Positions 1 to 64,000 of a stretch of DNA of 64,000 nucleotides are shown here, piece by piece. The stretch is from Bacillota bacterium (GTDB lineage Bacteria > Bacillota > Negativicutes > CTSoil-072). The position numbers and the translations under genes are program-made. A model generated the notes under the pieces. The model worked only from the letters and a program-made list of their open reading frames with translations. It did no database searches and was not told the origin of the DNA. The first letter of the stretch is position 1, and every line of letters begins with the position of its first letter. Where the stretch lies: positions 17,247 through 81,246 of the forward strand of contig JAGFZV010000011.1 in assembly GCA_017889545.1 (NCBI GenBank), in the 5' to 3' direction.

Positions 1-199
1 CAAACAGGATTACGATATGTTCGAAATCATGCGGCATATCCTCCGAATTGACGAACATCTGCCCTTCACCACCCCTCAAACGCAGAAGATCCTCGATTAT
101 GTTCAGCCGGATTATTTGGTGCATGAGTTTTTATACACTTCGATGGCTGATTGGAGCCAAAAAATCTGCCAGCAGCAAACTGCACTGCAAACGAAATGA
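1..199 (+). CDS. 3' end of an upstream gene (partial, product unknown)
   Basis: Frame is open from the window edge (KQDYDMFEIMRH...QTK, TGA at 197-199), 25 nt before exbB. Confidence 0.5.
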   Translation, partial: KQDYDMFEIMRHILRIDEHLPFTTPQTQKILDYVQPDYLVHEFLYTSMADWSQKICQQQTALQTK

Positions 200-224
200 T
201 ACCAATTAAAAAAGAGGGAATAAT

Positions 225-863
225 ATGATTGATTTTTTGAATGTCAGCACAACATTTTTCAGCAAGGGCGGTTTTGTCATGTACCCGCTCTTGGCGTGTT
301 CGATCCTTGTGATCGCCATTACCATCGAGCGATACTCTCAATATCGCAACGCACGCACCGATATTGAAACATTGCTGAATGCTCTTGAACCCCAGATGGA
401 AAACAAGGACTGGCAAGGCGCCATAGACATATGCCGCCGCAATCCGGGAATTGCCGCCGAGTTCTTGACAAAGGGGCTTCTTGCGGCAAAGGGACGCCGT
501 TCAACATTGGAGCAGCTTCTTGACGGCTGGGCTGTAATTGCCGCAGCAAAGCTGCGCTATCGTCTCAGTTATCTGGATACCATCGTCACGTTGGCGCCTT
601 TACTCGGATTATTGGGCACGGTAACCGGAATGATCCAGGCCTTCAGCGTACTTAATATCAAATCCGGTCAACCGTTCGCCATCACCGGCGGCGTCGGTGA
701 AGCATTGGTGGCTACCGCTGCCGGACTTTGTGTTGCGATCCTGGCATTGGCTTCTCATAGTCATTTTATGAATCAGCTTGATCTGGTTATTTCCGAGTTG
801 GAACAAGCGGCCAATTTTTTATTGGCTGCTGTGTCACGGAGTGATTCACATGAACCTGAATAA
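225..863 (+). CDS. exbB: MotA/TolQ/ExbB proton channel protein
   Basis: RBS agaggg; motifs LDTIVTLAPLLGLLGTVTGMI and GVGEALVATAAGL. Confidence 0.92.
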   Translation: MIDFLNVSTTFFSKGGFVMYPLLACSILVIAITIERYSQYRNARTDIETLLNALEPQMENKDWQGAIDICRRNPGIAAEFLTKGLLAAKGRRSTLEQLLDGWAVIAAAKLRYRLSYLDTIVTLAPLLGLLGTVTGMIQAFSVLNIKSGQPFAITGGVGEALVATAAGLCVAILALASHSHFMNQLDLVISELEQAANFLLAAVSRSDSHEPE

Positions 864-1257
864 ATTGCGTTCCCCGCGCTCGCCAAAACTGATGATTATC
901 CCCATGATTGACATCATTTTCTTTTTATTGGTCTTTTTCATGATGAGTACGCTGTACATGGTAGAACAAAATGTTCTTCCCATTGCATTGCCTCAATCGA
1001 CTTCCAGCCAAACGGATCAAACGGCATTGACACCGATTACTCTTACTGCACAAGGGAATATTCTGATCGGCCAGGAAGAAATTTCCCGGGAAATACTGTC
1101 GATACGAATTAAAGCGGAGTTATACCGAAACCCGGAAACCTCCTTTCTTTTGCGGGCTGATCGTCAAATCGAGTATGGCCGCGTAATCGAATTACTGGAT
1201 GAATTAAAACGACTTGGGGTACGCCGCGTCGCTGTAGCTACCGAATTAAAACCATAG
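850..1257 (+). CDS. exbD: ExbD/TolR biopolymer transport protein
   Basis: IIPMIDIIFFLLVFFM and LLRADRQIEYGRVIELLD motifs; ATG at 850 overlaps the exbB stop (ORF-track start at 778 is too long). Confidence 0.92.
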   Translation: MNLNKLRSPRSPKLMIIPMIDIIFFLLVFFMMSTLYMVEQNVLPIALPQSTSSQTDQTALTPITLTAQGNILIGQEEISREILSIRIKAELYRNPETSFLLRADRQIEYGRVIELLDELKRLGVRRVAVATELKP

Positions 1258-1277
1258 ACTTGGGGGTGTCGAAATCT

Positions 1278-1955
1278 ATGCAAAGTTGCAGACAATGGCG
1301 CCAAGCAATCACATTATCTGTTTTTGTCCACTTTCTCTTCTTGATGGGGATCGGCTGGTTTTCCGTCTTTGCACAGCCTTCTCCTTCACAACAAGAATAT
1401 ATCGAAATGGAATTGTTCAGCGATACAATACCGCAGCAATCGCCGTCTCAATCATCGCTATCGCCTTCAACTGTCCTGCCATTGGAAGCGTCAGCGCCGC
1501 AAGCCGTTCAAAATGCAGCCTCTGCGATTGCCGAAACTGCCAACGTTTCCTTTGCACCCATAAGTAGTCCTACTGTTGAGAATAAATCCGGATCGGAAAA
1601 CGCCGCGGGCGGTCAAATTGAAACTGCCAGTGCTGCCGGAGCAGATGGTCAAACAAAACCAATACTGATGGCACCGCGGATTTTACAAAAAGTTGATCCC
1701 GCTTATCCGGATCAGGCGCGTCGCGAAGGCTGGGAAGGCAGCGTAAGAGTCCGCTTCCAGGTATTGACGAACGGCAAAACGGAAAACATCAGCGTGGAAA
1801 CCTCCTCTGGTTTTGCAATACTCGACGAATCGGCTATGAATGTCATACAACAATGGCAATTCATTCCCGCCAAAAATCAAAATACAAACCAGTCCGTTTC
1901 TTGCTGGACCTACGTCACTCTTGTTTTCAAGCTAAACAATGCCCATTCAAAGTAA
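1278..1955 (+). CDS. tonB: TonB energy transducer
   Basis: N-terminal TM helix, Pro/Ser-rich linker, C-terminal PAYPDQARREGWEGSVRV...SSG..LD.SA...W.F.PA. Confidence 0.88.
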   Translation: MQSCRQWRQAITLSVFVHFLFLMGIGWFSVFAQPSPSQQEYIEMELFSDTIPQQSPSQSSLSPSTVLPLEASAPQAVQNAASAIAETANVSFAPISSPTVENKSGSENAAGGQIETASAAGADGQTKPILMAPRILQKVDPAYPDQARREGWEGSVRVRFQVLTNGKTENISVETSSGFAILDESAMNVIQQWQFIPAKNQNTNQSVSCWTYVTLVFKLNNAHSK

Positions 1956-1970
1956 CTTCGAACCCATACA

Positions 1971-1998
1971 AAAAAACCCGTCATACGACGGGTTTTTT
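1971..1998. terminator. Bidirectional intrinsic terminator
   Basis: aaaaaacccgtc-atac-gacgggtttttt between convergent tonB and ppdK. Confidence 0.85.
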
Positions 1999-2017
1999 CT
2001 GCAGTATATTACTCAAG

Positions 2018-2141
2018 CAGACTGTTCAAAAAGGTTAAGATGCCAGGAACGGCGAGGCTTGCGCTGCGCCGCGTACTAATCTCGTACGCAAGCAAGCAAA
2101 CGTAGCCGTAACGCCGCAGATTGGGCTTTTTCAACAGTCTG
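2018..2141. mobile_element. 124-bp MITE/REP-like element with 17-bp imperfect terminal inverted repeats
   Basis: cagactgttcaaaaagg ... gctttttcaacagtctg (15/17 complementary); internal cgtac-N7-gtacg and gcttgcg/cgcaagc arms; no ORF. Confidence 0.6.
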
Positions 2142-2142
2142 A

Positions 2143-4800
2143 TTACCGTGTGCCCAGATTTTCGCCCTGACTCACGGCAGCCTGTGCGGCCGCCAAGCGG
2201 GCGATCGGAACCCGGTAAGGCGAACAACTGACAAAATCCAAGCCAATTTCATGGCAGAACTCTATAGAATTAGGATCGCCGCCATGCTCACCACAAATAC
2301 CAATCAAAAGCCCTGGTCGGGTTTGTCGACCGCCTGCCACGGCAATCTTCATTAATTGACCAACCCCTTTGCGATCCAGAACGGCGAAAGGATTCTCTTT
2401 AAGGATCTTATGTTCCAGATAATCGGATAGGAATTTCCCTTCCGCGTCATCGCGGCTAAAGCCTAGACAAGTCTGAGTTAGATCATTGGTACCAAAGCTA
2501 AAGAACTCTGCTTCTGTTGCAAGTTCATGCGCAAGCAATGCCGCGCGAGGCAGCTCGATCATGGTGCCGGCAGTATAATGGAATTTCACTTCAAAAGTGT
2601 CCATTATTTCCTGCGCAATGGCAATAATCTTTTCCCGGAAAAAGGCCATTTCTTCTTTGCCGATCGTGAGTGGTATTTCAATCTCCGGCAATACAGTATA
2701 TCTTTCTTTCGTAAGCCGTGCCGCCGCATTCAGGATCGCTCTCATTTGCATTTCATAAACTTCAGGGTAGGTGATCCCCAACCGGCAGCCGCGATGCCCC
2801 AGCATCGGATTAAATTCATGCAGTTGCCGGACTTTTTTGAGAAGCCCTTCCTTTTCAGCCAGAAGGCTCGGGTCGTTGCCACGAACACGCAACTCGGTCG
2901 TTTCGATCAGTAAATCTTCCAGGCTGGGCAAGAATTCATGCAGCGGCGGGTCAAGCAAACGGATACAAACAGGATACCCTTCCATCGCTTTCAAAATACC
3001 GTAAAAGTCCCCTTCCTGCATCGGCAGCAAATGGGCTAAGGCTTTCTGACGCTGTTCCAAGGTTTCGGCTAAAATCATCTGCTGAACATACGGCAATCGG
3101 TCTTGTGCCATAAACATATGCTCTGTTCGTGTAAGGCCAATTCCTTGCGCCCCGAATTCGCGCGCTTTTTGCGCATCCTCAGGTGTATCGGCATTTGCCC
3201 GCACGCCCAACCGTTTGACTTCATCCGCCCAAGTTAACAAAGTCACATATTCAGCAGAAAGTTCCGGATCTTTCAATGCGATGTCGCCCTGGATCACCCG
3301 GCCGGTTGACCCATCAATCGAAATTTTGTCGCCTTCTTTGATAACAAGACTGCCAATCATGAATTGTTTATGCGCATAATCCATCTTGATCGCTTCGCAG
3401 CCGCATACGCATGGTTTTCCCATGCCGCGGGCCACTACGGCAGCATGACTCGTCATTCCGCCCCGGCTGGTAAGAATGCCTTGCGCAGCGACAATTCCAT
3501 GAATATCATCCGGCGTGGTTTCCGTACGAACCAGCAATACTTTTTTTCCTGTCTTGCCCAGGCGTTCGGCCTCGTCAGAGTCGAAAACAACAGCACCCGA
3601 AGCCGCGCCAGGCGAAGCCGGCAGTCCTTTTGCAATCACATCCAACTTAACCGAACCGTCAATTTGCCGATGCAGTAATTGATCCAACTGTCCCGGCTCA
3701 ACCATCAAAATTGCACTTGCCTTATCAATCAAGCCTTCTACAACCATGTCATGTGCGATTTTAACGCCTGCTTGCGCAGTTCGTTTCCCATTACGGGTTT
3801 GCAGCATATAAAGTTTGCCTTTTTCAATTGTAAACTCGATATCTTGCATGTTTTTATAATGTTTTTCCAAATTCAAAGCAGTATCCGCAAGCTGTTTATA
3901 AATTTTCGGCATTTCCGTTTTTAACGTGGCGATCGGCTGTGGAGTACGGGTGCCGGCCACTACATCTTCCCCTTGGGCATTAATGAGGTACTCACCGTAC
4001 AACGCATTTTCGCCTGTAGAAGGATTGCGGGTAAAAGCCACACCTGTACCGCAATCATTGCCCATATTACCAAAAACCATCGACTGAACATTGACTGCCG
4101 TACCCAAATTGTGGTCTATTTTATTTAAATTCCGATAGATTCTAGCCCGGTCATTATCCCAGGAACTGAATACCGCTTCAATCGCCATAAATAATTGTTC
4201 TTGCGGATCTTCAGGAAATGGCCGCCCGATTTGTTGTTGAACAAAATTTTTGTAGCTGCCAACCAATGTACGCAGTGAATCTTCAGAGAGTTCCTGGTCA
4301 TATTTTACACCTTGCTTTTCTTTTTTCTTTGCAAGGATATGTTCAAATTCATGCTTTGGAATATTTAGAACAACATCGGAAAACATTTGAATGAAACGGC
4401 GATAAGCATCATAGGCAAAACAAATGTTTTGCGTGTTTTTCGCCAAACCAAGAACTGTCTTTTCATTCAGGCCGAGGTTTAATACAGTATCCATCATACC
4501 AGGCATGGAAAAAACCGCACCCGAACGCACGGAGACGAGTAATGGATTCCCCTCATCGCCAAGTTTTTTTTCTGTCGTTTTCTCTAATTCAGCCAAATGC
4601 TCCAAAATTTCATTTTTCACTGCATCAGATAGCCGTTTGCCTGACTTATAGTACTCGCGGCAAGCATCCGTCGTGATCGTCATCCCCGCAGGAACCGGCA
4701 GTCCAATCTTCGTCATTTCTGCCAAATTAGCGCCTTTCCCCCCTAATAGCGAACGCATTGCGGCACAGCCTTCTTGAAACTGATAAACATATTTTTCCAT
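2143..4800 (-). CDS. ppdK: Pyruvate, phosphate dikinase
   Basis: 885 aa; GGKGANLAEM, VSVRSGA, GGMTSHAAVVARG (phospho-His), FSFGTNDLTQ, GICGEHGG. Confidence 0.98.
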   Translation of the reverse strand: MEKYVYQFQEGCAAMRSLLGGKGANLAEMTKIGLPVPAGMTITTDACREYYKSGKRLSDAVKNEILEHLAELEKTTEKKLGDEGNPLLVSVRSGAVFSMPGMMDTVLNLGLNEKTVLGLAKNTQNICFAYDAYRRFIQMFSDVVLNIPKHEFEHILAKKKEKQGVKYDQELSEDSLRTLVGSYKNFVQQQIGRPFPEDPQEQLFMAIEAVFSSWDNDRARIYRNLNKIDHNLGTAVNVQSMVFGNMGNDCGTGVAFTRNPSTGENALYGEYLINAQGEDVVAGTRTPQPIATLKTEMPKIYKQLADTALNLEKHYKNMQDIEFTIEKGKLYMLQTRNGKRTAQAGVKIAHDMVVEGLIDKASAILMVEPGQLDQLLHRQIDGSVKLDVIAKGLPASPGAASGAVVFDSDEAERLGKTGKKVLLVRTETTPDDIHGIVAAQGILTSRGGMTSHAAVVARGMGKPCVCGCEAIKMDYAHKQFMIGSLVIKEGDKISIDGSTGRVIQGDIALKDPELSAEYVTLLTWADEVKRLGVRANADTPEDAQKAREFGAQGIGLTRTEHMFMAQDRLPYVQQMILAETLEQRQKALAHLLPMQEGDFYGILKAMEGYPVCIRLLDPPLHEFLPSLEDLLIETTELRVRGNDPSLLAEKEGLLKKVRQLHEFNPMLGHRGCRLGITYPEVYEMQMRAILNAAARLTKERYTVLPEIEIPLTIGKEEMAFFREKIIAIAQEIMDTFEVKFHYTAGTMIELPRAALLAHELATEAEFFSFGTNDLTQTCLGFSRDDAEGKFLSDYLEHKILKENPFAVLDRKGVGQLMKIAVAGGRQTRPGLLIGICGEHGGDPNSIEFCHEIGLDFVSCSPYRVPIARLAAAQAAVSQGENLGTR

Positions 4801-4801
4801 G

Positions 4802-5629
4802 CTACTCTACTCCTCTACGATAAATTTCTAATACTTTGGCGGCAGTTTCTTCTGTTCCCTTGTTCGTTACATCAATTACCGGACAGCCGAGTTTGCGCAT
4901 CACTGCATCGGCGTAATCCAATTCAGCCAAAATACGTGAATAATTTGCATAATCAACATCTTTGTAAAGATCCTTGGTTATGCCCATGCTCTGCATGCGT
5001 TCATTCCGCATTTCCAATAGCCGCGACGGCTTGATCGTCAAACCAACAATCCGTTTAACCGGCACTGCAAACAATTCGCCCGGAACTTCCACTTCAGGAA
5101 CCAACGGAACATTCATAGCCTTATAGCCTTTATAAGCCAAATAAACGCATAAAGGCGTCTTGGATGTGCGCGAAACGCCAACAATGATGATGTCAGCTCT
5201 AATCATCCCTTGAGGTTTTTTGCCATCATCATATTCTACTGCGAATTCAATCGCTTCCATCTTTTTGAAATAAGCACCATCAATTTTGTGTATTAACCCC
5301 GGTTGGTTTTGCGGCTTTAATTGGTATACCTTTTCCAATGCGTCGATCACCGGCCCTGCGACATCAACTGCAGTCAACCCCAATAACTGAGTTTTTGCTT
5401 CCAAAGCAGCCCGCAAAGCCGGAAAAACAATTGTATAAACAACAATGGCATTCGCCTGCTTTGCCTCCATCAGCGCATCTTCAAGCTGCTGCACTGATTT
5501 CAGAAAAGGAATCCGTCGAATTTCCAAGTGTTCAAAGTCAAACTGGCTTGCAGCCGCCTTCGCTAGTGTTTCTCCTGTATCACCAACGGAATCCGATAGT
5601 ACGTAAATGGCCGGATCCAGATGGGTCAT
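4802..5629 (-). CDS. PPDK regulatory kinase/pyrophosphorylase (DUF299)
   Basis: SDSVGDTG, DDGK, GVSRTSKTPL motifs; adjacent to ppdK; start trimmed to ATG 5629. Confidence 0.93.
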   Translation of the reverse strand: MTHLDPAIYVLSDSVGDTGETLAKAAASQFDFEHLEIRRIPFLKSVQQLEDALMEAKQANAIVVYTIVFPALRAALEAKTQLLGLTAVDVAGPVIDALEKVYQLKPQNQPGLIHKIDGAYFKKMEAIEFAVEYDDGKKPQGMIRADIIIVGVSRTSKTPLCVYLAYKGYKAMNVPLVPEVEVPGELFAVPVKRIVGLTIKPSRLLEMRNERMQSMGITKDLYKDVDYANYSRILAELDYADAVMRKLGCPVIDVTNKGTEETAAKVLEIYRRGVE

Positions 5630-5836
5630 TTTTTGAATAATCGCAATCCCTCCCAACCAGTTCCTGTTTTCAAAAAACAGCTTCCGTTTTTTCTCGAGCG
5701 AATAGAAATAATCATCTTTATGCAATGATTATGCTATACTATTTGTGCAACATTGAATATATTATACTACATTATTGCGTTTTTTTCTCTAATTTATGCT
5801 GATTTTTATTAAAAAATATTCGTTGTCTGCCCGAAA

Positions 5837-6622
5837 TCAGGAATGATCCACCTGTTTTATTTCTTCTAATATCGCTCCACAAATCACTTCATTACCGGCA
5901 ATCAACGAAATGCCCCTGTCCTGACGAAAATAAACAATCTTTCCCCCTGCTTCCTCCACCAGCAAAACGGCCGCAGCAACATCCCATAGAGACAGTTTTA
6001 ACTCCCAGAAACCATCAAAAAAACCAGCCGCAACACAGGCCAAATCATACGCTGCGGCTCCCATTCTCCGTATCGCTCTTGCAGAAGGCAGCAACCGGTT
6101 GAAATAAGCAAGATTGTTGATCGGGTTTTCCCTTATATCATACGGAAACCCGGTGGCAAGAACACTTTTCGCCAAATCCTCCTTGGCAGAAACTTGCAGA
6201 CGTTTGCCGTTCAAAAAAGCCCCCTGTCCTTTTATGGCAGTAAAAAGCTGGTCGACAACCGGGGCATAGACAACCCCTAAAACTGTTTCATTTTTATATT
6301 GAAGAGCGATGGAAACTGCAAAAATCGGCAAGCCTTGTGAAAAATTAGTCGTCCCATCCAAAGGATCGACAACCCAAAGATATTCAGTTTCACTAGCCGC
6401 TAATCCTGATTCTTCCGCAAGAATAGAATGGCATGGATAGTTTTTTCTGATAAATTTGATGATCATCTGTTCCGATTGTTTATCAATCTCGGTAACAAGA
6501 TCAATTGACGTGGACTTCGTGTTCATCGCCAAATCTTTTCTTCCCAAATTGTCTTTCTGCATCTTTCCAACAGTAATTGCAAGTTCCTTTACTTTTTCCA
6601 TTGCTGCAAAGAGGTCGACCAT
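5837..6622 (-). CDS. suhB: Inositol monophosphatase family protein
   Basis: DLVTEID, ILAEE, WVVDPLDGTTNF, WDVAAA motifs; start at ATG 6622. Confidence 0.9.
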   Translation of the reverse strand: MVDLFAAMEKVKELAITVGKMQKDNLGRKDLAMNTKSTSIDLVTEIDKQSEQMIIKFIRKNYPCHSILAEESGLAASETEYLWVVDPLDGTTNFSQGLPIFAVSIALQYKNETVLGVVYAPVVDQLFTAIKGQGAFLNGKRLQVSAKEDLAKSVLATGFPYDIRENPINNLAYFNRLLPSARAIRRMGAAAYDLACVAAGFFDGFWELKLSLWDVAAAVLLVEEAGGKIVYFRQDRGISLIAGNEVICGAILEEIKQVDHS

Positions 6623-6638
6623 GCTGATCCTTCTTTCC

Positions 6639-7019
6639 TTATTTAATAAATGGTTTGCCCGCCTTGGCTTCCGTACCGCTTGCAGGCTTTTCCAGTGGCG
6701 GCATGGGCGGAGCCAGGGAGGCTGGCGGAGCTGTTTCTTTTGCCGATTTCGCCGCATCCGTGATATATTTTTCCAATTGTGCTTCCAATTCTTTGATTCT
6801 ATTGTTACTTTGCCGCAGACGCAATCGCAAACGAACTTGAATCATCATTTCAATCGATAAAGCAATCAGAATCCCGATCCCGGCAGCTGTCACCACAATT
6901 ACAGCTAACGAACTTTCCATTTTCCAAGTTAAAAAACTGATTGTGACCACTACAGCATTCTGAACCGCAAAAATTGCGATAATGGCAGAAAAAACCACTG
7001 CAAATAGAAGATAAAACAT
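6639..7019 (-). CDS. LapA-domain (DUF1049) membrane protein
   Basis: AIFAVQNAVVVTISFLTW motif, two TM helices, coiled tail. Confidence 0.8.
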   Translation of the reverse strand: MFYLLFAVVFSAIIAIFAVQNAVVVTISFLTWKMESSLAVIVVTAAGIGILIALSIEMMIQVRLRLRLRQSNNRIKELEAQLEKYITDAAKSAKETAPPASLAPPMPPLEKPASGTEAKAGKPFIK

Positions 7020-7234
7020 GATTGACACCACCCCTTTCTCCTCTTTGTCGTTCAAAAAACAGAAATTATGATCTATAATAACCTTCTCGTTTCATAATAA
7101 AATTCCTGTTTTTCGCTGGGAGCGAGTTTTTTATGCACTTTCGGTCCAAAACAAACCTTCCGCTTTTCTATTGCCGCATTTCGTGATAAGCTTTTTCTAG
7201 AAAGATGTTTCTATATTGGAAAGGAGTGCTGCAA

Positions 7235-7870
7235 ATGTATCGGAACCGATGGGAAGCAGGAGAATTACTGACGCAGCGACTTGCCGAATATCATTTTAAA
7301 GACGTCTGCGTATTGGGGATCCCGCGAGGCGGCATCGTCGTTGCCGCGCCAATTGCCCGTTACTTTAAGACGAAACTGGGCGTTCTTGTGACCAGAAAAG
7401 TCGGTCACCCCTTCAATGACGAGTTGGCCATTGGCGCAGTGATGCCGGACGGAAGTGCAGTACTTGATACGATGACGATCCAAACTCATCACATTTCCCA
7501 AGATTATCTGGACCATACAATTACCGCCCAATATGCAGAACTGCGCCGTCGGATGATTCTGTATACGGGATCAGAAGCGCCACCGGAAGTACAAGGAAAG
7601 ACGGTCATTCTCGTGGATGACGGAATCGCTACCGGTTATACAATGAAGGCGGCCATTACCTGGCTGAAAACATTAAAACCGGCGAAAATCATTGTTGCGG
7701 TTCCTGTTGCCCCACCTGAAACAGTCAGCGAACTGGCAAAAGCAGTGGATAGGATCGTCTGCCCTCTCCAACCGCCAGACTTTATGGCTGTCGGAATGCA
7801 TTATCAGGAATTCCCACAGACTACAGATACAGAAGCGATCGAATTATTGCAGGATCTTAGCAAATCCTAG
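7235..7870 (+). CDS. Phosphoribosyltransferase family protein
   Basis: LGIPRGG, RKVGHP, VILVDDGIATG PRPP loop; RBS aaaggag. Confidence 0.88.
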   Translation: MYRNRWEAGELLTQRLAEYHFKDVCVLGIPRGGIVVAAPIARYFKTKLGVLVTRKVGHPFNDELAIGAVMPDGSAVLDTMTIQTHHISQDYLDHTITAQYAELRRRMILYTGSEAPPEVQGKTVILVDDGIATGYTMKAAITWLKTLKPAKIIVAVPVAPPETVSELAKAVDRIVCPLQPPDFMAVGMHYQEFPQTTDTEAIELLQDLSKS

Positions 7871-7979
7871 CACCGAATGAATCAATCCCCTAATTGCGAG
7901 AACTTCTTCACATTCCGCAGGAAAATACGCTCATCCGCCGAAGTACCTTGTAAGAACATGAATGGAGGAGGTAGACGCT

Positions 7980-8243
7980 ATGCAAAAAAATGATCTTTTT
8001 CAGGTCAAAATTGGTGATACCGAGCGGACAATCGATGAGATCATAAGCAGTATCCATCATTCAGACTTGCCAATCACACAAATCCAACCCGATTCCATGG
8101 CTGCTGACCGTCGCGGTACCGGAGCAGTTCTTACGCTGCACATCGTTCCCGATAAAGTAACGGAGGAACAGTTAAAACGGCAGTTGAACGAATACGGTTC
8201 CTGCATGTTTCAGGTTGAATCCGTTGTCAAAGTTCCTGAATAA
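7980..8243 (+). CDS. Small hypothetical protein
   Basis: Strong RBS ggaggagg, 87 aa, no recognised family. Confidence 0.6.
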   Translation: MQKNDLFQVKIGDTERTIDEIISSIHHSDLPITQIQPDSMAADRRGTGAVLTLHIVPDKVTEEQLKRQLNEYGSCMFQVESVVKVPE

Positions 8244-8283
8244 AACAACGGATCACATTTTTCAATAGCAAGGGGGCCCACTG

Positions 8284-9390
8284 GTGTACGAACGACAAAC
8301 TTGGGCGGAAATTGATCTTGACGCCTTGACTCACAACGTAAAAGAAATAAAAAAGCTACTCAAAAAAGAAACGAAATTTTGCGCTGTGGTAAAGGCAGAT
8401 GCATATGGTCATGGCGCAATCATTATAGCAAAAGCGGCTTTAGCCGCAGGAGCTGATACCTTGGCTGTGTCAATACTGGGCGAAGCGATTGAGCTGCGCG
8501 AGGCCGGAATTACCGTACCGATTTTAGTATTAGGCTACACGCCTCCTTCTCAGGCGCCGTTGCTTGTTGCCTTTCATATCACGCAAGCAGTATTCTCTCA
8601 GGAGGTCGCAAAAGCAATTTCGCAAGCTGCTGTTGCAGCGGGAGTTACAGCCAAAATTCATTTGAAGATTGATACAGGGATGAGCCGGATCGGCATCAAC
8701 TGCCAGGAAGCCGGTTCTTTCGCGGCTGAGTTGGCAGCTTTGCCCGGACTCCAAATTGAAGGCGCCTTCTCTCATTTCGCCACCGCCGACAGCATCGACA
8801 AAACATATGCCCATGTTCAGTATCGCTGTTTCCAGGAAGCATTACAGCAAATTGAAGACCATGGCGTTAAAATCACAGTGAGGCATATTGCCAACAGCGC
8901 AGCAATTGTTGATATGCCGGAAGCGCATCTGGATATGGTACGAGCGGGTATTATCCTTTATGGATTATGGCCATCCCTGGATGTGAGCAGAAAAATTCAT
9001 TTAAAACCGACCATGCGGTTCAAAACCCGATTGGCGTTTATTAAGTATATAGCGGCAGGAACGTCTGTCAGCTATGGGCGAATATATACTTCGGATCGAA
9101 CACAGCGTATCGCCACTCTTCCGGTTGGGTATGCCGACGGCTGGCCCCGCTCTCTCTCGAATATAGCCCATGTTTTGCTGCATGGAAAACGGGCGCCGAT
9201 CATCGGCAGGATTTGTATGGATCAGTGCATGATCGATGTCACCCATATTCCAGACGCAGAACCTGGCGACGAAGTATTATTATTCGGGGGGCCGGATTTG
9301 CCGGCTGATGAAGTGGCCTCACAAATCGATACGATTTCCTACGAACTTGTCTGCATGGTGGGAAAGCGGGTACCTAGAAAATACATATAA
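8284..9390 (+). CDS. alr: Alanine racemase
   Basis: AVVKADAYGHG PLP site, HLKIDTGMSRIG, LPVGYADG, GRICMDQ. Confidence 0.96.
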   Translation: MYERQTWAEIDLDALTHNVKEIKKLLKKETKFCAVVKADAYGHGAIIIAKAALAAGADTLAVSILGEAIELREAGITVPILVLGYTPPSQAPLLVAFHITQAVFSQEVAKAISQAAVAAGVTAKIHLKIDTGMSRIGINCQEAGSFAAELAALPGLQIEGAFSHFATADSIDKTYAHVQYRCFQEALQQIEDHGVKITVRHIANSAAIVDMPEAHLDMVRAGIILYGLWPSLDVSRKIHLKPTMRFKTRLAFIKYIAAGTSVSYGRIYTSDRTQRIATLPVGYADGWPRSLSNIAHVLLHGKRAPIIGRICMDQCMIDVTHIPDAEPGDEVLLFGGPDLPADEVASQIDTISYELVCMVGKRVPRKYI

Positions 9391-9433
9391 AAAAAACTCC
9401 TGCGGCAGCAACGATTCTGCACAGGAGTTTTTT
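9391..9433. terminator. Bidirectional terminator
   Basis: aaaaaactcctg...caggagtttttt between convergent genes. Confidence 0.8.
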
Positions 9434-9437
9434 GCAT

Positions 9438-10445
9438 TTATCCAAGTTCACGGGCAATCTGTTTCATCCGTTCCCGAATCGGTATATCATACGGGCATCG
9501 TTCTTCGCAAACTCCACATTCGATACAATCGGAAGCCTTGGACGAAAAAGTTGCATATCTTTTCGATATCGCATCTTTCATACCATAACGGGTATATTGC
9601 AAGTGGAAAATGAACGTCGTAGGAATATCGATGCCTACGGCGCATGGCATGCAATAACCGCAGCGACGGCAAAAGTTGGGACCGAGAATTTTTGCTTCCT
9701 GCAAAAGCTCTTGGCGTTCTTGATCCGATAATGGTCTAAATTTTTCTGAGGCCGCTGCATTTTGTTGGATCTGCTCGATTTGATCCATCCCGGGAATAGC
9801 TGTGGAGATATCATGCTCCAGAATAAAACGCAGTGCCAAATCAATCTGTTCAAGCTGTCCGCCGCCTAACGGTTTCATCACAATCCGACCGATATTCATC
9901 GCTTTAGCTAATGGAAACAGTTCTTCCAACGCCTGTTGTTCGATACAGTTAAACGGAACCTGGACCGTACTGAATTCTCCGGTCCGCAGCCCTTCAATCA
10001 GCAGGCTGATCGTATGGCCGGTGATGCCAATATGTCCGATTTTACCGGCTTTTTGCGCTTCCTTCAGAGCTTCCAGCGCACCACCCGGAGCCAAGACAGC
10101 GTCAAGGTCTTCACGGCCCTTAATATTATGGACTTGGTAAAGATCTATATAATTTGTCTTCATCGCAGCAAGACTGAGGTCAATGTCTTTGGCCATTCCT
10201 GCACGATCCCTTGCCATGCTTTTACTGGCTAAAAAATATTCTTTTCGGCGGTCTGCCAGATGGCATCCGATTTTCGCCTCACTATCCGTATAAGCTCGTG
10301 CCGTATCGATGAAGTTAATGCCAGCATCTAAAACGGCGTGCAGCACAACCCCTGCCTCTTCCATATTACAGCGTTGTATTGGCAACCCACCGAAACTAAT
10401 TTCGGTTACCTCTATGCCAGTTTTTCCCAGAAGTCGTTTCTTCAC
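9438..10445 (-). CDS. Aldo/keto reductase with C-terminal 4Fe-4S dicluster
   Basis: GINFIDTARAY, YIDLYQVH, MKPLGGG; CRRCGYCMPC and CIECGVCEERCP; GTG start. Confidence 0.88.
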   Translation of the reverse strand: MKKRLLGKTGIEVTEISFGGLPIQRCNMEEAGVVLHAVLDAGINFIDTARAYTDSEAKIGCHLADRRKEYFLASKSMARDRAGMAKDIDLSLAAMKTNYIDLYQVHNIKGREDLDAVLAPGGALEALKEAQKAGKIGHIGITGHTISLLIEGLRTGEFSTVQVPFNCIEQQALEELFPLAKAMNIGRIVMKPLGGGQLEQIDLALRFILEHDISTAIPGMDQIEQIQQNAAASEKFRPLSDQERQELLQEAKILGPNFCRRCGYCMPCAVGIDIPTTFIFHLQYTRYGMKDAISKRYATFSSKASDCIECGVCEERCPYDIPIRERMKQIARELG

Positions 10446-10564
10446 ACGAATTTCTCCTTTCTCCCGTCGCATCAATTAATAAAAAAGAAGGCCACAAGCG
10501 ATGGGACAGCGGGTAATTTGTTCCATTCTACCATTTCGATTGCAGAACAACGGTTTCCTTCTTC

Positions 10565-11941
10565 TCATCCAAAATAGCGACCCCAAAAATAAGCAAACAA
10601 TATTCCTTCCCCAAAGAGCAGTGAACTATAAACCCAGTTCCACGAAATAGAAATATCCATCGTCCGGCAATTGAGGAACTTGGAAAGCATCAGGACCATG
10701 CCCGCAAAAGGCGATACGATATAGGAAATCGATCCTCCCAATGCCAGGCATAACGCAATGGAAATCGCAGGAATGGGCAGTTGCAAGGAAGTAAGGATAT
10801 GACCAAACATCACAATCGAAATAAAAGGATGAATTCCGATGATCGCACATAGGATCAGCAAAACCGGAATTACTGCTATGGCATAAATTCCTACCGCATT
10901 CGCTCCGGCTTGCAAATACGGCTGAAGCAATGCGAGCAAACCGGATTTTTGCAGGGCTGTTGAAAAAATCCCCATCGATATGAATAATGGCGCTAAATCG
11001 ACCGTTTTTAAAAGATCTTTGTTCCAATAATTCTGTATTGTTTTTGCGAAACCAGGTTGTTTAACAAAAAAGCCGATCCAGAGCAAAACGACAATTGCGC
11101 CGGCAACCATGATTCGATTGGCAGGTGAAGCACCAAAATTAATTTTTTCTAAAAACAGGATGAAAATCAAAAGCCCCAGCACCACAGCCATAACAGGAAC
11201 CGCCTTCTTACTGACGAACGCTGCACTTGCCTGAGATTTGCCAACAGGCTCTTGTGCAAAATTCATTTTATCTGATACGTGATATTTTTTCTCCAGACAG
11301 CAAGAAGTCGCAATGCCGATTATGCTCAAAATCATACTGGGAATAAGGAGTTCACTCCACTTAACCCCAGTTGCTTGAATAACCAGCATCACATTGATTG
11401 CCCCGGGAGCCCATAAAACAACCAGTCCGAAACCGCGTGTGACTGCAGCTGAAATAAACCGTTCATACTGCGATATCCTGCCTTTCAGCGTATCTCCCAA
11501 TAATGAAACCATGACCGGTATAACGCCAAAACTCAAGATACTCGCAAGGATGTGGCTAACGATGGTAGCGAAAAGAAAAAGCGCATTTTCTCCTGTAAAC
11601 GATTTGGTTAACCAATTTCGCACTGCCAAGTGAACATTACCCAATTGAATGGGAATCGAGTATAATTGCATGATAGCCAATATTGAGATAAGACTTGTCA
11701 TAGAAACGACTGCAGCGATCCATACCGATGACGGCTGCTGAAAAAAAAGCAGCAACCCTATACCGAGAAATAAAAACACGATCGTAATTTTTTTAAACCC
11801 TTTGCCCATCAGGGGGAGACTCGAGAAGAGCACGGTAACGGCAGCAGCAAAAACGGCTGGAGTTAAATCAATTGGTATAAGCGGCATAAAGAATTGCAAT
11901 GCAGCTAAAGACAATATGGAAATTTTACAAAAATAATACAT
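10565..11941 (-). CDS. Polytopic membrane protein, probable transporter
   Basis: 458 aa, about 12 hydrophobic segments, RBS ggaggagagg; family not recognised. Confidence 0.7.
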   Translation of the reverse strand: MYYFCKISILSLAALQFFMPLIPIDLTPAVFAAAVTVLFSSLPLMGKGFKKITIVFLFLGIGLLLFFQQPSSVWIAAVVSMTSLISILAIMQLYSIPIQLGNVHLAVRNWLTKSFTGENALFLFATIVSHILASILSFGVIPVMVSLLGDTLKGRISQYERFISAAVTRGFGLVVLWAPGAINVMLVIQATGVKWSELLIPSMILSIIGIATSCCLEKKYHVSDKMNFAQEPVGKSQASAAFVSKKAVPVMAVVLGLLIFILFLEKINFGASPANRIMVAGAIVVLLWIGFFVKQPGFAKTIQNYWNKDLLKTVDLAPLFISMGIFSTALQKSGLLALLQPYLQAGANAVGIYAIAVIPVLLILCAIIGIHPFISIVMFGHILTSLQLPIPAISIALCLALGGSISYIVSPFAGMVLMLSKFLNCRTMDISISWNWVYSSLLFGEGILFAYFWGRYFG

Positions 11942-11971
11942 TGCACGCCTCTCCTCCCTATGAAAATTTTT

Positions 11972-12001
11972 AAGACCCCGCGCCGTTAAGGCCGGGGTCT
12001 T
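11972..12001. other. GC-rich hairpin between the Mo-enzyme gene and the transporter gene
   Basis: aagaccccg...cggggtctt; no clear U-tract on the sense (minus) strand. Confidence 0.6.
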
Positions 12002-12010
12002 CTTGGCCCA

Positions 12011-14191
12011 TCATGCGCGTGACACACGACAAGGCAAACCGTTATACGCAGAGGTCCCGATCAACGGATCCGCTGTTTCATAGTCGGCATTCGTTAAAAT
12101 GTTGGCGTTGGCAATCCATAGCCCGCCCAAACTGGGTTCAGCCGCTTCCATTTCCGGATACCACCAGCCATATTCCACGCTGATTACCTGATCACACATC
12201 GCAGTAATTTTTACAACAAAGCGGGCTTTCCCTCGCTCCGTTTCGACCCATACCGGACACCCGTCCTCCAACCCCAAGCGGGAGGCCGTACCGGCGCTCA
12301 TTTCCGCCCAAGCTTCAGGGTGAATGGCTCTGAGTGTATCAAACTGGCGAAAACTCGATGCATAATAAGGTTGAAACCGTGCGCCTGTTATCAGTCGCAA
12401 AGGGAAATCCTGCTGCTCTGCAAGCGGAATTTTCGGTACCGGCAAAGGATCATAACCAATCTCTGAAAAAAGTTCGCTGTACAATTCTATTTTCCCGCTG
12501 ATCGTAGCAAAGCCAATCGGTTCTCCGGTCTGCGGATTTATTTGCGCGTATTTTTGATGATCTTCCGGCGGACAATACAGTCCCGTGTCGCAAAAATCAT
12601 TCCAAGTAAAGCCGGTAGGAGCCAATGTCGCTTCCAGGCTGGCAACAAGGCTTTCCCATGGCCACTCGGTTTCTTGTCCAAGACGCAATCCCAGTTCCCG
12701 CCAAAAATCGTAATCAGTCCGACGCTCATAATAGGGTTTAACCGCCTGTCCGCCGCCATAGGCGATATTCGCCGTCCCGGCCTTGGTTTCAAACAACGGG
12801 CGCTCCAAGGCGCCGGCGCTGGGCAAAACATAATCCGCCAGCATAGAAGTTGGCGTTTGGAACAATTCCAAGACGACCAGCAAGTCCAAACTCTTTAATG
12901 CTTCATAGATCAGCTTCGTATCGGCTTGGGTCAACAATGGGTTGGTTGCCATAACAACCAGCGATCGCACCGGATAAGGTTTGTTGGTTACCATTGCTTT
13001 CCAAACCAAGTTCGGTTGCGCAGACGTCAAATACCGCATCGGCAGCCGTTTCCCATGCTGAAGAGTCAACTGCCGAACCCGTTCATACCCTGAATAGGAT
13101 TGCAACGCTAATTCGTTCAGTTGCTTTTGGCGTGCTTCTTGCGGAAACTGCTCACTCAACTCCAAGTCCAGTTCCGGAATGAAGTCCGGCATCTCGTTTA
13201 GATGGGAAGCGCCGGGCAAATCCACGTTGCCGGTAATCGCCTTTAAGATCGCCAACGCATGATGGGTTGGAACACTGTCACAGCCAATTTGATCAATGCC
13301 CCGCCCCGAAAACAAAGTCGCCGGGGCGCTTTGCGCATACAATCGCGCCGCTTGGACAATTACGCCTGCTTCAATGCCGGTAATTTTTTCTACATATTTA
13401 GGGGTGTAAGAAGCGACATGTTCGATCAAACGCTCAAACCCATGGCACCAGTTTTTTACAAACTCGGCATTATACAGCCGTTCCGTAATGATGACGTGCA
13501 ACAATCCAAGCGCTAAAACACTATCCGTTCCCGGCCGCACCGGCAGCCAGAGAGTGGCCAATTCCGCAGTTCGCGTTCGCCTTGGATCCACCACAATGAT
13601 CGGCTTGCCCGTCTTCCTAAACCGTACCACTTCTCGCCATAACAAGGAATTATCCGACTCTGACGGATTTACACCCCAGAACATTGCACAGGTTGTATTC
13701 TCTGTGTCCAACTCACTTTCCATTGGCCAGCCAAAAATCAACGTATTGAGCCAAATCCCTGGGTTCCAACAGATCTGGCCAATTCCCATATTGTTTGGAC
13801 TGCCAAACAGGTTCATAAAGCGATGTAATGGCCAATAAACAGCATGAGGCCCTCCGATGCAGGTCGCCAGCATCTCCGGCCCATACCGTTCCTTAAGGGA
13901 CTGCATTTTTTCGGCAATTTCATCCATTGCCTGCTCCCAAGTAATTTGCTGCCATTGTCCGCTGCCGCGTTCGCCTACCCGTTTCAGCGGGTAATTAACC
14001 CGCTTGGGGTGGTCAATAAATTCCGGCGCTAAACGCCATCGATAACAGCCGCGTTGAATACTTTCGTCGCCGGGATATTGAGTAGGATCCGGGTGAACTG
14101 CTTTAACTTGTCCGTTTTCAGTCACTGCCATTAATCCGCACTGATAACCGCAAAAACGACAGTTCGTTTTAAGAAGTTGTTCTTCTGCCAT
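12011..14191 (-). CDS. Molybdopterin oxidoreductase catalytic subunit (DMSO reductase family, acetylene-hydratase-like clade), paralog B
   Basis: CRFCGYQC...C cluster motif, RFMNLFGSPN, GQICWNP (Cys ligand), DPRRT, ADYVLP, GWWYPE; no Tat signal. Confidence 0.88.
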   Translation of the reverse strand: MAEEQLLKTNCRFCGYQCGLMAVTENGQVKAVHPDPTQYPGDESIQRGCYRWRLAPEFIDHPKRVNYPLKRVGERGSGQWQQITWEQAMDEIAEKMQSLKERYGPEMLATCIGGPHAVYWPLHRFMNLFGSPNNMGIGQICWNPGIWLNTLIFGWPMESELDTENTTCAMFWGVNPSESDNSLLWREVVRFRKTGKPIIVVDPRRTRTAELATLWLPVRPGTDSVLALGLLHVIITERLYNAEFVKNWCHGFERLIEHVASYTPKYVEKITGIEAGVIVQAARLYAQSAPATLFSGRGIDQIGCDSVPTHHALAILKAITGNVDLPGASHLNEMPDFIPELDLELSEQFPQEARQKQLNELALQSYSGYERVRQLTLQHGKRLPMRYLTSAQPNLVWKAMVTNKPYPVRSLVVMATNPLLTQADTKLIYEALKSLDLLVVLELFQTPTSMLADYVLPSAGALERPLFETKAGTANIAYGGGQAVKPYYERRTDYDFWRELGLRLGQETEWPWESLVASLEATLAPTGFTWNDFCDTGLYCPPEDHQKYAQINPQTGEPIGFATISGKIELYSELFSEIGYDPLPVPKIPLAEQQDFPLRLITGARFQPYYASSFRQFDTLRAIHPEAWAEMSAGTASRLGLEDGCPVWVETERGKARFVVKITAMCDQVISVEYGWWYPEMEAAEPSLGGLWIANANILTNADYETADPLIGTSAYNGLPCRVSRA

Positions 14192-14211
14192 CGCATTACC
14201 CCGAGCAATGA

Positions 14212-15513
14212 TTACTTGCTCTTCCTTTTCCCATCAATATCAGTCAATTGGAACACACAAAATGGAACAATATGGCCGTCCGGCCCTGTAACCGTCATAC
14301 TGCATTCTCTAAGTTTTTTTAGATCAAAATTCATCGCATCCATAAAATTCATCATAACAATCGACAAGCCTGGCTCCAATTCCGGAAACATTTTGTCGGC
14401 AAGATCAGGAAACACCGACCCTTGCGGGCTGTCCGAATCAAAATTATTAATATATTCTTGAGGAGTGATCATGGAAGTTAACGGCTTAATCACGCCTTGA
14501 TCCTCAATAAGGTATGTAGCCGCATCACATAGCGGATGCGAACAGCCCAGAGGCCAAAAGTCGTAAGGCTTCAAAATTCCATTGCTCTGTTCCGCCAGCA
14601 TAAACGCCACATTGCCAATTGTTAAACGTTGTTCCGGAACAACATCAAACCGGCCGGATCCAAACGCCGGCTGGTAAGCAATACCCGCAATCACATCCCG
14701 ATTTTTCAATGCAAATTCCAAGACGGCGCCCATTTGGTCATCGTTGATCCCTGAGATCACCGTCATGGCAAGAACGACCTGAACACCGGCTGCTCGGCAG
14801 TTTTCAATCGCCTGTAATTTCATCGGCAGTATATCCGCGCCACGGATTGTCTGATAAACCTCATTGGTCATACCGTCAAACTGCAGATAAACTCCACTGA
14901 TCCCGGCTTCTCTCAACCGCGCCAAATAAGCTGGGTCCTGCGCGATTACCATTCCGTTAGTATTGATTTCAATCGCTATAAAACCAATTTGTCTTCCCAA
15001 TGCGACAATTTCCGGTAAGTCTTGCCGGGTTGTAGGTTCTCCGCCCGTCAATTGAATACTGGTTAACGGACCGGTTTTCGCTAAAATGTCTTTATACATC
15101 GCTTCAAAAACCGCCATGTCCGGATCCGGCGGGGCGGATGCCTGTACTTCGCCTGCTGCCATAAAACAAACCGGACAACGCAAATTACACTTTTGTGTCG
15201 TTTCAAACTCAACTAAAGTAGGATGCCTCAAATGCGCTGAACATAACCCGCAATCCTGGGGACAGCCTTGCAGAGAAGGAGTAGGCTGCGATGGCCGAAC
15301 GTACGGGAATTGGAAACCTTTCATCCATTGATAGTGGTCGACATCCGGCCACAGATAGGCTGTAAACGGTCCATGCTCCGGACATGTTTTTTCCATGTAC
15401 ACAGCTTTGCCTTTAGTAACGATTTCTGCTTCAATAACATTCAGGCAGACCGGGCAAACGCTTTTCGTCGTGTCCAGGACATCATTTTTCACAGTATTTT
15501 CAGCTGATTGCAT
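14212..15513 (-). CDS. Radical SAM protein, MJ0619/Tes-like family
   Basis: CPVC..CPEHG, CPQDCGLCSAH, CNLRCPVC SAM motif, GGEP, C-terminal REC...IVPFC. Confidence 0.8.
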   Translation of the reverse strand: MQSAENTVKNDVLDTTKSVCPVCLNVIEAEIVTKGKAVYMEKTCPEHGPFTAYLWPDVDHYQWMKGFQFPYVRPSQPTPSLQGCPQDCGLCSAHLRHPTLVEFETTQKCNLRCPVCFMAAGEVQASAPPDPDMAVFEAMYKDILAKTGPLTSIQLTGGEPTTRQDLPEIVALGRQIGFIAIEINTNGMVIAQDPAYLARLREAGISGVYLQFDGMTNEVYQTIRGADILPMKLQAIENCRAAGVQVVLAMTVISGINDDQMGAVLEFALKNRDVIAGIAYQPAFGSGRFDVVPEQRLTIGNVAFMLAEQSNGILKPYDFWPLGCSHPLCDAATYLIEDQGVIKPLTSMITPQEYINNFDSDSPQGSVFPDLADKMFPELEPGLSIVMMNFMDAMNFDLKKLRECSMTVTGPDGHIVPFCVFQLTDIDGKRKSK

Positions 15514-15579
15514 AACCTAATCTCCTAACCTAATCAATGCTCATATTTTATAATCGCATATTTTTTATTCATTATTCAC

Positions 15580-15626
15580 ACGACCTGTTTATCCCCGTCC
15601 TTTTGGTACGGGGATAAACAGGCCGT
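15580..15626. other. Long intra-operon hairpin
   Basis: cctgtttatccccgt / acggggataaacagg, 15-bp perfect stem, no U-tract. Confidence 0.7.
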
Positions 15627-15645
15627 AGTGAATATTCGACAACCC

Positions 15646-16569
15646 TTATTTATTCCATGCTTTAAGGAACGCTTCATTCCCCTTCGGCAATCTGGAACGA
15701 TATTTTTGTTCGCCCGGGAACCAGGTACGGTCTTCACCGCCACGAACAACCAGCATACGCATCAGAGCGCCGCCCAACAGCACTAACGCTGCGCCGACTG
15801 CCTGGAGGCTTGGTGAAGACGACAAGGATAACACTAACGGCGCCAAGGTCCCGAATAACAGGAACCCATATTGGAAGCTAGAGGAAAGATCCCCATTGAT
15901 CCATCGTTGCGTGGCAATTGATTCCGACGTAGTGCCACCGCTTTTCTTCACCCAAATATAGCCAAACCACAACAGCAGTTGAAAAGCCAGTAATCCAGCC
16001 GTGAACTTGGGGAACATTCCCAAAACATCAGTCAGTGTAGACGGCGGGAAAACAAAACCAGCTAAGCTGTGCGCTGCAAAACCGGTAACCAGTGAAGAAA
16101 GCAAAAACAGGATCATAATCCCAGGTCCATGCCAGAACGGACGGCCTTTATGGCGTCCCAGCAAAATGCCAGGGTAAGTAGCTACTACTAAACCAGTGAT
16201 GAAACAAAGGGCCGCCAGAACTTTACGAGCGAATACCCAACTGCTCCAGAAAAACATATCGAGACCAAACGTAGCATACACGAGACCAAACGTAATCGCA
16301 AAGGACATAAACCAAGCGCCGGCAGTCAGGATCGCCTTCGGATTCACAAATACCCGCAAGGCCTGAAACGGACGGCCCAACTCCAAAATCAGCAGGGATG
16401 ATCCGATGCCGATGAATACCGGTCCAAGCACATTCCCAAGCAGAGAGGTTCTTCCCTCGCCGACAAACAAATCCAAGAGCCCAACAATAACAAGCATTCC
16501 GCCGCCCATTCCCGCAAAGAAGAAATCGACAGCCAACATCCAGCCCCAAACATCATGCTTTTGACTCAT
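15646..16569 (-). CDS. NrfD/PsrC-type membrane anchor subunit
   Basis: WGWMLAVDFFFAGMGGG, LILELGRP, YPGILL, about 8 TM helices. Confidence 0.88.
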   Translation of the reverse strand: MSQKHDVWGWMLAVDFFFAGMGGGMLVIVGLLDLFVGEGRTSLLGNVLGPVFIGIGSSLLILELGRPFQALRVFVNPKAILTAGAWFMSFAITFGLVYATFGLDMFFWSSWVFARKVLAALCFITGLVVATYPGILLGRHKGRPFWHGPGIMILFLLSSLVTGFAAHSLAGFVFPPSTLTDVLGMFPKFTAGLLAFQLLLWFGYIWVKKSGGTTSESIATQRWINGDLSSSFQYGFLLFGTLAPLVLSLSSSPSLQAVGAALVLLGGALMRMLVVRGGEDRTWFPGEQKYRSRLPKGNEAFLKAWNK

Positions 16570-17129
16570 CAGAGCTTCACCTCCGAATCGACAATATAAA
16601 ACACGTACGGTTCCGTGTTCAGTTCTCCCAATAAGCGTACTGGGTAGCCATTGTTTACCAATTTGTAAACCTCACTGGTAGGATCATCCATATCGCCAAA
16701 AATACGCGCCTTTTGGTGACAGGTCTTTACGCAATGCGGCAGCTTGCCTTCATCAACCCGGTCCATACAGAAATTACATTTCTGTATCGTTCCCTTTTCA
16801 TGATTGGGGACCCGCGCTCCATACGGACAAGCCATAACACAAGCTTTACAGCTGATACATTTTTTTTCTTCGACGAAAACAATTCCATCCGGACGCTGTT
16901 GAGACGCGCCGGTAGGACAAGCATCCACACAAGGCGAATTATCGCAATGCATGCATATGAGAGGCAGGTTCGTCATACGAACGTTAGGAAAAACTCCGGT
17001 AGGTCCAACCGTTACTACTGGATTATAGATCATGTCCAGAGGCAATTCATTGTGCACTCTGCAAGCAACCGTGCACGAATGGCATCCGACACACCGCCGC
17101 GTATCCATAACCATTGCATAGCGTGCCAT
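16569..17129 (-). CDS. 4Fe-4S dicluster electron-transfer subunit (DmsB/PsrB-like)
   Basis: CVGCHSCTVAC, CMHCDNSPCVDACP, CISCKACVMACP, KCNFC...CVKTC. Confidence 0.92.
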   Translation of the reverse strand: MARYAMVMDTRRCVGCHSCTVACRVHNELPLDMIYNPVVTVGPTGVFPNVRMTNLPLICMHCDNSPCVDACPTGASQQRPDGIVFVEEKKCISCKACVMACPYGARVPNHEKGTIQKCNFCMDRVDEGKLPHCVKTCHQKARIFGDMDDPTSEVYKLVNNGYPVRLLGELNTEPYVFYIVDSEVKL

Positions 17130-17130
17130 C

Positions 17131-19371
17131 TTATTTCGCCTCCTTTTCATTCTCTGCCGTTACTTTATATACTTTGCATAATAAGCCACGGTTCGCCCAA
17201 GAGCCGCTCATAGGATCACAATCATCATCATCACAACTGGTCAAAATATTCGTGTTTGATTCCAAACAACCGCCCAGTTCCGGATCACGCATATCGCGTT
17301 CCGGGTACCACCAGCCACGCGGGGTGAAAATGACACGCGGGTCAATGGCTTGCGTCAAATTGGCTTTTTGCTTGATCCGGCCGCGCTTGGTTTCAATCCA
17401 AACCCAATCGCCCTCTTCAATCGACAATTTGGCTGCTGCCGCCGGGTTCATGCTCATGTAAGGCTCGTGGCTGAGGAACCGCAATGTCTTAATTTGGAAA
17501 TGTTCGGAATGATGGTATGGCATGTGACCGCCGCCGGTGGTCAGCACAAACGGATATTCCGCCGCAATTTCCGGATCATCTGTTTCATTTTCTGCCGGCC
17601 CGATGTATGGCGGAAGAGGCGGATAGCCTAATGCTTCCAGCGTGCTGGAATATAACTCCACTTTTCTCGAAGGAGTGGCAAACCCAATTCGCTTGTATTT
17701 CTGATATTCACGTTCTGGAAAATGGAAACGGTGGTTTTCAACAAATTCATCGTAACTTTCCACCCCGTAGCCCAGCGGTTCAATTTTAGCAAAATAAGCG
17801 TCTTCTACGGTTTCCCACGGCCACATTTCCTTTTGTCCCAGCTTGACACCTAAATCGCGCCAGAAATTATAATCGTTGCGGCGTTCATACATTGGCTGGA
17901 TGGCCCGTTGCGATGCCAGCAAAAAGTCAGCACACCCGTAGGAACTGGTAATTGTCGGCCGTTCCAGCGCGCCGGCAATCGGCAACACGTAATCCGAAAG
18001 CATTGCTGTCGGAGTCAGCCAATATTCACAGGTAACCATGAACTCAACAGCCTTCAACGCTGCCAATGTCAGTTTCGTTTCACCATAAGAATTGATCGGA
18101 TTGGTGGCCGAAACCAAAAGCGCTTTGACCGGATATGGTTTTTCCGTCAGGATCGCCCGGAATACAGATGGCGGATGGGCTTCACACATCCACTCGGCGG
18201 TCGGAGCTTTTCCCCACACTTCTTTCGTCAATTCAGCGATGCGGCTATAGCCCGGCCAGGTAACCATTTTAAATTTATCGGAACCAATTTGTTTGGCTTT
18301 CTGCTCTTCCGGCAACTGGTCATTCGCTTCCATTTCTTCGTCCGTGACATACTCAAGACTGGGACCGGTCAAAAGGTCAGAACCAGGAACATCCAAATTA
18401 CCGGTAATCGCGCGCAATAAAGCACGTGCGTGCATCGCTGCTCCGGCCGGTTTGCCGATTTGGTCAATGGACGTACCCCATTGAATATTTCCCGGCTTAT
18501 TGGAAGCATACATGATCGCACTTTCACGGATCTGCTCTTCGGTCAGCCAAGTCAGCGGCGCTGCCCACTCCGGTGAAAAGTCCGCAACATGTTCTGCCAA
18601 TTCACCAAACCCAACGCACCATTCGTCCGTAAATTCCGGATCGAACAGTCCTTCATAAATGATGACATGCAGCCAAGCCAGCGCCAGTGCCAAGTCCGAT
18701 CCAGGACGAATCGGCAGCCACATATCCGCTTTGGCGGCTGTTTCTGAATAACGAGGATCTATAACGATCAGTTTGAGGCCTTTTTCTTTTAATTCCATAA
18801 TATGATGTATTTCCGGCATGCCGGAAACGCCCGGATTTTGCCCCCACAAAACCAGACAGCGGCTGCTGCCCAAGTCCAAGTCAAACGGGCACCATCCGTA
18901 GATCGCCGTTTCTACCATGAATGTAGGAATCCAGCACAGATGAGAGTTGTGAAATCCATTGGGGCTGCCAAACAAGTTCATAAATCTCCGGCGGGCCCAG
19001 TCGTCTGTTCGCTGAGTTCCGCCAGCCGTAGCAACAGCCTCTGCACCAAATTCATCACGAATATTGGCAAGCTTCTCGGCAATTTCCGTCAACGCCTGAT
19101 CCCAAGAAATTTCTTGCCATTGTCCGGCACCGCGTTCACCAACCCGTTTCAACGGAAAATTTACCCGCGCCGGATGGTCAAGATGGTCCATGGCAATATT
19201 TCCCCGGCAGCACAATCCGCCCTGATTAGTAGGAAAATCAGGATCTCCCTCGATATCAAGGACTTTGCCGTCTTTTACATAAGCCAGTACCCCACAATTC
19301 TGGTGGCAAAAGTAACAGGCGGATTTTTTCACTTGAATACCTTCTTGTTGTAAATCAATATTCTTGCTCAT
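17131..19371 (-). CDS. Molybdopterin oxidoreductase catalytic subunit, paralog A
   Basis: CYFCHQNC...C, RRFMNLFGSPN, HLCWIP (Cys ligand), HHSEH, GWWYPE; RBS gggagg; no Tat signal; start at ATG 19371. Confidence 0.9.
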   Translation of the reverse strand: MSKNIDLQQEGIQVKKSACYFCHQNCGVLAYVKDGKVLDIEGDPDFPTNQGGLCCRGNIAMDHLDHPARVNFPLKRVGERGAGQWQEISWDQALTEIAEKLANIRDEFGAEAVATAGGTQRTDDWARRRFMNLFGSPNGFHNSHLCWIPTFMVETAIYGWCPFDLDLGSSRCLVLWGQNPGVSGMPEIHHIMELKEKGLKLIVIDPRYSETAAKADMWLPIRPGSDLALALAWLHVIIYEGLFDPEFTDEWCVGFGELAEHVADFSPEWAAPLTWLTEEQIRESAIMYASNKPGNIQWGTSIDQIGKPAGAAMHARALLRAITGNLDVPGSDLLTGPSLEYVTDEEMEANDQLPEEQKAKQIGSDKFKMVTWPGYSRIAELTKEVWGKAPTAEWMCEAHPPSVFRAILTEKPYPVKALLVSATNPINSYGETKLTLAALKAVEFMVTCEYWLTPTAMLSDYVLPIAGALERPTITSSYGCADFLLASQRAIQPMYERRNDYNFWRDLGVKLGQKEMWPWETVEDAYFAKIEPLGYGVESYDEFVENHRFHFPEREYQKYKRIGFATPSRKVELYSSTLEALGYPPLPPYIGPAENETDDPEIAAEYPFVLTTGGGHMPYHHSEHFQIKTLRFLSHEPYMSMNPAAAAKLSIEEGDWVWIETKRGRIKQKANLTQAIDPRVIFTPRGWWYPERDMRDPELGGCLESNTNILTSCDDDDCDPMSGSWANRGLLCKVYKVTAENEKEAK

Positions 19372-19503
19372 GTTGCCTCCCTTCAGGCGTTCCCAGATTA
19401 CCAATTTTCTTTCCAAAGCTTGACTATCCCGACTTGCCAATGCAAGTTATAGCTTTTCGCCCGGACCTCAATTCGGTTGTTCGCGTCGCCTGAACCTTAT
19501 TCA

Positions 19504-19520
19504 TGCAATAAACGTGCCAG
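19504..19520 (-). promoter_or_regulatory. sigma54 -24/-12 promoter
   Basis: CTGGCACGTTTATTGCA, matches TGGCACG-N4-TTGC. Confidence 0.9.
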
Positions 19521-19605
19521 TCCGTCAGCAGGCGGGCTAAATGGCTTAATATTGCGATTACACTGGATTTTCACTGCATTTTCTAAGAAAATCTGCATGT
19601 ATTGT

Positions 19606-19622
19606 CGTGTCAAAATGATACG
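19606..19622. promoter_or_regulatory. Putative enhancer-binding-protein site (UAS)
   Basis: CGTGTCAAAATGATACG, identical to 22180-22196; pseudo-palindrome GTRTCA-WWW-TGAYAC. Confidence 0.7.
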
Positions 19623-19669
19623 CTAATCCAAACAAATTGCCAAAAAGAAAAGTATTCTGCCGATTCCGA

Positions 19670-19697
19670 TTTTGCGATTGCTTTATCATTTTAAGAT
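19670..19697. promoter_or_regulatory. 28-bp upstream motif, copy 1
   Basis: TTTTGCGATtgctttaTCATTTTAAGAT; related copies at 41712 and 46287. Confidence 0.65.
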
Positions 19698-19897
19698 CTT
19701 TTCGTCTGTTTTTTCCGCAAAAGCGATAAGGAATTGAAAAAAAATATAACGCATTATAAAAAAACCTTGATTCGAGTTGGTTTTGAAAATTTTCCGGAGT
19801 TTAATCCCCGTATTTTGAATAAAAAAAAGAGCTTGCCTCTCTGCAAACTCTCGTTTTCATCACACGCCAAAGAAAATGCACACCACCGATTTTTCGA

Positions 19898-22057
19898 TTA
19901 ATATTCAATATTATATTCTTTTAATTTTCTGTACAGAGTGGACCGGCTGATTCCCAATATTTCAGCTGCAACCGGCACACAGTTGTTCGCATGCAGCAAC
20001 GCCGTTTCTATCGCAGCCTTCTCCAGCTTCTCCAAACAAAGCATCTCACCGATTGCCTCACTGCTCGTCGCCGACATCCCATCGATTTTGATCGGGCAAG
20101 TAGCCAAGAGAATATAGCTGGGAAGATTATCCGGTTTGATGATTCCATCCAAAGAAGTATTCACCGTATAAATCATTGCGTTTTGCAGCTGCCGGGCATT
20201 GCCCGGCCATTCATATTCATTAATTTTCTTTTGCGCCGCTGAACTGATCTGCGGAACTTTCCAGCCTTTTTTCTGACAGTAATTTTCAATAAAAAACTTG
20301 CTTAAATTTTCGATGTCACTGCCCCGGTCACGCAACGGAGGTATATTTACCGGCAATACCGCCAGACGGAAGAATAAGTCTTCACGAAATTGATTTTCTG
20401 TTACCATTTTGTACAAATTTTTATTTGTAGCGGTAACCAGCCTAAAATCAACTTTCTTATAGCGCCGGCCCCCTAAGCGCATTACCTGCTTGTCCTCTAA
20501 CGTTCTGAGCAAAACAGCTTGCAATTCGATCGGCATATCGCCAATTTCATCAAGAAAAAGCGTGCCGCCATGCGCTAACTCGATTTTACCAGGTCTGCCG
20601 CTGCGTTCAGCACCGGTAAAACTGCCGCCTTCATAACCAAACATTTCACTTTCGATCAATTCTCGCGGCATAGCGGCACAGTTTACTGCGACAAAAGGTC
20701 CCTGTGGACGATGAACATTATGAATAGCTTGTGCAAAAAGTTCTTTCCCGGTTCCGCTTTCGCCAATCAAGAGAATGTTTTCTCCCGATCCAGCAAAACG
20801 CCGCGCCATTGCTATGCTTTTTTTAAATTCCGAGTTTTCGCCGACAATGTTTTCAAATGTATTACTCGCCACCCCGCCGGCTTTGGTGTTCAATTGAGCA
20901 GTTATTTTTTCGGAAGAATTGAACTTAAAGACGACAATATCTAATTTCTGCGTATACGGATTAAAAGCCGGACGAATGCAAATTTGGTAAAGCTGCCGGT
21001 CGCTGCCCGCGCAAACGAATTCCTCAACAGTGAGATTTTCCCCTTTCTCAGCCAAGGTCATAATAGAAGAATCACTGCTCAGAAAATCATTAATATTTCT
21101 GCTATCCATTTCTTCCGTCCTGAGCCTCAAAATCCGCATGCCTTCTTGATTGATATGAATTATTTTCCCCGTGCGATTGGTAACAACAATCCCTTCATCG
21201 ACCAAGGTCAAAGTAGTATTCAATGTATTGTGAACCGTTGCAAACCGATCCATCGCAATCTGAAGATGACAATTGAACGTTTCTGCTTTTTCACTCGCAT
21301 CACAAAAATCATTCGTCGCTTTAACGAGCTTAAAATGAGTCTCGATGGCGATCGCCAGCGAAGTAACGAGCCCTAAACTATGCAGGCACAGATTTTCCAG
21401 AATTTCTTCTCCCGGCGGTTCCAACAATGGTTGATTCAACAATACCAGCGCTGCATTGATTTCTCCATTCTCATCGCGAATTGGCGCCGCAGAAGCAACA
21501 CAGTTCTGAAAAGCTACGCAGTAATGTTCCGGTCCCAGCAATTGCACAGGACGGCCCAGTCGAATGCACAATTCATGGGCTGTAGTTCCTTCCGAGTTTT
21601 CATCGGCAATGATCCCCATTCGAGGATGATTTTCAGGAAACAGATGAGTTTTTTCCCAGCAGCCTTCATTCAGCAAAACGACTCCGGTCTTATCAAATAA
21701 ATATAAAATATCTCCGCAAGACAGCAGCATATCTTTAAACGTTTCAACCATCGAATTCGTGACCTTAATCAACAAATGATGTTTTCCCAGAATTTCAGAT
21801 AATTTTTCGGGGTTCATGTTTGAGGATGTCACTACCGAATAAGGATTGACTCCCATATTGCGGGATCGAACCCACGAAGCGGCAACATCCTGATTCATGA
21901 AAGGGTATTGACATGGGTCTTCCGCATTATTTTGCAAGAAATCCTGCTTATATCGCAGGATGGCTTGCCAGCGTTCTTGGGCATGTGTTTTTCTTGTATT
22001 CGCTGCAGTGTTATTTTGTTCATGAATGATTTCAGGAGACTGGTTTAATATGCCCAC
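19898..22057 (-). CDS. sigma54-dependent transcriptional activator (GAF-PAS-AAA+-HTH, AcoR-like)
   Basis: GESGTGKELFA, GSFTGA loop, GTLFLDEIGD, WPGNARQL, C-terminal LGISRSTLYRKL. Confidence 0.95.
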   Translation of the reverse strand: MGILNQSPEIIHEQNNTAANTRKTHAQERWQAILRYKQDFLQNNAEDPCQYPFMNQDVAASWVRSRNMGVNPYSVVTSSNMNPEKLSEILGKHHLLIKVTNSMVETFKDMLLSCGDILYLFDKTGVVLLNEGCWEKTHLFPENHPRMGIIADENSEGTTAHELCIRLGRPVQLLGPEHYCVAFQNCVASAAPIRDENGEINAALVLLNQPLLEPPGEEILENLCLHSLGLVTSLAIAIETHFKLVKATNDFCDASEKAETFNCHLQIAMDRFATVHNTLNTTLTLVDEGIVVTNRTGKIIHINQEGMRILRLRTEEMDSRNINDFLSSDSSIMTLAEKGENLTVEEFVCAGSDRQLYQICIRPAFNPYTQKLDIVVFKFNSSEKITAQLNTKAGGVASNTFENIVGENSEFKKSIAMARRFAGSGENILLIGESGTGKELFAQAIHNVHRPQGPFVAVNCAAMPRELIESEMFGYEGGSFTGAERSGRPGKIELAHGGTLFLDEIGDMPIELQAVLLRTLEDKQVMRLGGRRYKKVDFRLVTATNKNLYKMVTENQFREDLFFRLAVLPVNIPPLRDRGSDIENLSKFFIENYCQKKGWKVPQISSAAQKKINEYEWPGNARQLQNAMIYTVNTSLDGIIKPDNLPSYILLATCPIKIDGMSATSSEAIGEMLCLEKLEKAAIETALLHANNCVPVAAEILGISRSTLYRKLKEYNIEY

Positions 22058-22179
22058 TCTTATTTTCCTCCTAGCATCTTCTTTTCAGCCATACATTTAC
22101 ACTATAATCGTAAATTTCCTCTGCAAATAGCAGTAATATGTGAAGATTTCCACTTTTTATTTTACATTATTTTTGGTCT

Positions 22180-22196
22180 CGTGTCAAAATGATACG
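22180..22196. promoter_or_regulatory. Putative UAS
   Basis: CGTGTCAAAATGATACG, identical to 19606-19622. Confidence 0.7.
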
Positions 22197-22311
22197 ACAA
22201 GAACGATAAAATTATCAAAAAGAAATTTTATACTCCTGCTACAAGCAATCATCCTGAGAAAAAAACGGTCATTTTACAATAGAAATCAAGCAATTGCCAT
22301 TTTGAAACAGG

Positions 22312-22328
22312 TTGGCATGAAGTTTGCA
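22312..22328 (+). promoter_or_regulatory. sigma54 -24/-12 promoter
   Basis: TTGGCATGAAGTTTGCA upstream of the MFS gene. Confidence 0.8.
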
Positions 22329-22455
22329 TAAATAATTGCTGCTGGATAGTATTCGCAACTTCTATGCTGCAAAATGAGAATCTTGACTCTGTCGCACAAT
22401 GACGAACATGTATTGGAATACTTTCAAAGCGCAATAAATGATTAAGGGGTGTACA

Positions 22456-23742
22456 ATGGCTAGCAAGGGTAATTTTTATGGTTGGAAACTGGTTGGTGTT
22501 TTATGGTTCCTGTACATGGTAAATATGGGCTTTGCATATTATGGCGGACTCATCGCGAACACATATATGTTAAAAGACATCGCCATGGACCGTACGTCAT
22601 TCGGGCTGGGCGTATCAATTTGTCTCTTCGCCCTTGGTTTGCCGTCAATGTTAATCGCTATGACAATAGACAAATGGGGAGCCCGGTGGACATTGGCAAT
22701 CGGTTCGGCATTTCTGTTCGTCGGTTCAGTTATTATGTCTTTTGCGACTGCGCCATGGCATTATTATCTCGGATTTGGCGTTTGTATCGGTACAGGCGTC
22801 GGTTTCTCCACCGTGATGCCATGTTCGACTTTAGTAACCAGATGGTTCAAGCGATATCGCGGTAAAGCTATGGCTATGACAATGACTGCTGCAGGGTTTG
22901 GCGGTTTTATCGGTTCACCGGCAATCAACAAAGTATTGGCGTTGAACGGTGGAAACTGGCATCAGGCCTGGTTGATCATCGGCGGCATTGCACTAATCGG
23001 TATGGTTGTAGCACTCTTGTTTGTCAAAGAACGTCCGGAGGATCTGGGCCAAGTTCCCGACGGCGGAATTGAGGAAGTAGCTTCCGAACAAAAATCCAGC
23101 TCAAGCAAACTGCAAACTTCTTACCTGTGGACTCCGGCGGAGGCTTATAAAACGAAAGCGTTTTGGCTCATTATCATTGCCGGTCACGCCACTTTTTATC
23201 CCTTCTACTTTCTCGGAGCACACTGGGTTCTCCATTTGAAGGGTTTTGGAATTTCGGCTGCGGATGCTGCCTGGGGCATGGGGATTTTTACATTGTTTAC
23301 CATGGCAGGAAAAATGGGCGGAGGTATTCTGATGGATAAACTTGCCGCCCGCCACGTTTTCGTCATTGGAATTGCCATTACTGCTATAGGATCCTTTGTC
23401 GGGATCGGCGCCAATTCCCAACTAATAGCCTACACTGCATCGGCATTACTGGGACTTGGCTTCGGTTGGACATTTGTTACTTCTTCAACGATCATCGCCA
23501 ATTACTATGGTCCGGTTGCGTTTCCCAAATTATTCGGATTATTTTATTTGATCATCAGTGTAACCTGCCCATTGGCAGGCGTTATCGGCGGAAGAATCTT
23601 CGATATGTTTAACAGCTATACGTTCGCGTTATACATCAATATTGCCGTTTGTCTGGTTTGTATCTTCGCCATTTTATGTGCTGTTCCTCCTGTGAGTAAG
23701 AAGGAGCTTGGCGACAAAAGCAAAGTTTCCGCCAGTGTATAG
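22456..23742 (+). CDS. MFS transporter (OFA/MCT-like)
   Basis: 12 TM helices, IDKWGAR motif A, RWFKRYRGKAM. Confidence 0.88.
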   Translation: MASKGNFYGWKLVGVLWFLYMVNMGFAYYGGLIANTYMLKDIAMDRTSFGLGVSICLFALGLPSMLIAMTIDKWGARWTLAIGSAFLFVGSVIMSFATAPWHYYLGFGVCIGTGVGFSTVMPCSTLVTRWFKRYRGKAMAMTMTAAGFGGFIGSPAINKVLALNGGNWHQAWLIIGGIALIGMVVALLFVKERPEDLGQVPDGGIEEVASEQKSSSSKLQTSYLWTPAEAYKTKAFWLIIIAGHATFYPFYFLGAHWVLHLKGFGISAADAAWGMGIFTLFTMAGKMGGGILMDKLAARHVFVIGIAITAIGSFVGIGANSQLIAYTASALLGLGFGWTFVTSSTIIANYYGPVAFPKLFGLFYLIISVTCPLAGVIGGRIFDMFNSYTFALYINIAVCLVCIFAILCAVPPVSKKELGDKSKVSASV

Positions 23743-23757
23743 AGAATAATGAACATT

Positions 23758-23805
23758 AAAAACCGGGACATCCTCAACCAGCAGGTTGGGATATCCCGGT
23801 TTTTT
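23758..23805. terminator. Bidirectional terminator
   Basis: aaaaaccggga...tcccggttttt between convergent genes. Confidence 0.8.
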
Positions 23806-23821
23806 ACTGTCATTCTTCCGA

Positions 23822-24652
23822 TCAATTTCCCGGAACCTGAGCAGCCGACTCAATGCCCATTTCCCGCAGAATTCTTATCGTTCTTTTCGGCGCCACGACT
23901 TTAGGATCATAGCGTTCCGCCAACTGCAGGGTATTCATTACCGGGATAAATCCGCCCAAATCTTCAGGGATGTCAATATCCGGCACCATCTCAATCAGAC
24001 TGATCGGGATCGTTTTTTCTACCGCCTTTTGCACTACCAAGTCCAGAACGGTACCGCCTTCCATATTATAAAAAATCTCCTCAAAATTAAAAGGCGTAGT
24101 GCACGTATAACCAATAATATTGAAACCGCCAGCCTGATCGGCAGATTCAACAATTGCAGCGCCAATACCCAAACCAAAGCGATCGCACTGTTTGGCGCAT
24201 TCGAGGGCTTTTTTGCTCGCCGCCAATTCTTCCAACTTTTTCACAGCGTCCGCAATGGTCGCAGGCTGCAGCCCCGGCATATCCCCGCCAACAATGAAAA
24301 CACTGTCCGCCAATCGTTCCGGGCCCCCGTCCTGCAGTATATAATCAGCCGCATATTGCATAGCTGCATCAAAACAACCCCCTTGATCCGGGAAAATTCC
24401 TTTGATCGCTTCCGGGGCAGAAATTGTCGCAATAATTTGTTCCAGATAACACCGGTCTCCTGAGTGATTATAACAGATATATACATCACAGCAAGCCGAT
24501 GCAATGCACTGGTCTACCACGTCTAAGAGGGAGGCTTCATAGAACTGTTTCGCTTCTTCAGGCGTGAATATCCCCCCACGGTCTATTGTCAGCCTGGTTT
24601 TGGTTTCACCCGCTTTAGGCACTTTCGTAAAAATAACAACCGCATTTCGCAT
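23822..24652 (-). CDS. DUF2064/TIGR04282-like (CofC-fold) nucleotidyltransferase, copy 2
   Basis: FTKVPKAGETKTRL, IVGGDMP, GGF, DIDIPEDL. Confidence 0.75.
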   Translation of the reverse strand: MRNAVVIFTKVPKAGETKTRLTIDRGGIFTPEEAKQFYEASLLDVVDQCIASACCDVYICYNHSGDRCYLEQIIATISAPEAIKGIFPDQGGCFDAAMQYAADYILQDGGPERLADSVFIVGGDMPGLQPATIADAVKKLEELAASKKALECAKQCDRFGLGIGAAIVESADQAGGFNIIGYTCTTPFNFEEIFYNMEGGTVLDLVVQKAVEKTIPISLIEMVPDIDIPEDLGGFIPVMNTLQLAERYDPKVVAPKRTIRILREMGIESAAQVPGN

Positions 24653-24694
24653 CCAATATCATCTCCAGCTTACTTATAACGTTGTCTTCAAACT

Positions 24695-25285
24695 CTAATC
24701 CTGTGCAGTTTTTTCTTGTTTCGCGATTTCATAGTCTGCCGGCGAATTCAAATTGGCAAAAATTTTCTCCATGGTTGCCTGCGGAAAAAATCTCTCCACT
24801 TCAAGATAACCGACACGAACCTGGGGAAAGATATCCAGCGGGCATGTGTACCCATCTTCCAGCAAACGCCGGATGACAGGCAAGCAGGCCTCCTTTGAAA
24901 GCCATGTGCAAAGCGGTTCATTCCCCTCAGAATGAACCGGAAGCACCACATCAAATTTCTTACTGTTCGCCACGAGCACCATTTCCTCAAGCACCCGCAC
25001 CGGCAGTGTCGGCATGTCGCAAGGCAATATCAGCGCACTATCGAACGATGCCTCTTCCAATCCGGCATGCAAGCCGGCCAAAGGTCCTTTGCCAACGTAG
25101 CGGTCTTGCGTCCACCGAACTTCCCTTTCTAATGGCCGCTGCGGCCCCACCACGATCACTTCCTTGCAGAACAAACGCAGCTTATCTACCGCTTCCGTCA
25201 GCAAAGTGCCTGATTTCCAGGGAAGTTCCGCTTTATCCTTGCCCATGCGGCGGCTGCGGCCGCCAGCTAATACAATACCCGTCAT
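24695..25285 (-). CDS. mobA: Molybdenum cofactor guanylyltransferase
   Basis: GIVLAGGRSRRMGKDKA, GPLAGL, PCDMP, NLNSPAD. Confidence 0.92.
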   Translation of the reverse strand: MTGIVLAGGRSRRMGKDKAELPWKSGTLLTEAVDKLRLFCKEVIVVGPQRPLEREVRWTQDRYVGKGPLAGLHAGLEEASFDSALILPCDMPTLPVRVLEEMVLVANSKKFDVVLPVHSEGNEPLCTWLSKEACLPVIRRLLEDGYTCPLDIFPQVRVGYLEVERFFPQATMEKIFANLNSPADYEIAKQEKTAQD

Positions 25286-25306
25286 GATTTGCACCTCTGC
25301 AATCAA

Positions 25307-25741
25307 TTAATCGACAATCTCTATTTCATCACCCGGTTTTACCCAGCCAGGAATGAGCACTTTGGCAAAAATACCTTCTCTGGGCATAACACAGTCACCG
25401 GTTTTTTGCCTGATCGCACATCCACTGTGACATTCTTTCCCAATCTGGGTTACTTCCATCAACGACTCGCCGATCTTGAGTTTCGTTCCAATCGGAAGCT
25501 CAAACAGAATAATCCCGTCTGTCGTTATATTCTCAGCGAAACTTCCTGTTGCCAAATCAGCCAGCCCTTTTTGTTTCATCTTATTCACGCTTTCCATTCC
25601 CAGCAAGCTTACTTGCCTATGCCAGGCCCCGGCATGCGCATCACCTTTTAATCCGCAGTCTATTTCAAAATACCCTTTTTCAATCGTATCTTTGGGTACT
25701 CCTTTTGTCTCACTAATATTGATCGCTGCGACTTTTGCCAT
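25307..25741 (-). CDS. MOSC domain protein
   Basis: GDAHAGAWHRQVSLL, FAENITT, TQIGKECH, CVMPREGIF. Confidence 0.9.
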   Translation of the reverse strand: MAKVAAINISETKGVPKDTIEKGYFEIDCGLKGDAHAGAWHRQVSLLGMESVNKMKQKGLADLATGSFAENITTDGIILFELPIGTKLKIGESLMEVTQIGKECHSGCAIRQKTGDCVMPREGIFAKVLIPGWVKPGDEIEIVD

Positions 25742-25778
25742 GTTTCCGCCTCCTAATCAAGCTCATCCGTTGCTCTAT

Positions 25779-26276
25779 TCATTTCACCAGAAATTTGTTG
25801 ACAATGAACTCCGAAATCTTTTCATAATCATCCAACTGAAACGAAGGAACTGCAAAAGAGTCTTCTGTGACATCAGTGACAACTGCAATTAATTCATTGG
25901 CGGGTGATACCGCCCGGGTTCCTTTTTCTTTCCGTACAACCTCTATCTTTTGCTTGCCTGCCAGTTTGAAACCTTCTACCAGCGCGATATCAATTCCTTC
26001 CATCGATGCAACAATTTCATCAAGATCTTTTTTTTGGTTTGTCTCCTGAATCAAAGCATACTGGTTCGGGCCGACAATCGCAACCGCTTTGGCTCCGGCT
26101 TGCCCAAAACGCCAAGAGTCCTTGCCCGGAATATCAATTGCAAAGCCGTGTGCATCACTTTTAACAGCTCCTACTTTATAGCCTCGGCGAACAATTTCGC
26201 CAATCAACTTTTCCGTCAGTGTGGTTTTCCCCGTATTTGAAACAGCAGATACAATACAAACAATTGGCGTGCTCAC
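25779..26276 (-). CDS. mobB: Molybdopterin-guanine dinucleotide biosynthesis protein B
   Basis: SNTGKTTL, KSDAHGF.ID.PGKDSWR, LVEGFK. Confidence 0.9.
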   Translation of the reverse strand: MSTPIVCIVSAVSNTGKTTLTEKLIGEIVRRGYKVGAVKSDAHGFAIDIPGKDSWRFGQAGAKAVAIVGPNQYALIQETNQKKDLDEIVASMEGIDIALVEGFKLAGKQKIEVVRKEKGTRAVSPANELIAVVTDVTEDSFAVPSFQLDDYEKISEFIVNKFLVK

Positions 26277-26306
26277 TATATACCCCCTATTTGAATATCG
26301 ATTTGG

Positions 26307-26792
26307 TTAGCCGGCATTTCTGATCACATGTCCGCTTTTTCCACCTGATTTTTCCATCAGTTTAATATCCGTAATTTCCATCCACCGGTCAATCGCTTTG
26401 CTCATGTCATAGATCGTCATGGCCGCAATACCGGCTCCGCTGATCGCTTCCATTTCCACACCGGTTTTGCCGGTAGTTTTAACCTGGCATTGGATCGTTA
26501 TGCTGGAATTTTGGTCGTCCATTTGAAATGAGATATCGACGGAAGTCAGTATCAGCGGATGACACATGGGGATCAGCTGTGACGTCTGTTTTGCGGCCAT
26601 AATTCCTGCGACCTGCGCCACACTTAAGACATCCCCTTTTTTAATGCCGCCGCTCTTGATGGTCGCCAGCGTAGATGGCTGCATACGAACAGTAGCTTGC
26701 GCAACAGCGATCCGTTCGCTGTCCTGCTTACCGCCAACATCTACCATTCGCGCATGACCTGTTTCATTAAAATGTGTAAAGTCCATTGTCAT
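26307..26792 (-). CDS. moaC: Cyclic pyranopterin monophosphate synthase
   Basis: ARMVDV, AGIMAAKQT, LIPMCHPL, TGVEMEA. Confidence 0.96.
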   Translation of the reverse strand: MTMDFTHFNETGHARMVDVGGKQDSERIAVAQATVRMQPSTLATIKSGGIKKGDVLSVAQVAGIMAAKQTSQLIPMCHPLILTSVDISFQMDDQNSSITIQCQVKTTGKTGVEMEAISGAGIAAMTIYDMSKAIDRWMEITDIKLMEKSGGKSGHVIRNAG

Positions 26793-27769
26793 CCCCCAAT
26801 CTGATACATTTTGCGCTCATTGCCAACGCCCCAGCCCTCGTCCATGTGATGACGAGCGGGTTTTTTCTTGATTGCTTCGCCAAAAAGCCGCACAAGTTCT
26901 TCGTCGTTTGCATCATTTTCCAATGCTAGCTTTAAATTAACTTCCCCTTTATCAAATAAACAACCTCGCAATTTGCCATCTGCCGTCATGCGAATGCGGT
27001 TGCACTCAGAACAAAAATGATTGCTCATCGCACTAATAAAACCAATTGTTCCCATGCCGCCTTTGATTTGGTAAGACTTCGCCGGTCCATTGCCTTTCAG
27101 CATGGAACTTTTCAGCAGTTCATACCGCGATTCAACAGTTTGTTTTATTTCCGACATGCTGACCAGGCGCTCTTTTTTGTAAAATGGCAGATCGCCAATC
27201 GGCATAAATTCAATAAATCGTACATTTAAAGGCATTTCATACGCTAGTTTGACAAAATCCAAAATTTCATCGTCATTAAAATCTTTCATAACAACCGTAT
27301 TGATTTTTACCGGGGCGATTCCTAACTTAAGGGCTTTTTCTATGGCGCGAGTCACATCATGCAAATTACCCCGTCGCGTAATGTAGCGGAACTTTTCCGG
27401 AACAAAAGTATCCAAGCTGAAATTCACTCTTTTTAAACCGGCTGCTTTCAGATCTTCTGCCATCCCATCAAACAACATGCCGTTTGTCGTAATGGCAATA
27501 TCCTCGATTTGCGGGATTTCGGCCACCTCTGCAATAAGTTTGACGATATCTTTGCGGACCAATGGCTCACCGCCGGTAAATCTCACTTTGCGAATTCCGA
27601 CCTTGGTAGATACCTTTACAAGACGGGCAATTTGTTCCAGCGTCAAGATATTTGAATGGCCTTCATCTGCGATTCCTTCTTCCGGCATGCAATATCTGCA
27701 CCGCAAATTACACCGGTCCGTAACAGAGACTCTCAAATACTCTATTTTACGATCATAGCTGTCCAACAT
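26789..27769 (-). CDS. moaA: GTP 3',8-cyclase
   Basis: SVTDRCNLRCRYC, FCSECNRIR, C-terminal MYQIGG. Confidence 0.97.
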   Translation of the reverse strand: MLDSYDRKIEYLRVSVTDRCNLRCRYCMPEEGIADEGHSNILTLEQIARLVKVSTKVGIRKVRFTGGEPLVRKDIVKLIAEVAEIPQIEDIAITTNGMLFDGMAEDLKAAGLKRVNFSLDTFVPEKFRYITRRGNLHDVTRAIEKALKLGIAPVKINTVVMKDFNDDEILDFVKLAYEMPLNVRFIEFMPIGDLPFYKKERLVSMSEIKQTVESRYELLKSSMLKGNGPAKSYQIKGGMGTIGFISAMSNHFCSECNRIRMTADGKLRGCLFDKGEVNLKLALENDANDEELVRLFGEAIKKKPARHHMDEGWGVGNERKMYQIGG

Positions 27770-27816
27770 GAAGTACTCACCCTCTCTCCATAGCAATTAT
27801 TCCCACTCGTTTCGCC

Positions 27817-29055
27817 TTACGCGTCAATATAATCGATATTTCCCATAACGTGCGCCGATACGATGTCGCCAGGCTTCAGCGGTCCGCTTCCGGCTGGAAC
27901 ATCCACAAAAATGTTGCACTCCATCATGGATTTTAGTGCGCTGTTATTCTGGATGCCTGTTAACTTGACCAACGTATTTCCATCTTCCAACATAAGACGG
28001 GCCCGTAAAAATCTCCGCTTTTCACTGGATTTTTTGAAACCATCCCGCATGGTTCCCTGGATTTTGGAGTACAAATATTTTTCCCGACCCATCATTTTCT
28101 TTAACAGAGGGACTACCAACAGGTCAAACGTGAGCAATGCTGCGACTGGATTGCCCGATAACCCGATAATGATCTTTTGATCCTTCATCGCGGCTAAAAT
28201 TGGCGACCCAGGTTTAATATCGACTTTCCAAAAAAGGATTTCCGCGTCAATTTCTTTCAGTGCATCCTGTATCACATCATAATCGCCTACCGAGACCCCC
28301 CCGGTAGTTATGAACACGTCAGCCTGTTTGAGGCCTTCGCGAATGCGATCAGCAACCTGTTCCTTGCGGTCCATCACTGTTCCCATCATAACCGGCTCAA
28401 GCCCCAGCGCCAAGCAGCGCGCTTGGAGAGTATACCGGTTACTGTCATATATTTTCCCAGGCCGCAATGCCTCTCCGATACTCATCAATTCATCACCGGT
28501 GCTTAAAATGCCTACTTTAACCGGATGATATACCGGCACGCTGGCAATTCCCATCCCAGCCAGAAGACCGACGAGCGCGGGGGATACAACAATTCCTTTT
28601 TTGGCGACTACTTCGCCCTGTTTTACGTCTTCACCGGCATAAACTACATTCTCTTGGAATTTGAGCGGTTTAGAGAGAAAAACAAAATCTCCCTGCCGGT
28701 CAACTTCTTCATATTTCACCACCACATCCGCTCCTACAGGGAGAGGAGCGCCAGTCATCACTTTGATCGTAGTCCCGGGGGTAACTTTGTTTTCTGCCAC
28801 ATAACCCGCCGGGATTTCTTCCAGTACTTTCAAACGAACCGGCTGGGATGATGTAGCCGTTACGGTGTCGCTCGTTAACAGAGCATAGCCGTCTACCGGC
28901 GAACGATCAAAAAACGGAATGTTTTGTTGTGACACAATATCCTGACTCAAAATTTTCCCCAACGCGTCAATAAGCGGGAGTTGGCGTTCTTCCGGCAGGG
29001 TAATATTGGCCAACAGCATCTCTTGCGCTTCCTCGAGTGAAATGTTCTGTTTCAT
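27817..29055 (-). CDS. moeA: Molybdopterin molybdotransferase
   Basis: SPVDGYA, MTGAPLP, STGDEL, TGGVSVGDYD, LSGNP. Confidence 0.95.
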   Translation of the reverse strand: MKQNISLEEAQEMLLANITLPEERQLPLIDALGKILSQDIVSQQNIPFFDRSPVDGYALLTSDTVTATSSQPVRLKVLEEIPAGYVAENKVTPGTTIKVMTGAPLPVGADVVVKYEEVDRQGDFVFLSKPLKFQENVVYAGEDVKQGEVVAKKGIVVSPALVGLLAGMGIASVPVYHPVKVGILSTGDELMSIGEALRPGKIYDSNRYTLQARCLALGLEPVMMGTVMDRKEQVADRIREGLKQADVFITTGGVSVGDYDVIQDALKEIDAEILFWKVDIKPGSPILAAMKDQKIIIGLSGNPVAALLTFDLLVVPLLKKMMGREKYLYSKIQGTMRDGFKKSSEKRRFLRARLMLEDGNTLVKLTGIQNNSALKSMMECNIFVDVPAGSGPLKPGDIVSAHVMGNIDYIDA

Positions 29056-29064
29056 GTTTCCCTC

Positions 29065-30087
29065 CTACGCACCCGTACCAAAAGGACAAATTGGATAATG
29101 GCAAACCGGACATTGTAAGCAAAGCCCGCCTAAACCGAATTTGGCAATTTGTTCTTTTGTGATCTTTTCGTCAGTGATAATGAACGGCAAAAGAATGTCC
29201 AGCGCTGATACTTTGGAATACATAACCCCGCCCGGAAGCCCTAATACTGGAATTTCGCCAAGGTAGCCGACCATCAGCATGGCCCCCGGCAGTACCGGTG
29301 TACCGTACGATACGATCGTCGTCCCGCTTTCTCTAATCCCCTTAGGCGTAACATCATCCGGGTCTACTGACATTCCACCGGTTGTCAAGATAAGCTGCGC
29401 GCCCTTATCCGCCATATCCCGGATCGCTTGAGCAATTTTTGAAGAATCATCCGGAAGAAATTGCTGTTCCATGAGTTCACAGCCATATTCAGCCAGTTTG
29501 ACGCGTAAAAATGGGCCAAATTTATCTTGGATTAAACCAGAATACACTTCATTGCCGGTTGTCACAACACCGACTTTCAGCGCTTGCATTGGTTTTACCG
29601 CAATCATTTCAACATCTTTACATAGCGCTTCAACCTGTTGAAGCAGGGCTTCGTCGATCGTAAGCGGTATGGCGCGAAGTCCGGCCACGGTATCGCCTTT
29701 TTTTACTAGTTTTAGGTTGCTGCGGGTTGCAACCATCACATCCTTAACCATATTGACCTGCAGCAAAACTTCTTCATTGATCATACACATGCCATCATAT
29801 TGCGCGGTGAGCATAATTTTCCCCTCTGCCGGAGCGCTGCAGCCGAGCCCTTTGCCCTTCACCGCATTCGCAATCCGGACAGCCGCATCATTTTCATGAA
29901 CCTTGCCATCCACTTCTTCCCAAATGAAAATATGCTCTTTGCCTAACTTACGCAGCTCGAATATATCCGCTTTTGTAATAATATGACCTTTTTTGAAGGC
30001 TCTCCCTTTGAATTCTCCTGGAACAATTTTCGTAATGTCGTGGCAACACACACAATTTTCTGCATCTTCCAATCGAACCGTTCGCAT
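29065..30087 (-). CDS. MoeA-like molybdopterin-binding protein
   Basis: HDITKI, TTGNEV, TGGMSVDPDDVTP, YGTPVLPG, C-terminal CLQCPVCHYPICPF. Confidence 0.85.
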   Translation of the reverse strand: MRTVRLEDAENCVCCHDITKIVPGEFKGRAFKKGHIITKADIFELRKLGKEHIFIWEEVDGKVHENDAAVRIANAVKGKGLGCSAPAEGKIMLTAQYDGMCMINEEVLLQVNMVKDVMVATRSNLKLVKKGDTVAGLRAIPLTIDEALLQQVEALCKDVEMIAVKPMQALKVGVVTTGNEVYSGLIQDKFGPFLRVKLAEYGCELMEQQFLPDDSSKIAQAIRDMADKGAQLILTTGGMSVDPDDVTPKGIRESGTTIVSYGTPVLPGAMLMVGYLGEIPVLGLPGGVMYSKVSALDILLPFIITDEKITKEQIAKFGLGGLCLQCPVCHYPICPFGTGA

Positions 30088-30185
30088 GCTATAATCTCCT
30101 TTCCATTTTGGCACATCTTACACCAGCAAAAATAAAAACTTCTGTGCAGAACGCGCACAGAAGTTTCATTGAAAACTTATGAGAC

Positions 30186-30297
30186 GCCTCCTTTCCCATT
30201 CGGGAGGTAGCAAAATTTCTTTTACTACCCCGTGGGCCTACATACAGGCCCAGGCTGTACAACCATGGTTCGCTTTAGGTCGTACGGCTCGGAGAGC
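30186..30297 (-). ncRNA. Moco RNA motif (riboswitch), P3-containing
   Basis: CUCCGAG..ACCUAAA..AUGGU, P3 gggccu/aggccc, P4 with GAAA loop, CCUCCC-GAAU-GGGAAAGGAG; directly upstream of the Moco biosynthesis genes. Confidence 0.88.
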
Positions 30298-30312
30298 TAT
30301 TCAGTTATTTCG

Positions 30313-31107
30313 TTATAACGGCAACGTCATGCCGTCATAAGCGATCATTACGCCCGAATGCCTGGAAGCAATTCCCTGCAATTCCTTGACGGTAATTGGC
30401 TGGCTATAATGAACCGAGAGGTGCGTAAGCACGGTATATTGCGCTTTGACCAACCTGCCAAGTTCAATCGCCTCTTCCACTGACATGTGACTCATTGGGA
30501 ACCAGTTGTCTCCATGGAACGTTGCGTCGCAGATAAGCCACTCAACTTTTTCCACTTTCTGCGCTGTTTCCGGAGGCAGTCCGGCAGTGTCGGGAAAATA
30601 GGCCAATTTTATATCCGGTGACTGTACCAGAAAACCTGCAGTCTCAATCCCGTGATTGGCAGCGAGCGGCGTGATCGACAATGGACCGACACTGTATACT
30701 TTGCCGACCTCCCACGGAATAACCTCAAATACTTCTTCCAAATCCGGAAAAGCCTGATGAAACTGTTCAACAGCGCTCGGCGGCAAATACAGCGGCAACG
30801 CTTCTTTCCGTTTCAGTTTCACATAGTACTCCAGTTCCCCGATGCCGCCGAAGTGGTCGTAATGCCAGTGCGTCAAAAAGATTTTGTCAATATCAGTAAT
30901 CTTTTCCCTAATCAGCTGAACTCGAAGATCCGGAGGCGTATCAATCAGGATCGTGCTATGTTCTGTACTGATCACTGCCCCGCTTCGCGTTCTAGAAAGC
31001 GATGGATTATCCTGCGCTTCCAGACAACCGCGACAATTACAGAAGAACGAGGGCGCTCCGGGTCCTGCCCCTGATCCTAGAATTTTAAAGGTCGTTTTAG
31101 CAGTCAT
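30313..31107 (-). CDS. MBL-fold metallohydrolase (PhnP-like)
   Basis: CNCRGC, LIDTPPD, THWHYDHFGG, SHM, THLS. Confidence 0.85.
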   Translation of the reverse strand: MTAKTTFKILGSGAGPGAPSFFCNCRGCLEAQDNPSLSRTRSGAVISTEHSTILIDTPPDLRVQLIREKITDIDKIFLTHWHYDHFGGIGELEYYVKLKRKEALPLYLPPSAVEQFHQAFPDLEEVFEVIPWEVGKVYSVGPLSITPLAANHGIETAGFLVQSPDIKLAYFPDTAGLPPETAQKVEKVEWLICDATFHGDNWFPMSHMSVEEAIELGRLVKAQYTVLTHLSVHYSQPITVKELQGIASRHSGVMIAYDGMTLPL

Positions 31108-31579
31108 TCGTTTTGCACCCCATGAACATCATTGCCGCCGGATTACAATTACTCCGGTCTGGGCAGTCATCACACTGTTGATCAAATGGATAGTCGAGCT
31201 GTGAAAAATCACAGACCGCAAACCCGTTTTTTTCATAAAATTTTGCACTTTCGCCTTTGGCGACCGTAGTGATCTTATAATCACCAGCAGTACTTCCTTC
31301 GCCATTCAGGCAATATTTCCAAGGCTGCTTTATCAATTCATTTAACAGGATCCTGCCAATACCGAGGCCGCGATCACCCTGCCGTACTGCGAATACCAGC
31401 AAATGATATCGATTTGTCCCGGTTTGCGCCAGCATTCCGCCACCCAAAATTTCATTGTCTTTCTTGATCACCGCATGTTCCGTTATATCGCCGGCAATGC
31501 CCATGTCGGTTTCTATTAGAACGGCTTGCAGCACCTCTTCATCATCCGGGCCTGCAAAAGTGATTTGATAGTCCATCAT
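31097..31579 (-). CDS. GNAT-family N-acetyltransferase
   Basis: RGLGIGRILL acetyl-CoA motif, FYEKNGF, C-terminal CDDC...C. Confidence 0.7.
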   Translation of the reverse strand: MMDYQITFAGPDDEEVLQAVLIETDMGIAGDITEHAVIKKDNEILGGGMLAQTGTNRYHLLVFAVRQGDRGLGIGRILLNELIKQPWKYCLNGEGSTAGDYKITTVAKGESAKFYEKNGFAVCDFSQLDYPFDQQCDDCPDRSNCNPAAMMFMGCKTNDC

Positions 31580-31597
31580 AGATTACCCCTAAAATTC

Positions 31598-32560
31598 TTA
31601 CGATTTATCTTGAAATAATTCTAGCTGGATTGCTTTTTGCGGGCACTGTCCGACGCAGGTATAGCAAGCGCAGCATTTTTCAGAAGCAATTGCCGCAGCT
31701 TTTGAAGTATTGTCTACCAGTTTCATTTCAATAACCGCTTCCGGGCAAAAAGCCTCGCACAACCCACAGCCATCGCAACGGTCTTCATTAATCCGCACCT
31801 TGACGGAACACGTTCCCGCCTGGTCAGAAGAAATCCCGCGGTCAATCACCGGCGGCATGTAAATTTTCTTTCGCGCTTCCGGAATACTCTTGACTGACAA
31901 TTTTTCCAGCGATTCTGCCAACGACTGCAACTGATTAAATGGGACGGAAAGATAAGCTTCAAAATCATTAATATCACTTATAGCCCTGGCGCCATAACAG
32001 CCAAACGATATGTTCATTTTTTGACTTTTCATGACCTGCACCGTCAAATCCGCGCAAGTCGAATTGTAGCCGGAGGTATGGAATACATGCCGTTCGCCGC
32101 TGCCATAACTGGAAGCGCAGCAAAGCCACATGATCTGTTCCGGATAAATCGTGAAAATAACCACATCCGGTTCGAAAGTCGCATCCTCCAACGGGGCAAC
32201 AACCGAAGCCCTGTATTCTCCCGCTTCGAATTCCGGTCGGGACGCAATCATTTTTTGCGCGCACTCAATATTGGGCAGTTTTTTAAATAAAAGATATAAT
32301 TCTCCTGACCGTAATTTAGGCGACATGGGAACCAATCCCATAATCGCCGAACCATCCGGGCAGGCGTGCTTGCTAGGCGGCATATAGAGGCTGTTTCCGC
32401 GCCGGGCAACCGTAATTGCCTGACAGTGCCGAAGCGGAACAGACGGCTCCGAGATATTATCCGGAATAGGCTCATCCGGCTTCAACAGCTTTACAGCGAC
32501 AGGCGACCAACGTAGTGTCAACATATTTTTAAATGCTTCAGCAAGTTCTTTGTTGTTCAA
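31598..32560 (-). CDS. DUF169 protein fused to a 4Fe-4S ferredoxin domain
   Basis: SPVAVKL, RHCQ, HACPDG, SFGCYGAR; CDGCGLCEAFCP and CCACYTCVGQCP; probable TTG start. Confidence 0.78.
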   Translation of the reverse strand: MNNKELAEAFKNMLTLRWSPVAVKLLKPDEPIPDNISEPSVPLRHCQAITVARRGNSLYMPPSKHACPDGSAIMGLVPMSPKLRSGELYLLFKKLPNIECAQKMIASRPEFEAGEYRASVVAPLEDATFEPDVVIFTIYPEQIMWLCCASSYGSGERHVFHTSGYNSTCADLTVQVMKSQKMNISFGCYGARAISDINDFEAYLSVPFNQLQSLAESLEKLSVKSIPEARKKIYMPPVIDRGISSDQAGTCSVKVRINEDRCDGCGLCEAFCPEAVIEMKLVDNTSKAAAIASEKCCACYTCVGQCPQKAIQLELFQDKS

Positions 32561-32574
32561 AATTCTTCGTCCTT

Positions 32575-33678
32575 TCAATCTGCCATAATTTCTTCCCAGC
32601 GTTTTTCTCCGTCCGAACCGCTGAACATCTTTTCCAGGCGATCCTTGCCGCCCTTATAGTCTTCCTTCAATCCCAGCAGCAAATTCAACGCATGAGTCAC
32701 TGGAATTTCAGATGGATAATTATCATATTTCAAGACGCAGCTGAGGCAGTATCCAACAAGCACATCCGCGTTTGCCAGACGGACTTCTTGCTGTCGCAAA
32801 TCAACCAGCTCCTCGACCAGATCAGGACGAAAATGCGATAATTGTCCGCCACTTCCACAGCAAATCGTATTCGTCTTAGCATGGACCATCTCTACCAGCG
32901 GGAAACCGCACTCTGTCATTGCATGCCGTACTTGGTTCCCGAATACCCCCGCAAAACGGTCCGGGCAAGAATCATGAACCGTATATTGTTTCTTCTCAAC
33001 TTTTTCTTGTTTTACAAAGTCCAGTACTTCATAAACGGTTTGAACAACTACGTCGCAGTCTTGGAATACATCCCGCAATTCATAGTAGCATCCCGGGCAA
33101 GCCACAATGATCCGTTTTATATTGTGTTCCTGTATAAATTCTTTAAGCCGGTTGCGCAGATCTTCCAGCCGTTGCTGCACGCCAATCTGATCCAGCAGCT
33201 TTCCGCAGCACTCTGTCCATACGCCCTTGCATCCGCAACGATCTTTTAACCGTTCATAAATTGATCGCGTCAATTCCGGCGAATAGGTCATCAACGTGCA
33301 ACCCGGAAAAAAACAGGTTTCTGCATTGTCAAAGGAATTAATGTCGCTGTAATCAATGCCGTAATAATTGCGGTAAGCACTCATGACATTTTTTTTACGG
33401 TCAGGCAATAGATACCGGTACTCGGCACTGTCAATCTCGCCGCTGCTGACGGCTTGTTGCCGCCGGGCCAGAAACAGTTGTTTCGGACTCAACCCTTTAG
33501 GGCAGGCAGTTTCGCACGCTCCACATAAAGAGCAGCTTAACGCCTCATATAGCTCAATCCCTCGTTTTGCCATTTCCAGCGGAGATTGGCCGCTTTCTGA
33601 CAAAAGCGAACAGCAATCGGCACATTGCTTGCATTCCACACATTCTTCCAAGAGTTCTTTTCGATCATCGTGTTCCAT
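32575..33678 (-). CDS. (Fe-S)-binding CCG-domain protein (GlcF/HdrD-like)
   Basis: CVECKQCADCC, CSLCGACETACP, FFPGC, CCG, CPGC, HDSC, CCGSGG. Confidence 0.85.
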   Translation of the reverse strand: MEHDDRKELLEECVECKQCADCCSLLSESGQSPLEMAKRGIELYEALSCSLCGACETACPKGLSPKQLFLARRQQAVSSGEIDSAEYRYLLPDRKKNVMSAYRNYYGIDYSDINSFDNAETCFFPGCTLMTYSPELTRSIYERLKDRCGCKGVWTECCGKLLDQIGVQQRLEDLRNRLKEFIQEHNIKRIIVACPGCYYELRDVFQDCDVVVQTVYEVLDFVKQEKVEKKQYTVHDSCPDRFAGVFGNQVRHAMTECGFPLVEMVHAKTNTICCGSGGQLSHFRPDLVEELVDLRQQEVRLANADVLVGYCLSCVLKYDNYPSEIPVTHALNLLLGLKEDYKGGKDRLEKMFSGSDGEKRWEEIMAD

Positions 33679-33716
33679 TGTTATTCGTCTTTTCCTTTGA
33701 TGTTTTCTTTTCAGGT

Positions 33717-34547
33717 CTACCTCTGCGGCGGTGTCGTGCAACTTTCTAATCCAATTTTTTCCATTATTTCAATGGTATTGATGGGAACCATAACGCTGTC
33801 GTCATAATTGGCAGACAGCTGCAGAGCTTTCAGTACCGGGATCATGCTCGCCAGATCAATGGGAATATCCACATCCGGCGCCATTGCAACTGTAGCCAGC
33901 GGGATATTCTTATCTTTCGCTTTGGCTACCAGCATATCCAAAGCGGTGATTCCGTCCATATTATAGAATACTTTATGGAAATCAAACGGCGTCTCGCAAG
34001 TGAAACCAATGATCGAAAAACCGCCTTCCTGACAAGCGCCTTCAACAATCGCCGCTCCGATTGGCACATCGGACTGTGCCGTCTTGGTTGCGACTGCCAG
34101 GCCTGCCTCGCTGCGAGCCAGTTTTGCCATTTTTGCGTAGGCGCCCTGCAGCATTTCCGGCTGCAGACTCGGAATATCGCCGCCAACAATCATCACACTG
34201 TCGGCAATCCGGTCCGCTGCTCCGTTTTTCAGAACATAATCGGCCGCATACTGTATGCAGTCATCAAAGCTTCCGCCTTTGTCCGCAAAGGTTCCGCGTA
34301 TCTGCGCCCTGTCAGCAGTTCTAGTTAAGAAACTTTCCAGATACTCACTGTCGCCATCCTGATTATAACAAATCCATACGTCGCCGCTTTTCGCAGCAGT
34401 ACATACGTTAATTACATCTAATACGCATCCTTCATAGAAGGCTAAGGCTTCTTCATCTGTCATGATCCCGCCTTTTTCTGTCGTCAGGCGTGTTTTCGTC
34501 TTACCCAATTTTGGCACTTTCGAAAAAACAACGATTGCATTTCGCAT
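33717..34547 (-). CDS. DUF2064/TIGR04282-like nucleotidyltransferase, copy 1
   Basis: FSKVPKLGKTKTRL, IVGGDIP, DVDIPIDL; colinear with 23822-24652, both 276 aa. Confidence 0.75.
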   Translation of the reverse strand: MRNAIVVFSKVPKLGKTKTRLTTEKGGIMTDEEALAFYEGCVLDVINVCTAAKSGDVWICYNQDGDSEYLESFLTRTADRAQIRGTFADKGGSFDDCIQYAADYVLKNGAADRIADSVMIVGGDIPSLQPEMLQGAYAKMAKLARSEAGLAVATKTAQSDVPIGAAIVEGACQEGGFSIIGFTCETPFDFHKVFYNMDGITALDMLVAKAKDKNIPLATVAMAPDVDIPIDLASMIPVLKALQLSANYDDSVMVPINTIEIMEKIGLESCTTPPQR

Positions 34548-34625
34548 ATATTTACTCTCTCCTTATAAATGAACCTTCAAACAAATCTATTCTTCATATC
34601 ACATTCATCTGCACAATAATAGATA

Positions 34626-34642
34626 TGCAAGCTCCGTGCCAA
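34626..34642 (-). promoter_or_regulatory. sigma54 -24/-12 promoter
   Basis: TTGGCACGGAGCTTGCA. Confidence 0.88.
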
Positions 34643-34757
34643 GAAATTCGCCGACAGCAAAAACGCATTGTTCCCTGTCGTAGAGCGATCCTTTTCATCG
34701 TATATGAATGCACTTCAAAAAATCCTTTTTCTTTTTTGGGAATTCTTCGTTTTCAGC

Positions 34758-34772
34758 GTTTCATTTTGACAC
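34758..34772. promoter_or_regulatory. Putative UAS
   Basis: Reverse complement is GTGTCAAAATGAAAC, 14/15 identical to the 19607/22181 core. Confidence 0.65.
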
Positions 34773-34818
34773 AGCCCAGGCAAACAGCAATTTATACTTC
34801 ATTCGATTAAAATCATTG

Positions 34819-35565
34819 CTATGCGGAAATTTCGTGGTAAATTTCCCGACGAAGGCGGATGAATTGTTCATCCGTCTGACACTTGTTCACATTGTCAGGA
34901 ATAATAAATTCTTTTTTGATTTTGCCGGGACGCGGCGACATGACGATCACTCGCGTTCCGAGGTAGATGGCTTCTTCAATATCGTGGGTAACCATAATCA
35001 TTGTTGTCTTTTCTTTTTTCCAAATATGCAATATTTCTTTTTGCATATTGAGACGCGTCAATGCATCCAAGGCTCCGAGCGGTTCATCCAAGAGAAGAAT
35101 TTCCGGCTGATTAACCAAGGCGCGGGCGATGGAAACGCGCTGCGCCATTCCGCCGGATAGTTGGTTGGGGTAATATTTTTCCGTACCAGACAATTCAACA
35201 AGCGCCAAATATTTTTCAATCAATTCTTTTTTTTGCGCTTTGGTATGGTTGTTTAACGCAAATTCAATATTTTCCGCAACTGTCAGCCATGGCAGAAGCC
35301 GGTGTTCCTGGAATACGATCCCACAGTGCAAGCCCGGAGCGGTCACTTTTCTGCCATTGACATATACATTGCCGCTATGTTCGCTATCTAAGCCACAGAT
35401 AATGCGCAGAAGGGTGCTTTTCCCACAGCCGCTTGCCCCCACAACGCTTACAAATTCGTCTTTGGCCACAGAAAGATCTAGCTCCTGCAGCGCTGTTACA
35501 TGATGTTTTTTTACCGTATAGGTTTTGCTGACTTTTTCGATCCGCAAATATGCTTTATCACTCAT
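34819..35565 (-). CDS. ABC transporter ATP-binding protein (SsuB/TauB-like)
   Basis: GASGCGKST, LSGGMAQR, LLDEP; start at ATG 35565. Confidence 0.92.
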   Translation of the reverse strand: MSDKAYLRIEKVSKTYTVKKHHVTALQELDLSVAKDEFVSVVGASGCGKSTLLRIICGLDSEHSGNVYVNGRKVTAPGLHCGIVFQEHRLLPWLTVAENIEFALNNHTKAQKKELIEKYLALVELSGTEKYYPNQLSGGMAQRVSIARALVNQPEILLLDEPLGALDALTRLNMQKEILHIWKKEKTTMIMVTHDIEEAIYLGTRVIVMSPRPGKIKKEFIIPDNVNKCQTDEQFIRLRREIYHEISA

Positions 35566-36358
35566 TGCCGGTATAGAACTCCTTTCCCTTAATAATTCTT
35601 TCTTCCAGCAACAGCAGTAAACTGTCCATGCCTTTCCCGATAACACCGATCGCCAGCATACCGACAATAATCCGATCGGTTTGGATCATCGCTCTTGCAT
35701 CAGTCAGCATGTAACCAATCCCTTGCATGCCGGCGGATAATTCGGCCGCGACAACACACATCCAAGCATAGCCCAGGCCTGTACGCAGTCCGGTCACAAT
35801 GAAGGGCAGCGTTCCCGGCACAACGACTTTCATAATAAATTTTCGCTGAGGAATTTGCAGGGCCTTAGCCAGTTCAACAAATTTATTTTCGGTCTGACGT
35901 ATCCCGCCTAACACATTTGTAAAGATCGGAAAAAACGAACCCAAGACAATAATAAACACTTTCGATCCTTCTTCGATTCCAAACCAAAGGATTGCCAACG
36001 GTATCCAGGCAATCGGCGGAACTGGGCGCAATAATTGAATTGTCATATTCAACAGCGAAAAAATGCGTGTGAAAATGCCCATAGCGCTGGCTAATACCAG
36101 CGCTAATGCAGACGCAATGAAAAAGCCTTCAATTACTCGAATAAAACTGATTTCCAGATGTCTGACCAATTCCCCGCTTTTCAGCATCTCTGCCGCTGCG
36201 CCCAAAATGCTGGCCGGCGAAGGCATCAGTATTGGATTGGCAATTCCTGCAACTGAAATTGCCTGCCATATTGCCAATACCACAAACGGGAAAATAATTC
36301 CTTGCTTTTCGTCATCCGCTTTAAGCCAGCACCGATTTTTGTTTTTTTCCTCTCCCAT
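35558..36358 (-). CDS. ABC transporter permease (SsuC/TauC-like)
   Basis: LRPVPPIAWIPLAILWFG, VVAAEL. Confidence 0.92.
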   Translation of the reverse strand: MGEEKNKNRCWLKADDEKQGIIFPFVVLAIWQAISVAGIANPILMPSPASILGAAAEMLKSGELVRHLEISFIRVIEGFFIASALALVLASAMGIFTRIFSLLNMTIQLLRPVPPIAWIPLAILWFGIEEGSKVFIIVLGSFFPIFTNVLGGIRQTENKFVELAKALQIPQRKFIMKVVVPGTLPFIVTGLRTGLGYAWMCVVAAELSAGMQGIGYMLTDARAMIQTDRIIVGMLAIGVIGKGMDSLLLLLEERIIKGKEFYTGNE

Positions 36359-36418
36359 TCCTTACTCCCATTCTGCCATCCTGCATTATCAGCAACGCAC
36401 GGAAACATTCTTATGATA

Positions 36419-37390
36419 TTAATTTTGCCGGATAAACGTTTTGATGTCCACCGGATTTTTCGTAATGCCGTTTTTGCTCAAAAAAACCTCTTGCCCTTTC
36501 AGATCCGTTAGAACTTTCTCGTCAATCGGCATCGGCTGGTATTTGGAGATCATTTTCTTCAGCTGCGGTTCAGGAATTTTAAACTCGACCGTTAACATCT
36601 TCAAACACTCGTCCATATTTTGTTTCATGAACTCGTTGCCGCGGTTAAATGCTTTTTGTACGGCGGCTGCCGCTGCCGGATTGTTTCGCAAAAAGTCATC
36701 CCCAGCCAGTAAAACATTGTAATTCGGACAAAAAGCTCCATCCATAATCAATTTCATTCCACTGTCTTCTAGACGAGTAACCGAAGGTTCCCAAATTACT
36801 GCAGCGTCAATGTCCCCTTTGATCAACGCTTGACTCAGATCGGCCGCTGACATATTGATGAAAATAATATCGTTGAGGGTCATTTCTTCTCTTTCTAATA
36901 AAGCCGCCAAAAGTTCATGCCCGGACGTATTTTTCGTAGCCGCTACCTTTTTCCCTTTCAAATCAGCCACGTTTTGAATTCCTGATTTAGGATTCGTCAG
37001 CAGAGCTTGCGATTTTGCCATGTCCGAAACCGATACAATCGTGTACTTGATACCGGAAGATCGACCGACAAAAGCCGGCAAATCACCCATGACACCCATA
37101 TCGATTTCTCCAGCAGCAAAGGACTCACTGACCACCGGCCCCAAATTGATCGGTTTCCAGGCCAGTTGGTAACCTGCCTTGTTCAGTTCCTCTGTAAGGA
37201 AGCCTTTTTTGTAAGCGACCCACATATGAGAATAAAACGGCAACGGAACCATACCGATCCTTACGGTTTTTGCCGCTCCGGCACTTTCACCCGGTTTCGC
37301 ACTTTTCTCCTTTGCCCCGCCGCAGCCCCCGGCAAACAGAGCAGACAGGATCATCATCATGGTGATGACCAGCGTTAAAAATTTCTTCAT
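36419..37390 (-). CDS. ABC substrate-binding lipoprotein (SsuA/TauA-like)
   Basis: Lipobox AGGC, VADLKGKKVA, IDAAVIWEP. Confidence 0.88.
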   Translation of the reverse strand: MKKFLTLVITMMMILSALFAGGCGGAKEKSAKPGESAGAAKTVRIGMVPLPFYSHMWVAYKKGFLTEELNKAGYQLAWKPINLGPVVSESFAAGEIDMGVMGDLPAFVGRSSGIKYTIVSVSDMAKSQALLTNPKSGIQNVADLKGKKVAATKNTSGHELLAALLEREEMTLNDIIFINMSAADLSQALIKGDIDAAVIWEPSVTRLEDSGMKLIMDGAFCPNYNVLLAGDDFLRNNPAAAAAVQKAFNRGNEFMKQNMDECLKMLTVEFKIPEPQLKKMISKYQPMPIDEKVLTDLKGQEVFLSKNGITKNPVDIKTFIRQN

Positions 37391-37428
37391 TCTTTCCGTT
37401 TCCCTTCAATCCACTGATTTAGAACCGC

Positions 37429-38379
37429 CTAATCTAAACTGCCCTGGCAGCTGCTTCCGGCGCCGGCTGTACAGCAGTAACAATGGTCATCTACTAAGAC
37501 TTCACACAATAATTCCTCCGGCGTCATTTCCGCAATAGTTTTTACTCCGCCGACGCGCATCCCCAGCACTTGGTTGAAATCACAGTCATAGATAGCGCCG
37601 TCCCAGCCGATATTGACCTGCCCTACACACATCACTTTTGATAAATTGTCTTTGTTATAATTGTCAGTAAGCAGCTTCATATAAGCATCCAACTCGCCGC
37701 TGACCTGCAAATCTTGTTTAAAGCGCCCGCACGGTGCATTGGTGATCGTAAAAAGATGATTAAAATCGATGCCGTGCTGGTTCTTCAACTGCTCTTTGTA
37801 TGCCGCTTGCAGTTCAGCCTGCGGCCCCGGCAAAAACGCTCCGCCCGGATTATAGACAAGATCCAACGCCAGATTGGATCCGTCCTGCCCGTAGCCCACA
37901 CGGTTCAACAGTTTCAGAACATCAATGTTATTGTCAAAAACACCTTCGCCTCTTTGCGCATCAACATTTTCTTCCCCGTAGCAAGGCAGCGATCCGACAA
38001 GTTCAACCTGGTTGGTTTTGAAAAGGTCAATAAAGTGCTTATATTTTTCTGTTCCTAACATCGTCATGTTCGTTCGAACCAGAATGCGGTTCACCGTAGC
38101 AATCTTCCGAAGCTCTTGAATCAGCATAGGAAGATGCGGATTCATTTCCGGCGAGCCGCCGGTAATATCAACGGTGGAGGCCCCTGCCGCTTTAATAAAC
38201 TTCAGACAGTCCCTTACCGTTTCGAGACTCATTTGTTCCGTGCGGTTCGGACCGGCTTGCACATGGCAATGTTTGCACTCTAAATTGCAGACATATCCAA
38301 CGTTGATCTGCACGATATCAATTGTATTCCTAAAAAGTTTGTCGCCGGTTTTTTTGATCTTGTCGCCAAATGATTCCAT
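37429..38379 (-). CDS. arsS: ArsS-like (TIGR04167/DUF3641) radical SAM protein
   Basis: QINVGYVCNLECKHCH, DITGGSPE, SLPCY, YDCDFN, C-terminal HCYCCTAGAGSSC. Confidence 0.8.
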   Translation of the reverse strand: MESFGDKIKKTGDKLFRNTIDIVQINVGYVCNLECKHCHVQAGPNRTEQMSLETVRDCLKFIKAAGASTVDITGGSPEMNPHLPMLIQELRKIATVNRILVRTNMTMLGTEKYKHFIDLFKTNQVELVGSLPCYGEENVDAQRGEGVFDNNIDVLKLLNRVGYGQDGSNLALDLVYNPGGAFLPGPQAELQAAYKEQLKNQHGIDFNHLFTITNAPCGRFKQDLQVSGELDAYMKLLTDNYNKDNLSKVMCVGQVNIGWDGAIYDCDFNQVLGMRVGGVKTIAEMTPEELLCEVLVDDHCYCCTAGAGSSCQGSLD

Positions 38380-38440
38380 GGATGCTTTCCTCCTGTTGCT
38401 CTTATTTGAACAAAATTATAATACGTTCGGTATTGATCCT

Positions 38441-38501
38441 ATTGTATAACGAAAGCCTATCGATTGCAAGGCTTTTTTGCTTTGCAATCGATAGGCTTTC
38501 G
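38441..38501 (-). promoter_or_regulatory. sigmaA promoter overlapped by an inverted-repeat operator
   Basis: TTGCAA-N17-TACAAT (38469 to 38441); 20-bp perfect IR 38450-38469/38482-38501 with core GATTGCAA-N12-TTGCAATC. Confidence 0.8.
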
Positions 38502-38524
38502 AATTCAGCGAACGTGAATATATT

Positions 38525-39328
38525 TTAAAATTTGCTTTTCACCAATTTTTCTTCCGGAAGAGAAAATTTAAAATCCGGCTCGTGTTTTCGCAATTCTCTC
38601 GCTTCATCGCCAATCACAACTTCAAACCAGACGCCTTCCACCCTGCGCCCCGAAAACGCAGGACCAAAGCGAACAAAGATCGAATCGTCCCAAGAATAGA
38701 TTTCTTCCAATGAAGGTTCTAAAACACGAAGCTTTAGCTGCCCATAAGAATACCGGGTATTCTCCAGAGACAATTGCCGCATTAGTTCCGGGATAGAAAG
38801 TTCGGTTAGACCCTTCGATCTCCATGGCCAAATGATATTAAAAACAGCTAACGTATGCTTGCCTTTATATTGCAATTGCTTCGCCAGCTGGTATTCGGCA
38901 GCATTCGGAGCAAAATAGGCCAGCAAAGGCAGCATTTTCTCAGCAAACTGAAATGTGATTGTCTTTTCATCGTACTCGATTGCCTGAAACCACAAGGTAC
39001 GTGTCAATTTTTTATTCATCTCATCGTATAATGAAACGCCTTTTTTCAATACCTTTGCGATTTCATTTGTCAGATGGAAATAGATATCTTCCTGGCGGAA
39101 ATCACAAATCGTTAAAAAATCGCCGATTGCCATCGTGTATTCTGTTCTATTGCACTCAAGTTGGTCTACCTTATGTCGTAAAGAGATTGCCGCAGTAATC
39201 ATTTTCTGCTGCAACTCCGTCAGCGGATCCCGCCTGCCGATAAACCCATCCAACCGTATGATCTGATTTGGTTTCACCGTCAATTCTTCCGGTTTAAGAG
39301 CCGCAGCGACTAACTTCTCAAAATCCAT
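38525..39328 (-). CDS. Rep_3 family (plasmid RepB/RepE-like) winged-helix initiator homolog
   Basis: LTELQQKM, WFQAIEY...FQF...LL, LSIPELMRQL, YGQLKLRVLEPSLEEI, GRRVEGVWFEV; RBS gaggtg; start at ATG 39328. Confidence 0.72.
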   Translation of the reverse strand: MDFEKLVAAALKPEELTVKPNQIIRLDGFIGRRDPLTELQQKMITAAISLRHKVDQLECNRTEYTMAIGDFLTICDFRQEDIYFHLTNEIAKVLKKGVSLYDEMNKKLTRTLWFQAIEYDEKTITFQFAEKMLPLLAYFAPNAAEYQLAKQLQYKGKHTLAVFNIIWPWRSKGLTELSIPELMRQLSLENTRYSYGQLKLRVLEPSLEEIYSWDDSIFVRFGPAFSGRRVEGVWFEVVIGDEARELRKHEPDFKFSLPEEKLVKSKF

Positions 39329-39347
39329 GGAGTTCACCTCATGAAAC

Positions 39348-39396
39348 ATTGTACAGTGTGCTTCTATTGATTGCAAGCAAAATCTAATTTGCAATC
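39348..39396 (-). promoter_or_regulatory. Second copy of the promoter/operator module
   Basis: TTGCAA-N17-TACAAT (39376 to 39348); GATTGCAA(39369-76)-N12-TTGCAATC(39389-96). Confidence 0.8.
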
Positions 39397-39409
39397 GCGA
39401 TAGAAACAC

Positions 39410-39444
39410 AAACTGCACTGAGAATACACTTCCCAGTGCAGTTT
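39410..39444 (-). terminator. Terminator of the MFS gene
   Basis: aaactgcactg-N13-cagtgcagttt, 11-bp IR followed by a U-rich tract on the minus strand. Confidence 0.65.
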
Positions 39445-39501
39445 AAAGCCGTCTTTCACGTTAACGTAACGCAATTGAATGAATATCCATGGATCAGGTT
39501 T

Positions 39502-40866
39502 TTAGCGAGCTGGTTTTTCCGTTACATCGGCAAGCTGGTCAAGAGATTTGCCTTTGGTTTCTCTCTTAATGAAGACAAAGGCTGCCAATCCACCGATCAC
39601 TGCCGGAATAATATAGAACAGGAACGACATCTGCGGTCCCAGTTGCATTGCCATGATAGCCCCGGCAACGATCGGAGCCAGAGCCCCGCCAAGCCGGCCA
39701 AACGCTTGGCACCAAGCAACGCCCGTATTTCTAAACTCGGTTGGGTAACTTTCTGCCATCAGAGGCTGTACCGCCGTGATCGCATAGTTAATCGCAAAGC
39801 CCATGAAAATATTGGCTGCCAGAATGGCGTAGAAGCTGCCGCCGACAAAGGCCATAATCAGAATGGATGCGCCGCCAATGAAATAGCTCATAATCAGATT
39901 TGGTCTGCGGCCTATCTTTTCAGCGACAAAGCCGGTCGAACAGTTAGCAAAAATTGCAGCCGCATTATTAGCGATTGCCAAGCCATAAGCCGAAGTGAGC
40001 TTCAATCCTTTTTCCAACATTAAGGAAGGCAGCCAGGCATTGATGCCGTAAACGATGAAGCATCCGCAGAAGTAAGTAATCCAGACGCCCGCAGTTGCCA
40101 TCCGATATTCCTTGGAAAACAAAGCTTTCGGTCCAGCCACTTTGGGAACCGGCGGAACAGACAATAAGTTTGGATCCCAATTTGTTGATTTTCCAGTGGC
40201 CGTTTTCTCAATATATTTAAGAATTTCGACCGCTTCTTCCTTCCGCCCTTTATTGGCGAACCAATAAGCCGATTCATGCATTTTGAAGAAGATGAAAATT
40301 GAATATAAGAAAGGAATACCGCCGATCAAATAACAAATTCTCCATCCGTATTTCGCTACGAGCAGCGTAGGAATAAGACCGCCCAAAACCCAGCCAACGA
40401 TCATCCACGCCATACCGAAGGTGATAAAGAGAGCACGGTATCGGGTCGGTGTGCACTCGGAAAAAATCGTAGTAACTACCGGAATACAAGCACCTAGTCC
40501 AATTCCGGCGCAAACCCGGAAAAAGGCGAACTGTTCAAAACTTTGGGCAAAGTAGATCGGAATACTTAACAGGGAGTACATGGCGATAGCACCCACCAAG
40601 GTTTTTTTCCTGCCGATTTTGTCGGAAACAATACCGGAGATTGCACCGCCGAGGATCAAGCCGAAAAGACTCCAGGAAGACAAACTGCCTGTTTGTACTT
40701 TGGTCAAGCCCCATTCAGCCGATATTTGCGGCATGGTATAGGAAACGATCATATAGTCATAGCCATCGAACACCATGGACATACCGAGGAAAAAAAATAC
40801 AGCCCAGGTAAACTTGTTGACCCCCAATGAATCTATTACTTCAGAGATAGTAAAGTTCTTACTCAC
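39502..40866 (-). CDS. MFS transporter, aromatic acid:H+ symporter-like
   Basis: FDGYD, SDKIGRKK, FRVCAGIGLG, SECTPTRYR, ESYPTEFRNTG, GRLGG; GTG start after gaggagg. Confidence 0.82.
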   Translation of the reverse strand: MSKNFTISEVIDSLGVNKFTWAVFFFLGMSMVFDGYDYMIVSYTMPQISAEWGLTKVQTGSLSSWSLFGLILGGAISGIVSDKIGRKKTLVGAIAMYSLLSIPIYFAQSFEQFAFFRVCAGIGLGACIPVVTTIFSECTPTRYRALFITFGMAWMIVGWVLGGLIPTLLVAKYGWRICYLIGGIPFLYSIFIFFKMHESAYWFANKGRKEEAVEILKYIEKTATGKSTNWDPNLLSVPPVPKVAGPKALFSKEYRMATAGVWITYFCGCFIVYGINAWLPSLMLEKGLKLTSAYGLAIANNAAAIFANCSTGFVAEKIGRRPNLIMSYFIGGASILIMAFVGGSFYAILAANIFMGFAINYAITAVQPLMAESYPTEFRNTGVAWCQAFGRLGGALAPIVAGAIMAMQLGPQMSFLFYIIPAVIGGLAAFVFIKRETKGKSLDQLADVTEKPAR

Positions 40867-41120
40867 GCACATTCCTCCTCAAAATATAAATAATACCGTT
40901 GGTATTTCATAAATTGAACATTATTCGTGATCAATTGAACTTACAAAAGGCCGACTATTTGTGTCAAAATAGTAAGGACTCTGTATCTGTAATTTTTCAG
41001 CGAACTATTTGTCTCATATGCAACGGGATCCGGAATAAGAAATTGCTCATCTGACCATGAGTAACTCTTGTATCTGGATGCCTTTTTCTTTATCAAAGCG
41101 ACTTGCTGTTGGCTCTGATA

Positions 41121-41291
41121 TTAAGAAGGAGATTTCGGTGTTTCTGGTGTTTCCGCTTTATCTGCGTATTGCGTTAAATCCACTTTACAGAAAGGGCATT
41201 TTTTTTGATAAACCCCTCCGATAGGAACCAATTTTTTGCCGCAATTAGGACAAACTTGAGTTTTTGCTGCTCCTGCTGGTCTAAAGCACAT
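41121..41291 (-). CDS. 56-aa zinc-ribbon/rubredoxin-like peptide (not in ORF track)
   Basis: RBS aaaggagg; MCFRPAGAAKTQVCPNCGKKLVPIGGVYQKKCPFCKVDLTQYADKAETPETPKSPS; two CxxC. Confidence 0.8.
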   Translation of the reverse strand: MCFRPAGAAKTQVCPNCGKKLVPIGGVYQKKCPFCKVDLTQYADKAETPETPKSPS

Positions 41292-41541
41292 TGCATGCTA
41301 CCTCCTTTGGTAATCATCATCTTTGTTCATAACTGTTAGTGAGGCGAACCGCCCCGTTCGTTGGATATTTGCAGAGTATTTTTTCTGGTTTTTTTCCGCC
41401 GCTCCACCTCCTCCTGGTTTTACCGGACCAAATTATCCATTCAAAGTTTAAAATCTGGTTGGATTATGACTGTATAAACTAAAATATAGTTTATAGCCCG
41501 GAAATCAACGCAAAATGCTTATATCGCCTAATCTGTTACGT

Positions 41542-41558
41542 TGCAATAATCGTGCCAT
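41542..41558 (-). promoter_or_regulatory. sigma54 -24/-12 promoter
   Basis: ATGGCACGATTATTGCA. Confidence 0.88.
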
Positions 41559-41711
41559 TTTGTTGAAAGTTGAACAAATCGGCTTGTAACTTGGGTTTAT
41601 CGGTTTTTTGCATTTCATCGGCTGAAAGTCCATGATCTCTTTTTAGGATCCCGAATCAGGTTCCTGGAAGTGAACAAGGCAGCAAAACCGCAGAAAAATC
41701 AGAAAATCTTT

Positions 41712-41739
41712 TTTTGCGATCACAGTTTCATTTTAAGAT
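41712..41739. promoter_or_regulatory. 28-bp upstream motif, copy 2
   Basis: TTTTGCGATCACAGTTTCATTTTAAGAT. Confidence 0.65.
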
Positions 41740-41889
41740 GTTCTTTGCGCTGCAGCCCACACTTCTTCACTTTCTAATCGAATTTTCTGCCTTTTGGCGA
41801 AACAGTCGCTCATTTTTTGTTTATGGACAGGGATATTGATTTTAAAATAACAACCCAGTATAATAAGAAAAACAGTAAATAGGGAAAGG

Positions 41890-42228
41890 GTGGATGATTT
41901 TTACATGTTTACCACAAAGATTGGCGAAAACAACTTGAGCGTGACCTTTGACGAAGCGGTACAAAAAGATCTGAAAAGCTCCTATGTGAACCCTGCTGAA
42001 ATATATAAGCTGATTTTAAACTTCGCAGGCACTCTGCTTGCGGTAAAAAAAGATGAAGAGTTTTATATTGCCAACGAAGAAACCGGCGCCAGTATGGTTC
42101 TTAGTATGAAATGGACGTCTGAAAAAGACGTAACGGTCCATGTCATGAAAGCAGAGAATATTGTTGACGAGAAAAACAAGCGCGTAGATTTGACGCCTCA
42201 TTCGGAAGAAACCCCGCCTGCAAATTAA
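41890..42228 (+). CDS. Hypothetical protein
   Basis: 112 aa; sigmaA promoter TTGATT-N17-TATAAT at 41836-41864; RBS gaaagg; terminator follows. Confidence 0.7.
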   Translation: MDDFYMFTTKIGENNLSVTFDEAVQKDLKSSYVNPAEIYKLILNFAGTLLAVKKDEEFYIANEETGASMVLSMKWTSEKDVTVHVMKAENIVDEKNKRVDLTPHSEETPPAN

Positions 42229-42231
42229 CAC

Positions 42232-42275
42232 AGTAGAAATCCCCCTTGCCAAAATGGCTAAGGGGGATTTCTACT
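42232..42275 (+). terminator. Intrinsic terminator
   Basis: agtagaaatccccctt / aagggggatttctact, 16-bp stem. Confidence 0.8.
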
Positions 42276-42294
42276 TTCAAGACAAACCAAAAAA

Positions 42295-42340
42295 GCGAAA
42301 GCAGCCTTTCCAATCAAAAATTGGTCCGGCTGGCTTTCGC
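42295..42340 (-). terminator. Intrinsic terminator of the small minus-strand ORF
   Basis: gcgaaagcagcc...ggctggctttcgc, with an A-tract on the plus-strand left side. Confidence 0.65.
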
Positions 42341-42366
42341 AATAATCAATCTTTAAACTTTACAGA

Positions 42367-42534
42367 TTATTTTTTTTCTTCTTCCAACTTCAGTTGCTCT
42401 TTGTAAGTCTTCTCAGCTGCAAACGTCGCTGATCCGTATTTTTGTCCCGGTTTCATAGCTAACGGATTCAGAGGCTTTTCAATTTTCTTCTTTGGTTTCA
42501 CCGCTTGCTCTTCCACTTTTTTTTCTTCTGTCAC
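42367..42534 (-). CDS. 55-aa Lys/Glu-rich small protein (not in ORF track)
   Basis: RBS gaaggaggtga, GTG start; MTEEKKVEEQAVKPKKKIEKPLNPLAMKPGQKYGSATFAAEKTYKEQLKLEEEKK. Confidence 0.7.
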   Translation of the reverse strand: MTEEKKVEEQAVKPKKKIEKPLNPLAMKPGQKYGSATFAAEKTYKEQLKLEEEKK

Positions 42535-42718
42535 ATTAGTCACCTCCTTCTATACTTATATTATAATATCACCTGTGAGTGGTCAAATAGAAGGTGCACC
42601 CTCGAATATGCAATGATATTAACCAAGGAAACAGTTGACCGCCTACCTCCGGCTCCCTATAATAAAAGCATGAAAACACTTTCAAAATAGAAGTCCTTTA
42701 CGAATAGGGGGAAATACC

Positions 42719-43033
42719 ATGTGCTGGTCCTGCAATCCTTATTGCGGCGGATGCAAACCGCCCAAAGAAAGGCCGGTTAGATGCCGTGCCTGCAAGACGT
42801 TCAATTTCCGTGATGAGAGCAATAAATGCAAAAATTGCGGTGCAGTTTTGCCCGATCCCATCAAACGTCCCACCGTAATGTGCCTGCAAATTGGAAAGCT
42901 ATGCGCCAATCCTTGCAATAGACACAAATCCGCTCCGGATGACGGCATTCTTAAAACCTGTCATTTGCACACTCCGCCCAAAGAAGAAAATTCGACCGAA
43001 AAACCACACGGCAACGAACCTTGCGATCCTTGA
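42719..43033 (+). CDS. Cys-rich small metalloprotein
   Basis: CWSCNPYCGGC, CRAC, CKNC, C...CANPC...C; promoter TTGACC-N17-TATAAT at 42635-42663; terminator at 43042-43077. Confidence 0.75.
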   Translation: MCWSCNPYCGGCKPPKERPVRCRACKTFNFRDESNKCKNCGAVLPDPIKRPTVMCLQIGKLCANPCNRHKSAPDDGILKTCHLHTPPKEENSTEKPHGNEPCDP

Positions 43034-43184
43034 TTCCACTTACCCTGCTATGATGACCATGCAGGGTTTTTTTTTTTGCTCGCCAAATATCCCTGTTCGG
43101 TCGGAAACAATAGATTGACATCCTCCTGTAGGGCTGGCAAATATACGATTTTAACCAATATAATCCAGGTAAAGAATAAGCTGC

Positions 43185-43231
43185 CGTGTCACGACTGACC
43201 CGCCGGTTAAGGTGGGACTTATCGTGACACG
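43185..43231 (-). terminator. Hairpin after the ferredoxin gene
   Basis: cgtgtcacga / tcgtgacacg with inner cccgcc/ggtggg. Confidence 0.55.
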
Positions 43232-43256
43232 CTCACTTATTCATACTGTTTGAGGA

Positions 43257-43598
43257 CTAGACTACCGGAGCAAACATCATTACACGGGGGCCCTTTTCAG
43301 CCATTTTCTTGGCTAGTTCATCCAGCGGACCGTATTCCATGCATTGACCCAGGCAGTGAAGAACGCAAGATGGTACACCTTCTCTTGCCACACGATCTTC
43401 ACAAAGATCGCAAAGTTGAGTAGGAACCGCAATATAGTTCCATTCCCATTTATCCCCGGTCACTTGGAACGGGCCTACTTCAGTCAATTTAATGCCCCAC
43501 TTGCCATGAGGAATTTTATGCTCGTTCTTACAAGCAACTTCGCAGCTATGGCAACCTGTGCAATATTGGTAATCAATCAATAATCCGTTACGTGCCAT
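43257..43598 (-). CDS. Short 4Fe-4S subunit of the Mo-enzyme
   Basis: GLLIDYQYCTGCHSCEVAC, CDLC...CVLHC. Confidence 0.85.
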   Translation of the reverse strand: MARNGLLIDYQYCTGCHSCEVACKNEHKIPHGKWGIKLTEVGPFQVTGDKWEWNYIAVPTQLCDLCEDRVAREGVPSCVLHCLGQCMEYGPLDELAKKMAEKGPRVMMFAPVV

Positions 43599-43639
43599 TT
43601 ATTTCCCCTCCTGTCTCTATAATTGTCTGCTAGATCGAT

Positions 43640-45907
43640 TTACGCTTTAAATCCGACATCGGATTCTAACGAATCGACTCTGTAAACCTTGCAGATCATT
43701 TGTTTGAACGGTGCGCCGAAACCAAGTTTTCCAATGTGTTTGTGCGGCACAAGGGTATTAATATTCGATTCCCAAACGCCAAACAGACTCGGTTCTTCCG
43801 CTTTCTTCTCCGGATACCACCAGCCGTGAGTTGCATGAACGACTTTAGGATGGATAGTCGGCGTCAGATGCGCTCTTTCTTTTGCTTTACCGAACATGTT
43901 TTCCAAGCAAACCCAGTCGCCCTCTTTGATACCGAGTGCGGCAGCAGTCTCCGGATGGATTTCCATTTCCGGCCAAGGATCGATTTCACGCAATGTCGGA
44001 ATTTGTCTGTGCTCCGAATGGAAGGAAGTGAATTTTCTAGCTCCGGTTGTAAGGATCAAAGGATATTCTTTGAACAGCTCCGGAGTGCTGAACGGGCTGT
44101 ACGGTGGCTCTTTGAAGTACGGAAGCGCATCATCGCCCCATGCTTCGAACAGCGTTGAGCTCAACTCAACCATCCCCGTTACAGTATTAAAGCCAGGGTC
44201 GCCGTCGCCGCGCAATTGGCCGGTCTCATATTTTCGATAAGTATATTTCGGTTGATATACACCCATCTCTCTCAAGTCGTTGAAGTCAATGCCGAGTTCC
44301 GGTTTCAGCTGTTTGCTGAAGAAGTCTTCAACACTGTCAAACGGCCACATATTCGGGTGAAGTTTTTTGCCCAATTCAATGCAGACTTCGATATCGGATT
44401 TGCAATCGCCAGTTTCAAACGCTTTGTTGATCGCGCCCAGGAACACAGCGTTACGTCCGAAGTGTGTGACAACAACGCCATCATGCTCAGCAAACGTCGG
44501 CAACGGCAGGAAGATATCGCCAAATGCCATCGCAGTCGGAGTCATGAAGCAATCTTGCACCACGTTGAATTCCAAAGATTTCAATGCACGGTACCATCTG
44601 TCAGGCTGCGCCGAACAGGTAGGAGTAATGAAGTTGCTGCTGTTGAACCAGCCCATCCGCAGTCTGTATGGTTTGCCTGATTCAAGAGTATCCAACGTTT
44701 CATCCGGGTGAGTAGTAGCCATAGCAGTACTCAATGCAGGCCATTCTTTGGCGCCGATGCGTTTGTCCCAAAGCTCTTCGGACAGATTGCTCCGGGTTTC
44801 TACACGCCATTTGCCAAGCAATGCAGCAGGTGGCCCTAAGGTGATGCCGCCAGGCACGTCGAGGTTACCGGTAATAGCGGACAGCGAAAGGATCGCATGG
44901 CCGAGTTGTACGCCGTTCGGGTTTTCGTCAACAGCCAGACCCCACTGAATAGCGGAAGGCTTGTTGGTGGCGAATTCGCGAGCAACTTCTCTGATTTTTT
45001 CTGCAGAAACCCAAGTCAGGTCTGCAACTTTTTCAGGCGGATATTCCTGAACGCGTTCTTTCAGCTCATCAAAGCCATAGCACCAGTTGTCAACGAAATC
45101 ATGATCATAAAGATCTTCGTTGATGATAACATTGAGTAAGCCCAGTGCGAGAGCGGTATCGGAGCCAGGACGCAATTGCAGAACATATTCTGCTCTGGTG
45201 CCGAGCCAAGTAATCCGTGGGTCAACACAGATCATCTTCGTGCCGCGTTTCATCATGTCGATCAGGGAGTGACCGAAGAATCCATCAGGATTGGACATTA
45301 ATGGGTTTTTGCCCCATTCCATGATGTATTTCGGCAATACATAGTTCGGATTGTCATAACGATCCGGGTAAGTACCGGCAAAGTCAATTTCCGGATAGCC
45401 TGCACCCAGAATGTAGTCGGTAATCGAGCAACGAGGACCGTAGCAGGACCAGCCGCTCAACGGATAGCATACGTTAGGAGTACCAAGTGATGCGAAGCCC
45501 AGCGGATAGTAATACAAGCATGCTTCACGGCCGGTACCGCCGAATACAACGATTGATTCAGCGCCATGATCTTCCTTCAATTGTTTCACTTTAGGAACGA
45601 TGATATCCCACGCTTCATCCCAGGAAATCTTAGTCCATTTATCTTTACCGCGATCTTCAGGAGCACGCTTCATTGGGGATAAAATACGTTGCGGATGGTT
45701 TACAAATTCAGGAAGTGCTAAACATCTGACGCACAACCGGCCATTCGTAATAGGATGTTCAGGATCTCCCTCTACCTTTACAAGCTTACCGCCTTTAACG
45801 GTCAATTTCATTCCGCATCCAACCGGATGGTCTCCTGGCGGTGACCAACCGCAGGTTCTGACTGTGTAAGAGCCATCTTCGTTTTGCGTTTTCCACTCTT
45901 TTTTCAT
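43640..45907 (-). CDS. Molybdopterin oxidoreductase catalytic subunit, paralog C (catechol-dehydroxylase-like)
   Basis: CGWSPPGDHPVGC...GRLCVRC, GGTGR, WSCYGPR, FHSEHRQIP, HGWWYPE; no Tat signal. Confidence 0.9.
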   Translation of the reverse strand: MKKEWKTQNEDGSYTVRTCGWSPPGDHPVGCGMKLTVKGGKLVKVEGDPEHPITNGRLCVRCLALPEFVNHPQRILSPMKRAPEDRGKDKWTKISWDEAWDIIVPKVKQLKEDHGAESIVVFGGTGREACLYYYPLGFASLGTPNVCYPLSGWSCYGPRCSITDYILGAGYPEIDFAGTYPDRYDNPNYVLPKYIMEWGKNPLMSNPDGFFGHSLIDMMKRGTKMICVDPRITWLGTRAEYVLQLRPGSDTALALGLLNVIINEDLYDHDFVDNWCYGFDELKERVQEYPPEKVADLTWVSAEKIREVAREFATNKPSAIQWGLAVDENPNGVQLGHAILSLSAITGNLDVPGGITLGPPAALLGKWRVETRSNLSEELWDKRIGAKEWPALSTAMATTHPDETLDTLESGKPYRLRMGWFNSSNFITPTCSAQPDRWYRALKSLEFNVVQDCFMTPTAMAFGDIFLPLPTFAEHDGVVVTHFGRNAVFLGAINKAFETGDCKSDIEVCIELGKKLHPNMWPFDSVEDFFSKQLKPELGIDFNDLREMGVYQPKYTYRKYETGQLRGDGDPGFNTVTGMVELSSTLFEAWGDDALPYFKEPPYSPFSTPELFKEYPLILTTGARKFTSFHSEHRQIPTLREIDPWPEMEIHPETAAALGIKEGDWVCLENMFGKAKERAHLTPTIHPKVVHATHGWWYPEKKAEEPSLFGVWESNINTLVPHKHIGKLGFGAPFKQMICKVYRVDSLESDVGFKA

Positions 45908-46116
45908 TATCTCACCAACCCTTTCAAGAAATTCTAAAAAAAGCTAAATTGTCAATCCTAGTTTCCCTAAACCATAACACCTCCCTTAACGCAGTCGGAC
46001 CAGATTACCCATTTACTCTCCAAGGTGTAATGCATTTTTCGTAGCCCTTGATGAAATGAGCCTATATCTTAATAGTCCGGATATCAATTTGGTTTCATAT
46101 CACCACCTAGTAATTA

Positions 46117-46133
46117 TGCAATAAGCGTGCCAA
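46117..46133 (-). promoter_or_regulatory. sigma54 -24/-12 promoter
   Basis: TTGGCACGCTTATTGCA. Confidence 0.9.
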
Positions 46134-46286
46134 CCTGTTAAAACTTGGACAAACCGCCGTAATACCAGTATTATTCCGGTTTTATCATTCGAATCAAATA
46201 AGACGCCTGATCTTTTTTTGAGATGAATACATTCCTGCATATAACTTCATAAAGCAGGAAAATAACAGAAATATCGCATAATCCTT

Positions 46287-46314
46287 TTTTGCGATCACAA
46301 TATCATTTTAGGAA
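46287..46314. promoter_or_regulatory. 28-bp upstream motif, copy 3
   Basis: TTTTGCGATCACAATATCATTTTAGGAA. Confidence 0.65.
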
Positions 46315-46533
46315 CTTTGCTTAATACTAAGATCGTTCGAAACGCTATGACGTTACGGAAGTCCAGCTTTTTCATTTCTATTTCCAGCAAATTTAAAATT
46401 CGGCAAAAAAATTAGAAGAAAGCACATCAAATGATTTGCTTTCTTCTAATTTAATCGGCAATATTTCCTATCTGGATGACTGTAATAGTATTGTGGCTGC
46501 TCAAATATGATCCTTCAGAACGGTACTATCCCG

Positions 46534-48222
46534 TTATAGTTTCATAACAGCGCCTTTGTCAGCAGAACTAGCCAGTTTGGAATAAACCGCAAGATAGCCT
46601 TTGGTATATTTCGGCTGAGGCCGCTGCCATGTGGCTAGCCGGTCGCCAATTTCCTGATCCGATACATGCAGATGCAAATTTCCGTTTGGAATATCAATCG
46701 TTATTTTATCGCCATTTTTTACAATGGCCAAAGGTCCGCCTTCAGCCGCCTCCGGCGATATATGGCCGACGAAGCAGCCGTTATTCGTGCCGGAAAAACG
46801 ACCATCTGTAATCAAGGCTGTTTTTTCTGCAAGCCCCATGCCATACATGTACTTCATTGCTTTGTACATTTCACGCATTCCCGGCCCGCCTTTGGGTCCT
46901 TCATAGCGAATGACAACAACATCGCCCTCGATAATTTTTCCGCCCAGGATCGCCTCTTCCGCCATTTCTTCCGAATCGAATACTTTGGCGCTGCCCGAAA
47001 ACGTATGCATATGCGGAACAATTGCCGCCGGTTTGGTGACAGCAGTATCCGGAGCAAGATTACCCCGCAGAATCGCTACCCCTTTGCCCTTGCTAAATGG
47101 TTCGTCGAATGAGCGAATGACATTCGCATCAAAAGGATATTTGAATTTATATTCCTGCAAATTCCGGCTAACCTCTTTGCCGCTGACCGTCATACTATCA
47201 AGATGCAGCAATGTTTCAATTTCCTTCATCACTTTGGGAATTCCGCCCGCTTTATAAAAATCTTCCATATCGTATTTTGAAGCAGGATTCACCTTCGCAA
47301 TTTGCGGCGTCGCTTCGCTAATCCGCTGATAGGCTTCCATCATCTGTTCTGCCGGGATGTCCAATTCCGCCGCAATGGCAGATAAATGAAGGATCGCATT
47401 CGTCGAGCCGCCTGTAGCCATCAAAACACGGGTAGCGTTCTCTAGAGATTTCATGGTCATAATCTGGTCCGCGTTAATTTGTTGAAGAACCAGATTGACA
47501 ATTGCTTTCCCGGTATCTTCGGCCAAACGGAGCCGCTCTGCATAAACAGCCGGTACCAATGCCCCGCCAGGCAAAGACATTCCCATCGCTTCCGCTAAAC
47601 AGCACATCGTATTAGCCGTCCCATAAAAAGCGCAGGAACCGCAGGACGGTCCGCACAGTTCTTCCAACTGATCGTACGCCGTCTCATCAATTTTGTGGCT
47701 TTTCAGCATGCCTAACGCTTCCGACATCGTCGTCAAATCCGATTTTCGCTTGTCAAATTCCACTCCGCCCAGCATTGGGCCGCCTGGCAGAAAAATGGCC
47801 GGTATTTTTAGGCGTGCTGCAGCCATCAGCATTCCGGGAACGATCTTATCACATGATCCAAGCAATACAATTCCATCCAGGCGATGCGCTTGGACCATCA
47901 CCTCAATATCATTGGCAATTAAATCCCGCGACGGCAGAATAAAATGCATTCCGGCATGGCCCTGTGCGGTTCCGTCACATGCGGCAATTACGCCGAACTC
48001 TGCTGTCGTCCCTCCGGCTCGATGTATTCCTTTGCGAACATGTTCTGCAACTTGGCGCAGGTTGGCGTGGCCCGGGACCAATTCATTCCACGAATTGGCA
48101 ATTCCAATCACCGGCCTGGACAAATCATCATCCGAATAGCCGATCGATTTGAAGACACTGCGGTTGAACGACCAATTAGGCTTGGTTAAAATATCGCTGC
48201 TGCGGCAACCCATGAAAACCAT
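46534..48222 (-). CDS. IlvD/Edd-family dihydroxy-acid dehydratase
   Basis: CDG, CDKIVPGM, GSCAFYGTANTM, RYEGPKGGPGM, TDGRFSG. Confidence 0.92.
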   Translation of the reverse strand: MVFMGCRSSDILTKPNWSFNRSVFKSIGYSDDDLSRPVIGIANSWNELVPGHANLRQVAEHVRKGIHRAGGTTAEFGVIAACDGTAQGHAGMHFILPSRDLIANDIEVMVQAHRLDGIVLLGSCDKIVPGMLMAAARLKIPAIFLPGGPMLGGVEFDKRKSDLTTMSEALGMLKSHKIDETAYDQLEELCGPSCGSCAFYGTANTMCCLAEAMGMSLPGGALVPAVYAERLRLAEDTGKAIVNLVLQQINADQIMTMKSLENATRVLMATGGSTNAILHLSAIAAELDIPAEQMMEAYQRISEATPQIAKVNPASKYDMEDFYKAGGIPKVMKEIETLLHLDSMTVSGKEVSRNLQEYKFKYPFDANVIRSFDEPFSKGKGVAILRGNLAPDTAVTKPAAIVPHMHTFSGSAKVFDSEEMAEEAILGGKIIEGDVVVIRYEGPKGGPGMREMYKAMKYMYGMGLAEKTALITDGRFSGTNNGCFVGHISPEAAEGGPLAIVKNGDKITIDIPNGNLHLHVSDQEIGDRLATWQRPQPKYTKGYLAVYSKLASSADKGAVMKL

Positions 48223-48244
48223 CCTTTCTTTTCATCGCATGATA

Positions 48245-49252
48245 TTATTGTTTCTTATTCTTGGCCAATTCAATAGCCACATCAATAATCATGTCTTCTT
48301 GTCCGCCTACGGTTTTTCTCTGTCCCAGTTCCATTAAAATATCACGGGCATCAACGCCGAATTTCTCAGCCGCGCGGCGGCTATGCAGCAAAAAGCTGCC
48401 ATATGCTCCCGCATACCCGATCGCCAGCGTATCCGCATTAATGCTTTGCGGGCGGTGCATCAATTTTTCCACCACGTCTCTGCTCATATCCATCAATTTG
48501 TACAAGTCAACGCCAGTTGTATACCCGCCTTTGTGCAACACTGCCACCAGCGCTTCAAGCTGTGAATTACCGGCTCCGGCCCCTAGCCCGCAAACCGTTG
48601 CATCGACAGATGTCGCCCCAGCCTGGATTGCTGCAAAAGTATTGCCTATGGCTAATCCCAAATTATTATGGGCATGAAACCCTACAGGAATGGATAATTC
48701 CCGGCAAACCAATCCTATTCTCGCCGTTATATCGGTCGGCAGCATTGCCCCGGCAGAATCGGTAACATAAACCATATCCGCCCCATAACTTTCGAACTTC
48801 TTGGCCTGCTCAAGAATCTTTTCCGGTGGCGCCATATGTGACATCATAAGAAAGCCAATGGCTTCCAGTCCATTGTTTTTCGCAAATTTGATATGTTGTT
48901 CTCCGGCATCAGCTTCTGTGACATGCGTAGCAACCCGCACCGTTTTCACGCCATATTCCATTGCCGCTTCCAGATCTTCAACTGTTCCAATGCCCGGAAT
49001 AAGCAAAACCGCGAGTTTGGTCTTTTTTAAAACTTGCGAAACCGCCTTGAAATATTGCGCTTCCGGCGCTCTGGAAAAACCATATTGAATGGAGGATCCG
49101 CCCAGCCCGTCTCCATGTCCTACTTCAATCGTGTCAACCCCGGCGTCGTCCAGCTTGGATGCGATGACAGCCATTTGCTCCGGAGTGAATTGATGACTGA
49201 CGGCATGCATTCCATCCCGCAAAGTGCTATCAATAATACGAATTGATTTCAT
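48245..49252 (-). CDS. dmpG: 4-hydroxy-2-oxovalerate aldolase
   Basis: DSTLRDGMH, EVGHGDGLGGSS, HAHNNLGL, VGGQEDMI. Confidence 0.95.
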   Translation of the reverse strand: MKSIRIIDSTLRDGMHAVSHQFTPEQMAVIASKLDDAGVDTIEVGHGDGLGGSSIQYGFSRAPEAQYFKAVSQVLKKTKLAVLLIPGIGTVEDLEAAMEYGVKTVRVATHVTEADAGEQHIKFAKNNGLEAIGFLMMSHMAPPEKILEQAKKFESYGADMVYVTDSAGAMLPTDITARIGLVCRELSIPVGFHAHNNLGLAIGNTFAAIQAGATSVDATVCGLGAGAGNSQLEALVAVLHKGGYTTGVDLYKLMDMSRDVVEKLMHRPQSINADTLAIGYAGAYGSFLLHSRRAAEKFGVDARDILMELGQRKTVGGQEDMIIDVAIELAKNKKQ

Positions 49253-50133
49253 CAGATAGCCCCCTCGTGTTTTAATGTGGCATATCGCTCGGCTACAGTG
49301 ACTGCAGCAGCAGTAATAATATCAAGATTCCCGGAATATTTGGGCAGATAATCGCCTGCGCCTTCCACTTCCACTACCGTGACCACACGGTCTCCGTCCG
49401 CATAGGGCAAAACTTTGATGCGGTATCCCGGTGAATAGCGCTGCACCTTGGCAACCATGCCCTCCACTGATTTTACAATCGCATTAATCTTGTTGGAGTC
49501 GCATAATGTATAGATCGTGTTCCGCATCATAATCGGCGGTTCGGCAGGATTCAAAATAATAATCGCTTTTCCCTCTTTTGCACCGCCCACCTTAATTAAA
49601 GCGCTTCGGGTAGTCTGGGTAAATTCGTCAATGTTCTGCCGCGTTCCAGGGCCGGCACTGCGGCTGCTCAGCGTGACAACGATCTCCGCATATTGAACCG
49701 GCGCAACTTGATTAATCGCGTAAACAATAGGAACCGTCGCCTGCCCGCCGCAAGTAACCATATTAATATTATCTTCCCGAAAAAGGTGTTCATCGATATT
49801 AACGGAAGGAATGACATAGGGACCAACTGCGGCCGGAGTCAGATCCACGGCAAAAATGCCTGCTTGTTTCAATAGTGGCGCATGCTGATGATGAGCGCTT
49901 GCACCCGTAGCATCAAATACAACATCCAAACCAGGAAACGCAAGTACACCGTCAATCCCCTTATCGGTTGTGGCAATTCCATACCCGGCAGCCAATTCCA
50001 AGCCTTGCGACCCTGGCACAATCCCGGCCATCAGACTCATTTCCAACACTTTGCTGCGTCTAATCTTCATCATCAAATCAATACCGATATTACCTGGACC
50101 GATGATTGCTGTTTTTAGTTTTTTTTCTTCCAA
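49252..50133 (-). CDS. dmpF: Acetaldehyde dehydrogenase (acylating)
   Basis: [45 protein letters not shown]. Confidence 0.95.
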
Positions 50134-50172
50134 AATCAGTCATCCTTTCATCCTTATCGATTTTTCGAAACA

Positions 50173-50189
50173 GTTCTACATTGTCGAAC
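50173..50189. promoter_or_regulatory. Candidate IclR operator
   Basis: Pseudo-palindrome GTTCTACATTGTCGAAC; related GTGCGATATTACAGAAC at 51098-51114 upstream of the iclR-family gene. Confidence 0.5.
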
Positions 50190-50270
50190 GCTGTTCATGT
50201 TTTTTCTACCACTTTTACTTTATCTTAATAGCGCGTTTACTGTCAATACTAAATTAATTGTCTATTTAAA

Positions 50271-51077
50271 TTATTTAACCGCACTCGCTTTTTGTTTGCC
50301 CCGGTATCCCAAACGCCCGGAAATCTGCATGGCCGCTTTTGCAACATTTTCTGCAATTTGTTCTATATTATGGAAACGGTTAGCCGGACCGGAAAGGCTG
50401 ATGGCTGCAATTACCGTCCCCTGGTTGTCTTTTATTGGCGCGGCAACGCACTGCAGGTCAGGTTCGATTTCTTCCATGTCTAATGCATAACCCATTTCAC
50501 GGATTCTGCGCAATTGTTCGAGCAAGGCATTCGTATCAGAAACTGTATTCTTCGTGAACTTCTGAAACTGTTTGCCTGCATACATTTCTGTTACTTTATT
50601 TTCACTTAGCCCAGACAATAATACTTTGCCAACACCGGTACAATATGCAGGGTTCCGTCCGCCGATCCGGGTTCGGATTCCTATGGAAGAACGAGATTCA
50701 TCGACTTTATCGATATAAACAACATCATCCCCGGAAAGGACAGCAAGATGTGCCGTTTCTTGGTAAAGTATCGACAGTTCCCGCAAGTCCGGCAAAGCGA
50801 TTTCCCGCAAATCAAGATTCGCAGCGTACGCTTGGCCAAGTTCAAAAGTTTTTAAACCAAGCGAATATTTTCCGGTAACGGGGTCCTGCTGCAGATAACC
50901 ATATTTCTCTAATGTAGCGATCAAACCATGCGCAGTGCTCTTACTCAACCCCATTTTTTGGCTCACTTCCGTTAAACTGATCACATTGTCATTTTCCGCC
51001 ACACACTCCATTATCTTTAGGGCGCGAAATACGGATTGTATATGACGTTCGCCGTCACTACCATGTTTGACTATCAT
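50271..51077 (-). CDS. IclR-family transcriptional regulator
   Basis: HTH SLTEVSQKMGLSKSTAH, CTGVGKVLL, AAISLSGP. Confidence 0.93.
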   Translation of the reverse strand: MIVKHGSDGERHIQSVFRALKIMECVAENDNVISLTEVSQKMGLSKSTAHGLIATLEKYGYLQQDPVTGKYSLGLKTFELGQAYAANLDLREIALPDLRELSILYQETAHLAVLSGDDVVYIDKVDESRSSIGIRTRIGGRNPAYCTGVGKVLLSGLSENKVTEMYAGKQFQKFTKNTVSDTNALLEQLRRIREMGYALDMEEIEPDLQCVAAPIKDNQGTVIAAISLSGPANRFHNIEQIAENVAKAAMQISGRLGYRGKQKASAVK

Positions 51078-51268
51078 AAATAAAGCCACACTCCTTAGTG
51101 CGATATTACAGAACCAAGTTCGGCTATTATTTCACAAAAAAATTTTGCTCGTTTCCTTTGTACTGCCATGTAGATCAGTTTATTTCGTAAAAACTAAACC
51201 GATCTACATGTATACTAGCATAGTTTCCCAAGCATATCAACGAATACATCGGCAAACGCCGCTTTTCC

Positions 51269-53182
51269 TTAGCGCACCAGCGATTTTGCCGTGGCAGCAA
51301 TCTCTTCACATCGGGCAGTCACTTCCTGAATTGTTGCCGAGATTTCAAGCGTTTTTTCATTTACTCGCTGTACTTGCTGTTCAAGGTCATCGGCAATTTT
51401 CAATACTTCGATATTGCGGCTCCTGATATCCCGTTCACTCTTTACTGTAGAACTTACAACATCTTTTGACTGCTCAGCCAATTTTCTTACCTCGTCAGCC
51501 ACGACAGCGAACCCTCTGCCATGTTCTCCTGCTCTTGCCGCTTCTATGGATGCATTAAGCGCCAACAAATTCGTTTGACCGGAAATATGGACAATTTCAC
51601 CGGACGCATTGGCAAAATCATTCAGTTTCTGTTCAACATCATGAATCGCTTTTCGCAATACTGTCGCATTTTGCTGAATGTCCTGTATTTGCCGGCTGAT
51701 CTTTTCAATTGCATCGGCGTCGTTTCCGCTCCCAATCGCCACTTCGTCAATCGCCTGGGTAATTTGGGCCACCGTCTCCACCATCCGGTTTCTGTTATTT
51801 TCCTTTTCTTGATTTAAGCGTTGAATATCCTCAAACATTTGTTGAAGATCGCCGAATTCTTTAATTTTATCCTCCACTTTCGCATGCTCTCTCTGCACCA
51901 GGGAACGTTCATAATTAATACAATTCTCCAGAATATTGTCGCCGTTCAGCATTGCACGCACAAATCGTTTGCAGTTTCCATAACCGCACGCGTAACAATT
52001 AATGTTTCGCTCCACCTCAGAGTACTTATTCATTTCTTTAAAAACCTTTTCATACTCCGATTCAGCAAAATCTTGCGTATCAACCATATCTGCTTTGTTT
52101 TTGTACGTCCTGACAAAGTCCTGTAAATTGAGTTCCTTGTCAAATTGTTCAAACAGCGGATACACTGTTTTGAACAATTTTTTCTTGGTTTTCTGAGTCA
52201 ATTTCTCGGCTTTGTACCGGTTCATCGCAAAATCAATATCATCAACCCGAATATCCTTGCAAGTGCCGGTCCCTAAATTGCATCCATTGCTGCAGTTTAA
52301 AATATCCACAAGCAACGGCAGCTTTTCGTTCTTTTTGATCCGGTCAGCATACTCCGAAAGATAATCATACGCGTGAACGCCTTCCACCTGTCGAACCCAC
52401 GCTTTGCCGCCAGTATGAAACTCCACGTTTTCGCGGAGTCCGCCAGGGCGGCTAAACGTTAATCCCAATCCGCAGCCTATATCGTCAAAGTCTTTTTCGG
52501 GAAAACTATCCGGATTAAGCTGCATTTTTTGCAGGTATTCCGCTAATTTTCTATAGGTAACATTATAATCAACATAAGGAGCAGTATCAGCAAACTCCTC
52601 AACCTTCCCCAGGCACGGAGAAAGAAACGCAAGCTTATCAGTCATTCCCTTGTATTTTTTCATATAGATTGCTGTGCACAGCGAAGGGCTGTGGATAGGA
52701 GCCAAACAAGGGATCAGTTCAGGAACGTATTTTTCGATATAAGAAACAATGGCCGGGCACGGTTGGGCAATGATCGAAGCCAGTTGCTTTTCCTTGATCG
52801 CTTTCAGATAGGCCCAGGTTGTAATATCAGCGCCAAAGGAAACGTCATAAATTACTTGAGCGCCTTTTGACTTCAGAAAACCGAATAATTTTTTATAGTT
52901 AGCGAAATTATAACGGATAGCCGGAGCGGCTATGATGGAAATGGGCGTTCCCTTTTCCAAATCGGCAAAAAATCGTTGCGTGTCATCTTCGAAGGTTCTT
53001 GCTTCATGATCGCATATTTCAACACAATGGCCACACAGAATGCATCTGTCCGAATTGATTTTAACTTTGTTTTTCCCCTCCACCAAGTACGCGACATTTG
53101 CGTCATCTGCCGGGCATTTGGCAATGCACTTATTACATCCCACACATTTTTGTTCATCGAGGTGAATAATATTGCTGATCAT
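51269..53182 (-). CDS. Soluble chemoreceptor with N-terminal ferredoxin and [FeFe]-hydrogenase-like domain
   Basis: 2x[4Fe-4S]; [23 protein letters not shown]-cluster-like motifs; CYACGYGNC; MCP signature [25 protein letters not shown]. Confidence 0.85.
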
Positions 53183-53268
53183 GATCCCATCCTCTCATCT
53201 GTTGCTTGCTGCATCACCAAAGAGATTCTTTTTCTTCACGCAAATGTGAATTCTTTGTCAAACCCTAA

Positions 53269-54084
53269 CTAAACGATCTCCGCAATCCGTTCAATTTCCA
53301 TCGCCAACGCCGACAGTTGCTGCATGGAAGCCGATATCTCCTGTGTAGTCGCTGCTTGACGTTCCGACAACTGCGCCGTCTGGGCGATCGCGTTAACCAT
53401 TTCTTCGTTTTCTTTTTGAATATTTTGCAAAAGTTTTTTGATATCTTTGACCGCTTTTTCACTGTTAATCGCCATTTTACGGATCTCATCGGCTACAACG
53501 GCAAATCCACGGCCTTGTTCTCCTGCTCTGGCAGCCTCGATCGCGGCATTCAATCCCAGCAAGTTTGAGTTTGCTGCAACATCGCTGACAAATCCTAAGA
53601 TTTCGTCCGTTTTTTTGACTTCATCTAAAACCCGTTCACTGCTGTTTTTGGTTCGGTCTACTTCTTTTGCCAGCTGCGAAGAGTGAGCGGCAATTTCTTC
53701 CATAGCGGCTGTTAATTGTTCCGCAGTTGCCGCAATATTTTCCGCAGCGCCATGAAGCTTTTCCTGCGTTTCAAAACTGATGCCCGAGGTAAGAACACCA
53801 ACAAAGTTGCTGCCATCAAAAATCGGCGTACTAATGACCTTTACAACTCTGCCATAAATCTCCTTGGGAAGAGTTTTGCGAACTTCTTGCCGGGTCCGGG
53901 TACAATCGGCAACCGCTCCCTGCGAAGCGACTTGATCGCCAACTTTTACATTCATCGTGAAGGTTTGCGCCTGTAAAAACAGCACAATTACACCTTCCGG
54001 ATCAGTAATCGCAATGTAGTTATCCAGCGGATTTTGTTTTTGATAAAGCGGGGCCGCATCTATTACTGAGTTAAGTATGCTCAT
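53269..54084 (-). CDS. Cytoplasmic methyl-accepting chemotaxis protein
   Basis: [26 protein letters not shown]; no TM helices. Confidence 0.9.
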
Positions 54085-54368
54085 AGTCTCTCACTCCTGC
54101 CTTTCACAATAAATACATGACAAAACCAGCCAAATTTAAAGTATTTTATATTTTCACACAGTTTTAATTTAACCATATTTCCCAACGATTTACAACGTAA
54201 ATTTAATTCTGCCGAAAAGTTTTTCTCTCTGCAATTTTTCTATTCTCATGGATCATTTTTTAACAATTTGTTTCAAATATATGCTATGATAAATTACAAT
54301 ATAATCCCATATACCCTTTTCCGTCGTGATTTAAAATTAACAGATCGTGAATAAGGAGGACTGCGAAA

Positions 54369-54956
54369 ATGAATAATGTGGGTATTTTTCTGTTCAATGA
54401 TATCGAACTTCTGGATTTTGCCGGTCCCTACGAGGTTTTTTCCGTGACATCCGAACTAAATGAGCAAAAACTGTTTCAGGTCTTTAGCATATCCGACGAT
54501 GGCGGCGAGATAAAATCCATCAATGGATTGAAAGTCGTTCCCGACTACAGCTTTGCCAACCATCCTCCCATTGATATCCTGATTATTCCCGGCGGGATAG
54601 GAACCAGGGCGGAAATAACAAAAAATCATGTTCTTGAATGGTCTAAAAATGTTGCCGCCAGCGCACAAATTACCATGACCGTATGCTCCGGCGCAAGGAT
54701 CCCTGCGAAACTGGGTCTGCTTGACCATCTTGAAGCGACAACGCACCATACCGTTTTTGCTTCTCTAAAAGAACTCGCTCCCAATATCATCCTCAATCCT
54801 GACAAAAGATTTGTCGACAACGGGACCATTATGACCGCAGGAGGAATATCCGCCGGTATTGATCTGTCTCTTCACATCGTCAAAAAATTGCATGGCGAAG
54901 CAGTCGTCAATAAGACCATTCGCTACATGGAGTATGGCGACTGGCGTTCACTGTGA
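54369..54956 (+). CDS. DJ-1/PfpI family protein
   Basis: ELLDFAGPYEVF, IPGG, VCSG, TAGGISAGID. Confidence 0.9.
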   Translation: MNNVGIFLFNDIELLDFAGPYEVFSVTSELNEQKLFQVFSISDDGGEIKSINGLKVVPDYSFANHPPIDILIIPGGIGTRAEITKNHVLEWSKNVAASAQITMTVCSGARIPAKLGLLDHLEATTHHTVFASLKELAPNIILNPDKRFVDNGTIMTAGGISAGIDLSLHIVKKLHGEAVVNKTIRYMEYGDWRSL

Positions 54957-54980
54957 TCCATCCGGAAGGAATAGAATACT

Positions 54981-55025
54981 AAGGCGGAGTGCGTGAATGA
55001 TCGTTTCACGCACTCCGCCTTTTTT
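54981..55025. terminator. Bidirectional terminator
   Basis: aaggcggagtgcgtgaa / ttcacgcactccgcctt plus T-tract. Confidence 0.85.
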
Positions 55026-55078
55026 CCTCTTCAATTACCAGTGCAATTTGCCATTTTACCATTTATAAAATTTTAGAG

Positions 55079-55873
55079 TCAATTTTTCGCCTTTATCCAG
55101 CCGGCCCGTTCAAATACATGAAAAAACCGCGGGGCAAATTCTTTGTCACGCATGGTTAAATCCAAGTTCCATGAGGTCAGATAATGAAGCGGGTAGGTAA
55201 GAATATCAGGTAATGCGTTGCGCATATCGTATACCTTCAAATAAGATTTGCATTCCTTGCAGGTCTCAACCAGCCAATTAGGTTCTTCCTCCGCCGTGTA
55301 AAAGATGGCGCCCCGCTCTTCAATATGTCCGCACAAGCCGCAATTAATACGCGGATAGACCCATACCGTCTGACAATGACTGCATACCAGGTTTTTTTTG
55401 CCTGATGGAGCAAGGAATCCCATTGCGGCGCCGGCGCCGCAAATCGGACAGTCAAGCTCAAGCCAATTGATCGCTTCTTCTTCATCGGAAGTGATTACGC
55501 TTTCGATATAAGCGGCAATAAGCGAATGAAGTTCAGCGATGACAAAACCGGTTTCGTCAGGCGAAACGGTTAATTTTTCAAATAAAGGGATTTCTTCCGG
55601 GAATACAGTTTGGGGTAATGCCAGTCCGAAAGGAGTGCAAAAAGCTTCCGCTAATTTTTCCATCCCCTCCTGCGGTATACGAATGCTTTCATACGCCAAA
55701 AAAGGTTTTCCGTCGGCCAAATGGGCGAGAAAATCAGATTGTTCCAACACCGTTTCGTCCAGGATGGAGGGTAAAAGCCCCCACACATTGTCCCTGGCTG
55801 TCAGATATTTCCCCCAAAAATCAAGATTAGCCTGTAAAAAAGGATATTTATTGCCAAAAGAGATTAAATCCAT
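55079..55873 (-). CDS. fdhE: Formate dehydrogenase maturation protein
   Basis: CPICG, CSHC..W...RINCGLCG, CKECKSYLK; last gene of the fdn operon. Confidence 0.85.
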   Translation of the reverse strand: MDLISFGNKYPFLQANLDFWGKYLTARDNVWGLLPSILDETVLEQSDFLAHLADGKPFLAYESIRIPQEGMEKLAEAFCTPFGLALPQTVFPEEIPLFEKLTVSPDETGFVIAELHSLIAAYIESVITSDEEEAINWLELDCPICGAGAAMGFLAPSGKKNLVCSHCQTVWVYPRINCGLCGHIEERGAIFYTAEEEPNWLVETCKECKSYLKVYDMRNALPDILTYPLHYLTSWNLDLTMRDKEFAPRFFHVFERAGWIKAKN

Positions 55874-55979
55874 AACGTTTCCTCATTTCATCGTGATCAA
55901 TTAACAACCATATTTCCCGTGCAAAACTGTACCAAAGATATTGAAGCGGGAGACCGCTCTCCCGCTTCAGGGCCACATG

Positions 55980-56630
55980 CTATTTTTTCGCTGCAACTTG
56001 TTGGTACCACTTGCTGTTATGATGTTTGGCAAAATCTTCTTCAATATAACCGCTGCCTAACATCGTCTTGAGTTCTTTGCTGGAAGATGGATTAACAGCC
56101 GCAAGATAACCGTGCACAATCACGCCGCACCCCAGAAAGATGCCGGAAAACGAATGGAGCAAGTACGCCCAGCGTACCAGAGCCGGTGATACATTTTGAT
56201 AATAGATCATTACCAAACCGCTGGCCGCCAGCAAGCACGAGAAAAAGATGACCATCAAGCCGAGCATTTTTTGTCCGGCATTGTACTTGTCCTGCGGAGG
56301 CACTTCCCCTTTAAGAAAAGGCTGCAAATAGCCGCCGCCTACCTTAAGCCACTGTAAATCATCGGCCGTGTAATGAGTAATCGTGCTCAAGAAACGCTTG
56401 AAAAGACCAAAGTTCAAAACGATGTAAATCAATGGGACAACGATATAGGCATATCCCAAATATCGATGAACAGCAGCCGCGTTTTTCAATCCCCCGAAGA
56501 TCACCGCAAGAAAATGCAGCTTAGGACTAAAGATCGCCAAGCCAGAGCATAGGAGCAAGAGAAATACGATGAGATTGACCCAATGGAAAATTCGGGTAGG
56601 CGTTTCGTGTTTCAAAACATAGCCTTTCAT
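55980..56630 (-). CDS. fdnI: Formate dehydrogenase cytochrome b subunit
   Basis: RIFHW, HRYLG, KYNAGQK, heme His pairs. Confidence 0.9.
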   Translation of the reverse strand: MKGYVLKHETPTRIFHWVNLIVFLLLLCSGLAIFSPKLHFLAVIFGGLKNAAAVHRYLGYAYIVVPLIYIVLNFGLFKRFLSTITHYTADDLQWLKVGGGYLQPFLKGEVPPQDKYNAGQKMLGLMVIFFSCLLAASGLVMIYYQNVSPALVRWAYLLHSFSGIFLGCGVIVHGYLAAVNPSSSKELKTMLGSGYIEEDFAKHHNSKWYQQVAAKK

Positions 56631-56634
56631 AATC

Positions 56635-57459
56635 CTACATATCCCCCTTTCCGTTGCCGGCATCATGGTCTGACGAATGGTTGTCATTCTGGCCTCGCTG
56701 CATCAAACGATGCACAATGGTGACTCCAAAAGCGCCGGCCATCATCAAGAGACCCAGCGGATTGAAAAAATCCTTCCAGACAGTGACTTCAACAGGGATT
56801 TTCGGATTAGCAGGAAGGCCATAATGCTGCGGCGCGTATTTGAGCACCGGAACAATGCCAAGCCCGCCCAGGCTATTGGCCTCATATACATTGGCATCCT
56901 GGTATCCGCGTGATTTCAGCCATTCCACTCTTTTTTGCGCTTTTGCGAGCATGGCTGTGCGGTCGCCAAATTCCATGGCGCCAGCCGGACAGGTTTTCAC
57001 GCAAGCCGGAATAGAGGTCCGTTCTTTATCGTTGCCGCTTTGCGTACGGCTAAGACACATGTCACATTTGTTTACATTTTTACCAATGCTCGGTATCGAG
57101 AAGGGACAAGCATTATGACAGTAACCGCAGGAAATACATTTGTCCTGGTCGACAGCCACGATCCCATTTTCCGTTTTGGACAAAGCGCCGCTCGGGCACA
57201 CTTTTACACAAGCCGGGTCGCCGCAATGAAAACACTGGTACTTGAGGAAGTTGAGGTTCATCGGGTTCGTGTCTTTTTCCATGCCTTCGTAGTAACGCAT
57301 AATCATCCGGGTATCCGGACTTAACGCAGGCGGATTGCCATAGCCTGTTGTAAAATGAGTTTTTACTGCTTTTTCCTGGTTCCACTGTTTGCAGGAGATC
57401 TGGCAGCCATGGCAGCCAACGCACTTGGAACTGTCGAAATAATATGCGACTCTTGCCAT
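56635..57459 (-). CDS. fdnH: Formate dehydrogenase Fe-S subunit
   Basis: CVGCHGCQISCKQWN, four cluster motifs, C-terminal TM helix. Confidence 0.92.
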   Translation of the reverse strand: MARVAYYFDSSKCVGCHGCQISCKQWNQEKAVKTHFTTGYGNPPALSPDTRMIMRYYEGMEKDTNPMNLNFLKYQCFHCGDPACVKVCPSGALSKTENGIVAVDQDKCISCGYCHNACPFSIPSIGKNVNKCDMCLSRTQSGNDKERTSIPACVKTCPAGAMEFGDRTAMLAKAQKRVEWLKSRGYQDANVYEANSLGGLGIVPVLKYAPQHYGLPANPKIPVEVTVWKDFFNPLGLLMMAGAFGVTIVHRLMQRGQNDNHSSDHDAGNGKGDM

Positions 57460-57462
57460 TGG

Positions 57463-60456
57463 CTACACCCTCCTTATATTGACCATGAATGATTTGTATT
57501 CCGGAATGCGGGAATTGGGATCGCCGCCGGCCAATGTAACCTGGTTCGCAACGTGGACATCTTTCGTTTCACTCATCGGGTCAATACCGGTAAAGCCCCA
57601 GTTCCATGGCATTCCCAGAAGATGAATTTTCTTGCCATCCACAACGAAAGGCTGGATACGGGGAGTTACAAACGCTTTGGCTTTTACCTTGCCGCGGATG
57701 GAGGATACTTCAACCCAATCACCCAATGCAATATTTTTTTGTTTCGCCAATTCCGGGTCAATTTCTACGAACAATTCAGGCATTGCCTCAACCGTGGTTG
57801 TCAGTTTCCTTGTAATGTTGCCGCTCTGGTAATGTTCAGCCACACGATACGTAGTGCACATATAGGGGAAATCTGCATCGCCTACGGCCGAAAACTTGTC
57901 ATAAACAGATTTAAAGGTAACGGCCAGTGGATTATTCTGCGATGATCCGATCATATTTTGAACGGGAGACTCTAATGGCTCATAGTGCTCCGGCCACGGT
58001 CCTTCCGCCGTCATTCCGCCTGGAGCAAACAACCGGCCATGACCGCCGCCAATCATAATAAACGGCGCCGTCCCTAAAGGAGCATCCGGAGCACGTCCGC
58101 CGATGAAGTCAGGCACATCAATCCCCGACCACGCTTTTTTCACGGCATCCCAGCGAACCAGCGCCTTTTTATCGCTCCAAGGGTTCCCTGCCAAATCGCA
58201 GGAAGCGCGATTATAGAGGATGTGGCGGTTCATTGGCCACGTCCAGCCCCACTCAAGGTTGAGGTTGATCCCCGATTTTTCACGGATACGCCGTTTAGCC
58301 AGGTTACCGGCAGGCGGATACAGGCCGCAATAAATCCAACAGCCGCTTGCCGTTGATCCATCGTCCTTCAGTGCGGCAAACCCAGGCAGCTGGGCCTTGG
58401 TATTGACATCCCAGCCATTGATTTCCTTGAAAACCGAGTCCGCATCATAATGATGCCCATCGCCATAGTTCCAGGTCAAGTTGACAATCGGATCAGGGAA
58501 AACAGCACCAGGATCATTGGCGTACAGTTTTTTCAATTCCTGGACCAATAAGTTCAGGATCGCTCCGTCTTCTTTGCAATCACCAATCGGATCGACTGAC
58601 TTGTAGCGCATTTGCAGCAACCGACCGGTATTGGTGGCGGAACCGTCCTTTTCAACCATCGATGCGGCTGGCAACAAGAAGACTTCGGTATTAATCTGTT
58701 TGGGATCGACTCCGGGACGCTTCCAAAAACGGGCCGTTTCCGACTCGAAGAGGTCCACACACAGAAGCCATTCCAAGTTTCCCAGCCCATTGACCGTTTT
58801 TTCATAGTTCGGTCCGGAAACAACCGGGTTCATACCCCAAATCATCAAGCCTTTCAATTTGGAATCCACCATGTCATTAAACATGTCCATCCAAGAATGG
58901 GGACGGGAAAACTTCGGCAGCCAATCGTAACAAAAGTCATTTTCTTTGGTTGCCTTGTCGCCCCAAAAGGCTTTGAGCATGCTAACCATGTATTTGGGGG
59001 AATTTTCCGCCCAACTGTCTTTGACTGTGATTTTTTCCTTGAAAACATTCAAGTTCGGATGGTTTTTGACGTGGGGTGCAGGCAGATAGCCGGGCAGATT
59101 GCCAAACAGCAGCGCCATGTCAGTGGACCCTTGTACATTCGCCTCACCGCGCATCGCATTCACTCCGCCGCCAGGAACGCCCATATTACCGAGCAGGAGC
59201 TGCAAGATGCAAAAGCCGCGAATATTTTGCGTACCGACCGTATGCTGCGTCAATCCCATCGCATAAACCAGGCACCCTGATTTGTCCGGGACGCCCGTAG
59301 CCGAATAGGTCTCGCAGATTTTAGTGAATAATTCTTTCTTCATGCCGGTTACTTTTTCTACCGTCTCCGGAGTATAACGGCTGTAGAAAGTAAGCATGCG
59401 TTGGAAAACACAGTTCGGATCTGCCAAAGTCATATCCTGCAGCGCTTTGCCGTCTGGTCCGGTTTGGTAAGCCCAGCTGTCATAATTGTACGCTTTCTTG
59501 GCTTCGTCCCAGCCGCTGAAATAACCATCTTTAAAAGCAAACTCCGGCTTCAGCAGGTAGCTGGCATTGGTATAATGACGAACATAGGCATCAAAATATT
59601 TTTTTTGCTGCAGCACATAGTTAACCATTCCATTAAAAAAGACGATGTCCGTACCGGGGCGTATCGGCGCATAGATATCGGACAAAACAGAAGTCTTTGT
59701 ATATCGTGGATCTACAGAGATTACCGTACCGCCCTTGTCACGGGCGCGGTTAATAAAGCGGGCAATGCCAGGATGGTTTTCGGCAGGATTTCCGCCGCAA
59801 ATCATGACTACATCAGCATTCGCCACGTCGGTTAACGGTTGAGTCATGGCGCCACGGCCGAATGAAGGTGACAAACTTGCCACCGTAGAGCTGTGTCAAA
59901 TACGCGCCTGATGCTCAATATTCACAATTCCCAGGGAACGGGCAAGTTTGGAAAGAAGATAACATTCATCCGTATCGTGAGAAGCTCCGCCCAGATGGCC
60001 CAGTGCATTGGCTCGGTTGGCGATCACCTCCCCGTCTTTTATCGTAAAGTTGGCGTCGCGGGTTTTCTTGATTCGCTTCGCGATTTCAGGAATAGCCCAG
60101 CTCCATTCTTTTTCTTCCCATTGATCCGAGCCCGGCGCACGATAAAGAATTTTTTGAAGTCGTTTGGGGCTGGCATATACTTCGTAGGCCGAAGCTCCTT
60201 TGCCGCAAAGACCTCCTTCGTTATTTGGGTTATCCGGATCGCCTTCCACGTTAATGACTTTGCCATCTTTAGCATACACCAATAAACCACAGCCTACACC
60301 ACAATAGATGCATACGGAAGGGCTTACCTTAGTATCTTTCAGACGGTACGGCGTAGCCGAAGCCATCGCCGGAACGGCGGCGTTACCTTGCCACATAGCA
60401 GCAGCAGTACCTGCAGCCACCAGCTTGAGGAACGTTCTTCTGCTAACAGTTCCCAT
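57463..60456 (-). CDS. fdnG: Selenocysteine formate dehydrogenase-N alpha subunit (Tat-exported), 997 aa, Sec187
   Basis: SRRTFLK Tat signal, CIYCGVGC...C, in-frame TGA at 59896-59898 in EHQARI-U-HSSTV; joins ORF-track entries 59896..60684 and 57463..59883. Confidence 0.95.
59867..59884 (-). promoter_or_regulatory. Bacterial SECIS hairpin
   Basis: GGUGGCA-AGUU-UGUCACC starting 11 nt after the UGA, with G in the loop. Confidence 0.75.
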
Positions 60457-60489
60457 ATGTTTTCTCCTCCCATTAAAATTTTTCTTATC

Positions 60490-60595
60490 CTTCTTTCCAC
60501 AATGGGAGGCATGATGGTTTCCCAACATACCCTGCAGGTCCAGACGCCATGAAAGAAAATTCATTGCCTTTTTAGGCAGCCCGAACTCGAAGAAC
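60490..60595 (-). ncRNA. Moco RNA motif lacking P3 (Tuco-type)
   Basis: UUCGAG..CCUAA..AUGG, CAGGGU, GAAAC, GCCUCCC-AUUG-UGGAAAG; no P3 between P2 and P4; upstream of fdnG. Confidence 0.8.
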
Positions 60596-60774
60596 ATTAT
60601 AGTGTTAACCCAGGGTTCACGCAATAAGCAATGCAACAACAAATAATTGTATTTTACGAAGTATCTGTCTGCATGCAGCAGCATTCAACCATGGGGCCAC
60701 CTCATTTCCAGCAGATTTTATACAGTTTACACGATATATATCATTAGCAGTAAATGTGTTTCCTCTTCGTGCAT

Positions 60775-62628
60775 TTATCCGAGACCCAGTCTGTTTATCG
60801 TAGTTAACAACGGTCGCCCATGATCATCCCAACCTCTGGCCGCATAATACTCGATCAGCATAGCGGCAAGCGGCGGCAAATTGTCTGCCGCTCCACCGTC
60901 AGGACGGGGAACTTCGGCAATACGCCGGGGCAAAGTGTCGTCCAAGCTGGATATGCCGCATTGCACGTTAAACATTCGTTTTATCGTAAAAATACGTTCA
61001 CCGGCAGTCAATACCTCTTCAACAGTGTAATTAAATCCGGTTAACGCATTAAGCCAACCTGTGATTATTGTCAGGTCGATTCCGCCATAAAAAAGAAATT
61101 TGCATAACTTAAGCGAGTCCATAACCGACATCGTATTCTGCAGACAGGCTTGGACAAAACCCTGGTTGTCAGCACGAAACCGGTCCAACACTTCCATAAT
61201 TCCGATTTCAGGCAAAATAGCCACTTTTTCAAAAAAATAACTGCCGCCTTGCAAATGGCAAGCCCCGCGATTGGAAGTGGCATAGCCGAGCGCCAAGCTG
61301 TTGAAAGCCCGCGGGTCATGCGCCGGCAACTCAAGACCTTTGACATGAAACGCATAGTCTTCTGTCCCGTTGCCAATCGCCTCTGCCGCCCGCCTAACAC
61401 CCTGTCCCAGCAATTTGCCAATCCCCCGCTGACGGCCTATCGAATGGAGAAGCGAGATCATCGCCTTGGCATCGCCCCATAGCGGCTTTAACTGCTGACC
61501 ATCAACATCGGTAATATCAGCGTCAGCAATTAGTCCTTGTTCATAAATATCCATCAGGAACGCAATCGCCCCGCCGCTGGATATCGTGTCAATCCCATAC
61601 CGGTTGCATATTTCGTTGGCCTGAACAATGGCGTCCAGATCAGACACCATGCAGGCGCCGCCAAACATGCCCAACGTTTCGTATTCCGGTCCCTTGCCGT
61701 CAACCGAGCCATAACCGCTCTCACTTTTGACGGTCCGACCGCAGGATACCGGACAGGAATGGCATTTCGATTTTCCTTTGACTATGCTGTCAGCCATGGT
61801 TTGTCCGGATATTTTATCAATTTCAGACCAAGTCCCCTGCGACCAATTCTTTACTGGCAAATCACCAATTCGTTCCGATCCGATCAAAGCGCCGGCTGTA
61901 CCATAATCCTGCAGACCTTTGGTTTTTTCTGCAATTCCAGGAGTTACGGCATCTATTTGAGCCTGCAGCGCAACCCTGTCATAGACCGCAATCGGGTTAT
62001 CGCCCTTTACAACAACGGCCTTCAGGTTTTTAGAACCCATCACGGCGCCCAGTCCGCCCCGGCCTGCTGAACGGCCCTTTTTCCCCTCATGAAGGATCGT
62101 AGCAATGAGAACTTGGTTTTCGCCGGCAGGACCAATGCTGGCTACTGCGATATCCTGGCCATGCCGCTCCTGCAGCACTTCATTCACTTGATAGTTATCC
62201 AGTCCCCATAAAAAATTGGCATCCAAAATCTGCACGCATTTTTCATGAACAAAAGCATACGCCGGACGTTCTGATTTCCCCTTGAATACCAAGCCGTCGA
62301 ATCCAGCCCGCTTTAACACGGCGCCCCACTTGCCGCCGGCATCCGCTTCGCCATAAATCTCAGTCAACGGCGACTTCGTCACCACTTGATGCCGTCCCGA
62401 ACCGGGAATATTCGTCCCCGTCATGGGACCGGTCATAAAAATCAAAGGATTGTCCGGACTCAACGGATGCGTGTCAATCTTGCACTCCTCCATTAAAATC
62501 TTGGCTCCCATGCCGCTGCCGCCAAGCCACAGCCGTTTATCCTGCTCAGAAGTGGTCCGACATTCCATATGTCCAGCGGTTAAATCAATATAGGCAATAT
62601 TTCCGGTATAGCCGCCAACAGTCATCAT
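60775..62628 (-). CDS. aor: Aldehyde:ferredoxin oxidoreductase (tungsten AOR family)
   Basis: KSPLT, AGRGGLGAVMGSKNLK, CHSCPVSC, EYET, DTIS, NRGACH, C-terminal YYAARGWD. Confidence 0.92.
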   Translation of the reverse strand: MMTVGGYTGNIAYIDLTAGHMECRTTSEQDKRLWLGGSGMGAKILMEECKIDTHPLSPDNPLIFMTGPMTGTNIPGSGRHQVVTKSPLTEIYGEADAGGKWGAVLKRAGFDGLVFKGKSERPAYAFVHEKCVQILDANFLWGLDNYQVNEVLQERHGQDIAVASIGPAGENQVLIATILHEGKKGRSAGRGGLGAVMGSKNLKAVVVKGDNPIAVYDRVALQAQIDAVTPGIAEKTKGLQDYGTAGALIGSERIGDLPVKNWSQGTWSEIDKISGQTMADSIVKGKSKCHSCPVSCGRTVKSESGYGSVDGKGPEYETLGMFGGACMVSDLDAIVQANEICNRYGIDTISSGGAIAFLMDIYEQGLIADADITDVDGQQLKPLWGDAKAMISLLHSIGRQRGIGKLLGQGVRRAAEAIGNGTEDYAFHVKGLELPAHDPRAFNSLALGYATSNRGACHLQGGSYFFEKVAILPEIGIMEVLDRFRADNQGFVQACLQNTMSVMDSLKLCKFLFYGGIDLTIITGWLNALTGFNYTVEEVLTAGERIFTIKRMFNVQCGISSLDDTLPRRIAEVPRPDGGAADNLPPLAAMLIEYYAARGWDDHGRPLLTTINRLGLG

Positions 62629-62666
62629 AGGCCTTCCTTTCCCAGCTCCCTTTCCCGGCGAACGAC

Positions 62667-62939
62667 CTATCCGCCCATGATGGGTGGGATAATCTCCAGA
62701 TCGTCGTGGTTCTCAAGACAGTCTTGCGGCTTTAACAAGTATCGTCCGTTTTTCAATACCATGAGAAGATTCGGCACATAAGACTTCCCAGGATAGTCGT
62801 CCTGGAATACCTGGGTTTGAGCGAATCTGCGGGATAACAGACAGACTACTTCTTCAACCGTTACCGTACTGTGTACAGTAATGTCATAGTCCCGTTGACC
62901 AATCATTTTGGCCAGCGGACTGGCGAAATAGATACGCAT
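62667..62939 (-). CDS. MoaD/ThiS sulfur carrier
   Basis: Ubiquitin-like size, C-terminal PPIMGG. Confidence 0.85.
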   Translation of the reverse strand: MRIYFASPLAKMIGQRDYDITVHSTVTVEEVVCLLSRRFAQTQVFQDDYPGKSYVPNLLMVLKNGRYLLKPQDCLENHDDLEIIPPIMGG

Positions 62940-63276
62940 TTCTGTCCACACCCCCATCAAATTTCAGAATAAGTAATCAATGACGAAAAAAACAAGAACG
63001 CAGTTTAATATATTAGTAAAGTGTATTCTATTATGCGTTCTAGAATTCCTTCTACAAATATGAAACATCAGAAAATTTCGTCAAGATGAAGCTATATTCT
63101 CTTTTTATTCTTCAATACCTTCAATGAAAGCGAACCAGCAGAAAAATTCATCAATATAAGTGCATCAAGACACCATCTAAGCAATGCTCATAAAGGAAAT
63201 AACCAGTTTGATCGCCAATAATATAACCCAGATGGTAAATGAAGTCTATCATGATGAAACAAGCGAGGTTTTTATC

Positions 63277-64000
63277 ATGCTGCTTTGGTTGAAATTTGCT
63301 TTCTGTACATTATTGATCGTTCATTCCGGCGCCCAGTTATCGAAATACGGCGATATCCTGGCGGAAAAAACCGGCGCAGGCCGATCAATTATCGGCGTAG
63401 TCTTGCTGGCATCGGTAACCTCGTTACCAGAGTTGGTCACGGGGATTAGCGCCGTCACTTTCGCCAATGTTCCGGATATCGCCGTTGGCGACGTGCTGGG
63501 CAGCTGTGTTTTCAACCTGTTTATCTTGGCTGCCCTGCTTGATGCCATCTATCGCCGAAAGCCTATCTCGACTTCGGCGCATCACGGACACATCCTGTCG
63601 GCCGCTTTCGGCATACTACTGCTATGTATCGTCGCCATAAGCATTTTGTTTCCCCAATACAATTTGCCCCTTTGGTGGATCGGAAGCAGCAGTTTGCTCT
63701 TTGTCATGACTTATTTTCTAGCTTTAAAGTTGATCAGTTCCTATGAAAAAAAACAAATGGACCGAATTTTGCTTGAACTGGCGGTAGAGCTAAAATATGA
63801 TGATATTTCCACCCGGCAAGTGGCAACCAATTTTGCCCTCAATGCGGCAGTCGTCACTGCGGCCGCTACGTTCTTGCCGAAAATCGGCGCGGAGATCGCC
63901 TCCTCCACCGGCTTGGGAGAAACGTTCGTAGGCAACATCTTCATGGCTCTGGCTTCCTCGTTGCCAGAAGTAGTTGTCTCCATAGCTTCTGTCCGTATGG
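63277..64000 (+). CDS. Sodium:calcium antiporter family (CaCA), runs off the window end
   Basis: Alpha repeats ASVTSLPEL and ASSLPEV, GSCVFNL; not in ORF track because it has no stop in the window. Confidence 0.85.
   Translation, partial: MLLWLKFAFCTLLIVHSGAQLSKYGDILAEKTGAGRSIIGVVLLASVTSLPELVTGISAVTFANVPDIAVGDVLGSCVFNLFILAALLDAIYRRKPISTSAHHGHILSAAFGILLLCIVAISILFPQYNLPLWWIGSSSLLFVMTYFLALKLISSYEKKQMDRILLELAVELKYDDISTRQVATNFALNAAVVTAAATFLPKIGAEIASSTGLGETFVGNIFMALASSLPEVVVSIASVRM

Follow-up and report, generated by a model that had tools for sequence, protein, structure and literature searches.

Results

Three cytoplasmic molybdenum enzymes, a radical enzyme resembling a lipid synthase and proteins of uncharacterised families form one gene island in the window analysed here (the whole 64,000-nucleotide stretch). 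The island is real and switchable. Its catA/catB enzyme pair, together with an accessory set, is widely conserved and undescribed: no description of this gene set was found in the literature accessible for the analysis, and many unrelated anaerobes, gut relatives of Eggerthella among them, carry it as well. Pfam and NCBIfam profile searches match the gene content given in an earlier note on this DNA; the genes listed there were all found, but the list lacked the genes at 34819-39418 for an ABC importer, ArsS and a Rep3-like protein. That reading also overlooked the Moco riboswitch with its terminator, and the absence of Tat signals. Profile searches detected no TorD/NarJ-type chaperone in the island.

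The three molybdoenzymes

The molybdopterin subunit catA (17131..19440, minus strand, likely start ATG at 19371) and the cytoplasmic enzyme catB (12011..14191, minus strand; Pfam Molybdop_Fe4S4, Molybdopterin and Molydop_binding) are bis-MGD enzymes of the acetylene hydratase (AH) subclade. In a PDB search the AH structure 2e7z stood far above every other solved structure for catA (448 bits, 36% identity; Psr 242 bits), catB (374 bits, 34% identity; Psr 230 bits) and catC (276 bits, 30% identity; Psr 197 bits). The AH-clade membership claimed earlier therefore holds for all three, but catC falls in a different subclade, that of the Gordonibacter-type soluble enzymes. In the tree, catA and catB form orthogroups with 100% support each and are sister paralogues; catA orthologues are 58-80% identical across phyla, as against 36% to AH. 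At one locus (L074) catB is fused to DUF2064.

The catA operon also encodes a DsrO/TtrB/NrfC-like four-cluster Fe-S subunit (16569..17150, minus strand; Fer4_11; NCBIfam TtrB and DsrO at about 1e-51, under their cut-offs) and an NrfD-type membrane quinol anchor (15646..16569, minus strand; PF03916, 79 bits), whose gene follows that of the Fe-S subunit in 37 of the 47 loci with good flanks. None of the three molybdoenzymes has a Tat signal; the N-termini of catA and its Fe-S partner were read and carry none, catA being devoid of a twin-arginine motif. The enzyme catA is membrane-anchored yet faces the cytoplasm. The final gene of the operon encodes a 458-aa polytopic membrane protein (10565..11941, minus strand), an unclassified permease that gave no match in Pfam and NCBIfam searches, has a single 43% paralogue within its own genome, and has no counterpart in the other islands examined.

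The 755-aa catC (43640-45907, minus strand) shares its operon with a 113-aa ferredoxin (43257-43598, minus strand). It nests in the soluble radiation of Gordonibacter sp. 28C, enzymes of about 750-830 aa without a signal, and carries their common N-terminal WSxPG(C/D)H...GC motif; its link to Cldh and Hcdh is drawn from the papers' descriptions, as the tree holds zero characterised dehydroxylase sequences. The catC orthogroup is 81-85% identical across phyla (Firmicutes, Desulfuromonadales). Another operon encodes a 56-aa zinc-ribbon protein (41121-41291, minus strand) and MFS2 (39502-40872, minus strand), a transporter of the aromatic-acid/H+ symporter (AAHS) type whose TIGR00895 score of 298 bits lies under the curated cut-off of 418 bits, with MhpT and PcaK next. 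Several phyla keep the zinc-ribbon and MFS genes adjacent to catC or catA; MFS transporters also adjoin the cluster in Desulfuromonas and Malonomonas loci, and an Eggerthella locus (L042) has an MFS2 homologue next to it. Two small ORFs (41890..43033, plus strand), of 112 aa (41890-42228; homologues in G005 and G003) and 104 aa, the latter Cys-rich (42719-43033; homologues in G001 and L056), are conserved in other islands, with Zn_ribbon_3 as a weak match among them.

The accessory set

The accessory operon (30313..34547, minus strand) encodes DUF2064a, a CCG (HdrD-like) Fe-S protein, a DUF169-ferredoxin, a GNAT and a PhnP-like MBL protein. A Tes/TrsS-like radical SAM enzyme with an N-terminal zinc ribbon (14212..15513, minus strand; PF23545 and PF04055) is encoded inside the catalytic operon, with NrfD on one side and catB on the other. 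It scores 393 bits against TrsS (NF045646, cut-off 490), 336 bits against Tes (cut-off 450) and 274 bits against GDGT-MAS (7tol), with the Cys/His motifs conserved, and its closest relatives outside Tes are MoaA enzymes. The predicted model of DUF2064 resembles CofC/FbiD; the family is a distant relative of TIGR04282, the ArsS partner, at half the TIGR04282 cut-off. The DUF169 domain was confidently modelled and found no fold match in the PDB. Fusions of GNAT to MBL exist in other genomes.

Sigma-54 control and the Moco riboswitch

The single sigma-54 activator (19898..22057, minus strand) consists of an unassigned N-terminal region of 285 aa followed by PAS, AAA+ and HTH_8 domains; a terminator (19827-19852) lies beside its gene, and its orthologues adjoin catA in 11 loci. 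The five -24/-12 promoters claimed earlier are present, four as exact TGGCAC-N5-TTGC sites (19505, 34627, 41543 and 46118, all minus strand) and one with a single mismatch (22313, plus strand). All are intergenic and each precedes its named operon. About 0.1 exact sites are expected per 64 kb, and four of the 14 in the 3.27-Mb genome lie in the island. Moreover, a motif derived post hoc, YYAAAATGAWA, is found 100-180 bp upstream of all five promoters, which hold six of its seven window copies against 1.07 expected. The catA promoter (19505-19519) has two copies upstream (19610-19620 and 19684-19694; feature 19505..19694, minus strand). One copy precedes the promoter of the accessory operon (motif 34759-34769, promoter 34627-34641; feature 34627..34769, minus strand), of the zinc-ribbon/MFS2 operon (41726-41736 and 41543-41557; 39502..41736, minus strand), of the catC operon (46301-46311 and 46118-46132; 43257..46311, minus strand) and, on the plus strand, of the MFS1 transporter gene at 22438-23742 (22184-22194 and 22313-22327; 22184..23742). 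The genome contains rpoN, and in four other loci (L027, L028, L031 and L038) a sigma-54 promoter is likewise placed before catA. Judged by these elements, the island is one sigma-54 regulon, and the control proposed in the earlier note is borne out.

Part of that proposal has to be modified. A second Moco set (23822..30114, minus strand) codes for a MoCF-domain protein, MoeA, MoaA, MoaC, MobB, MOSC and MobA, and ends with DUF2064b (23822-24652, minus strand). The earlier note had placed it behind the promoter of the accessory genes, but a Moco riboswitch aptamer (30173-30306) and a 14-bp terminator hairpin (30135-30167) intervene (30135..30306, minus strand). The aptamer is full-length, with P3 present, and scores 74 bits against RF01055, compared with a gathering score of 36. 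Riboswitch and terminator interrupt the operon, so that the Moco genes and DUF2064b have a gate of their own. The riboswitch is kept at the equivalent place in L025, L110, L028 and L038, and in two of these four islands it lies directly behind a sigma-54 promoter. Moco genes are likewise found within the islands of G001, G003, G005, G039, L028 and L038. The duplicated genes look canonical, and the genome has a housekeeping copy at another site, chiefly contig C30.

An embedded block (34819..39418, minus strand), also overlooked earlier, encodes an SsuA/NMT1-type ABC importer, an ArsS-family radical SAM protein (TIGR04167, 406 bits; cut-off 300) and a Rep3-like protein. Its ArsS and ABC genes have no -24/-12 site, sigma-70-like TTGCAA-17-TACAAT sequences occur at 39376 and 38469, and the block is probably not sigma-54 driven. 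G001 and G005, two Negativicutes islands, retain it entire, while G039 has the Rep3-like gene alone; the islands of G039, Desulfuromonadales, Peptococcaceae and Coriobacteriia contain neither ArsS nor the ABC genes. Among the ORFs of the window that were examined, neither arsM nor an ars efflux gene was recognised.

Distribution of the gene set

About 80 loci in at least six phyla hold clustered catA-FeS-NrfD, CCG, catB, DUF2064, Tes-like radical SAM, DUF169-ferredoxin, GNAT and MBL genes. Among 151 Coriobacteriia genomes, radical SAM and catB orthologues occur in the same eight (8/8 versus 0/143, zero discordant). Unlinked trios still co-occur with catB. In Desulfobacterota, AH-clade members are present in 70 of 251 genomes and the accessory set in one only. 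The co-occurrence test proposed in the earlier note, when run, thus upheld an association, but one restricted to the catA/catB orthogroups; the accessory set does not follow the AH/catechol-dehydroxylase clade at large. DUF2064 adjoins MoaC in Geobacter and Pelobacter loci, and in Desulfuromonadales and some Coriobacteriia the set is extended by a flavin reductase. At many Coriobacteriia loci the cluster lies amid housekeeping genes (GlmS, AcpS) without a transporter. Carriers include Malonomonas rubra and Desulfuromonas acetoxidans. Among the paralogue loci examined in Negativicutes, the 35-37%-identical Tes-like paralogue, which is taken to be TrsS-type, has a gene for a CCG-type Fe-S protein within a few kilobases.

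Discussion

Acetylene hydratase of Pelobacter acetylenicus resembles the island enzymes in its N-terminal [4Fe-4S] domain, bis-MGD fold, cytoplasmic location and Cys metal ligand, which is aligned in catA. However, where AH has its catalytic Asp (Asp13), adjoining the second cluster Cys, catA has His and catB has Gly. The island enzymes also differ from AH in their partner proteins, Fe-S and NrfD for catA and ferredoxin-type for catB and catC, and these imply redox turnover. The Eggerthella dehydroxylases (Dadh, Hcdh, Cadh) belong to the same broad AH-related bis-MGD class, and catA shares their three-part layout of catalytic subunit, four-cluster Fe-S subunit and membrane anchor. They differ in being Tat-exported, about 1000-1200 aa long and controlled by membrane LuxR-type regulators. 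As is proposed for the island enzymes, they need extra genes (DadhD-I) for activity (PMC7028382, PMC11887054); these accessory genes code for a protein with a helicase domain, a chaperone resembling TorD, membrane ferredoxins and a hypothetical protein, and are entirely different from the island set. In size, subunit pattern and lack of a signal peptide, catC is closer to the soluble Gordonibacter-type enzymes (Cldh, Dodh, Gp Hcdh), from which it differs in sigma-54 control; Gp Hcdh is a two-subunit, Tat-less enzyme of 770 aa (PMC11585353), and 'smaller Cldh-like enzymes' are described for strain 28C (PMC7028382). The radical SAM enzyme shares the architecture and auxiliary Cys/His motifs of Tes and TrsS, but about 70 residues of the Tes C-terminal region are missing from it, it has no selenocysteine, and it always accompanies molybdoenzymes instead of lipid genes. 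Known Moco-riboswitch operons also have a full-length RF01055 aptamer and terminator before moeA/moaA/moaC/mobAB; here a sigma-54 promoter of a catabolic-type regulon has the riboswitch nested within it or immediately behind it, and DUF2064 is the last gene of the gated unit.

The explanation that we consider best, and hold tentatively, combines one regulon, reductive aromatic-acid metabolism and a maturation and electron-supply module specific to catA/catB. The sequence analysis establishes the anatomy, regulatory elements, cytoplasmic location, clade placement and co-occurrence, and from these we infer the substrate class, reaction direction and accessory roles. The PAS-containing activator would respond to a small molecule through its unassigned sensor domain, bind the common upstream motif and fire the five promoters. 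Importers made on induction (the AAHS-type MFS, the second MFS and the unclassified permease) would bring in a hydroxylated aromatic acid, which would be converted stepwise by reduction of the dehydroxylation type, with menaquinol and low-potential ferredoxin as electron sources. With its small ferredoxin, catC may form a soluble enzyme of two subunits, of the kind seen in Gordonibacter catechol dehydroxylases; catA would be coupled through the Fe-S subunit to NrfD at the inner face of the membrane, and soluble catB would be served by the HdrD-like CCG protein and the DUF169-ferredoxin. The duplicated Moco set would provide extra cofactor, with read-through only when the riboswitch senses a shortage. 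An aromatic substrate is plausible by analogy, considering the AAHS-type MFS and the placement of catC. Against this reading count the AAHS score of MFS2, which lies under the cut-off, and several carriers, M. rubra and D. acetoxidans among them, that are not known as users of aromatic compounds.

Co-occurrence by itself does not distinguish a maturation role from a pathway role. On the one hand, Tes chemistry, lipid C-C coupling, has no precedent in enzyme or cofactor maturation, and GNAT, MBL and the flavin reductase of other loci resemble small-molecule tailoring enzymes more. The accessory proteins could then be pathway enzymes, an alternative that we regard as rather unlikely: DUF2064 would nucleotidylate the imported compound or an intermediate, GNAT acylate it, MBL cleave it as a phosphodiesterase and the radical SAM enzyme rearrange or couple it, leaving hydration or reduction to catA, catB and catC. 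The GNAT-MBL fusions, the PhnP-like MBL, the added flavin reductase, the position of the radical SAM gene between NrfD and catB, and the likeness of DUF2064 to FbiD/CofC, enzymes acting on small phospho-acids, agree with this. Yet a kinase to make a CofC-type phospho-substrate is absent, many Coriobacteriia loci lack a transporter, and neither the catB-DUF2064 fusion nor the occurrence of DUF2064 among Moco genes under riboswitch control fits a pathway role. On the other hand, that same linkage to Moco genes and riboswitch, the perfect phyletic coupling in Coriobacteriia, the sister relationship of catA and catB, the MoaA enzymes as nearest non-Tes relatives and the annotation of orthologues as pterin dimethyltransferase by JGI would suit a module that builds a new cofactor or tailored pterin. 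Here catA/catB would need a non-canonical Moco, DUF2064 would add a nucleotide, the radical SAM enzyme would modify the pterin or form a carbon-carbon bond, and catB would be scaffold or first user, as NifEN is for NifDK. The assignment of the archaeal homologue as a pterin methylase has, however, given way to the Tes function. In keeping with a special cofactor, catechol dehydroxylases show no activity in E. coli but are active in a Coriobacteriia host (PMC11887054); yet the many Desulfobacterota with AH-clade enzymes and no module indicate that the clade generally needs none, and MobA and MobB can make ordinary bis-MGD, which renders this alternative less probable still. It is improbable that the substrate is an organo-arsenic or organo-sulfur compound entering by way of ArsS and the SsuA-like importer: the ArsS protein above its curated cut-off beside an NMT1/SsuA-type system, the distant DUF2064-TIGR04282 relationship and the block retained in G001 and G005 suggest it, and the restricted distribution and sigma-70-like promoters of that block, the low TIGR04282 score and the lack of arsM/ars efflux genes among the ORFs examined speak against it.

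The preferred reading, a maturation and electron-supply module, draws on DUF2064b in the riboswitch-gated Moco unit and on the catB-DUF2064 fusion. The CofC/FbiD-fold nucleotidyltransferase (DUF2064), Tes-like radical SAM, GNAT and MBL would support catA and catB only, and DUF2064, the radical SAM enzyme and DUF169 may together mature or re-activate the active site of these two enzymes and feed them electrons.

Gene content and regulation

Nearly all genes of the island (window 10565-46314) lie on the minus strand, in a 3.27-Mb assembly that is 96% complete and belongs to a Negativicutes lineage with few sequenced relatives. The gene list drawn up in the earlier note from the sequence alone is borne out by Pfam and NCBIfam. 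Three genes encode molybdopterin oxidoreductase catalytic subunits: catA (17131-19440), catB (12011-14191) and catC (43640-45907, 755 aa). The Fe-S subunit that follows catA has four clusters and is itself followed by an NrfD anchor; between NrfD and catB stands a zinc-ribbon radical SAM enzyme, and a 113-aa ferredoxin follows catC. The remaining genes encode a sigma-54 activator (19898-22057), two MFS transporters, a CCG (HdrD-like) Fe-S protein, a DUF169-ferredoxin fusion, a GNAT protein, a PhnP-like MBL protein, a 56-aa zinc-ribbon ORF, two DUF2064 proteins (mutual identity about 51%) and a Moco set comprising a MoCF-domain protein, MoeA, MoaA, MoaC, MobB, MOSC and MobA. An SsuA/NMT1-type ABC importer, an ArsS-family radical SAM protein and a Rep3-like gene, all at 34819-39418, were missing from the earlier list. 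No TorD/NarJ-type chaperone was detected in the island, and the sensor domain of the activator, a 458-aa permease and the small ORFs had no match in Pfam at relaxed thresholds.

The island is one regulon, and the importers belong to it. Promoters with -24 GG/-12 GC elements, an AAA+ activator with the sigma-54 interaction domain and rpoN in the genome are all present. Exact TGGCAC-N5-TTGC sites, of which the whole source genome has 14, are located upstream of catA, the first DUF2064 gene (DUF2064a), the zinc-ribbon ORF and catC, and a site with one mismatch precedes the first MFS gene, so that the single activator and five -24/-12 promoters proposed earlier hold. The motif YYAAAATGAWA occurs 100-180 bp upstream of all five promoters; of its seven copies in the window, six are at these places, where about one would be expected, a count that is descriptive because the motif was derived post hoc from the regions themselves. 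Related islands in Bacillota, Peptococcaceae, Desulfitobacterium, Geopsychrobacteraceae and Acidobacteriota carry sigma-54 promoters at equivalent places, and such promoters are absent from the Coriobacteriia versions of the cluster.

The cofactor supply is gated by a riboswitch. A full-length Moco riboswitch (RF01055, model positions 1-135) at 30173-30306 scores 74 bits against the Rfam gathering threshold of 36, it contains the P3 stem that we take to be typical of Moco-sensing forms, and it is followed by a 14-bp terminator hairpin. Together these elements separate the MBL gene from the Moco genes; the third operon of the earlier note thus has the genes assigned to it, and the unbroken run into the Moco genes is not sustained. 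Four other islands have the riboswitch at this same MBL/Moco junction, and in two of these a sigma-54 promoter immediately precedes it. The Moco genes of the island duplicate a housekeeping set located mainly on contig C30 of the same genome, and, being placed in a sigma-54 island behind a riboswitch, they are therefore under double control by the inducer and by cofactor shortage.

Two candidates for wider membership were considered. The ArsS/ABC/Rep3 block is unlikely to belong to the regulon, since it has no -24/-12 site, possesses its own sigma-70-like promoters and is missing in most islands. The TTGCAA-17-TACAAT promoters before arsS and the Rep3-family (plasmid initiator-like) gene (38525-39418, minus strand) are identical. 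The latter gene is kept in the islands of three other Negativicutes genomes (G001, G005 and G039) with 55-79% identity, in G039 even though the ArsS and ABC genes are missing. The ArsS assignment itself is clear (TIGR04167, 406 bits against a cut-off of 300), and arsM, which would provide an arsenosugar context, is absent among the window ORFs examined. Elsewhere in the source genome (G000), an exact sigma-54 promoter with two copies of the upstream motif is found on contig C18 (38213-38227, minus strand; locus L143). It was rejected as a sixth member, as it precedes an unrelated operon (PLP-enzyme, M20 peptidase, amidohydrolase, RidA and MFS) adjoining its own CBS-PAS sigma-54 activator, which is probably a separate amino-acid-type catabolic regulon.

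Genes outside the island

Just beyond the island, at 46534-50133 on the minus strand, an IlvD-family dehydratase (46534-48222) is followed by two ORFs (48245-50133) that are presumably DmpG/DmpF candidates; these three genes are not conserved beside the islands of other genomes. At 60474-60604 on the minus strand there is a further Moco riboswitch (RF01055, 68 bits), adjoined by an aldehyde:ferredoxin oxidoreductase of the tungsten-pterin family (AFOR_N and AFOR_C; 60775-62628, minus strand). Downstream of this riboswitch, a molybdopterin oxidoreductase, a four-cluster Fe-S protein and a cytochrome b561-type subunit (55980-59883) look like an operon of the formate-dehydrogenase-N type. The oxidoreductase is an 806-aa ORF whose Pfam match begins at profile position 97, and its N-terminal part may have been split off by an in-frame selenocysteine codon.

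Catalytic subunits

For all three catalytic subunits, acetylene hydratase (AH; 2e7z) is far ahead of every other solved structure, with 36% identity to catA, 34% to catB and 30% to catC, and all have the bis-MGD fold with an N-terminal [4Fe-4S] domain. The metal-ligand Cys of AH (MYMC-IGN) aligns with a Cys in catA (NSHLC-W) and in catB (GQIC-W). The catalytic Asp of AH, which follows the second cluster Cys (C-x2-C-D), is replaced by His in catA (CYFCH) and by Gly in catB (CRFCG); strictly speaking, then, neither of the two is an acetylene hydratase. They also differ in their partners: AH is a tungsten-dependent, stand-alone enzyme without electron-transfer subunits, whereas those of the island are accompanied by Fe-S and NrfD proteins, by CCG and DUF169-ferredoxin proteins, or by a ferredoxin. 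CatA is quinol-linked, and catB and catC have ferredoxin-type partners. All three are cytoplasmic: a twin-arginine motif is found neither on them nor on the Fe-S subunit, by which export of catA was rejected.

The characterised catechol dehydroxylases of Eggerthella (Dadh, Hcdh and Cadh), whose defining reaction is the para-dehydroxylation of a catechol, share with the catA unit the layout of a catalytic subunit, a four-cluster Fe-S subunit and a membrane anchor. On the other hand, they are Tat-exported (PMC7028382), and this signal is missing in the catalytic and Fe-S subunits of the island. The regulator is different as well, a LuxR-type membrane protein in the Eggerthella type and a sigma-54 activator in the island. 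Moreover, Dadh of Eggerthella needs a helicase-domain protein, a hypothetical protein, a TorD-like chaperone and membrane ferredoxins (PMC11887054), whereas the helicase, chaperone and membrane ferredoxin families have no member in the island, whose accessory set is a different one.

In a tree of AH, seven paralogues of the source genome, 28 paralogues of Gordonibacter sp. 28C and orthologues from other phyla, which contains no characterised dehydroxylase, catA and catB form sister orthogroups within the AH subclade with 100% support each. In the same tree catC nests in a large Gordonibacter radiation of signal-less enzymes of about 750-830 aa, with which it has the N-terminal WSxPG(C/D)H motif in common. 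Strain 28C is described as rich in 'smaller Cldh-like' enzymes (PMC7028382), and Gp Hcdh is a Tat-less, two-subunit enzyme of 770 aa (PMC11585353); catC, with 755 aa, no signal peptide and a 113-aa ferredoxin, fits this pattern of a subunit of about 770 aa with one small subunit (PMC11585353). Considering both the nesting and these published descriptions, catC and its ferredoxin are best read as a putative soluble dehydroxylase of the Gordonibacter type, the likeness to the characterised enzymes being one of description. A fourth enzyme of the AH clade, on contig C18 of the source genome (11240-13916; locus L144), is 47% identical to catC, is accompanied by a small ferredoxin with 57% identity and is flanked by MFS and EamA transporters.

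Distribution of the accessory set

The accessory module is tied to catA and catB. A search with the radical SAM enzyme alone recovered the same gene set in MAGs of Selenomonadales, Trichloromonas and Syntrophorhabdales (radical SAM identity 55-66%, catC up to 85%), and partial copies on short contigs of a Peptococcaceae MAG and of a close Negativicutes relative, whose radical SAM enzyme is 86% identical. More than 575 matches resulted from an alignment-based search; Eggerthellaceae and other Coriobacteriia (Eggerthella, Gordonibacter, Adlercreutzia, Raoultibacter, Ellagibacter and Denitrobacterium) contribute most of the best 80 loci, and the remainder come from Peptococcaceae, Desulfitobacterium, Geobacter/Pelobacter, Geopsychrobacteraceae, Chloroflexota and Acidobacteriota. 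The gene order in Coriobacteriia is (MBL) catA-FeS-NrfD-CCG-catB-DUF2064-radical SAM-ferredoxin/DUF169(-GNAT). Among the 47 sufficiently flanked loci, catB is present in 40, catA in 38, DUF2064 and DUF169 in 37 each and CCG in 34, and in the loci listed the radical SAM gene has DUF2064 immediately upstream 58 times and DUF169 immediately downstream 57 times.

An even sample of 151 Coriobacteriia has orthologues of the radical SAM enzyme and of catB in exactly the same eight genomes. Where the DUF2064-radical SAM-DUF169 trio stands alone (six genomes), a catB orthologue is encoded elsewhere in five, the sixth being a 1.7-Mb MAG. Fusions join catB with DUF2064 in one locus (L074:2-2425) and GNAT with MBL in three (L089:5176-6399, L094:12952-14181 and L096:7518-8804). 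The comparison of 251 Desulfobacterota genomes sets the boundary of this association: 70 have AH-clade enzymes, and a radical SAM orthologue is found only in the Trichloromonas genome, the single one that has catA and catB orthologues, so that an accessory set for the whole AH clade is rejected. The co-occurrence foreseen in the earlier note consequently stands for catA and catB, on synteny, the 151-genome profile and fusions, and fails clade-wide.

Among Negativicutes the island is present in three of 61 genomes, these three belonging to two families, a patchy distribution that indicates lateral spread. Named cultured carriers of the cluster include Desulfitobacterium chlororespirans, Desulfuromonas acetoxidans, Malonomonas rubra, Geobacter strains and Anaeroselena agilis. 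The loci of Malonomonas rubra (L142) and of a Desulfuromonas acetoxidans-like genome (L141) have a Flavin_Reduct (PF01613) gene between MBL and MoaA; a homologous family occurs in 14 loci and has no member in the window.

Accessory proteins

The radical SAM enzyme has the Tes/GDGT-MAS architecture (274 bits to 7tol), with a zinc-ribbon HMPTM domain and a radical SAM core with CxxxCxxC, and about 70 residues of the C-terminal region of Tes are missing from it. Its scores fall short of the curated cut-offs for both Tes (NF045702, 336 against 450 bits) and TrsS (NF045646, 393 against 490 bits), and its orthologues are labelled in public databases only as 'radical SAM protein' or as old pterin-dimethyltransferase. 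Tes-like paralogues of other Negativicutes (L105-L108), which are 35-37% identical to it and probably of the TrsS type, have CCG-type Fe-S genes within a few kilobases; MobA or MoCF-domain genes are nearby in two of these loci. The CCG protein of the island resembles NF045663 (143 bits).

The two DUF2064 proteins exceed the Pfam cut-off (54.6 and 50.5 against 25.8 bits) and reach 67-68 bits on TIGR04282, whose cut-off is 134. The model (pLDDT 94) is closest to the DUF2064 structure 3cgx, followed by FbiD and CofC and then by nucleotidyltransferases of the IspD and GlmU types, and the invariant features are an N-terminal K-x-P-x-x-G-x-x-K-T-R-L motif and several Asp. The model of the DUF169 domain is a confident one (pLDDT above 90 across most of residues 11-230), but no PDB structure matches its fold. 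The domain contains four invariant Cys and one invariant His; the ferredoxin domain of this protein is C-terminal in the island and N-terminal in most orthologues.

Possible function

The second MFS transporter matches the aromatic-acid/H+ symporter family, MhpT and PcaK best, in each case under the cut-off. In the Desulfuromonas and Malonomonas loci, too, the cluster has MFS transporters beside it, and in an Eggerthella locus (L042) it is flanked by a homologue of the second transporter. From these matches and flanking genes we infer that both inducer and substrate may be an imported hydroxylated aromatic acid. The three enzymes would then perform reductive steps of the dehydroxylation type, and the DUF2064/radical SAM/DUF169/CCG module would mature, re-activate or supply electrons to catA and catB. 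This reading as a whole, taken together with the regulon, the cytoplasmic enzymes and their partners, is tentative, its probability being a little under one half.

The two main alternatives give the accessory proteins other roles. They could be enzymes of the pathway itself, which we consider rather doubtful, or they could make a tailored cofactor, which is less probable still. A more specific proposal, that the Tes-like radical SAM enzyme, the CofC-fold DUF2064 and the novel-fold DUF169 constitute a hitherto unknown maturation line giving catA and catB a tailored pterin or a radical-installed modification of the active site, is also unlikely, if slightly less so.

No description or characterisation of the catA/catB-accessory cluster was found in the searchable literature, and the largest survey of Eggerthellaceae reductases is limited to enzymes bearing signal peptides. 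The window adds a form controlled by sigma-54 and riboswitch, a third enzyme of the Gordonibacter type and transporters, together with the specificity test against the wider clade, the fusions and the named cultured carriers.

Molybdoenzymes of the acetylene hydratase type carry out the chemically hard, oxygen-free removal of phenolic hydroxyls, and they influence what becomes of drugs, neurotransmitters and polyphenols from the diet in the gut. CatA and catB, the best-conserved members of this class, are accompanied by a radical SAM enzyme and by three proteins that are poorly understood, and the Eggerthella, Gordonibacter and Adlercreutzia genomes sampled contain this set too. In the island's version the on/off switch is clear, the importers are dedicated and a riboswitch senses the cofactor; as cultured carriers can be named, direct tests of the inducer, of the substrate and of what the accessory genes do are possible. 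Such work could uncover a new anaerobic aromatic reaction, an additional role for radical SAM enzymes of the Tes type, or the reason why some enzymes of the class resist heterologous expression. If the maturation line were true, molybdoenzyme biogenesis would have a second, non-canonical route, spread over Eggerthellaceae and scattered anaerobes of at least six phyla and placed here under combined control by sigma-54 and a Moco riboswitch.

Follow-up and report, generated by a model that had tools for sequence, protein, structure and literature searches.

A tetraether-synthase-like radical SAM clade associated with an acetylene-hydratase-clade molybdenum/tungsten enzyme system in five bacterial phyla

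Introduction

Why is a radical SAM enzyme resembling the archaeal tetraether synthase (GDGT-MAS/Tes, MJ0619) encoded among the subunits of a molybdenum or tungsten enzyme? The question is raised by one gene in a 64,000-nucleotide stretch of DNA, analysed as a whole and called here the window. The first-pass annotation, made from the letters alone, had taken the operon context to speak against lipid synthesis, and in favour of a role either in maturing a cofactor or enzyme or in a radical step acting on the substrate of the pathway. Our literature search found no paper describing this radical SAM family and no functional data. MJ0619 was originally annotated as a class D radical SAM pterin methylase. 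Lloyd et al. could not corroborate this activity (PMC9433317), and for the enzyme of the window the linkage to pterin-dependent enzymes is only circumstantial.

Results

Radical SAM gene and predicted metal sites

The open reading frame reported by the first-pass annotation was recovered exactly, starts with ATG and lies on the minus strand (Table 1). The product meets the membership of two Pfam families above the gathering score, Zn_ribbon_HMPTM (PF23545, residues 12-55, E 1.7e-20, 72.7 bits) and Radical_SAM (PF04055, residues 104-268, E 5e-23, 82.4 bits), with the CxxC...CxxH ribbon, CX3CX2C and GGE invariant. The top solved-structure match is GDGT-MAS/MJ0619 (7TOL, E 2.8e-80). The AF2 model (pLDDT 82.6) matches 7TOL with TMq 0.82, and the runner-up fold match, MoaA, reaches TMq 0.47-0.49.

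The alignment, with the GDGT-MAS metal ligands as the reference (PMC9433317), demonstrated all four metallocofactor sites of that enzyme (CX2CX20CX2H; C,C,C,H; CX3CX2C; C-terminal Cys plus a labile Met). They correspond to a rubredoxin-type Fe site (C20xxC23...C44xxH47), an N-terminal [4Fe-4S] cluster (C84PxDC88GxC91xxH94), the radical SAM [4Fe-4S] cluster (C109x3C113x2C116) and a C-terminal [4Fe-4S] cluster (C329, C404...P417F418C419) with Met388. The first three motifs, GGEPT at residues 157-161 and the Cys ligands of the C-terminal cluster, together with P417 and F418, are invariant in the 19-32 orthologues aligned; M388 is the sole non-invariant GDGT-MAS ligand position, with Glu in 4 of 32. 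The Tes-type motif set noticed previously (CxxC...CxxH, CPxDCGLCxxH, the SAM motif and C...PFC) was therefore found in full. The Pfam and NCBIfam profile searches detected no SPASM domain or RiPP-recognition element, and no fusions were seen within the clade, lengths being 421-460 aa among the top 120 matches.

Family placement

The enzyme scored below both curated cut-offs: 336.4 bits against 450 for NCBIfam Tes (NF045702), and 393.4 bits, in two stretches, against 490 for TrsS (NF045646), its top-scoring curated family (346 bits by six-frame search). The phylogenetic tree, calculated with FastTree only, separates a monophyletic clade (support 100, stem 0.71) from a different group of 21 rows, where MJ0619 sits, and it also falls outside the TrsS superclade (86 rows, support 100). 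The resemblance to Tes/MJ0619 suggested by the first-pass annotation thus holds for Pfam domains, the 7TOL match and fold, but membership of Tes or TrsS does not. The segment 282-329 has 47 residues compared to 69 in the Tes clade (22 shorter) and the segment 329-388 has 59 compared to 94.5 (about 35 shorter), so that the C-terminal domain lacks a total of about 57 residues relative to Tes. In GDGT-MAS this domain bears the [Fe4S4]C cluster and adjoins both lipid-binding pockets (PMC9433317). Judged by its sequence, the enzyme belongs to a separate, uncharacterised bacterial clade of common stock with the archaeal tetraether synthase and is not a Tes.

Operons, regulation and the molybdoenzymes

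The minus-strand gene order is MoA, FeS, NrfD, radical SAM gene and MoB, confirming that the gene is embedded between Mo-enzyme subunits. Its stop ends at 14212 and MoB starts at 14191; the 20-nt spacer, of the length noted before, contains a GGGG Shine-Dalgarno-like stretch. Perfect sigma-54 promoters precede both the MoA operon and the accessory operon, in which DUF2064 (33717-34547) is the first gene behind the promoter at 34627-34641 and the accessory genes lie together with moaA, moaC, moeA, mobA, mobB and MOSC. No internal sigma-70 promoter or intrinsic terminator above chance was detected in 9300-19700. The genes for ArsS, the membrane protein of 458 aa and the ferredoxin-domain aldo-keto reductase were rejected as members of the system, being present in 0-2 of 80 loci.

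For MoA (E 5e-133) and MoB (E 1e-110) alike, the top homologue of known structure is acetylene hydratase, and the clade of MoA and MoB holds the catechol dehydroxylases (PMC7028382). MoB keeps the Cys metal ligand, and the position of acetylene hydratase Asp13 is Gly (C-R-F-C-G, HMMER alignment); in MoA this position is apparently His (C-Y-F-C-H, a motif read by eye, unaligned). Membership of acetylene hydratase itself (the catalytic Asp13 beside the second Cys of the N-terminal cluster motif, plus the Cys141 ligand) was not met, for MoB by alignment and for MoA by eye. An in-frame TGA in two orthologues suggested a selenocysteine ligand in MoA; the TGAs align to residues 20-21 of the TTG-started open reading frame, upstream of the real start, so that no Sec is present and the start needs correction. 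The true MoA start is probably ATG 19374 (MSKNI...).

Table 1. Features of the window discussed in the text. FeS, ferredoxin subunit; full-flank loci are defined in the following section.
Feature	Coordinates	Strand	Evidence or remark
458-aa membrane protein and aldo-keto reductase with ferredoxin domain, downstream, co-oriented	9438..11941	-	Pfam
MoB: soluble Mo/W-bisPGD enzyme, acetylene-hydratase clade, 726 aa, no Tat signal	12011..14191	-	profile, alignment
Tes/GDGT-MAS/TrsS-superfamily radical SAM enzyme, new clade, 433 aa	14212..15513	-	profile, alignment, tree, AF2
RNA hairpin, very stable, no U-tail, in the 132-nt spacer between NrfD and the radical SAM gene	15569..15639	-	-45.9 kcal/mol, z -11.1
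NrfD/PsrC-type membrane quinone-binding subunit, 307 aa	15646..16569	-	Pfam; 31/35 full-flank loci
Four-cluster ferredoxin subunit (FeS), 193 aa, no Tat leader	16569..17150	-	profile; 33/35 full-flank loci
MoA: acetylene-hydratase-clade Mo/W-bisPGD catalytic subunit, no Tat signal	17131..19440	-	profile, structure-homologue match
Sigma-54 promoter TGGCACGTTTATTGC upstream of MoA	19505..19519	-	perfect match
Sigma-54 enhancer-binding regulator with PAS domain	19898..22057	-	profile; in 15 related loci
Remainder of accessory sigma-54 operon: MoCF349 (29065-30114), MoeA, MoaA, MoaC, MobB, MOSC, MobA, second DUF2064 (23822-24652)	23822..30114	-	
PhnP-like MBL-fold phosphodiesterase	30313..31107	-	22/35 full-flank loci
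GNAT acetyltransferase with Cys-rich C-terminal tail	31097..31579	-	24/35 full-flank loci
DUF169-ferredoxin fusion	31598..32578	-	37 loci; behind the radical SAM gene in Coriobacteriia
CCG-domain / dicluster Fe-S protein	32575..33741	-	related to C-terminal half of NF045663 (TrsS clusters)
DUF2064 (GT-A / nucleotidyltransferase fold, weak TIGR04282 match)	33717..34547	-	family co-conserved with the radical SAM gene

Conservation across genomes

We detected orthologues of the radical SAM enzyme (47-86% identity) beside a common gene set in 80 loci from Bacillota, Thermodesulfobacteriota, Chloroflexota, Acidobacteriota and Actinomycetota, with the gene order shuffled between phyla. The recurring set consists of MoA-FeS-NrfD, the soluble MoB, DUF2064, the DUF169-ferredoxin, the CCG Fe-S protein, the PhnP-like MBL hydrolase and the Cys-tailed GNAT. 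All 35 full-flank loci (at least 8 kb on either side of the radical SAM gene) contain an acetylene-hydratase-clade Mo enzyme, and MoA (at least 58% identity) is found in 32 and MoB in 28 of them; over the whole collection MoB (at least 44% identity) is present in 60/80 loci. The association also holds at the genome level. Eleven genomes have no MoA within 10 kb of the radical SAM gene, and ten of these have a MoA orthologue elsewhere (62-78% identity). The clade occurs in five of 401 Bacillota genomes, all five with MoA at 73% identity or more, and it is absent from the seven that have only MoA-like enzymes of 52-57% identity. In two fragmentary MAGs MoA and MoB are present and the radical SAM gene was undetected; one of the two leaves too little room for it between NrfD and MoB.

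The direct neighbours differ between the phyla. A Mo gene follows the radical SAM gene in 18 of 20 Bacillota and 10 of 11 Chloroflexota loci, and the gene directly upstream encodes the CCG Fe-S protein in 10 of 11 Chloroflexota loci and DUF2064 in 27 of 33 Actinomycetota loci. The Actinomycetota neighbours are DUF2064 and DUF169, not MoB, and the Bacillota gene lies within the structural operon, not the Moco operon. Related loci carry MFS transporters (including aromatic-acid/H+ symporter types), a TetR regulator and a chemoreceptor; no recurrent lipid-biosynthesis neighbours were found in the 80 loci. Three ORF-cluster families (f16, f24, f30) were set aside as what may be antisense shadow ORFs, and the MoaA tblastn counts at the loci were not used, being probably cross-matches to the radical SAM core.

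Gene context of TrsS

The nearest named relative, TrsS, reportedly received its name from Haft and Tolstoy in 2025. We reconstructed its gene context directly from genomes, using 15 genuine TrsS loci, and in 13 of them the TrsS cluster includes genes for a Mo aldehyde oxidoreductase of the xanthine-oxidase family, a maturation factor resembling XdhC and an NTP transferase resembling MocA. The natural fusions were MocA-like-NTPase::TrsS (4 representatives), methyltransferase::TrsS (2) and TrsS::AMP-ligase (1), and the AMP-dependent ligase and SAM methyltransferase are either fused to TrsS or adjoin it. The radical SAM gene of the window does not have the DVU_1551-1559-type neighbourhood (XO-family aldehyde oxidoreductase, XdhC-like factor, DVU_1556 methyltransferase, DVU_1553 ligase, DVU_1551 NTPase) that 13 of the 15 TrsS loci show. 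Only a MoCF341-like protein (8 sequences) and a methyltransferase (1) were matched among TrsS-cluster neighbours in the 80 loci and the window.

Discussion

Proposed role in the Mo/W system

The radical SAM enzyme always travels with one Mo-enzyme pair and for this reason most likely serves molybdoenzymes and makes no membrane lipids. The context argument of the first-pass annotation against lipid synthesis gains support from this association, from the separation of the clade from true Tes and from TrsS, which is likewise tied to molybdoenzymes and fused to a MocA-like protein. We suggest, with a probability of about 0.5, that the enzyme is a dedicated accessory enzyme of the Mo/W system, for maturation or tailoring of the cofactor, its precursor or apo-MoB/MoA. 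The function is unproven, and there is no experiment on any clade member.

The clade would be the dedicated component of a conserved Mo/W system under sigma-54 control, comprising a cytoplasm-facing, quinone-linked MoA-FeS-NrfD complex, its soluble paralogue MoB from the same acetylene-hydratase / catechol-dehydroxylase clade, and the accessory set of DUF2064, DUF169-ferredoxin, CCG Fe-S protein, PhnP-like phosphodiesterase and Cys-tailed GNAT. The 5'-deoxyadenosyl radical is inferred to remove a hydrogen atom from an unactivated carbon, and the C-terminal cluster may be used in the Tes fashion for a new bond. Since the C-terminal domain is about 57 residues shorter than in Tes, the substrate is probably smaller and less lipid-like. 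The likeliest target would be the pyranopterin cofactor, its precursor or the apo-enzyme of MoB/MoA, which would make this a maturation or tailoring enzyme and not a membrane-lipid synthase.

Several observations stand against maturation, and the gene context cannot tell it from substrate chemistry. The methyltransferase and AMP-ligase fusions of TrsS suit a small-molecule pathway equally well as cofactor tailoring, the Bacillota gene is in the structural operon rather than the Moco operon, and the two fragmentary MAGs have MoA and MoB with the radical SAM gene undetected. Desulfovibrio aldehyde oxidoreductase has an ordinary MCD cofactor in high-resolution structures. Acetylene hydratase is obtainable in active form in E. 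coli, so the enzymes of its clade in general need no partner of this type.

Alternative readings

The strong rival to maturation, possible though less likely, is that the enzyme is not a maturase but a pathway enzyme, carrying out a catabolic or tailoring reaction on the pathway's organic substrate (for instance, a plant-derived aromatic or other imported compound), which MoA/MoB would hydroxylate, dehydroxylate or hydrate. The system appears inducible, with a PAS-domain sigma-54 enhancer-binding protein and perfect sigma-54 promoters, and the transporters, TetR and chemoreceptor of the related loci, the position of the Bacillota gene 20 nt from MoB, the ligase and methyltransferase partners of TrsS and the placement of MoA/MoB in the catechol dehydroxylase clade (PMC7028382) all agree with this. 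However, the clade and TrsS, as sisters, pair with two structurally unrelated Mo-enzyme families, of the DMSO-reductase type and the xanthine-oxidase type, respectively, and the common element is the pterin cofactor. TrsS is moreover fused to the MocA-like Moco nucleotidyltransferase and adjoins the XdhC-like factor, the accessory genes are grouped with Moco biosynthesis genes, and the characterised catechol dehydroxylases have no need for a radical SAM partner in their clusters (PMC11887054). The first-pass pair of maturation or a substrate radical step is supported as a pair, and the data leave the choice undecided.

More speculatively, and on present evidence unlikely, the Tes-like bacterial clades (this clade and TrsS) may belong to a branch of pyranopterin-cofactor biosynthesis that has not been described. 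They would produce a chemically modified Mo/W cofactor, or else a second nucleotide-linked ligand, on which certain molybdoenzymes depend. Their partners would be an NTP-transferase-fold protein (DUF2064 here, MocA-like with TrsS), the CCG Fe-S reductase and DUF169/GNAT. As phosphodiesterase, the PhnP-like MBL protein would serve here and, with TrsS, perhaps the HD domain that belongs to the DVU_1551-type NTP transferase.

It is improbable that the enzyme installs a post-translational modification (a cross-link, methylation or similar) on the MoB/MoA protein and not on the cofactor. Other radical SAM enzymes do modify metalloenzymes in this way, and the tight adjacency to MoB, with a Mo gene directly downstream in most Bacillota and Chloroflexota loci, would be in agreement; the Actinomycetota neighbours, the lack of a SPASM or RiPP-recognition element and the nucleotidyltransferase fusions of TrsS, which point to a small-molecule partner, argue against it. 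A functional bacterial Tes (a tetraether or membrane-spanning lipid synthase, e.g., brGDGT-type) beside the Mo genes by chance is very unlikely, because the full-length GDGT-MAS fold match, the full set of conserved metal ligands, with the labile Met among them, and the proposal of bacterial Tes homologues as brGDGT synthases (PMC8941075) are outweighed by the score of 336 bits, under the curated 450-bit threshold for Tes, the separate clade on a long stem, the residues absent from the domain adjoining both lipid pockets, Mo-enzyme synteny kept in five phyla without recurrent lipid-biosynthesis neighbours, and expression inferred from the promoter match to be sigma-54-inducible, not housekeeping.

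Implications

The family is widespread and undescribed in the literature found, with at least 80 species-level genomes in five phyla and one fixed enzymatic partner, and owing to this partner its function is directly testable by knock-outs in tractable carriers. Together with TrsS, it links much of the bacterial 'Tes homologue' space to molybdoenzymes, not lipids. Producers of brGDGT/tetraether lipids have been inferred by geochemists from BLAST matches to Tes (E < 1e-50, >30% identity; PMC8941075); with E 2.8e-80 and about 30% identity to MJ0619, the enzyme may well be a false positive of such filters, and the clade would be wrongly picked up in searches for lipid producers.

If maturation is the role, this would be a new step in Mo/W cofactor or enzyme biogenesis, important for the heterologous production of acetylene-hydratase-clade enzymes, including the gut catechol-dehydroxylase relatives. 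If the organic substrate is the target, Tes-type C(sp3) radical coupling would have been recruited into anaerobic catabolism. A pyranopterin branch would revive the abandoned MJ0619-type pterin role for the bacterial relatives and might explain why some enzymes of the acetylene hydratase clade are not obtainable active in E. coli.

Comparison with known systems

GDGT-MAS/Tes (MJ0619; 7TOL, 7TOM) and the radical SAM enzyme have the same domain order and fold, identical CX2CX20CX2H spacing, the N-terminal cluster (C,C,C,H), CX3CX2C and the C-terminal Cys with the labile Met. They share only about 30% identity and differ in the separate clade, the C-terminal domain shortened by 22 and about 35 residues and an extra invariant Cys324; unlike the archaeal Tes, the enzyme is bacterial, predicted to be inducible by sigma-54, and encoded inside Mo-enzyme operons.

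TIGR04317 (predicted tungsten-cofactor oxidoreductase radical SAM maturase), MoaA, NifB and HydE/HydG are also encoded beside the metalloenzyme that they are thought or known to serve, and MoaA is the second-ranked sequence and fold match. Only the radical SAM core is common to these proteins and the enzyme of the window, as they lack the rubredoxin and N-terminal cluster domains of the Tes type; against TIGR04317, a SPASM protein, the enzyme scores 51 bits.

MoA and MoB keep the Cys metal ligand and the N-terminal [4Fe-4S] motif of acetylene hydratase (2E7Z) and the catechol dehydroxylases (Dadh, Cldh), but MoA is wired to FeS and NrfD and has no Tat signal. The accessory proteins listed for the published dehydroxylase clusters are TorD-like and NapGH-like, with no radical SAM enzyme among them (PMC11887054). 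SoeABC similarly combines catalytic, ferredoxin and NrfD subunits, with an export signal on none, but its catalytic subunit is from another clade, with no radical SAM enzyme and no second soluble paralogue.

TrsS is, like the clade described here, shorter than Tes (median 454 vs 501 aa; 441 aa for the clade), has Cys239 and mostly Cys324 in common with it, and is found in a molybdoenzyme cluster. That cluster also encodes a protein of the NTP-transferase fold, a CCG/dicluster protein and one with a MoCF_biosynth domain, the last 45-49% identical to the product of 29065-30114 in the window. The enzyme of the window nevertheless remains under the 490-bit cut-off and in another clade, and the partners are different: a xanthine-oxidase-family aldehyde oxidoreductase with XdhC, the DVU_1556 methyltransferase and the DVU_1553 ligase for TrsS, and acetylene-hydratase-clade enzymes for the clade described here.

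The radical SAM protein and its family

The first-pass annotation described a Tes-like radical SAM gene (rSAM) ending 20 nt before the gene for a molybdopterin enzyme (MoB). Its coordinates, length and spacing were reproduced on the minus strand, where the ORF starts with ATG, and every motif it had listed was found and is invariant across orthologues. Pfam detected an N-terminal zinc ribbon of the HMPTM/MJ0619 type (residues 12-55, E 1.7e-20) and a Radical_SAM domain (residues 104-268, E 5e-23). The top solved structure by sequence was the archaeal tetraether lipid synthase GDGT-MAS (7TOL, E 2.8e-80), and the AlphaFold2 model, built with 19 orthologues (pLDDT 82.6, pTM 0.86), aligned over its full length to 7TOL/7TOM (TMq 0.82), with MoaA second (0.47-0.49).

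In NCBIfam, TrsS (NF045646), an uncharacterised sister family of the rSAM clade, ranked first (393 bits, cut-off 490) and Tes (NF045702) second (336 bits, cut-off 450); rSAM is under both cut-offs and is therefore a member of neither. In a scan of 1.84 billion representatives, the orthologues collapsed at 50% identity, and the nearest full-length sequences beyond them are only about 35-45% identical. In the phylogeny, which rests on FastTree alone (164 sequences), 31 orthologues and one representative formed one clade (support 100, stem 0.71), apart from the MJ0619-containing group and the TrsS superclade (86 rows). Bacterial Tes homologues are regarded as candidate brGDGT synthases (PMC8941075). 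We found no paper on the rSAM clade.

None of the GDGT-MAS metal ligands described by Lloyd et al. (PMC9433317) is lost in the rSAM, Tes and TrsS clades: CX2CX20CX2H, the Cys3His N-terminal cluster, CX3CX2C and the C-terminal Cys residues are kept in all three, as is the labile Met439 (M388 in rSAM). Cys324 is invariant in the rSAM clade. The C-terminal domain of this clade differs from that of Tes by two segments shorter by 22 and about 35 residues. The Tes radical machinery has thus been kept and the substrate-side C-terminal domain trimmed. rSAM would thus abstract H from an unactivated carbon and then use the C-terminal cluster as in Tes, a mechanism inferred from ligand conservation alone and not shown.

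Conserved neighbourhood

The pattern scan of 185,579 species genomes detected 218 rSAM relatives, and the best 80 of the 218 loci (every one 47-86% identical) were analysed by tblastn and ORF clustering of the neighbour genes. Five phyla are represented: Bacillota, Thermodesulfobacteriota (Geobacter, Desulfuromonadia, Syntrophia), Chloroflexota, Acidobacteriota and Actinomycetota (Coriobacteriia, including Gordonibacter, Raoultibacter and Eggerthellaceae). A single set recurs: MoA and MoB, two enzymes of the acetylene-hydratase (AH) clade, the MoA partner subunits FeS and NrfD, DUF2064, a CCG Fe-S protein, DUF169(-ferredoxin), a PhnP-like MBL hydrolase, a GNAT protein whose tail is rich in Cys and a flavin-reductase-like protein; neighbours of the FmdE-like and MOSC types are rarer.

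All 35 loci flanked by 8 kb or more on either side have an AH-clade enzyme of some kind, and MoA orthologues (32/35), FeS (33/35), NrfD (31/35), MoB (28/35), GNAT (24/35), MBL (22/35), CCG (20/35), DUF2064 (19/35) and DUF169 (16/35) follow. The order is NrfD-rSAM-MoB in 17-18 of 20 Bacillota loci, CCG-rSAM-MoB in 10 of 11 from Chloroflexota and MoB-DUF2064-rSAM-DUF169-GNAT in Coriobacteriia, with DUF2064 immediately upstream of rSAM in 27/33. That membership stays constant while the order is shuffled points to functional coupling rather than to inherited synteny alone.

In eleven genomes no MoA lies within 10 kb of rSAM, and ten of these encode a MoA orthologue (62-78% identity) at another site. 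Of 401 evenly sampled Bacillota genomes, five have a member of the rSAM clade, all with MoA at 73% identity or more. Seven Bacillota genomes (G011, G116, G143, G242, G269, G305, G372) with MoA-like enzymes of just 52-57% identity, a sister group sometimes present as tandem pairs, have no such rSAM; the partnership is therefore specific to a narrow MoA orthologue group. rSAM was undetected in two genomes with MoA and MoB, both fragmented MAGs (81% and 93% complete), where its expected site lies at a contig edge in one and the NrfD-MoB gap is too short in the other; these are a possible exception to the linkage.

Operons and molybdoenzymes of the window

The operon from MoA through rSAM to MoB starts at a perfect sigma-54 promoter, with a sigma-54 enhancer-binding regulator upstream. 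A second sigma-54 operon contains the accessory genes together with moaA, moaC, moeA, mobA, mobB and a MOSC gene. At least three of the four perfect TGGCAC-N5-TTGC promoters are located just 5' of operon starts (MoA, DUF2064b, third Mo enzyme), and the window looks like a single island controlled by sigma-54. rSAM has its own AGGAG ribosome-binding site. The 132 nt between NrfD and rSAM contain a very stable hairpin (-45.9 kcal/mol, z -11; tail A-rich, not U-rich), possibly an element of mRNA processing or stability through which the genes on its two sides are kept at different levels.

Features of the window
Feature	Position	Strand	Remark
MoA	17131-19440	-	first gene after sigma-54 promoter
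Four-cluster ferredoxin (FeS)	16569-17150	-	between MoA and NrfD
NrfD-type membrane subunit	15646-16569	-	directly before rSAM
Hairpin	15569-15639	-	NrfD-rSAM spacer
rSAM	14212-15513	-	ATG start, 433 aa
MoB, molybdopterin enzyme	12011-14191	-	726 aa, directly after rSAM
Membrane protein, 458 aa		-	after MoB in operon order
Aldo-keto reductase/ferredoxin fusion		-	after 458-aa membrane protein
Accessory-gene operon	34547-23822	-	promoter 34627-34641
MoCF_biosynth-domain protein	29065-30114	-	349 aa, C-terminus Cys-rich
ArsS/ABC importer unit	34819-38379	-	directly upstream of accessory operon
Aromatic-acid/H+ symporter	39502-40872		downstream of third Mo enzyme
Third AH-clade Mo enzyme	43640-45907	-	755 aa, own sigma-54 promoter
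Sigma-54 promoter	19505-19519	-	MoA operon
Sigma-54 promoter	34627-34641	-	accessory-gene operon
Sigma-54 promoter	41543-41557	-	
Sigma-54 promoter	46118-46132	-	

The ArsS/importer unit is headed by a bona fide ArsS-family radical SAM gene (TIGR04167, 406 bits, cut-off 300), and its importer has an NMT1/THI5-type binding protein. We rejected it as a part of the conserved system since it was found in none of the 80 related loci.

Acetylene hydratase (2E7Z) is the best solved relative of MoA (E 5e-133) and MoB (E 1e-110). The Cys metal ligand is present in both; in place of the catalytic Asp13, MoB has Gly and MoA, judged by eye from the motif, what looks like His, so neither is an acetylene hydratase. 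Inspection by eye showed no Tat motif in any subunit. MoA probably starts not at the listed TTG but at ATG 19374 (MSKNIDLQ...), because stop codons in two orthologues align to residues 20-21 of the TTG-started ORF; from ATG 19374, 18 residues precede the first cluster Cys, without a Tat motif. In catechol-dehydroxylase papers the MoA/MoB relatives group near acetylene hydratase, and the accessory proteins listed there are others, with no radical SAM among them (PMC7028382, PMC11887054). Divergent third paralogues follow MoB in several related loci. Three Coriobacteriales genomes (G402, G408, G409; loci L056, L071, L080) have 20-25 AH-clade paralogues each (about 32-40% identity to MoA), with a single Tes-like radical SAM and only one or two orthologues of MoA itself (63-66%).

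Proposed function and comparison with TrsS systems

Without expression or biochemical data, we are confident (about 0.85) that rSAM belongs to the Mo-enzyme system as a dedicated part and does not synthesise membrane lipids.

Genuine TrsS (above cut-off) was detected in 27 of 401 Bacillota genomes. In the 15 TrsS loci compared (L122-L136, Bacillota only), 13 have a conserved DVU_1551-1559-type cluster: a xanthine-oxidase-family molybdopterin aldehyde oxidoreductase (NF045668), the NF045663 flavo/dicluster protein, a DVU_1556-family methyltransferase, a C-GCAxxG-C-C protein, a DVU_1553-family AMP-ligase, an XdhC-family maturation factor and a DVU_1551-family NTP transferase, whose second-best match is the Moco cytidylyltransferase MocA. 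Natural fusions also occur among representative sequences: DVU_1551 NTP transferase::TrsS, with or without an HD domain (four proteins), DVU_1556 methyltransferase::TrsS (two) and TrsS::DVU_1553 ligase (one); these proteins (P0126, P0138, P0146, P0151, P0185, P0199, P0239) are metagenomic predictions.

The TrsS parallels and fusions, and the co-transcription of the accessory genes with Moco biosynthesis, favour a role of rSAM in cofactor or enzyme maturation or tailoring, including a post-translational variant, to which we give even odds. A radical step on the catabolic substrate is the less probable alternative and remains tentative. In its favour are the inducibility of the system, neighbouring MFS, TetR and chemoreceptor genes, the position of the Bacillota rSAM inside the structural operon and the TrsS fusions to ligase and methyltransferase.

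The MoCF_biosynth-domain protein of the window is 45-49% identical to a protein in most TrsS/aldehyde-oxidoreductase clusters and is a candidate cofactor-handling component common to both systems. The window CCG protein matches the C-terminal half of NF045663 (E 1e-41). Two sister clades of radical SAM enzymes thus each go with a molybdoenzyme family, and the two families are structurally unrelated. Both systems have an NTP-transferase-fold protein and a CCG-type Fe-S protein; the phosphohydrolase parallel (MBL with rSAM, possibly the HD domain with TrsS) is looser and unaligned. The pyranopterin cofactor is the obvious common denominator of the rSAM and TrsS systems.

Follow-up and report, generated by a model that had tools for sequence, protein, structure and literature searches.

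Three sigma54-dependent operons for Mo/W enzymes and a transporter begin with a common kind of leader that is predicted to fold

What do three sigma54-dependent operons have in common beyond their promoters, and what might it be for? The question is raised by a 64,000-nucleotide stretch of a Bacillota genome (the window), in which a first-pass annotation had pointed to two short blocks recurring behind three sigma54 promoters and had offered them as a candidate cis-regulatory RNA or operator. Our answer is that the three operons, which encode Mo/W enzymes and a transporter, are co-regulated and begin with the same kind of folded untranslated leader, and that this leader probably tunes mRNA stability or translation.

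Three promoters and two shared blocks

The three promoters, all of the form TGGCACGnTTATTGCA and all recognised by pattern match, lie on the minus strand and head what we call op1, op2 and op3 (Table 1). Each matches TGGCAC-N5-TTGCW exactly, with GG at -24 and GC at -12. The product of op1 is a 746-aa acetylene-hydratase-like Mo/W oxidoreductase, while op2 encodes a 56-aa zinc-ribbon protein followed by an MFS aromatic-acid transporter; a literature search on the enzyme found nothing useful. Directly upstream of op1 sits the gene for a PAS-AAA+-HTH_8 activator, a sigma54 enhancer-binding protein that is the likely activator of all three promoters.

Behind each promoter we find both blocks where the annotation had placed them, and nowhere else in the 3.27-Mb genome does block 1 precede block 2 (a reversed-pattern control gave none). 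The block 1 pattern TTGAnnTCCGGRC has three exact matches where 0.10 would be expected, a number reached in none of 100 shuffles, and the gap from block 1 to the TAATYTGG of block 2 is 58, 60 and 67 nt in the three leaders. Three extra genomic copies of block 1 all fall in coding sequence, have no block 2 and are thus taken as chance matches. We also considered whether block 1 might be a sigma70 promoter (TTGA...TATA), and rejected the idea on a spacer of 14-15 nt and a promoter scan that found none. Genome-wide there are 19 sigma54-like sites, and the blocks accompany just these three; the further sites in the window at 22313(+) and 34626(-) have no blocks, as had been noted. A sixth sigma54 match in the window, at 46828(-), lies inside an ilvD-like gene.

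Table 1. Positions of the promoters, blocks, helix arms and ribosome-binding elements in the window
Feature	Positions	Strand	Remark
op1 sigma54 promoter TGGCACGTTTATTGCA	19504..19519	-	pattern match
op1 predicted +1	~19493	-	from -24/-12 geometry and sequence
op1 leader RNA, ~122 nt	19372..19493	-	runs to ATG at 19371
op1 block 1	19448..19471	-	TTGAnnTCCGGRC at 19459-19471; core UCCGGGC at 19465-19459
op1 block 2 UUGGUAAUCUGG	19393..19404	-	3' part UCUGGG (19398-19393) is the weak P1 partner
op1 GGGAGG	19376..19381	-	true RBS of the enzyme gene
PAS-containing sigma54 enhancer-binding protein gene	19898..22057	-	own terminator at 19852-19827
op2 sigma54 promoter	41542..41557	-	predicted +1 ~41531
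op2 block 1	41485..41508	-	TTGAnnTCCGGRC at 41496-41508
op2 P1 5' arm CCGGGCUA	41494..41501	-	within block 1
op2 block 2	41428..41439	-	
op2 P1 3' arm UGGUCCGG	41423..41430	-	overlaps 3' end of block 2
op2 SD-like AGGAGGAGGUG	41405..41415	-	no proper ORF; ~110 nt upstream of ATG at 41291 (zinc-ribbon gene)
op3 sigma54 promoter	46117..46132	-	predicted +1 ~46106
op3 block 1	46063..46087	-	TTGAnnTCCGGRC at 46075-46087
op3 P1 5' arm CGGACUA	46073..46079	-	within block 1
op3 block 2	46000..46011	-	
op3 P1 3' arm UGGUCCG	45996..46002	-	overlaps 3' end of block 2
op3 SD-like GGGAGGUG and two-codon ORF AUG GUU UAG	45967..45985	-	SD-like 45985-45978, ORF 45975-45967; ~70 nt upstream of start at 45907
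op3 enzyme translation-initiation region (UUUCUUGAAAGGGUUGGUGAGAUA, then AUG)	45908..45935	-	conserved across several phyla

The predicted fold of the leaders and its conservation

The blocks appear, from their complementarity, to act chiefly as the pairing arms of a long-range helix, P1, of 7-8 bp (CCGGRCUA : UGGUCYGG), in which the core of block 1 would pair with the 3' end of block 2 and the bases next to it. So placed, P1 closes a variable domain of 35-70 nt with one to three hairpins. Between the end of this domain and a very strong Shine-Dalgarno-like element, GGAGG(UG), are 8-14 nt. Within block 2 the 5' half, GGRUAAU, would supply the 3' strand of the last inner hairpin: in op3 this is GGGUAAU (46010-46004), and in op2, where we call the hairpin P3, a 5' strand AUAAUCCA pairs with UGGAUAAU immediately upstream of the P1 3' arm. 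Hairpins following block 1 are present in two copies, as the annotation had it, namely op1 (ACUUGC-AUUG-GCAAGU) and op2 (UAUAAACUA-UAUUU-UAGUUUAUA). The pairings it had named stand for op2 and op3, but the equivalent in op1, UCCGGG/UCUGGG, is weak and has three G-U pairs; there block 1 has a better partner in the CGCCUG beside the RBS, and the minimum-energy fold is closed by UCAGGCG (19493-19487) with CGCCUGA (19389-19383). The P1 5' arm begins some 27-35 nt from the predicted +1, so that P1 is not itself a 5'-terminal stem. In some leaders the extreme 5' end also pairs with the stretch just before the SD, as a helix that we call P0; it begins at the predicted +1 in several lineages, with differing sequences. 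P0 is strong in G000 op1, in several Sporomusa species and in G128 op3, but it is not general (cognate versus non-cognate, p=0.07) and we have dropped it as a universal helix. More broadly, the 5' half of the leader is complementary to the 22 nt before the SD above shuffled controls (mean z -1.1, 29 leaders).

By fold energy the three leaders do not stand out (z -0.6 to -1.6), and RNAalifold gave no common fold for all 13 leaders jointly, because the G000-type op1 leaders break P1; folding by leader type recovers P1 in op2, in op3 and in the op1 leaders of family f27. We tried an ACC-containing stretch before block 1 as a competing partner for the P1 3' arm and rejected it for its inconsistency between leaders, and a pairing of block 2 with a downstream CCAGAU, read off the sequences, occurs in Desulfosporosinus and weakly in G000 op3, and is absent from G001 and Sporomusa. 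Scans of the leaders for intrinsic terminators or attenuators gave none, and we found in them no conserved anti-SD, alternative pairing or SD-sequestering platform.

How far does the element reach? It is kept in a handful of anaerobe groups: among 401 Negativicutes species genomes, 17 (from 7 genera) carry related leaders, as do three Syntrophomonadaceae genomes, and all three leader types are kept in a genome of the same genus (G001) and in one of another family (G034). P1 complementarity is kept across other genera, families and one other class through a series of variants: CGGACUA/UGGUCCG here, CAGACUA/UGGUCUG in Sporomusa ovata, CGGACUA/UGGUCUG in G034, CCGGGY/GCCCGG in f27, and ACCGGGCUGA/UUUGGUCCGGU, CCGGACUA/UAGUCCGG and UCCGGAC/GUUCGGA in Syntrophomonadaceae. 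These changes, one of them a swap of G-C to A-U and several involving wobble pairs, preserve pairing. Pairing holds in about 80% of P1 cells but in 17-49% once the partner is slid, and double-change cells number 14-17 against about five in shuffles. As to the covariation that the annotation had proposed to check, pair-preserving changes are there in other taxa, but in an alignment not fitted to structure covariation was not significant and did not rise above shuffles, and the covariation of P1, as judged from these alignments, is thin, with one clear compensatory event. What the sequences show directly is the promoters, the blocks, their complementarity and their persistence in other taxa; the transcription start and folding around P1 in the cell are inferences, as would be any influence on translation or mRNA stability.

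Conservation within the leader is uneven. Sequence is strongly conserved in the arms of P1 and in the unpaired bases that flank them, AUAU ahead of the 5' arm and CAAC behind the 3' arm, but the interior between the arms is unconserved across genera in sequence, length and hairpin number; block 2a (GGRUAAU) is common to all three leaders only in G000, G001 and G034. P1 itself is degenerate in f27 op3 and in Sporomusa op2, and Desulfosporosinus has no block 1. A wider search for further P1 variants, covering 121 Syntrophomonadales and 12 other genomes, met mostly a bare sigma54 promoter and SD, and a metagenome scan with the op1 enzyme found the motif in three leaders only.

The most widely kept feature of the leaders is, in fact, the SD-like element with no ORF, which persists even where P1 does not (Desulfosporosinus, Desulfitobacterium, Geopsychrobacteraceae). 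Block 2 had been described as lying just before a strong RBS, and this is true of op1, where the element is the real RBS and is predicted to be free (P(unpaired) 0.83), but the element of op2 and op3 is separated from the true start downstream by 70-110 nt. We looked for a conserved leader peptide in that interval and rejected the idea, since AUG GUU UAG is confined to G000 and G034 and is absent from G001 and Sporomusa; in Desulfosporosinus the element is followed by start-stop forms in some cases and by nothing in others.

What the leaders may do

The explanation to which we lean, tentatively and with rather less than even confidence, is that of a cis-acting leader RNA that protects the 5' region of the mRNA and loads ribosomes. 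A compact 5'-proximal fold together with a ribosome-binding SD would shield the 5' region from 5'-dependent decay by RNase J, and the SD-like element would load ribosomes onto the mRNA, the result being similar, high and long-lived expression of the three co-activated operons. In known leaders, 5' stem-loops and strong SDs do stabilise mRNA without translation (PMC7509114; PMC5737220), and the present model is of the STAB-SD and aprE type. RNase J (TIGR00649) scores above cut-off in all five motif-bearing genomes tested. Against this reading stand the distance of P1 from the predicted +1, the patchy occurrence of P0, the ordinary fold energies and a covariation that in the unfitted alignment does not exceed shuffles. 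Structure is all that a stabiliser needs, yet sequence too is kept in the P1 arms and flanks around a diverged interior, which suggests specific recognition and argues against a pure stabiliser; the conserved arms and flanks would leave room for a trans-acting factor that reads P1.

Might the leader instead sense a metabolite? The P1 domain would then be an aptamer and its ligand, an aromatic substrate or product or a form of the Mo/W cofactor, would alter access to the adjacent SD, as a second checkpoint beyond the PAS-type sigma54 activator. A closing helix followed directly by an SD is the layout of a translational riboswitch, and here the same element heads three functionally linked operons, carries unpaired conserved flanks, has a YUUGGA that recurs in the loop of its last hairpin and, in Sporomusa ovata, shows a 5'-end helix that covers the GAGGA of the SD. 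The leaders are also absent from Rfam, a search of which gave no family at the gathering threshold, and at E<=10 nothing beyond noise, in keeping with the annotator's failure to recognise a family. However, an aptamer should have a conserved unpaired core, and the interior varies in sequence, length and hairpin number; the op1 SD is predicted to be open, and candidate alternative pairings are not conserved; P1 is degenerate in some orthologous leaders (f27, Sporomusa and Desulfosporosinus, as above); and Moco riboswitches already serve other genes of the island, with two canonical RF01055 copies elsewhere in the window. With thin covariation, an unconserved interior and neither terminator nor SD-sequestering platform, a metabolite riboswitch is at most a candidate, and in our view an unlikely one. 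We give a similarly small chance to the broader idea that the leader is a new class of regulatory RNA, whether ligand riboswitch or RNA-protein switch, gating translation of these sigma54-activated operons. Were it so, and we put this no higher, the operons would be under a two-layer AND gate, with one signal read by the PAS activator and another, for instance a pathway intermediate or the status of the cofactor, by the leader.

A protein might also read the RNA, repressing or activating translation, and CsrA or a small island-encoded protein are the candidates, although we think a site of this sort improbable. Sequence conservation of the helix arms and flanks does fit recognition by a protein. 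CsrA, in the corresponding and no more probable version, would bridge two GGA triplets, one in the loop of the last hairpin and one in the SD (AAGGGAGG), a layout like that of the two-site flagellin leader of Bacillus subtilis; most leaders have UUGGA, UGGGA or AUGGA 12-20 nt ahead of the P1 3' arm, and a csrA gene is present in 10 of the 11 motif-bearing genomes. The loop GGA is missing, however, from G001 op3, G000 op2 and G034 op2, chance alone gives about one GGA per interior of this kind, and csrA is common in these phyla with or without the motif.

The operator half of the original proposal fares less well than the RNA half. As DNA, the arms would serve as inverted half-sites (CCGGAC ... 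GTCCGG) on the downstream side of the promoter, bound by a roadblock repressor or by the activator itself; they do make an inverted repeat of 6 bp, block 1 contains two overlapping palindromes (GATATC and TCCGGA), the concerted two-arm change in Sporomusa also fits a protein of altered specificity, and the covariation is too thin to prove RNA pairing. The half-sites, however, stand some 44-78 bp apart from centre to centre with no helical phasing, the conserved or repeated G-U positions (CUA/UGG and three others) would be mismatches between them, and the opposite mismatch, A-C, is rarer (two events against about six for G-U). The 3' arm moreover stands at a constant distance from the SD, which is a landmark of the RNA, and the genome has no further copies of the site, for example at a regulator gene. 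The kept pairing, the fixed distance, the wobbles and the unphased spacing together fit RNA better than a DNA operator, to which we give little credence.

Finally, remnants of a promoter-leader cassette copied before the three operons and homogenised by gene conversion, having no present function, would account for nearly identical promoters, a motif common to the op2 and op3 upstream regions and a block 2a that the three leaders share in three genomes only, but are highly improbable, since the leaders have otherwise diverged to near randomness, the blocks survive in the different family of G034 and P1 occurs in other families and another class. The simple duplication relic that the annotation had named as its refutation does not apply either, for the op1 and op3 enzymes are 34% identical, the op2 proteins are unrelated to them, and all three leaders persist in G034.

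The enzymes encoded behind the leaders are members of a clade of cytoplasmic acetylene-hydratase-like Mo/W enzymes that is poorly understood, adjoined by an aromatic-acid transporter and spread horizontally through Negativicutes, Desulfitobacteriia, Syntrophomonadia, Desulfuromonadales, Acidobacteriota and gut Eggerthellaceae, and a common leader marks their regulon and offers a handle on control after transcription start. Should the leader bind a ligand or a protein, it would represent a regulatory RNA class that is new and, unusually, tied to sigma54 promoters; as a stabiliser, it would carry the STAB-SD idea over to Negativicutes and might provide a part for driving expression in anaerobes such as Sporomusa ovata.

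Comparison with known leaders

Three known kinds of leader come near. The hag (flagellin) leader of Bacillus subtilis has a two-site CsrA layout, and most of ours resemble it in having a loop GGA and an SD GGA tens of nucleotides apart in hosts with csrA; they differ in that the loop GGA is not universal and in possessing a further long-range helix, for which a CsrA site has no need. The Moco riboswitch (RF01055) likewise has a helix-closed domain adjoining the RBS, ahead of Mo/W enzyme and transporter genes, but our leaders match neither it nor any other Rfam family and have no conserved interior, SD-sequestering alternative or terminator. The STAB-SD of Bacillus thuringiensis cry3A and the aprE and hbs stabilisers (PMC7509114, PMC5737220) share with op2 and op3 a strong non-initiating SD in the 5' UTR, together with a putatively folded 5' region and, here, a host with RNase J. 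A non-initiating SD is indeed what op2 and op3 possess, whereas the comparison does not apply to op1, whose SD is a real RBS, and the present leaders further differ in placing before the SD a conserved long-range helix, the arm sequences of which are kept across families.

Leaders of the three operons

A pattern search of the window returns six sigma54-type matches, among them the promoters of three minus-strand operons, op1, op2 and op3 (common form TGGCACGnTTATTGCA). A first conserved sequence, block 1 (TTGAnnTCCGGRC), lies 29-33 nt after each of these, and a second, block 2, follows another 58-67 nt downstream in all three leaders. Exact matches to block 1 number three against 0.10 expected, at least three being reached in 0 of 100 shuffles, and across the 3.27-Mb genome block 1 is followed by block 2 in these leaders only; the blocks are carried by just 3 of 19 sigma54-like sites, and three further genomic matches to block 1 all fall within coding sequence and lack block 2. 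These searches of window and genome bear out the placing and description of the blocks in the first-pass annotation. The duplication relic that it had offered as an alternative fares less well: the op1 and op3 enzymes, of one superfamily, are only 34% identical and the op2 proteins are unrelated, so the likeness of the leaders is no by-product of recent gene duplication.

The op1 enzyme gene is followed by genes for a 4Fe-4S subunit, an NrfD-type membrane subunit, a Tes/TrsS-like radical SAM enzyme and a second Mo enzyme, and directly upstream of the operon lies a PAS-AAA+-HTH_8 sigma54 activator gene with its own terminator. In op2 and op3 a shared GATC-A-rich-GATC motif, present too in G001 (a second genome of the same order), precedes the promoter by some 90-110 bp and may be where the sigma54 activator binds; upstream of op1, two ATGCAG repeats take its place. 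The Lys-rich ORF listed in the table has Sporomusa counterparts (loci L086 and L088, about 1527-1700; motif KPGQNYGSANF) with their own sigma54 promoter and short leader, adjoining the op3-type operon.

Positions of the operons, their leader elements and neighbouring features
Feature	Position	Strand	Description
op1 sigma54 promoter	19504-19519	minus	pattern match
op1 first gene	start 19371	minus	746-aa cytoplasmic acetylene-hydratase-like Mo/W oxidoreductase
op2 GATC-A-rich-GATC motif	41633-41650	minus	GATCCTAAAAAGAGATCA
op2 sigma54 promoter	41542-41557	minus	pattern match
op2 P1 arms	41501-41494 and 41430-41423	minus	CCGGGCUA / UGGUCCGG
op2	start 41291	minus	56-aa zinc-ribbon protein and MFS transporter (aromatic acid/H+ symporter family)
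Lys-rich ORF	42367-42543	minus	58 aa, motif KPGQKYGSATF
op3 GATC-A-rich-GATC motif	46206-46224	minus	CATCTCAAAAAAAGATCAG
op3 sigma54 promoter	46117-46132	minus	pattern match
op3 P1 arms	46079-46073 and 46002-45996	minus	CGGACUA / UGGUCCG
op3 translation-initiation region	45908-45935	minus	AAGUUUCUUGAAAGGGUUGGUGAGAU, then AUG
op3	start 45907	minus	755-aa enzyme and small ferredoxin-like subunit
sigma54-like match	46828-46843	minus	TGGCATGGGGCTTGCA, inside IlvD/Edd-family dehydratase gene; probably a chance match
RF01055 aptamer	30173-30306	minus	74 bits
RF01055 aptamer	60474-60604	minus	68 bits
listed ORF	59896-60684		covers second RF01055 aptamer; probably overlong
formate dehydrogenase-N-like alpha subunit gene	57463-59883

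Pairing within the leader

In op2 and op3 the core of block 1 is complementary to the final bases of block 2 plus a few bases beyond, and would thus supply the 5' side of a helix, P1, formed over a long range, much as the first-pass annotation had proposed. The op1 equivalent is weak (UCCGGG/UCUGGG), and the predicted fold there is closed by UCAGGCG, from the predicted +1, with CGCCUGA, ending one base before the ribosome-binding site. An inner hairpin has GGRUAAU, the 5' portion of block 2, as its 3' strand and reads AUAAUCCA/UGGAUAAU in op2, AUAUCCA/UGGAUAU in its G001 orthologue and AUUAC(A)CC/GGGUAAU in op3, where a second register (GCUCAUUU/AAAUGGGU) is also possible; one position changes from U-A in op2 to C-G in op3. 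Fold energies of single leader sequences are unremarkable.

The same annotation had named conservation and covariation in other genomes as the test, and of these the former stands: the complementarity of the P1 arms is clearly conserved. In model-fitted alignments pairs fill about 80% of cells, and sliding the partner by 1-3 columns lowers this to 17-49%; 14-17 cells carry double changes, a number that none of 500 shuffles reaches, about five being usual in them. In a MAFFT alignment of 13 leaders, not fitted to structure, 82% pair against 21-46% when slid. Covariation in that unfitted alignment does not exceed the shuffled level, since there is so little variation in the arms, and independent compensatory events are few. 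A further helix, P0, would join the 5' end to the stretch before the Shine-Dalgarno (SD) element. Over 29 leaders the 5' half and the 22 nt before the SD are more complementary than shuffled versions (mean z -1.1), and the P0 arms differ widely in sequence while starting, in every case, no more than 2 bases from the predicted +1; P0 is not universal among leaders (p=0.07).

Arms of P1 and P0 (G-numbers are other genomes; f27 is a family)
Helix	Source	5' arm / 3' arm
P1	G034	CGGACUA / UGGUCUG
P1	Sporomusa ovata group	CAGACUA / UGGUCUG (G-C to A-U)
P1	f27, op1	CCGGGY / GCCCGG
P1	G100	CCGGGCUGU / AUAUGGUCCGG
P1	Syntrophomonadaceae	ACCGGGCUGA / UUUGGUCCGGU
P1	Syntrophomonadaceae	CCGGACU / AGGUCCGG
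P1	Syntrophomonadaceae	CCGGACUA / UAGUCCGG
P1	Syntrophomonadaceae	UCCGGAC / GUUCGGA
P0	this genome, op1	UCAGGCG / CGCCUGA
P0	S. ovata	UCUUCGGGC / GCCUGAGGA
P0	S. aerivorans	GUCGGGC / GCCUGAU
P0	G200/G096	CCGGACG / CGUCUGG
P0	G128, op3	UAGGUGAUA / UAUCGCCUG

A very strong SD-like GGAGG(UG) begins 8-14 nt past the end of P1. The op1 enzyme gene uses it as ribosome-binding site, whereas no real ORF follows it in op2 or op3 (op3 has just AUG GUU UAG, common to op3 leaders here and in G034 and absent from G001 and Sporomusa), and the true starts lie 70-110 nt beyond with a separate ribosome-binding site. An SD-like element without an ORF is the commonest leader feature across taxa, and is found also where P1 is absent, in Desulfosporosinus, Desulfitobacterium and Geopsychrobacteraceae. 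Since other sigma54 leaders of this genome (C1:225999(-), C18:11109(+) and C27:35798(-)) have an upstream GGAGG or GGGGGG well before the start, in one case with a 9-codon ORF after it, such elements are a general habit of the genome and not specific to the three operons. In loci L059-L107 the op3-type translation-initiation region is near base-for-base constant among the Negativicutes and can still be made out in Desulfosporosinus, Syntrophomonas, Peptococcaceae and Desulfuromonadales, which is unusual for a 5' UTR.

Distribution

Searched with a sequence model and then with one including P1, 401 Negativicutes species genomes (110 genera) yield the element in 17, from 7 genera; it comprises about 25 distinct sequences. 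The family and order of the source genome contribute two species genomes only, the second, G001, with all three leaders, while G034, from another family, has all three types within one 20-kb island and a third family, f27, has op1-type and op3-type leaders; Sporomusa ovata, S. malonica and relatives, and G100, are also carriers. In the cultivable S. ovata DSM 2662 the leader (locus L088, 2289-2500) precedes the op3-type gene by about 210 nt. Outside Negativicutes P1 occurs in three Syntrophomonadaceae genomes, some leaders preceding a different gene; Desulfosporosinus leaders retain only a hairpin, GGGGUAAUCUGGUC and the SD-like element, and 3 more motif-bearing leaders come from scanning metagenomes with the op1 enzyme. 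G034 also has a minimal relative of the leader (L045, minus strand, sigma54 promoter at 2489, divergent from the op3 operon), in which 5' AGGUG pairs with CGCCU around one hairpin (GGUCC-GAUU-GGACC), then AAGGGAGGGG.

A protein-anchored scan puts identity of the op3 enzyme at 65-96% over Negativicutes, Desulfosporosinus, Desulfitobacterium, Peptococcaceae, Syntrophomonas, Desulfuromonadales, Acidobacteriota and Coriobacteriales, a spread that points to horizontal transfer. A sigma54 promoter lies 140-240 nt upstream in all these lineages except Coriobacteriales, none being present in the Coriobacteriales and Eggerthellaceae loci. That range of identity (loci L059-L138; N-terminus YTVRTCGWSPPGDHPVGCG) spans six phylum-level groups. 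In Enterorhabdus (L126) conceptual translation of the upstream gene gives a protein that resembles the 56-aa op2 product, a zinc ribbon with a tail rich in Pro and Ala, and several more Eggerthellaceae loci seemingly have the same kind of gene.

Possible functions and known relatives

The op1, op2 and op3 leaders contain neither a sigma70 promoter nor an intrinsic terminator, and no conserved alternative pairing hiding the SD was found in them. What is constant is a compact fold and a strong SD, which in two of the three operons starts no gene; the RNA would be closed near its 5' end by long-range pairing and then offer, at once, a strong ribosome-binding sequence. Given this stabiliser-like layout and the presence of RNase J in the carriers tested, we tentatively take a cis-acting module for stability and ribosome loading to be the likeliest function. 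Such a module would not explain why the P1 arms and the unpaired bases beside them (AUAU ahead of the 5' arm, CAAC behind the 3' arm) are conserved in sequence, which keeps two other readings alive. A ligand riboswitch is, we think, unlikely: against the classical kind speak an interior of the P1 domain that differs from genus to genus, the lack of a terminator and of any conserved SD-hiding pairing in the three leaders, and an op1 SD that is predicted to be open. Less probable again is a protein-binding site, with csrA as the candidate link, although the same conserved bases would suit it, 10 of 11 carriers have csrA, and GGA occurs in most leaders both in the last hairpin loop and in the SD.

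A DNA operator, with the P1 arms as inverted half-sites, is similarly a long shot: the arms do form a 6-bp inverted repeat and one concerted arm change fits helix and operator alike, but their spacing ranges over about 44-78 bp and shows no helical phasing, conserved or recurrent arm positions give G-U in RNA and unequal half-sites in DNA (A-C mismatches being rarer, roughly two events against six), the distance from 3' arm to SD is constant and the genome holds no further copies of the site. Spacing, G-U pairs, SD distance and copy number thus favour RNA, though none is proof.

As the first-pass annotation had supposed, no Rfam family matches the element. The window does hold two canonical Moco/tungsten riboswitch aptamers (RF01055), one preceding Moco biosynthesis genes and the other upstream of the formate dehydrogenase-N-like gene; both stand at genes other than those of the three operons. 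The leader element is best filed as a new, narrow-range member of the structured cis-acting 5' leaders, its constant features being laid out in the same way as those of known 5' stabilisers of the STAB-SD type.
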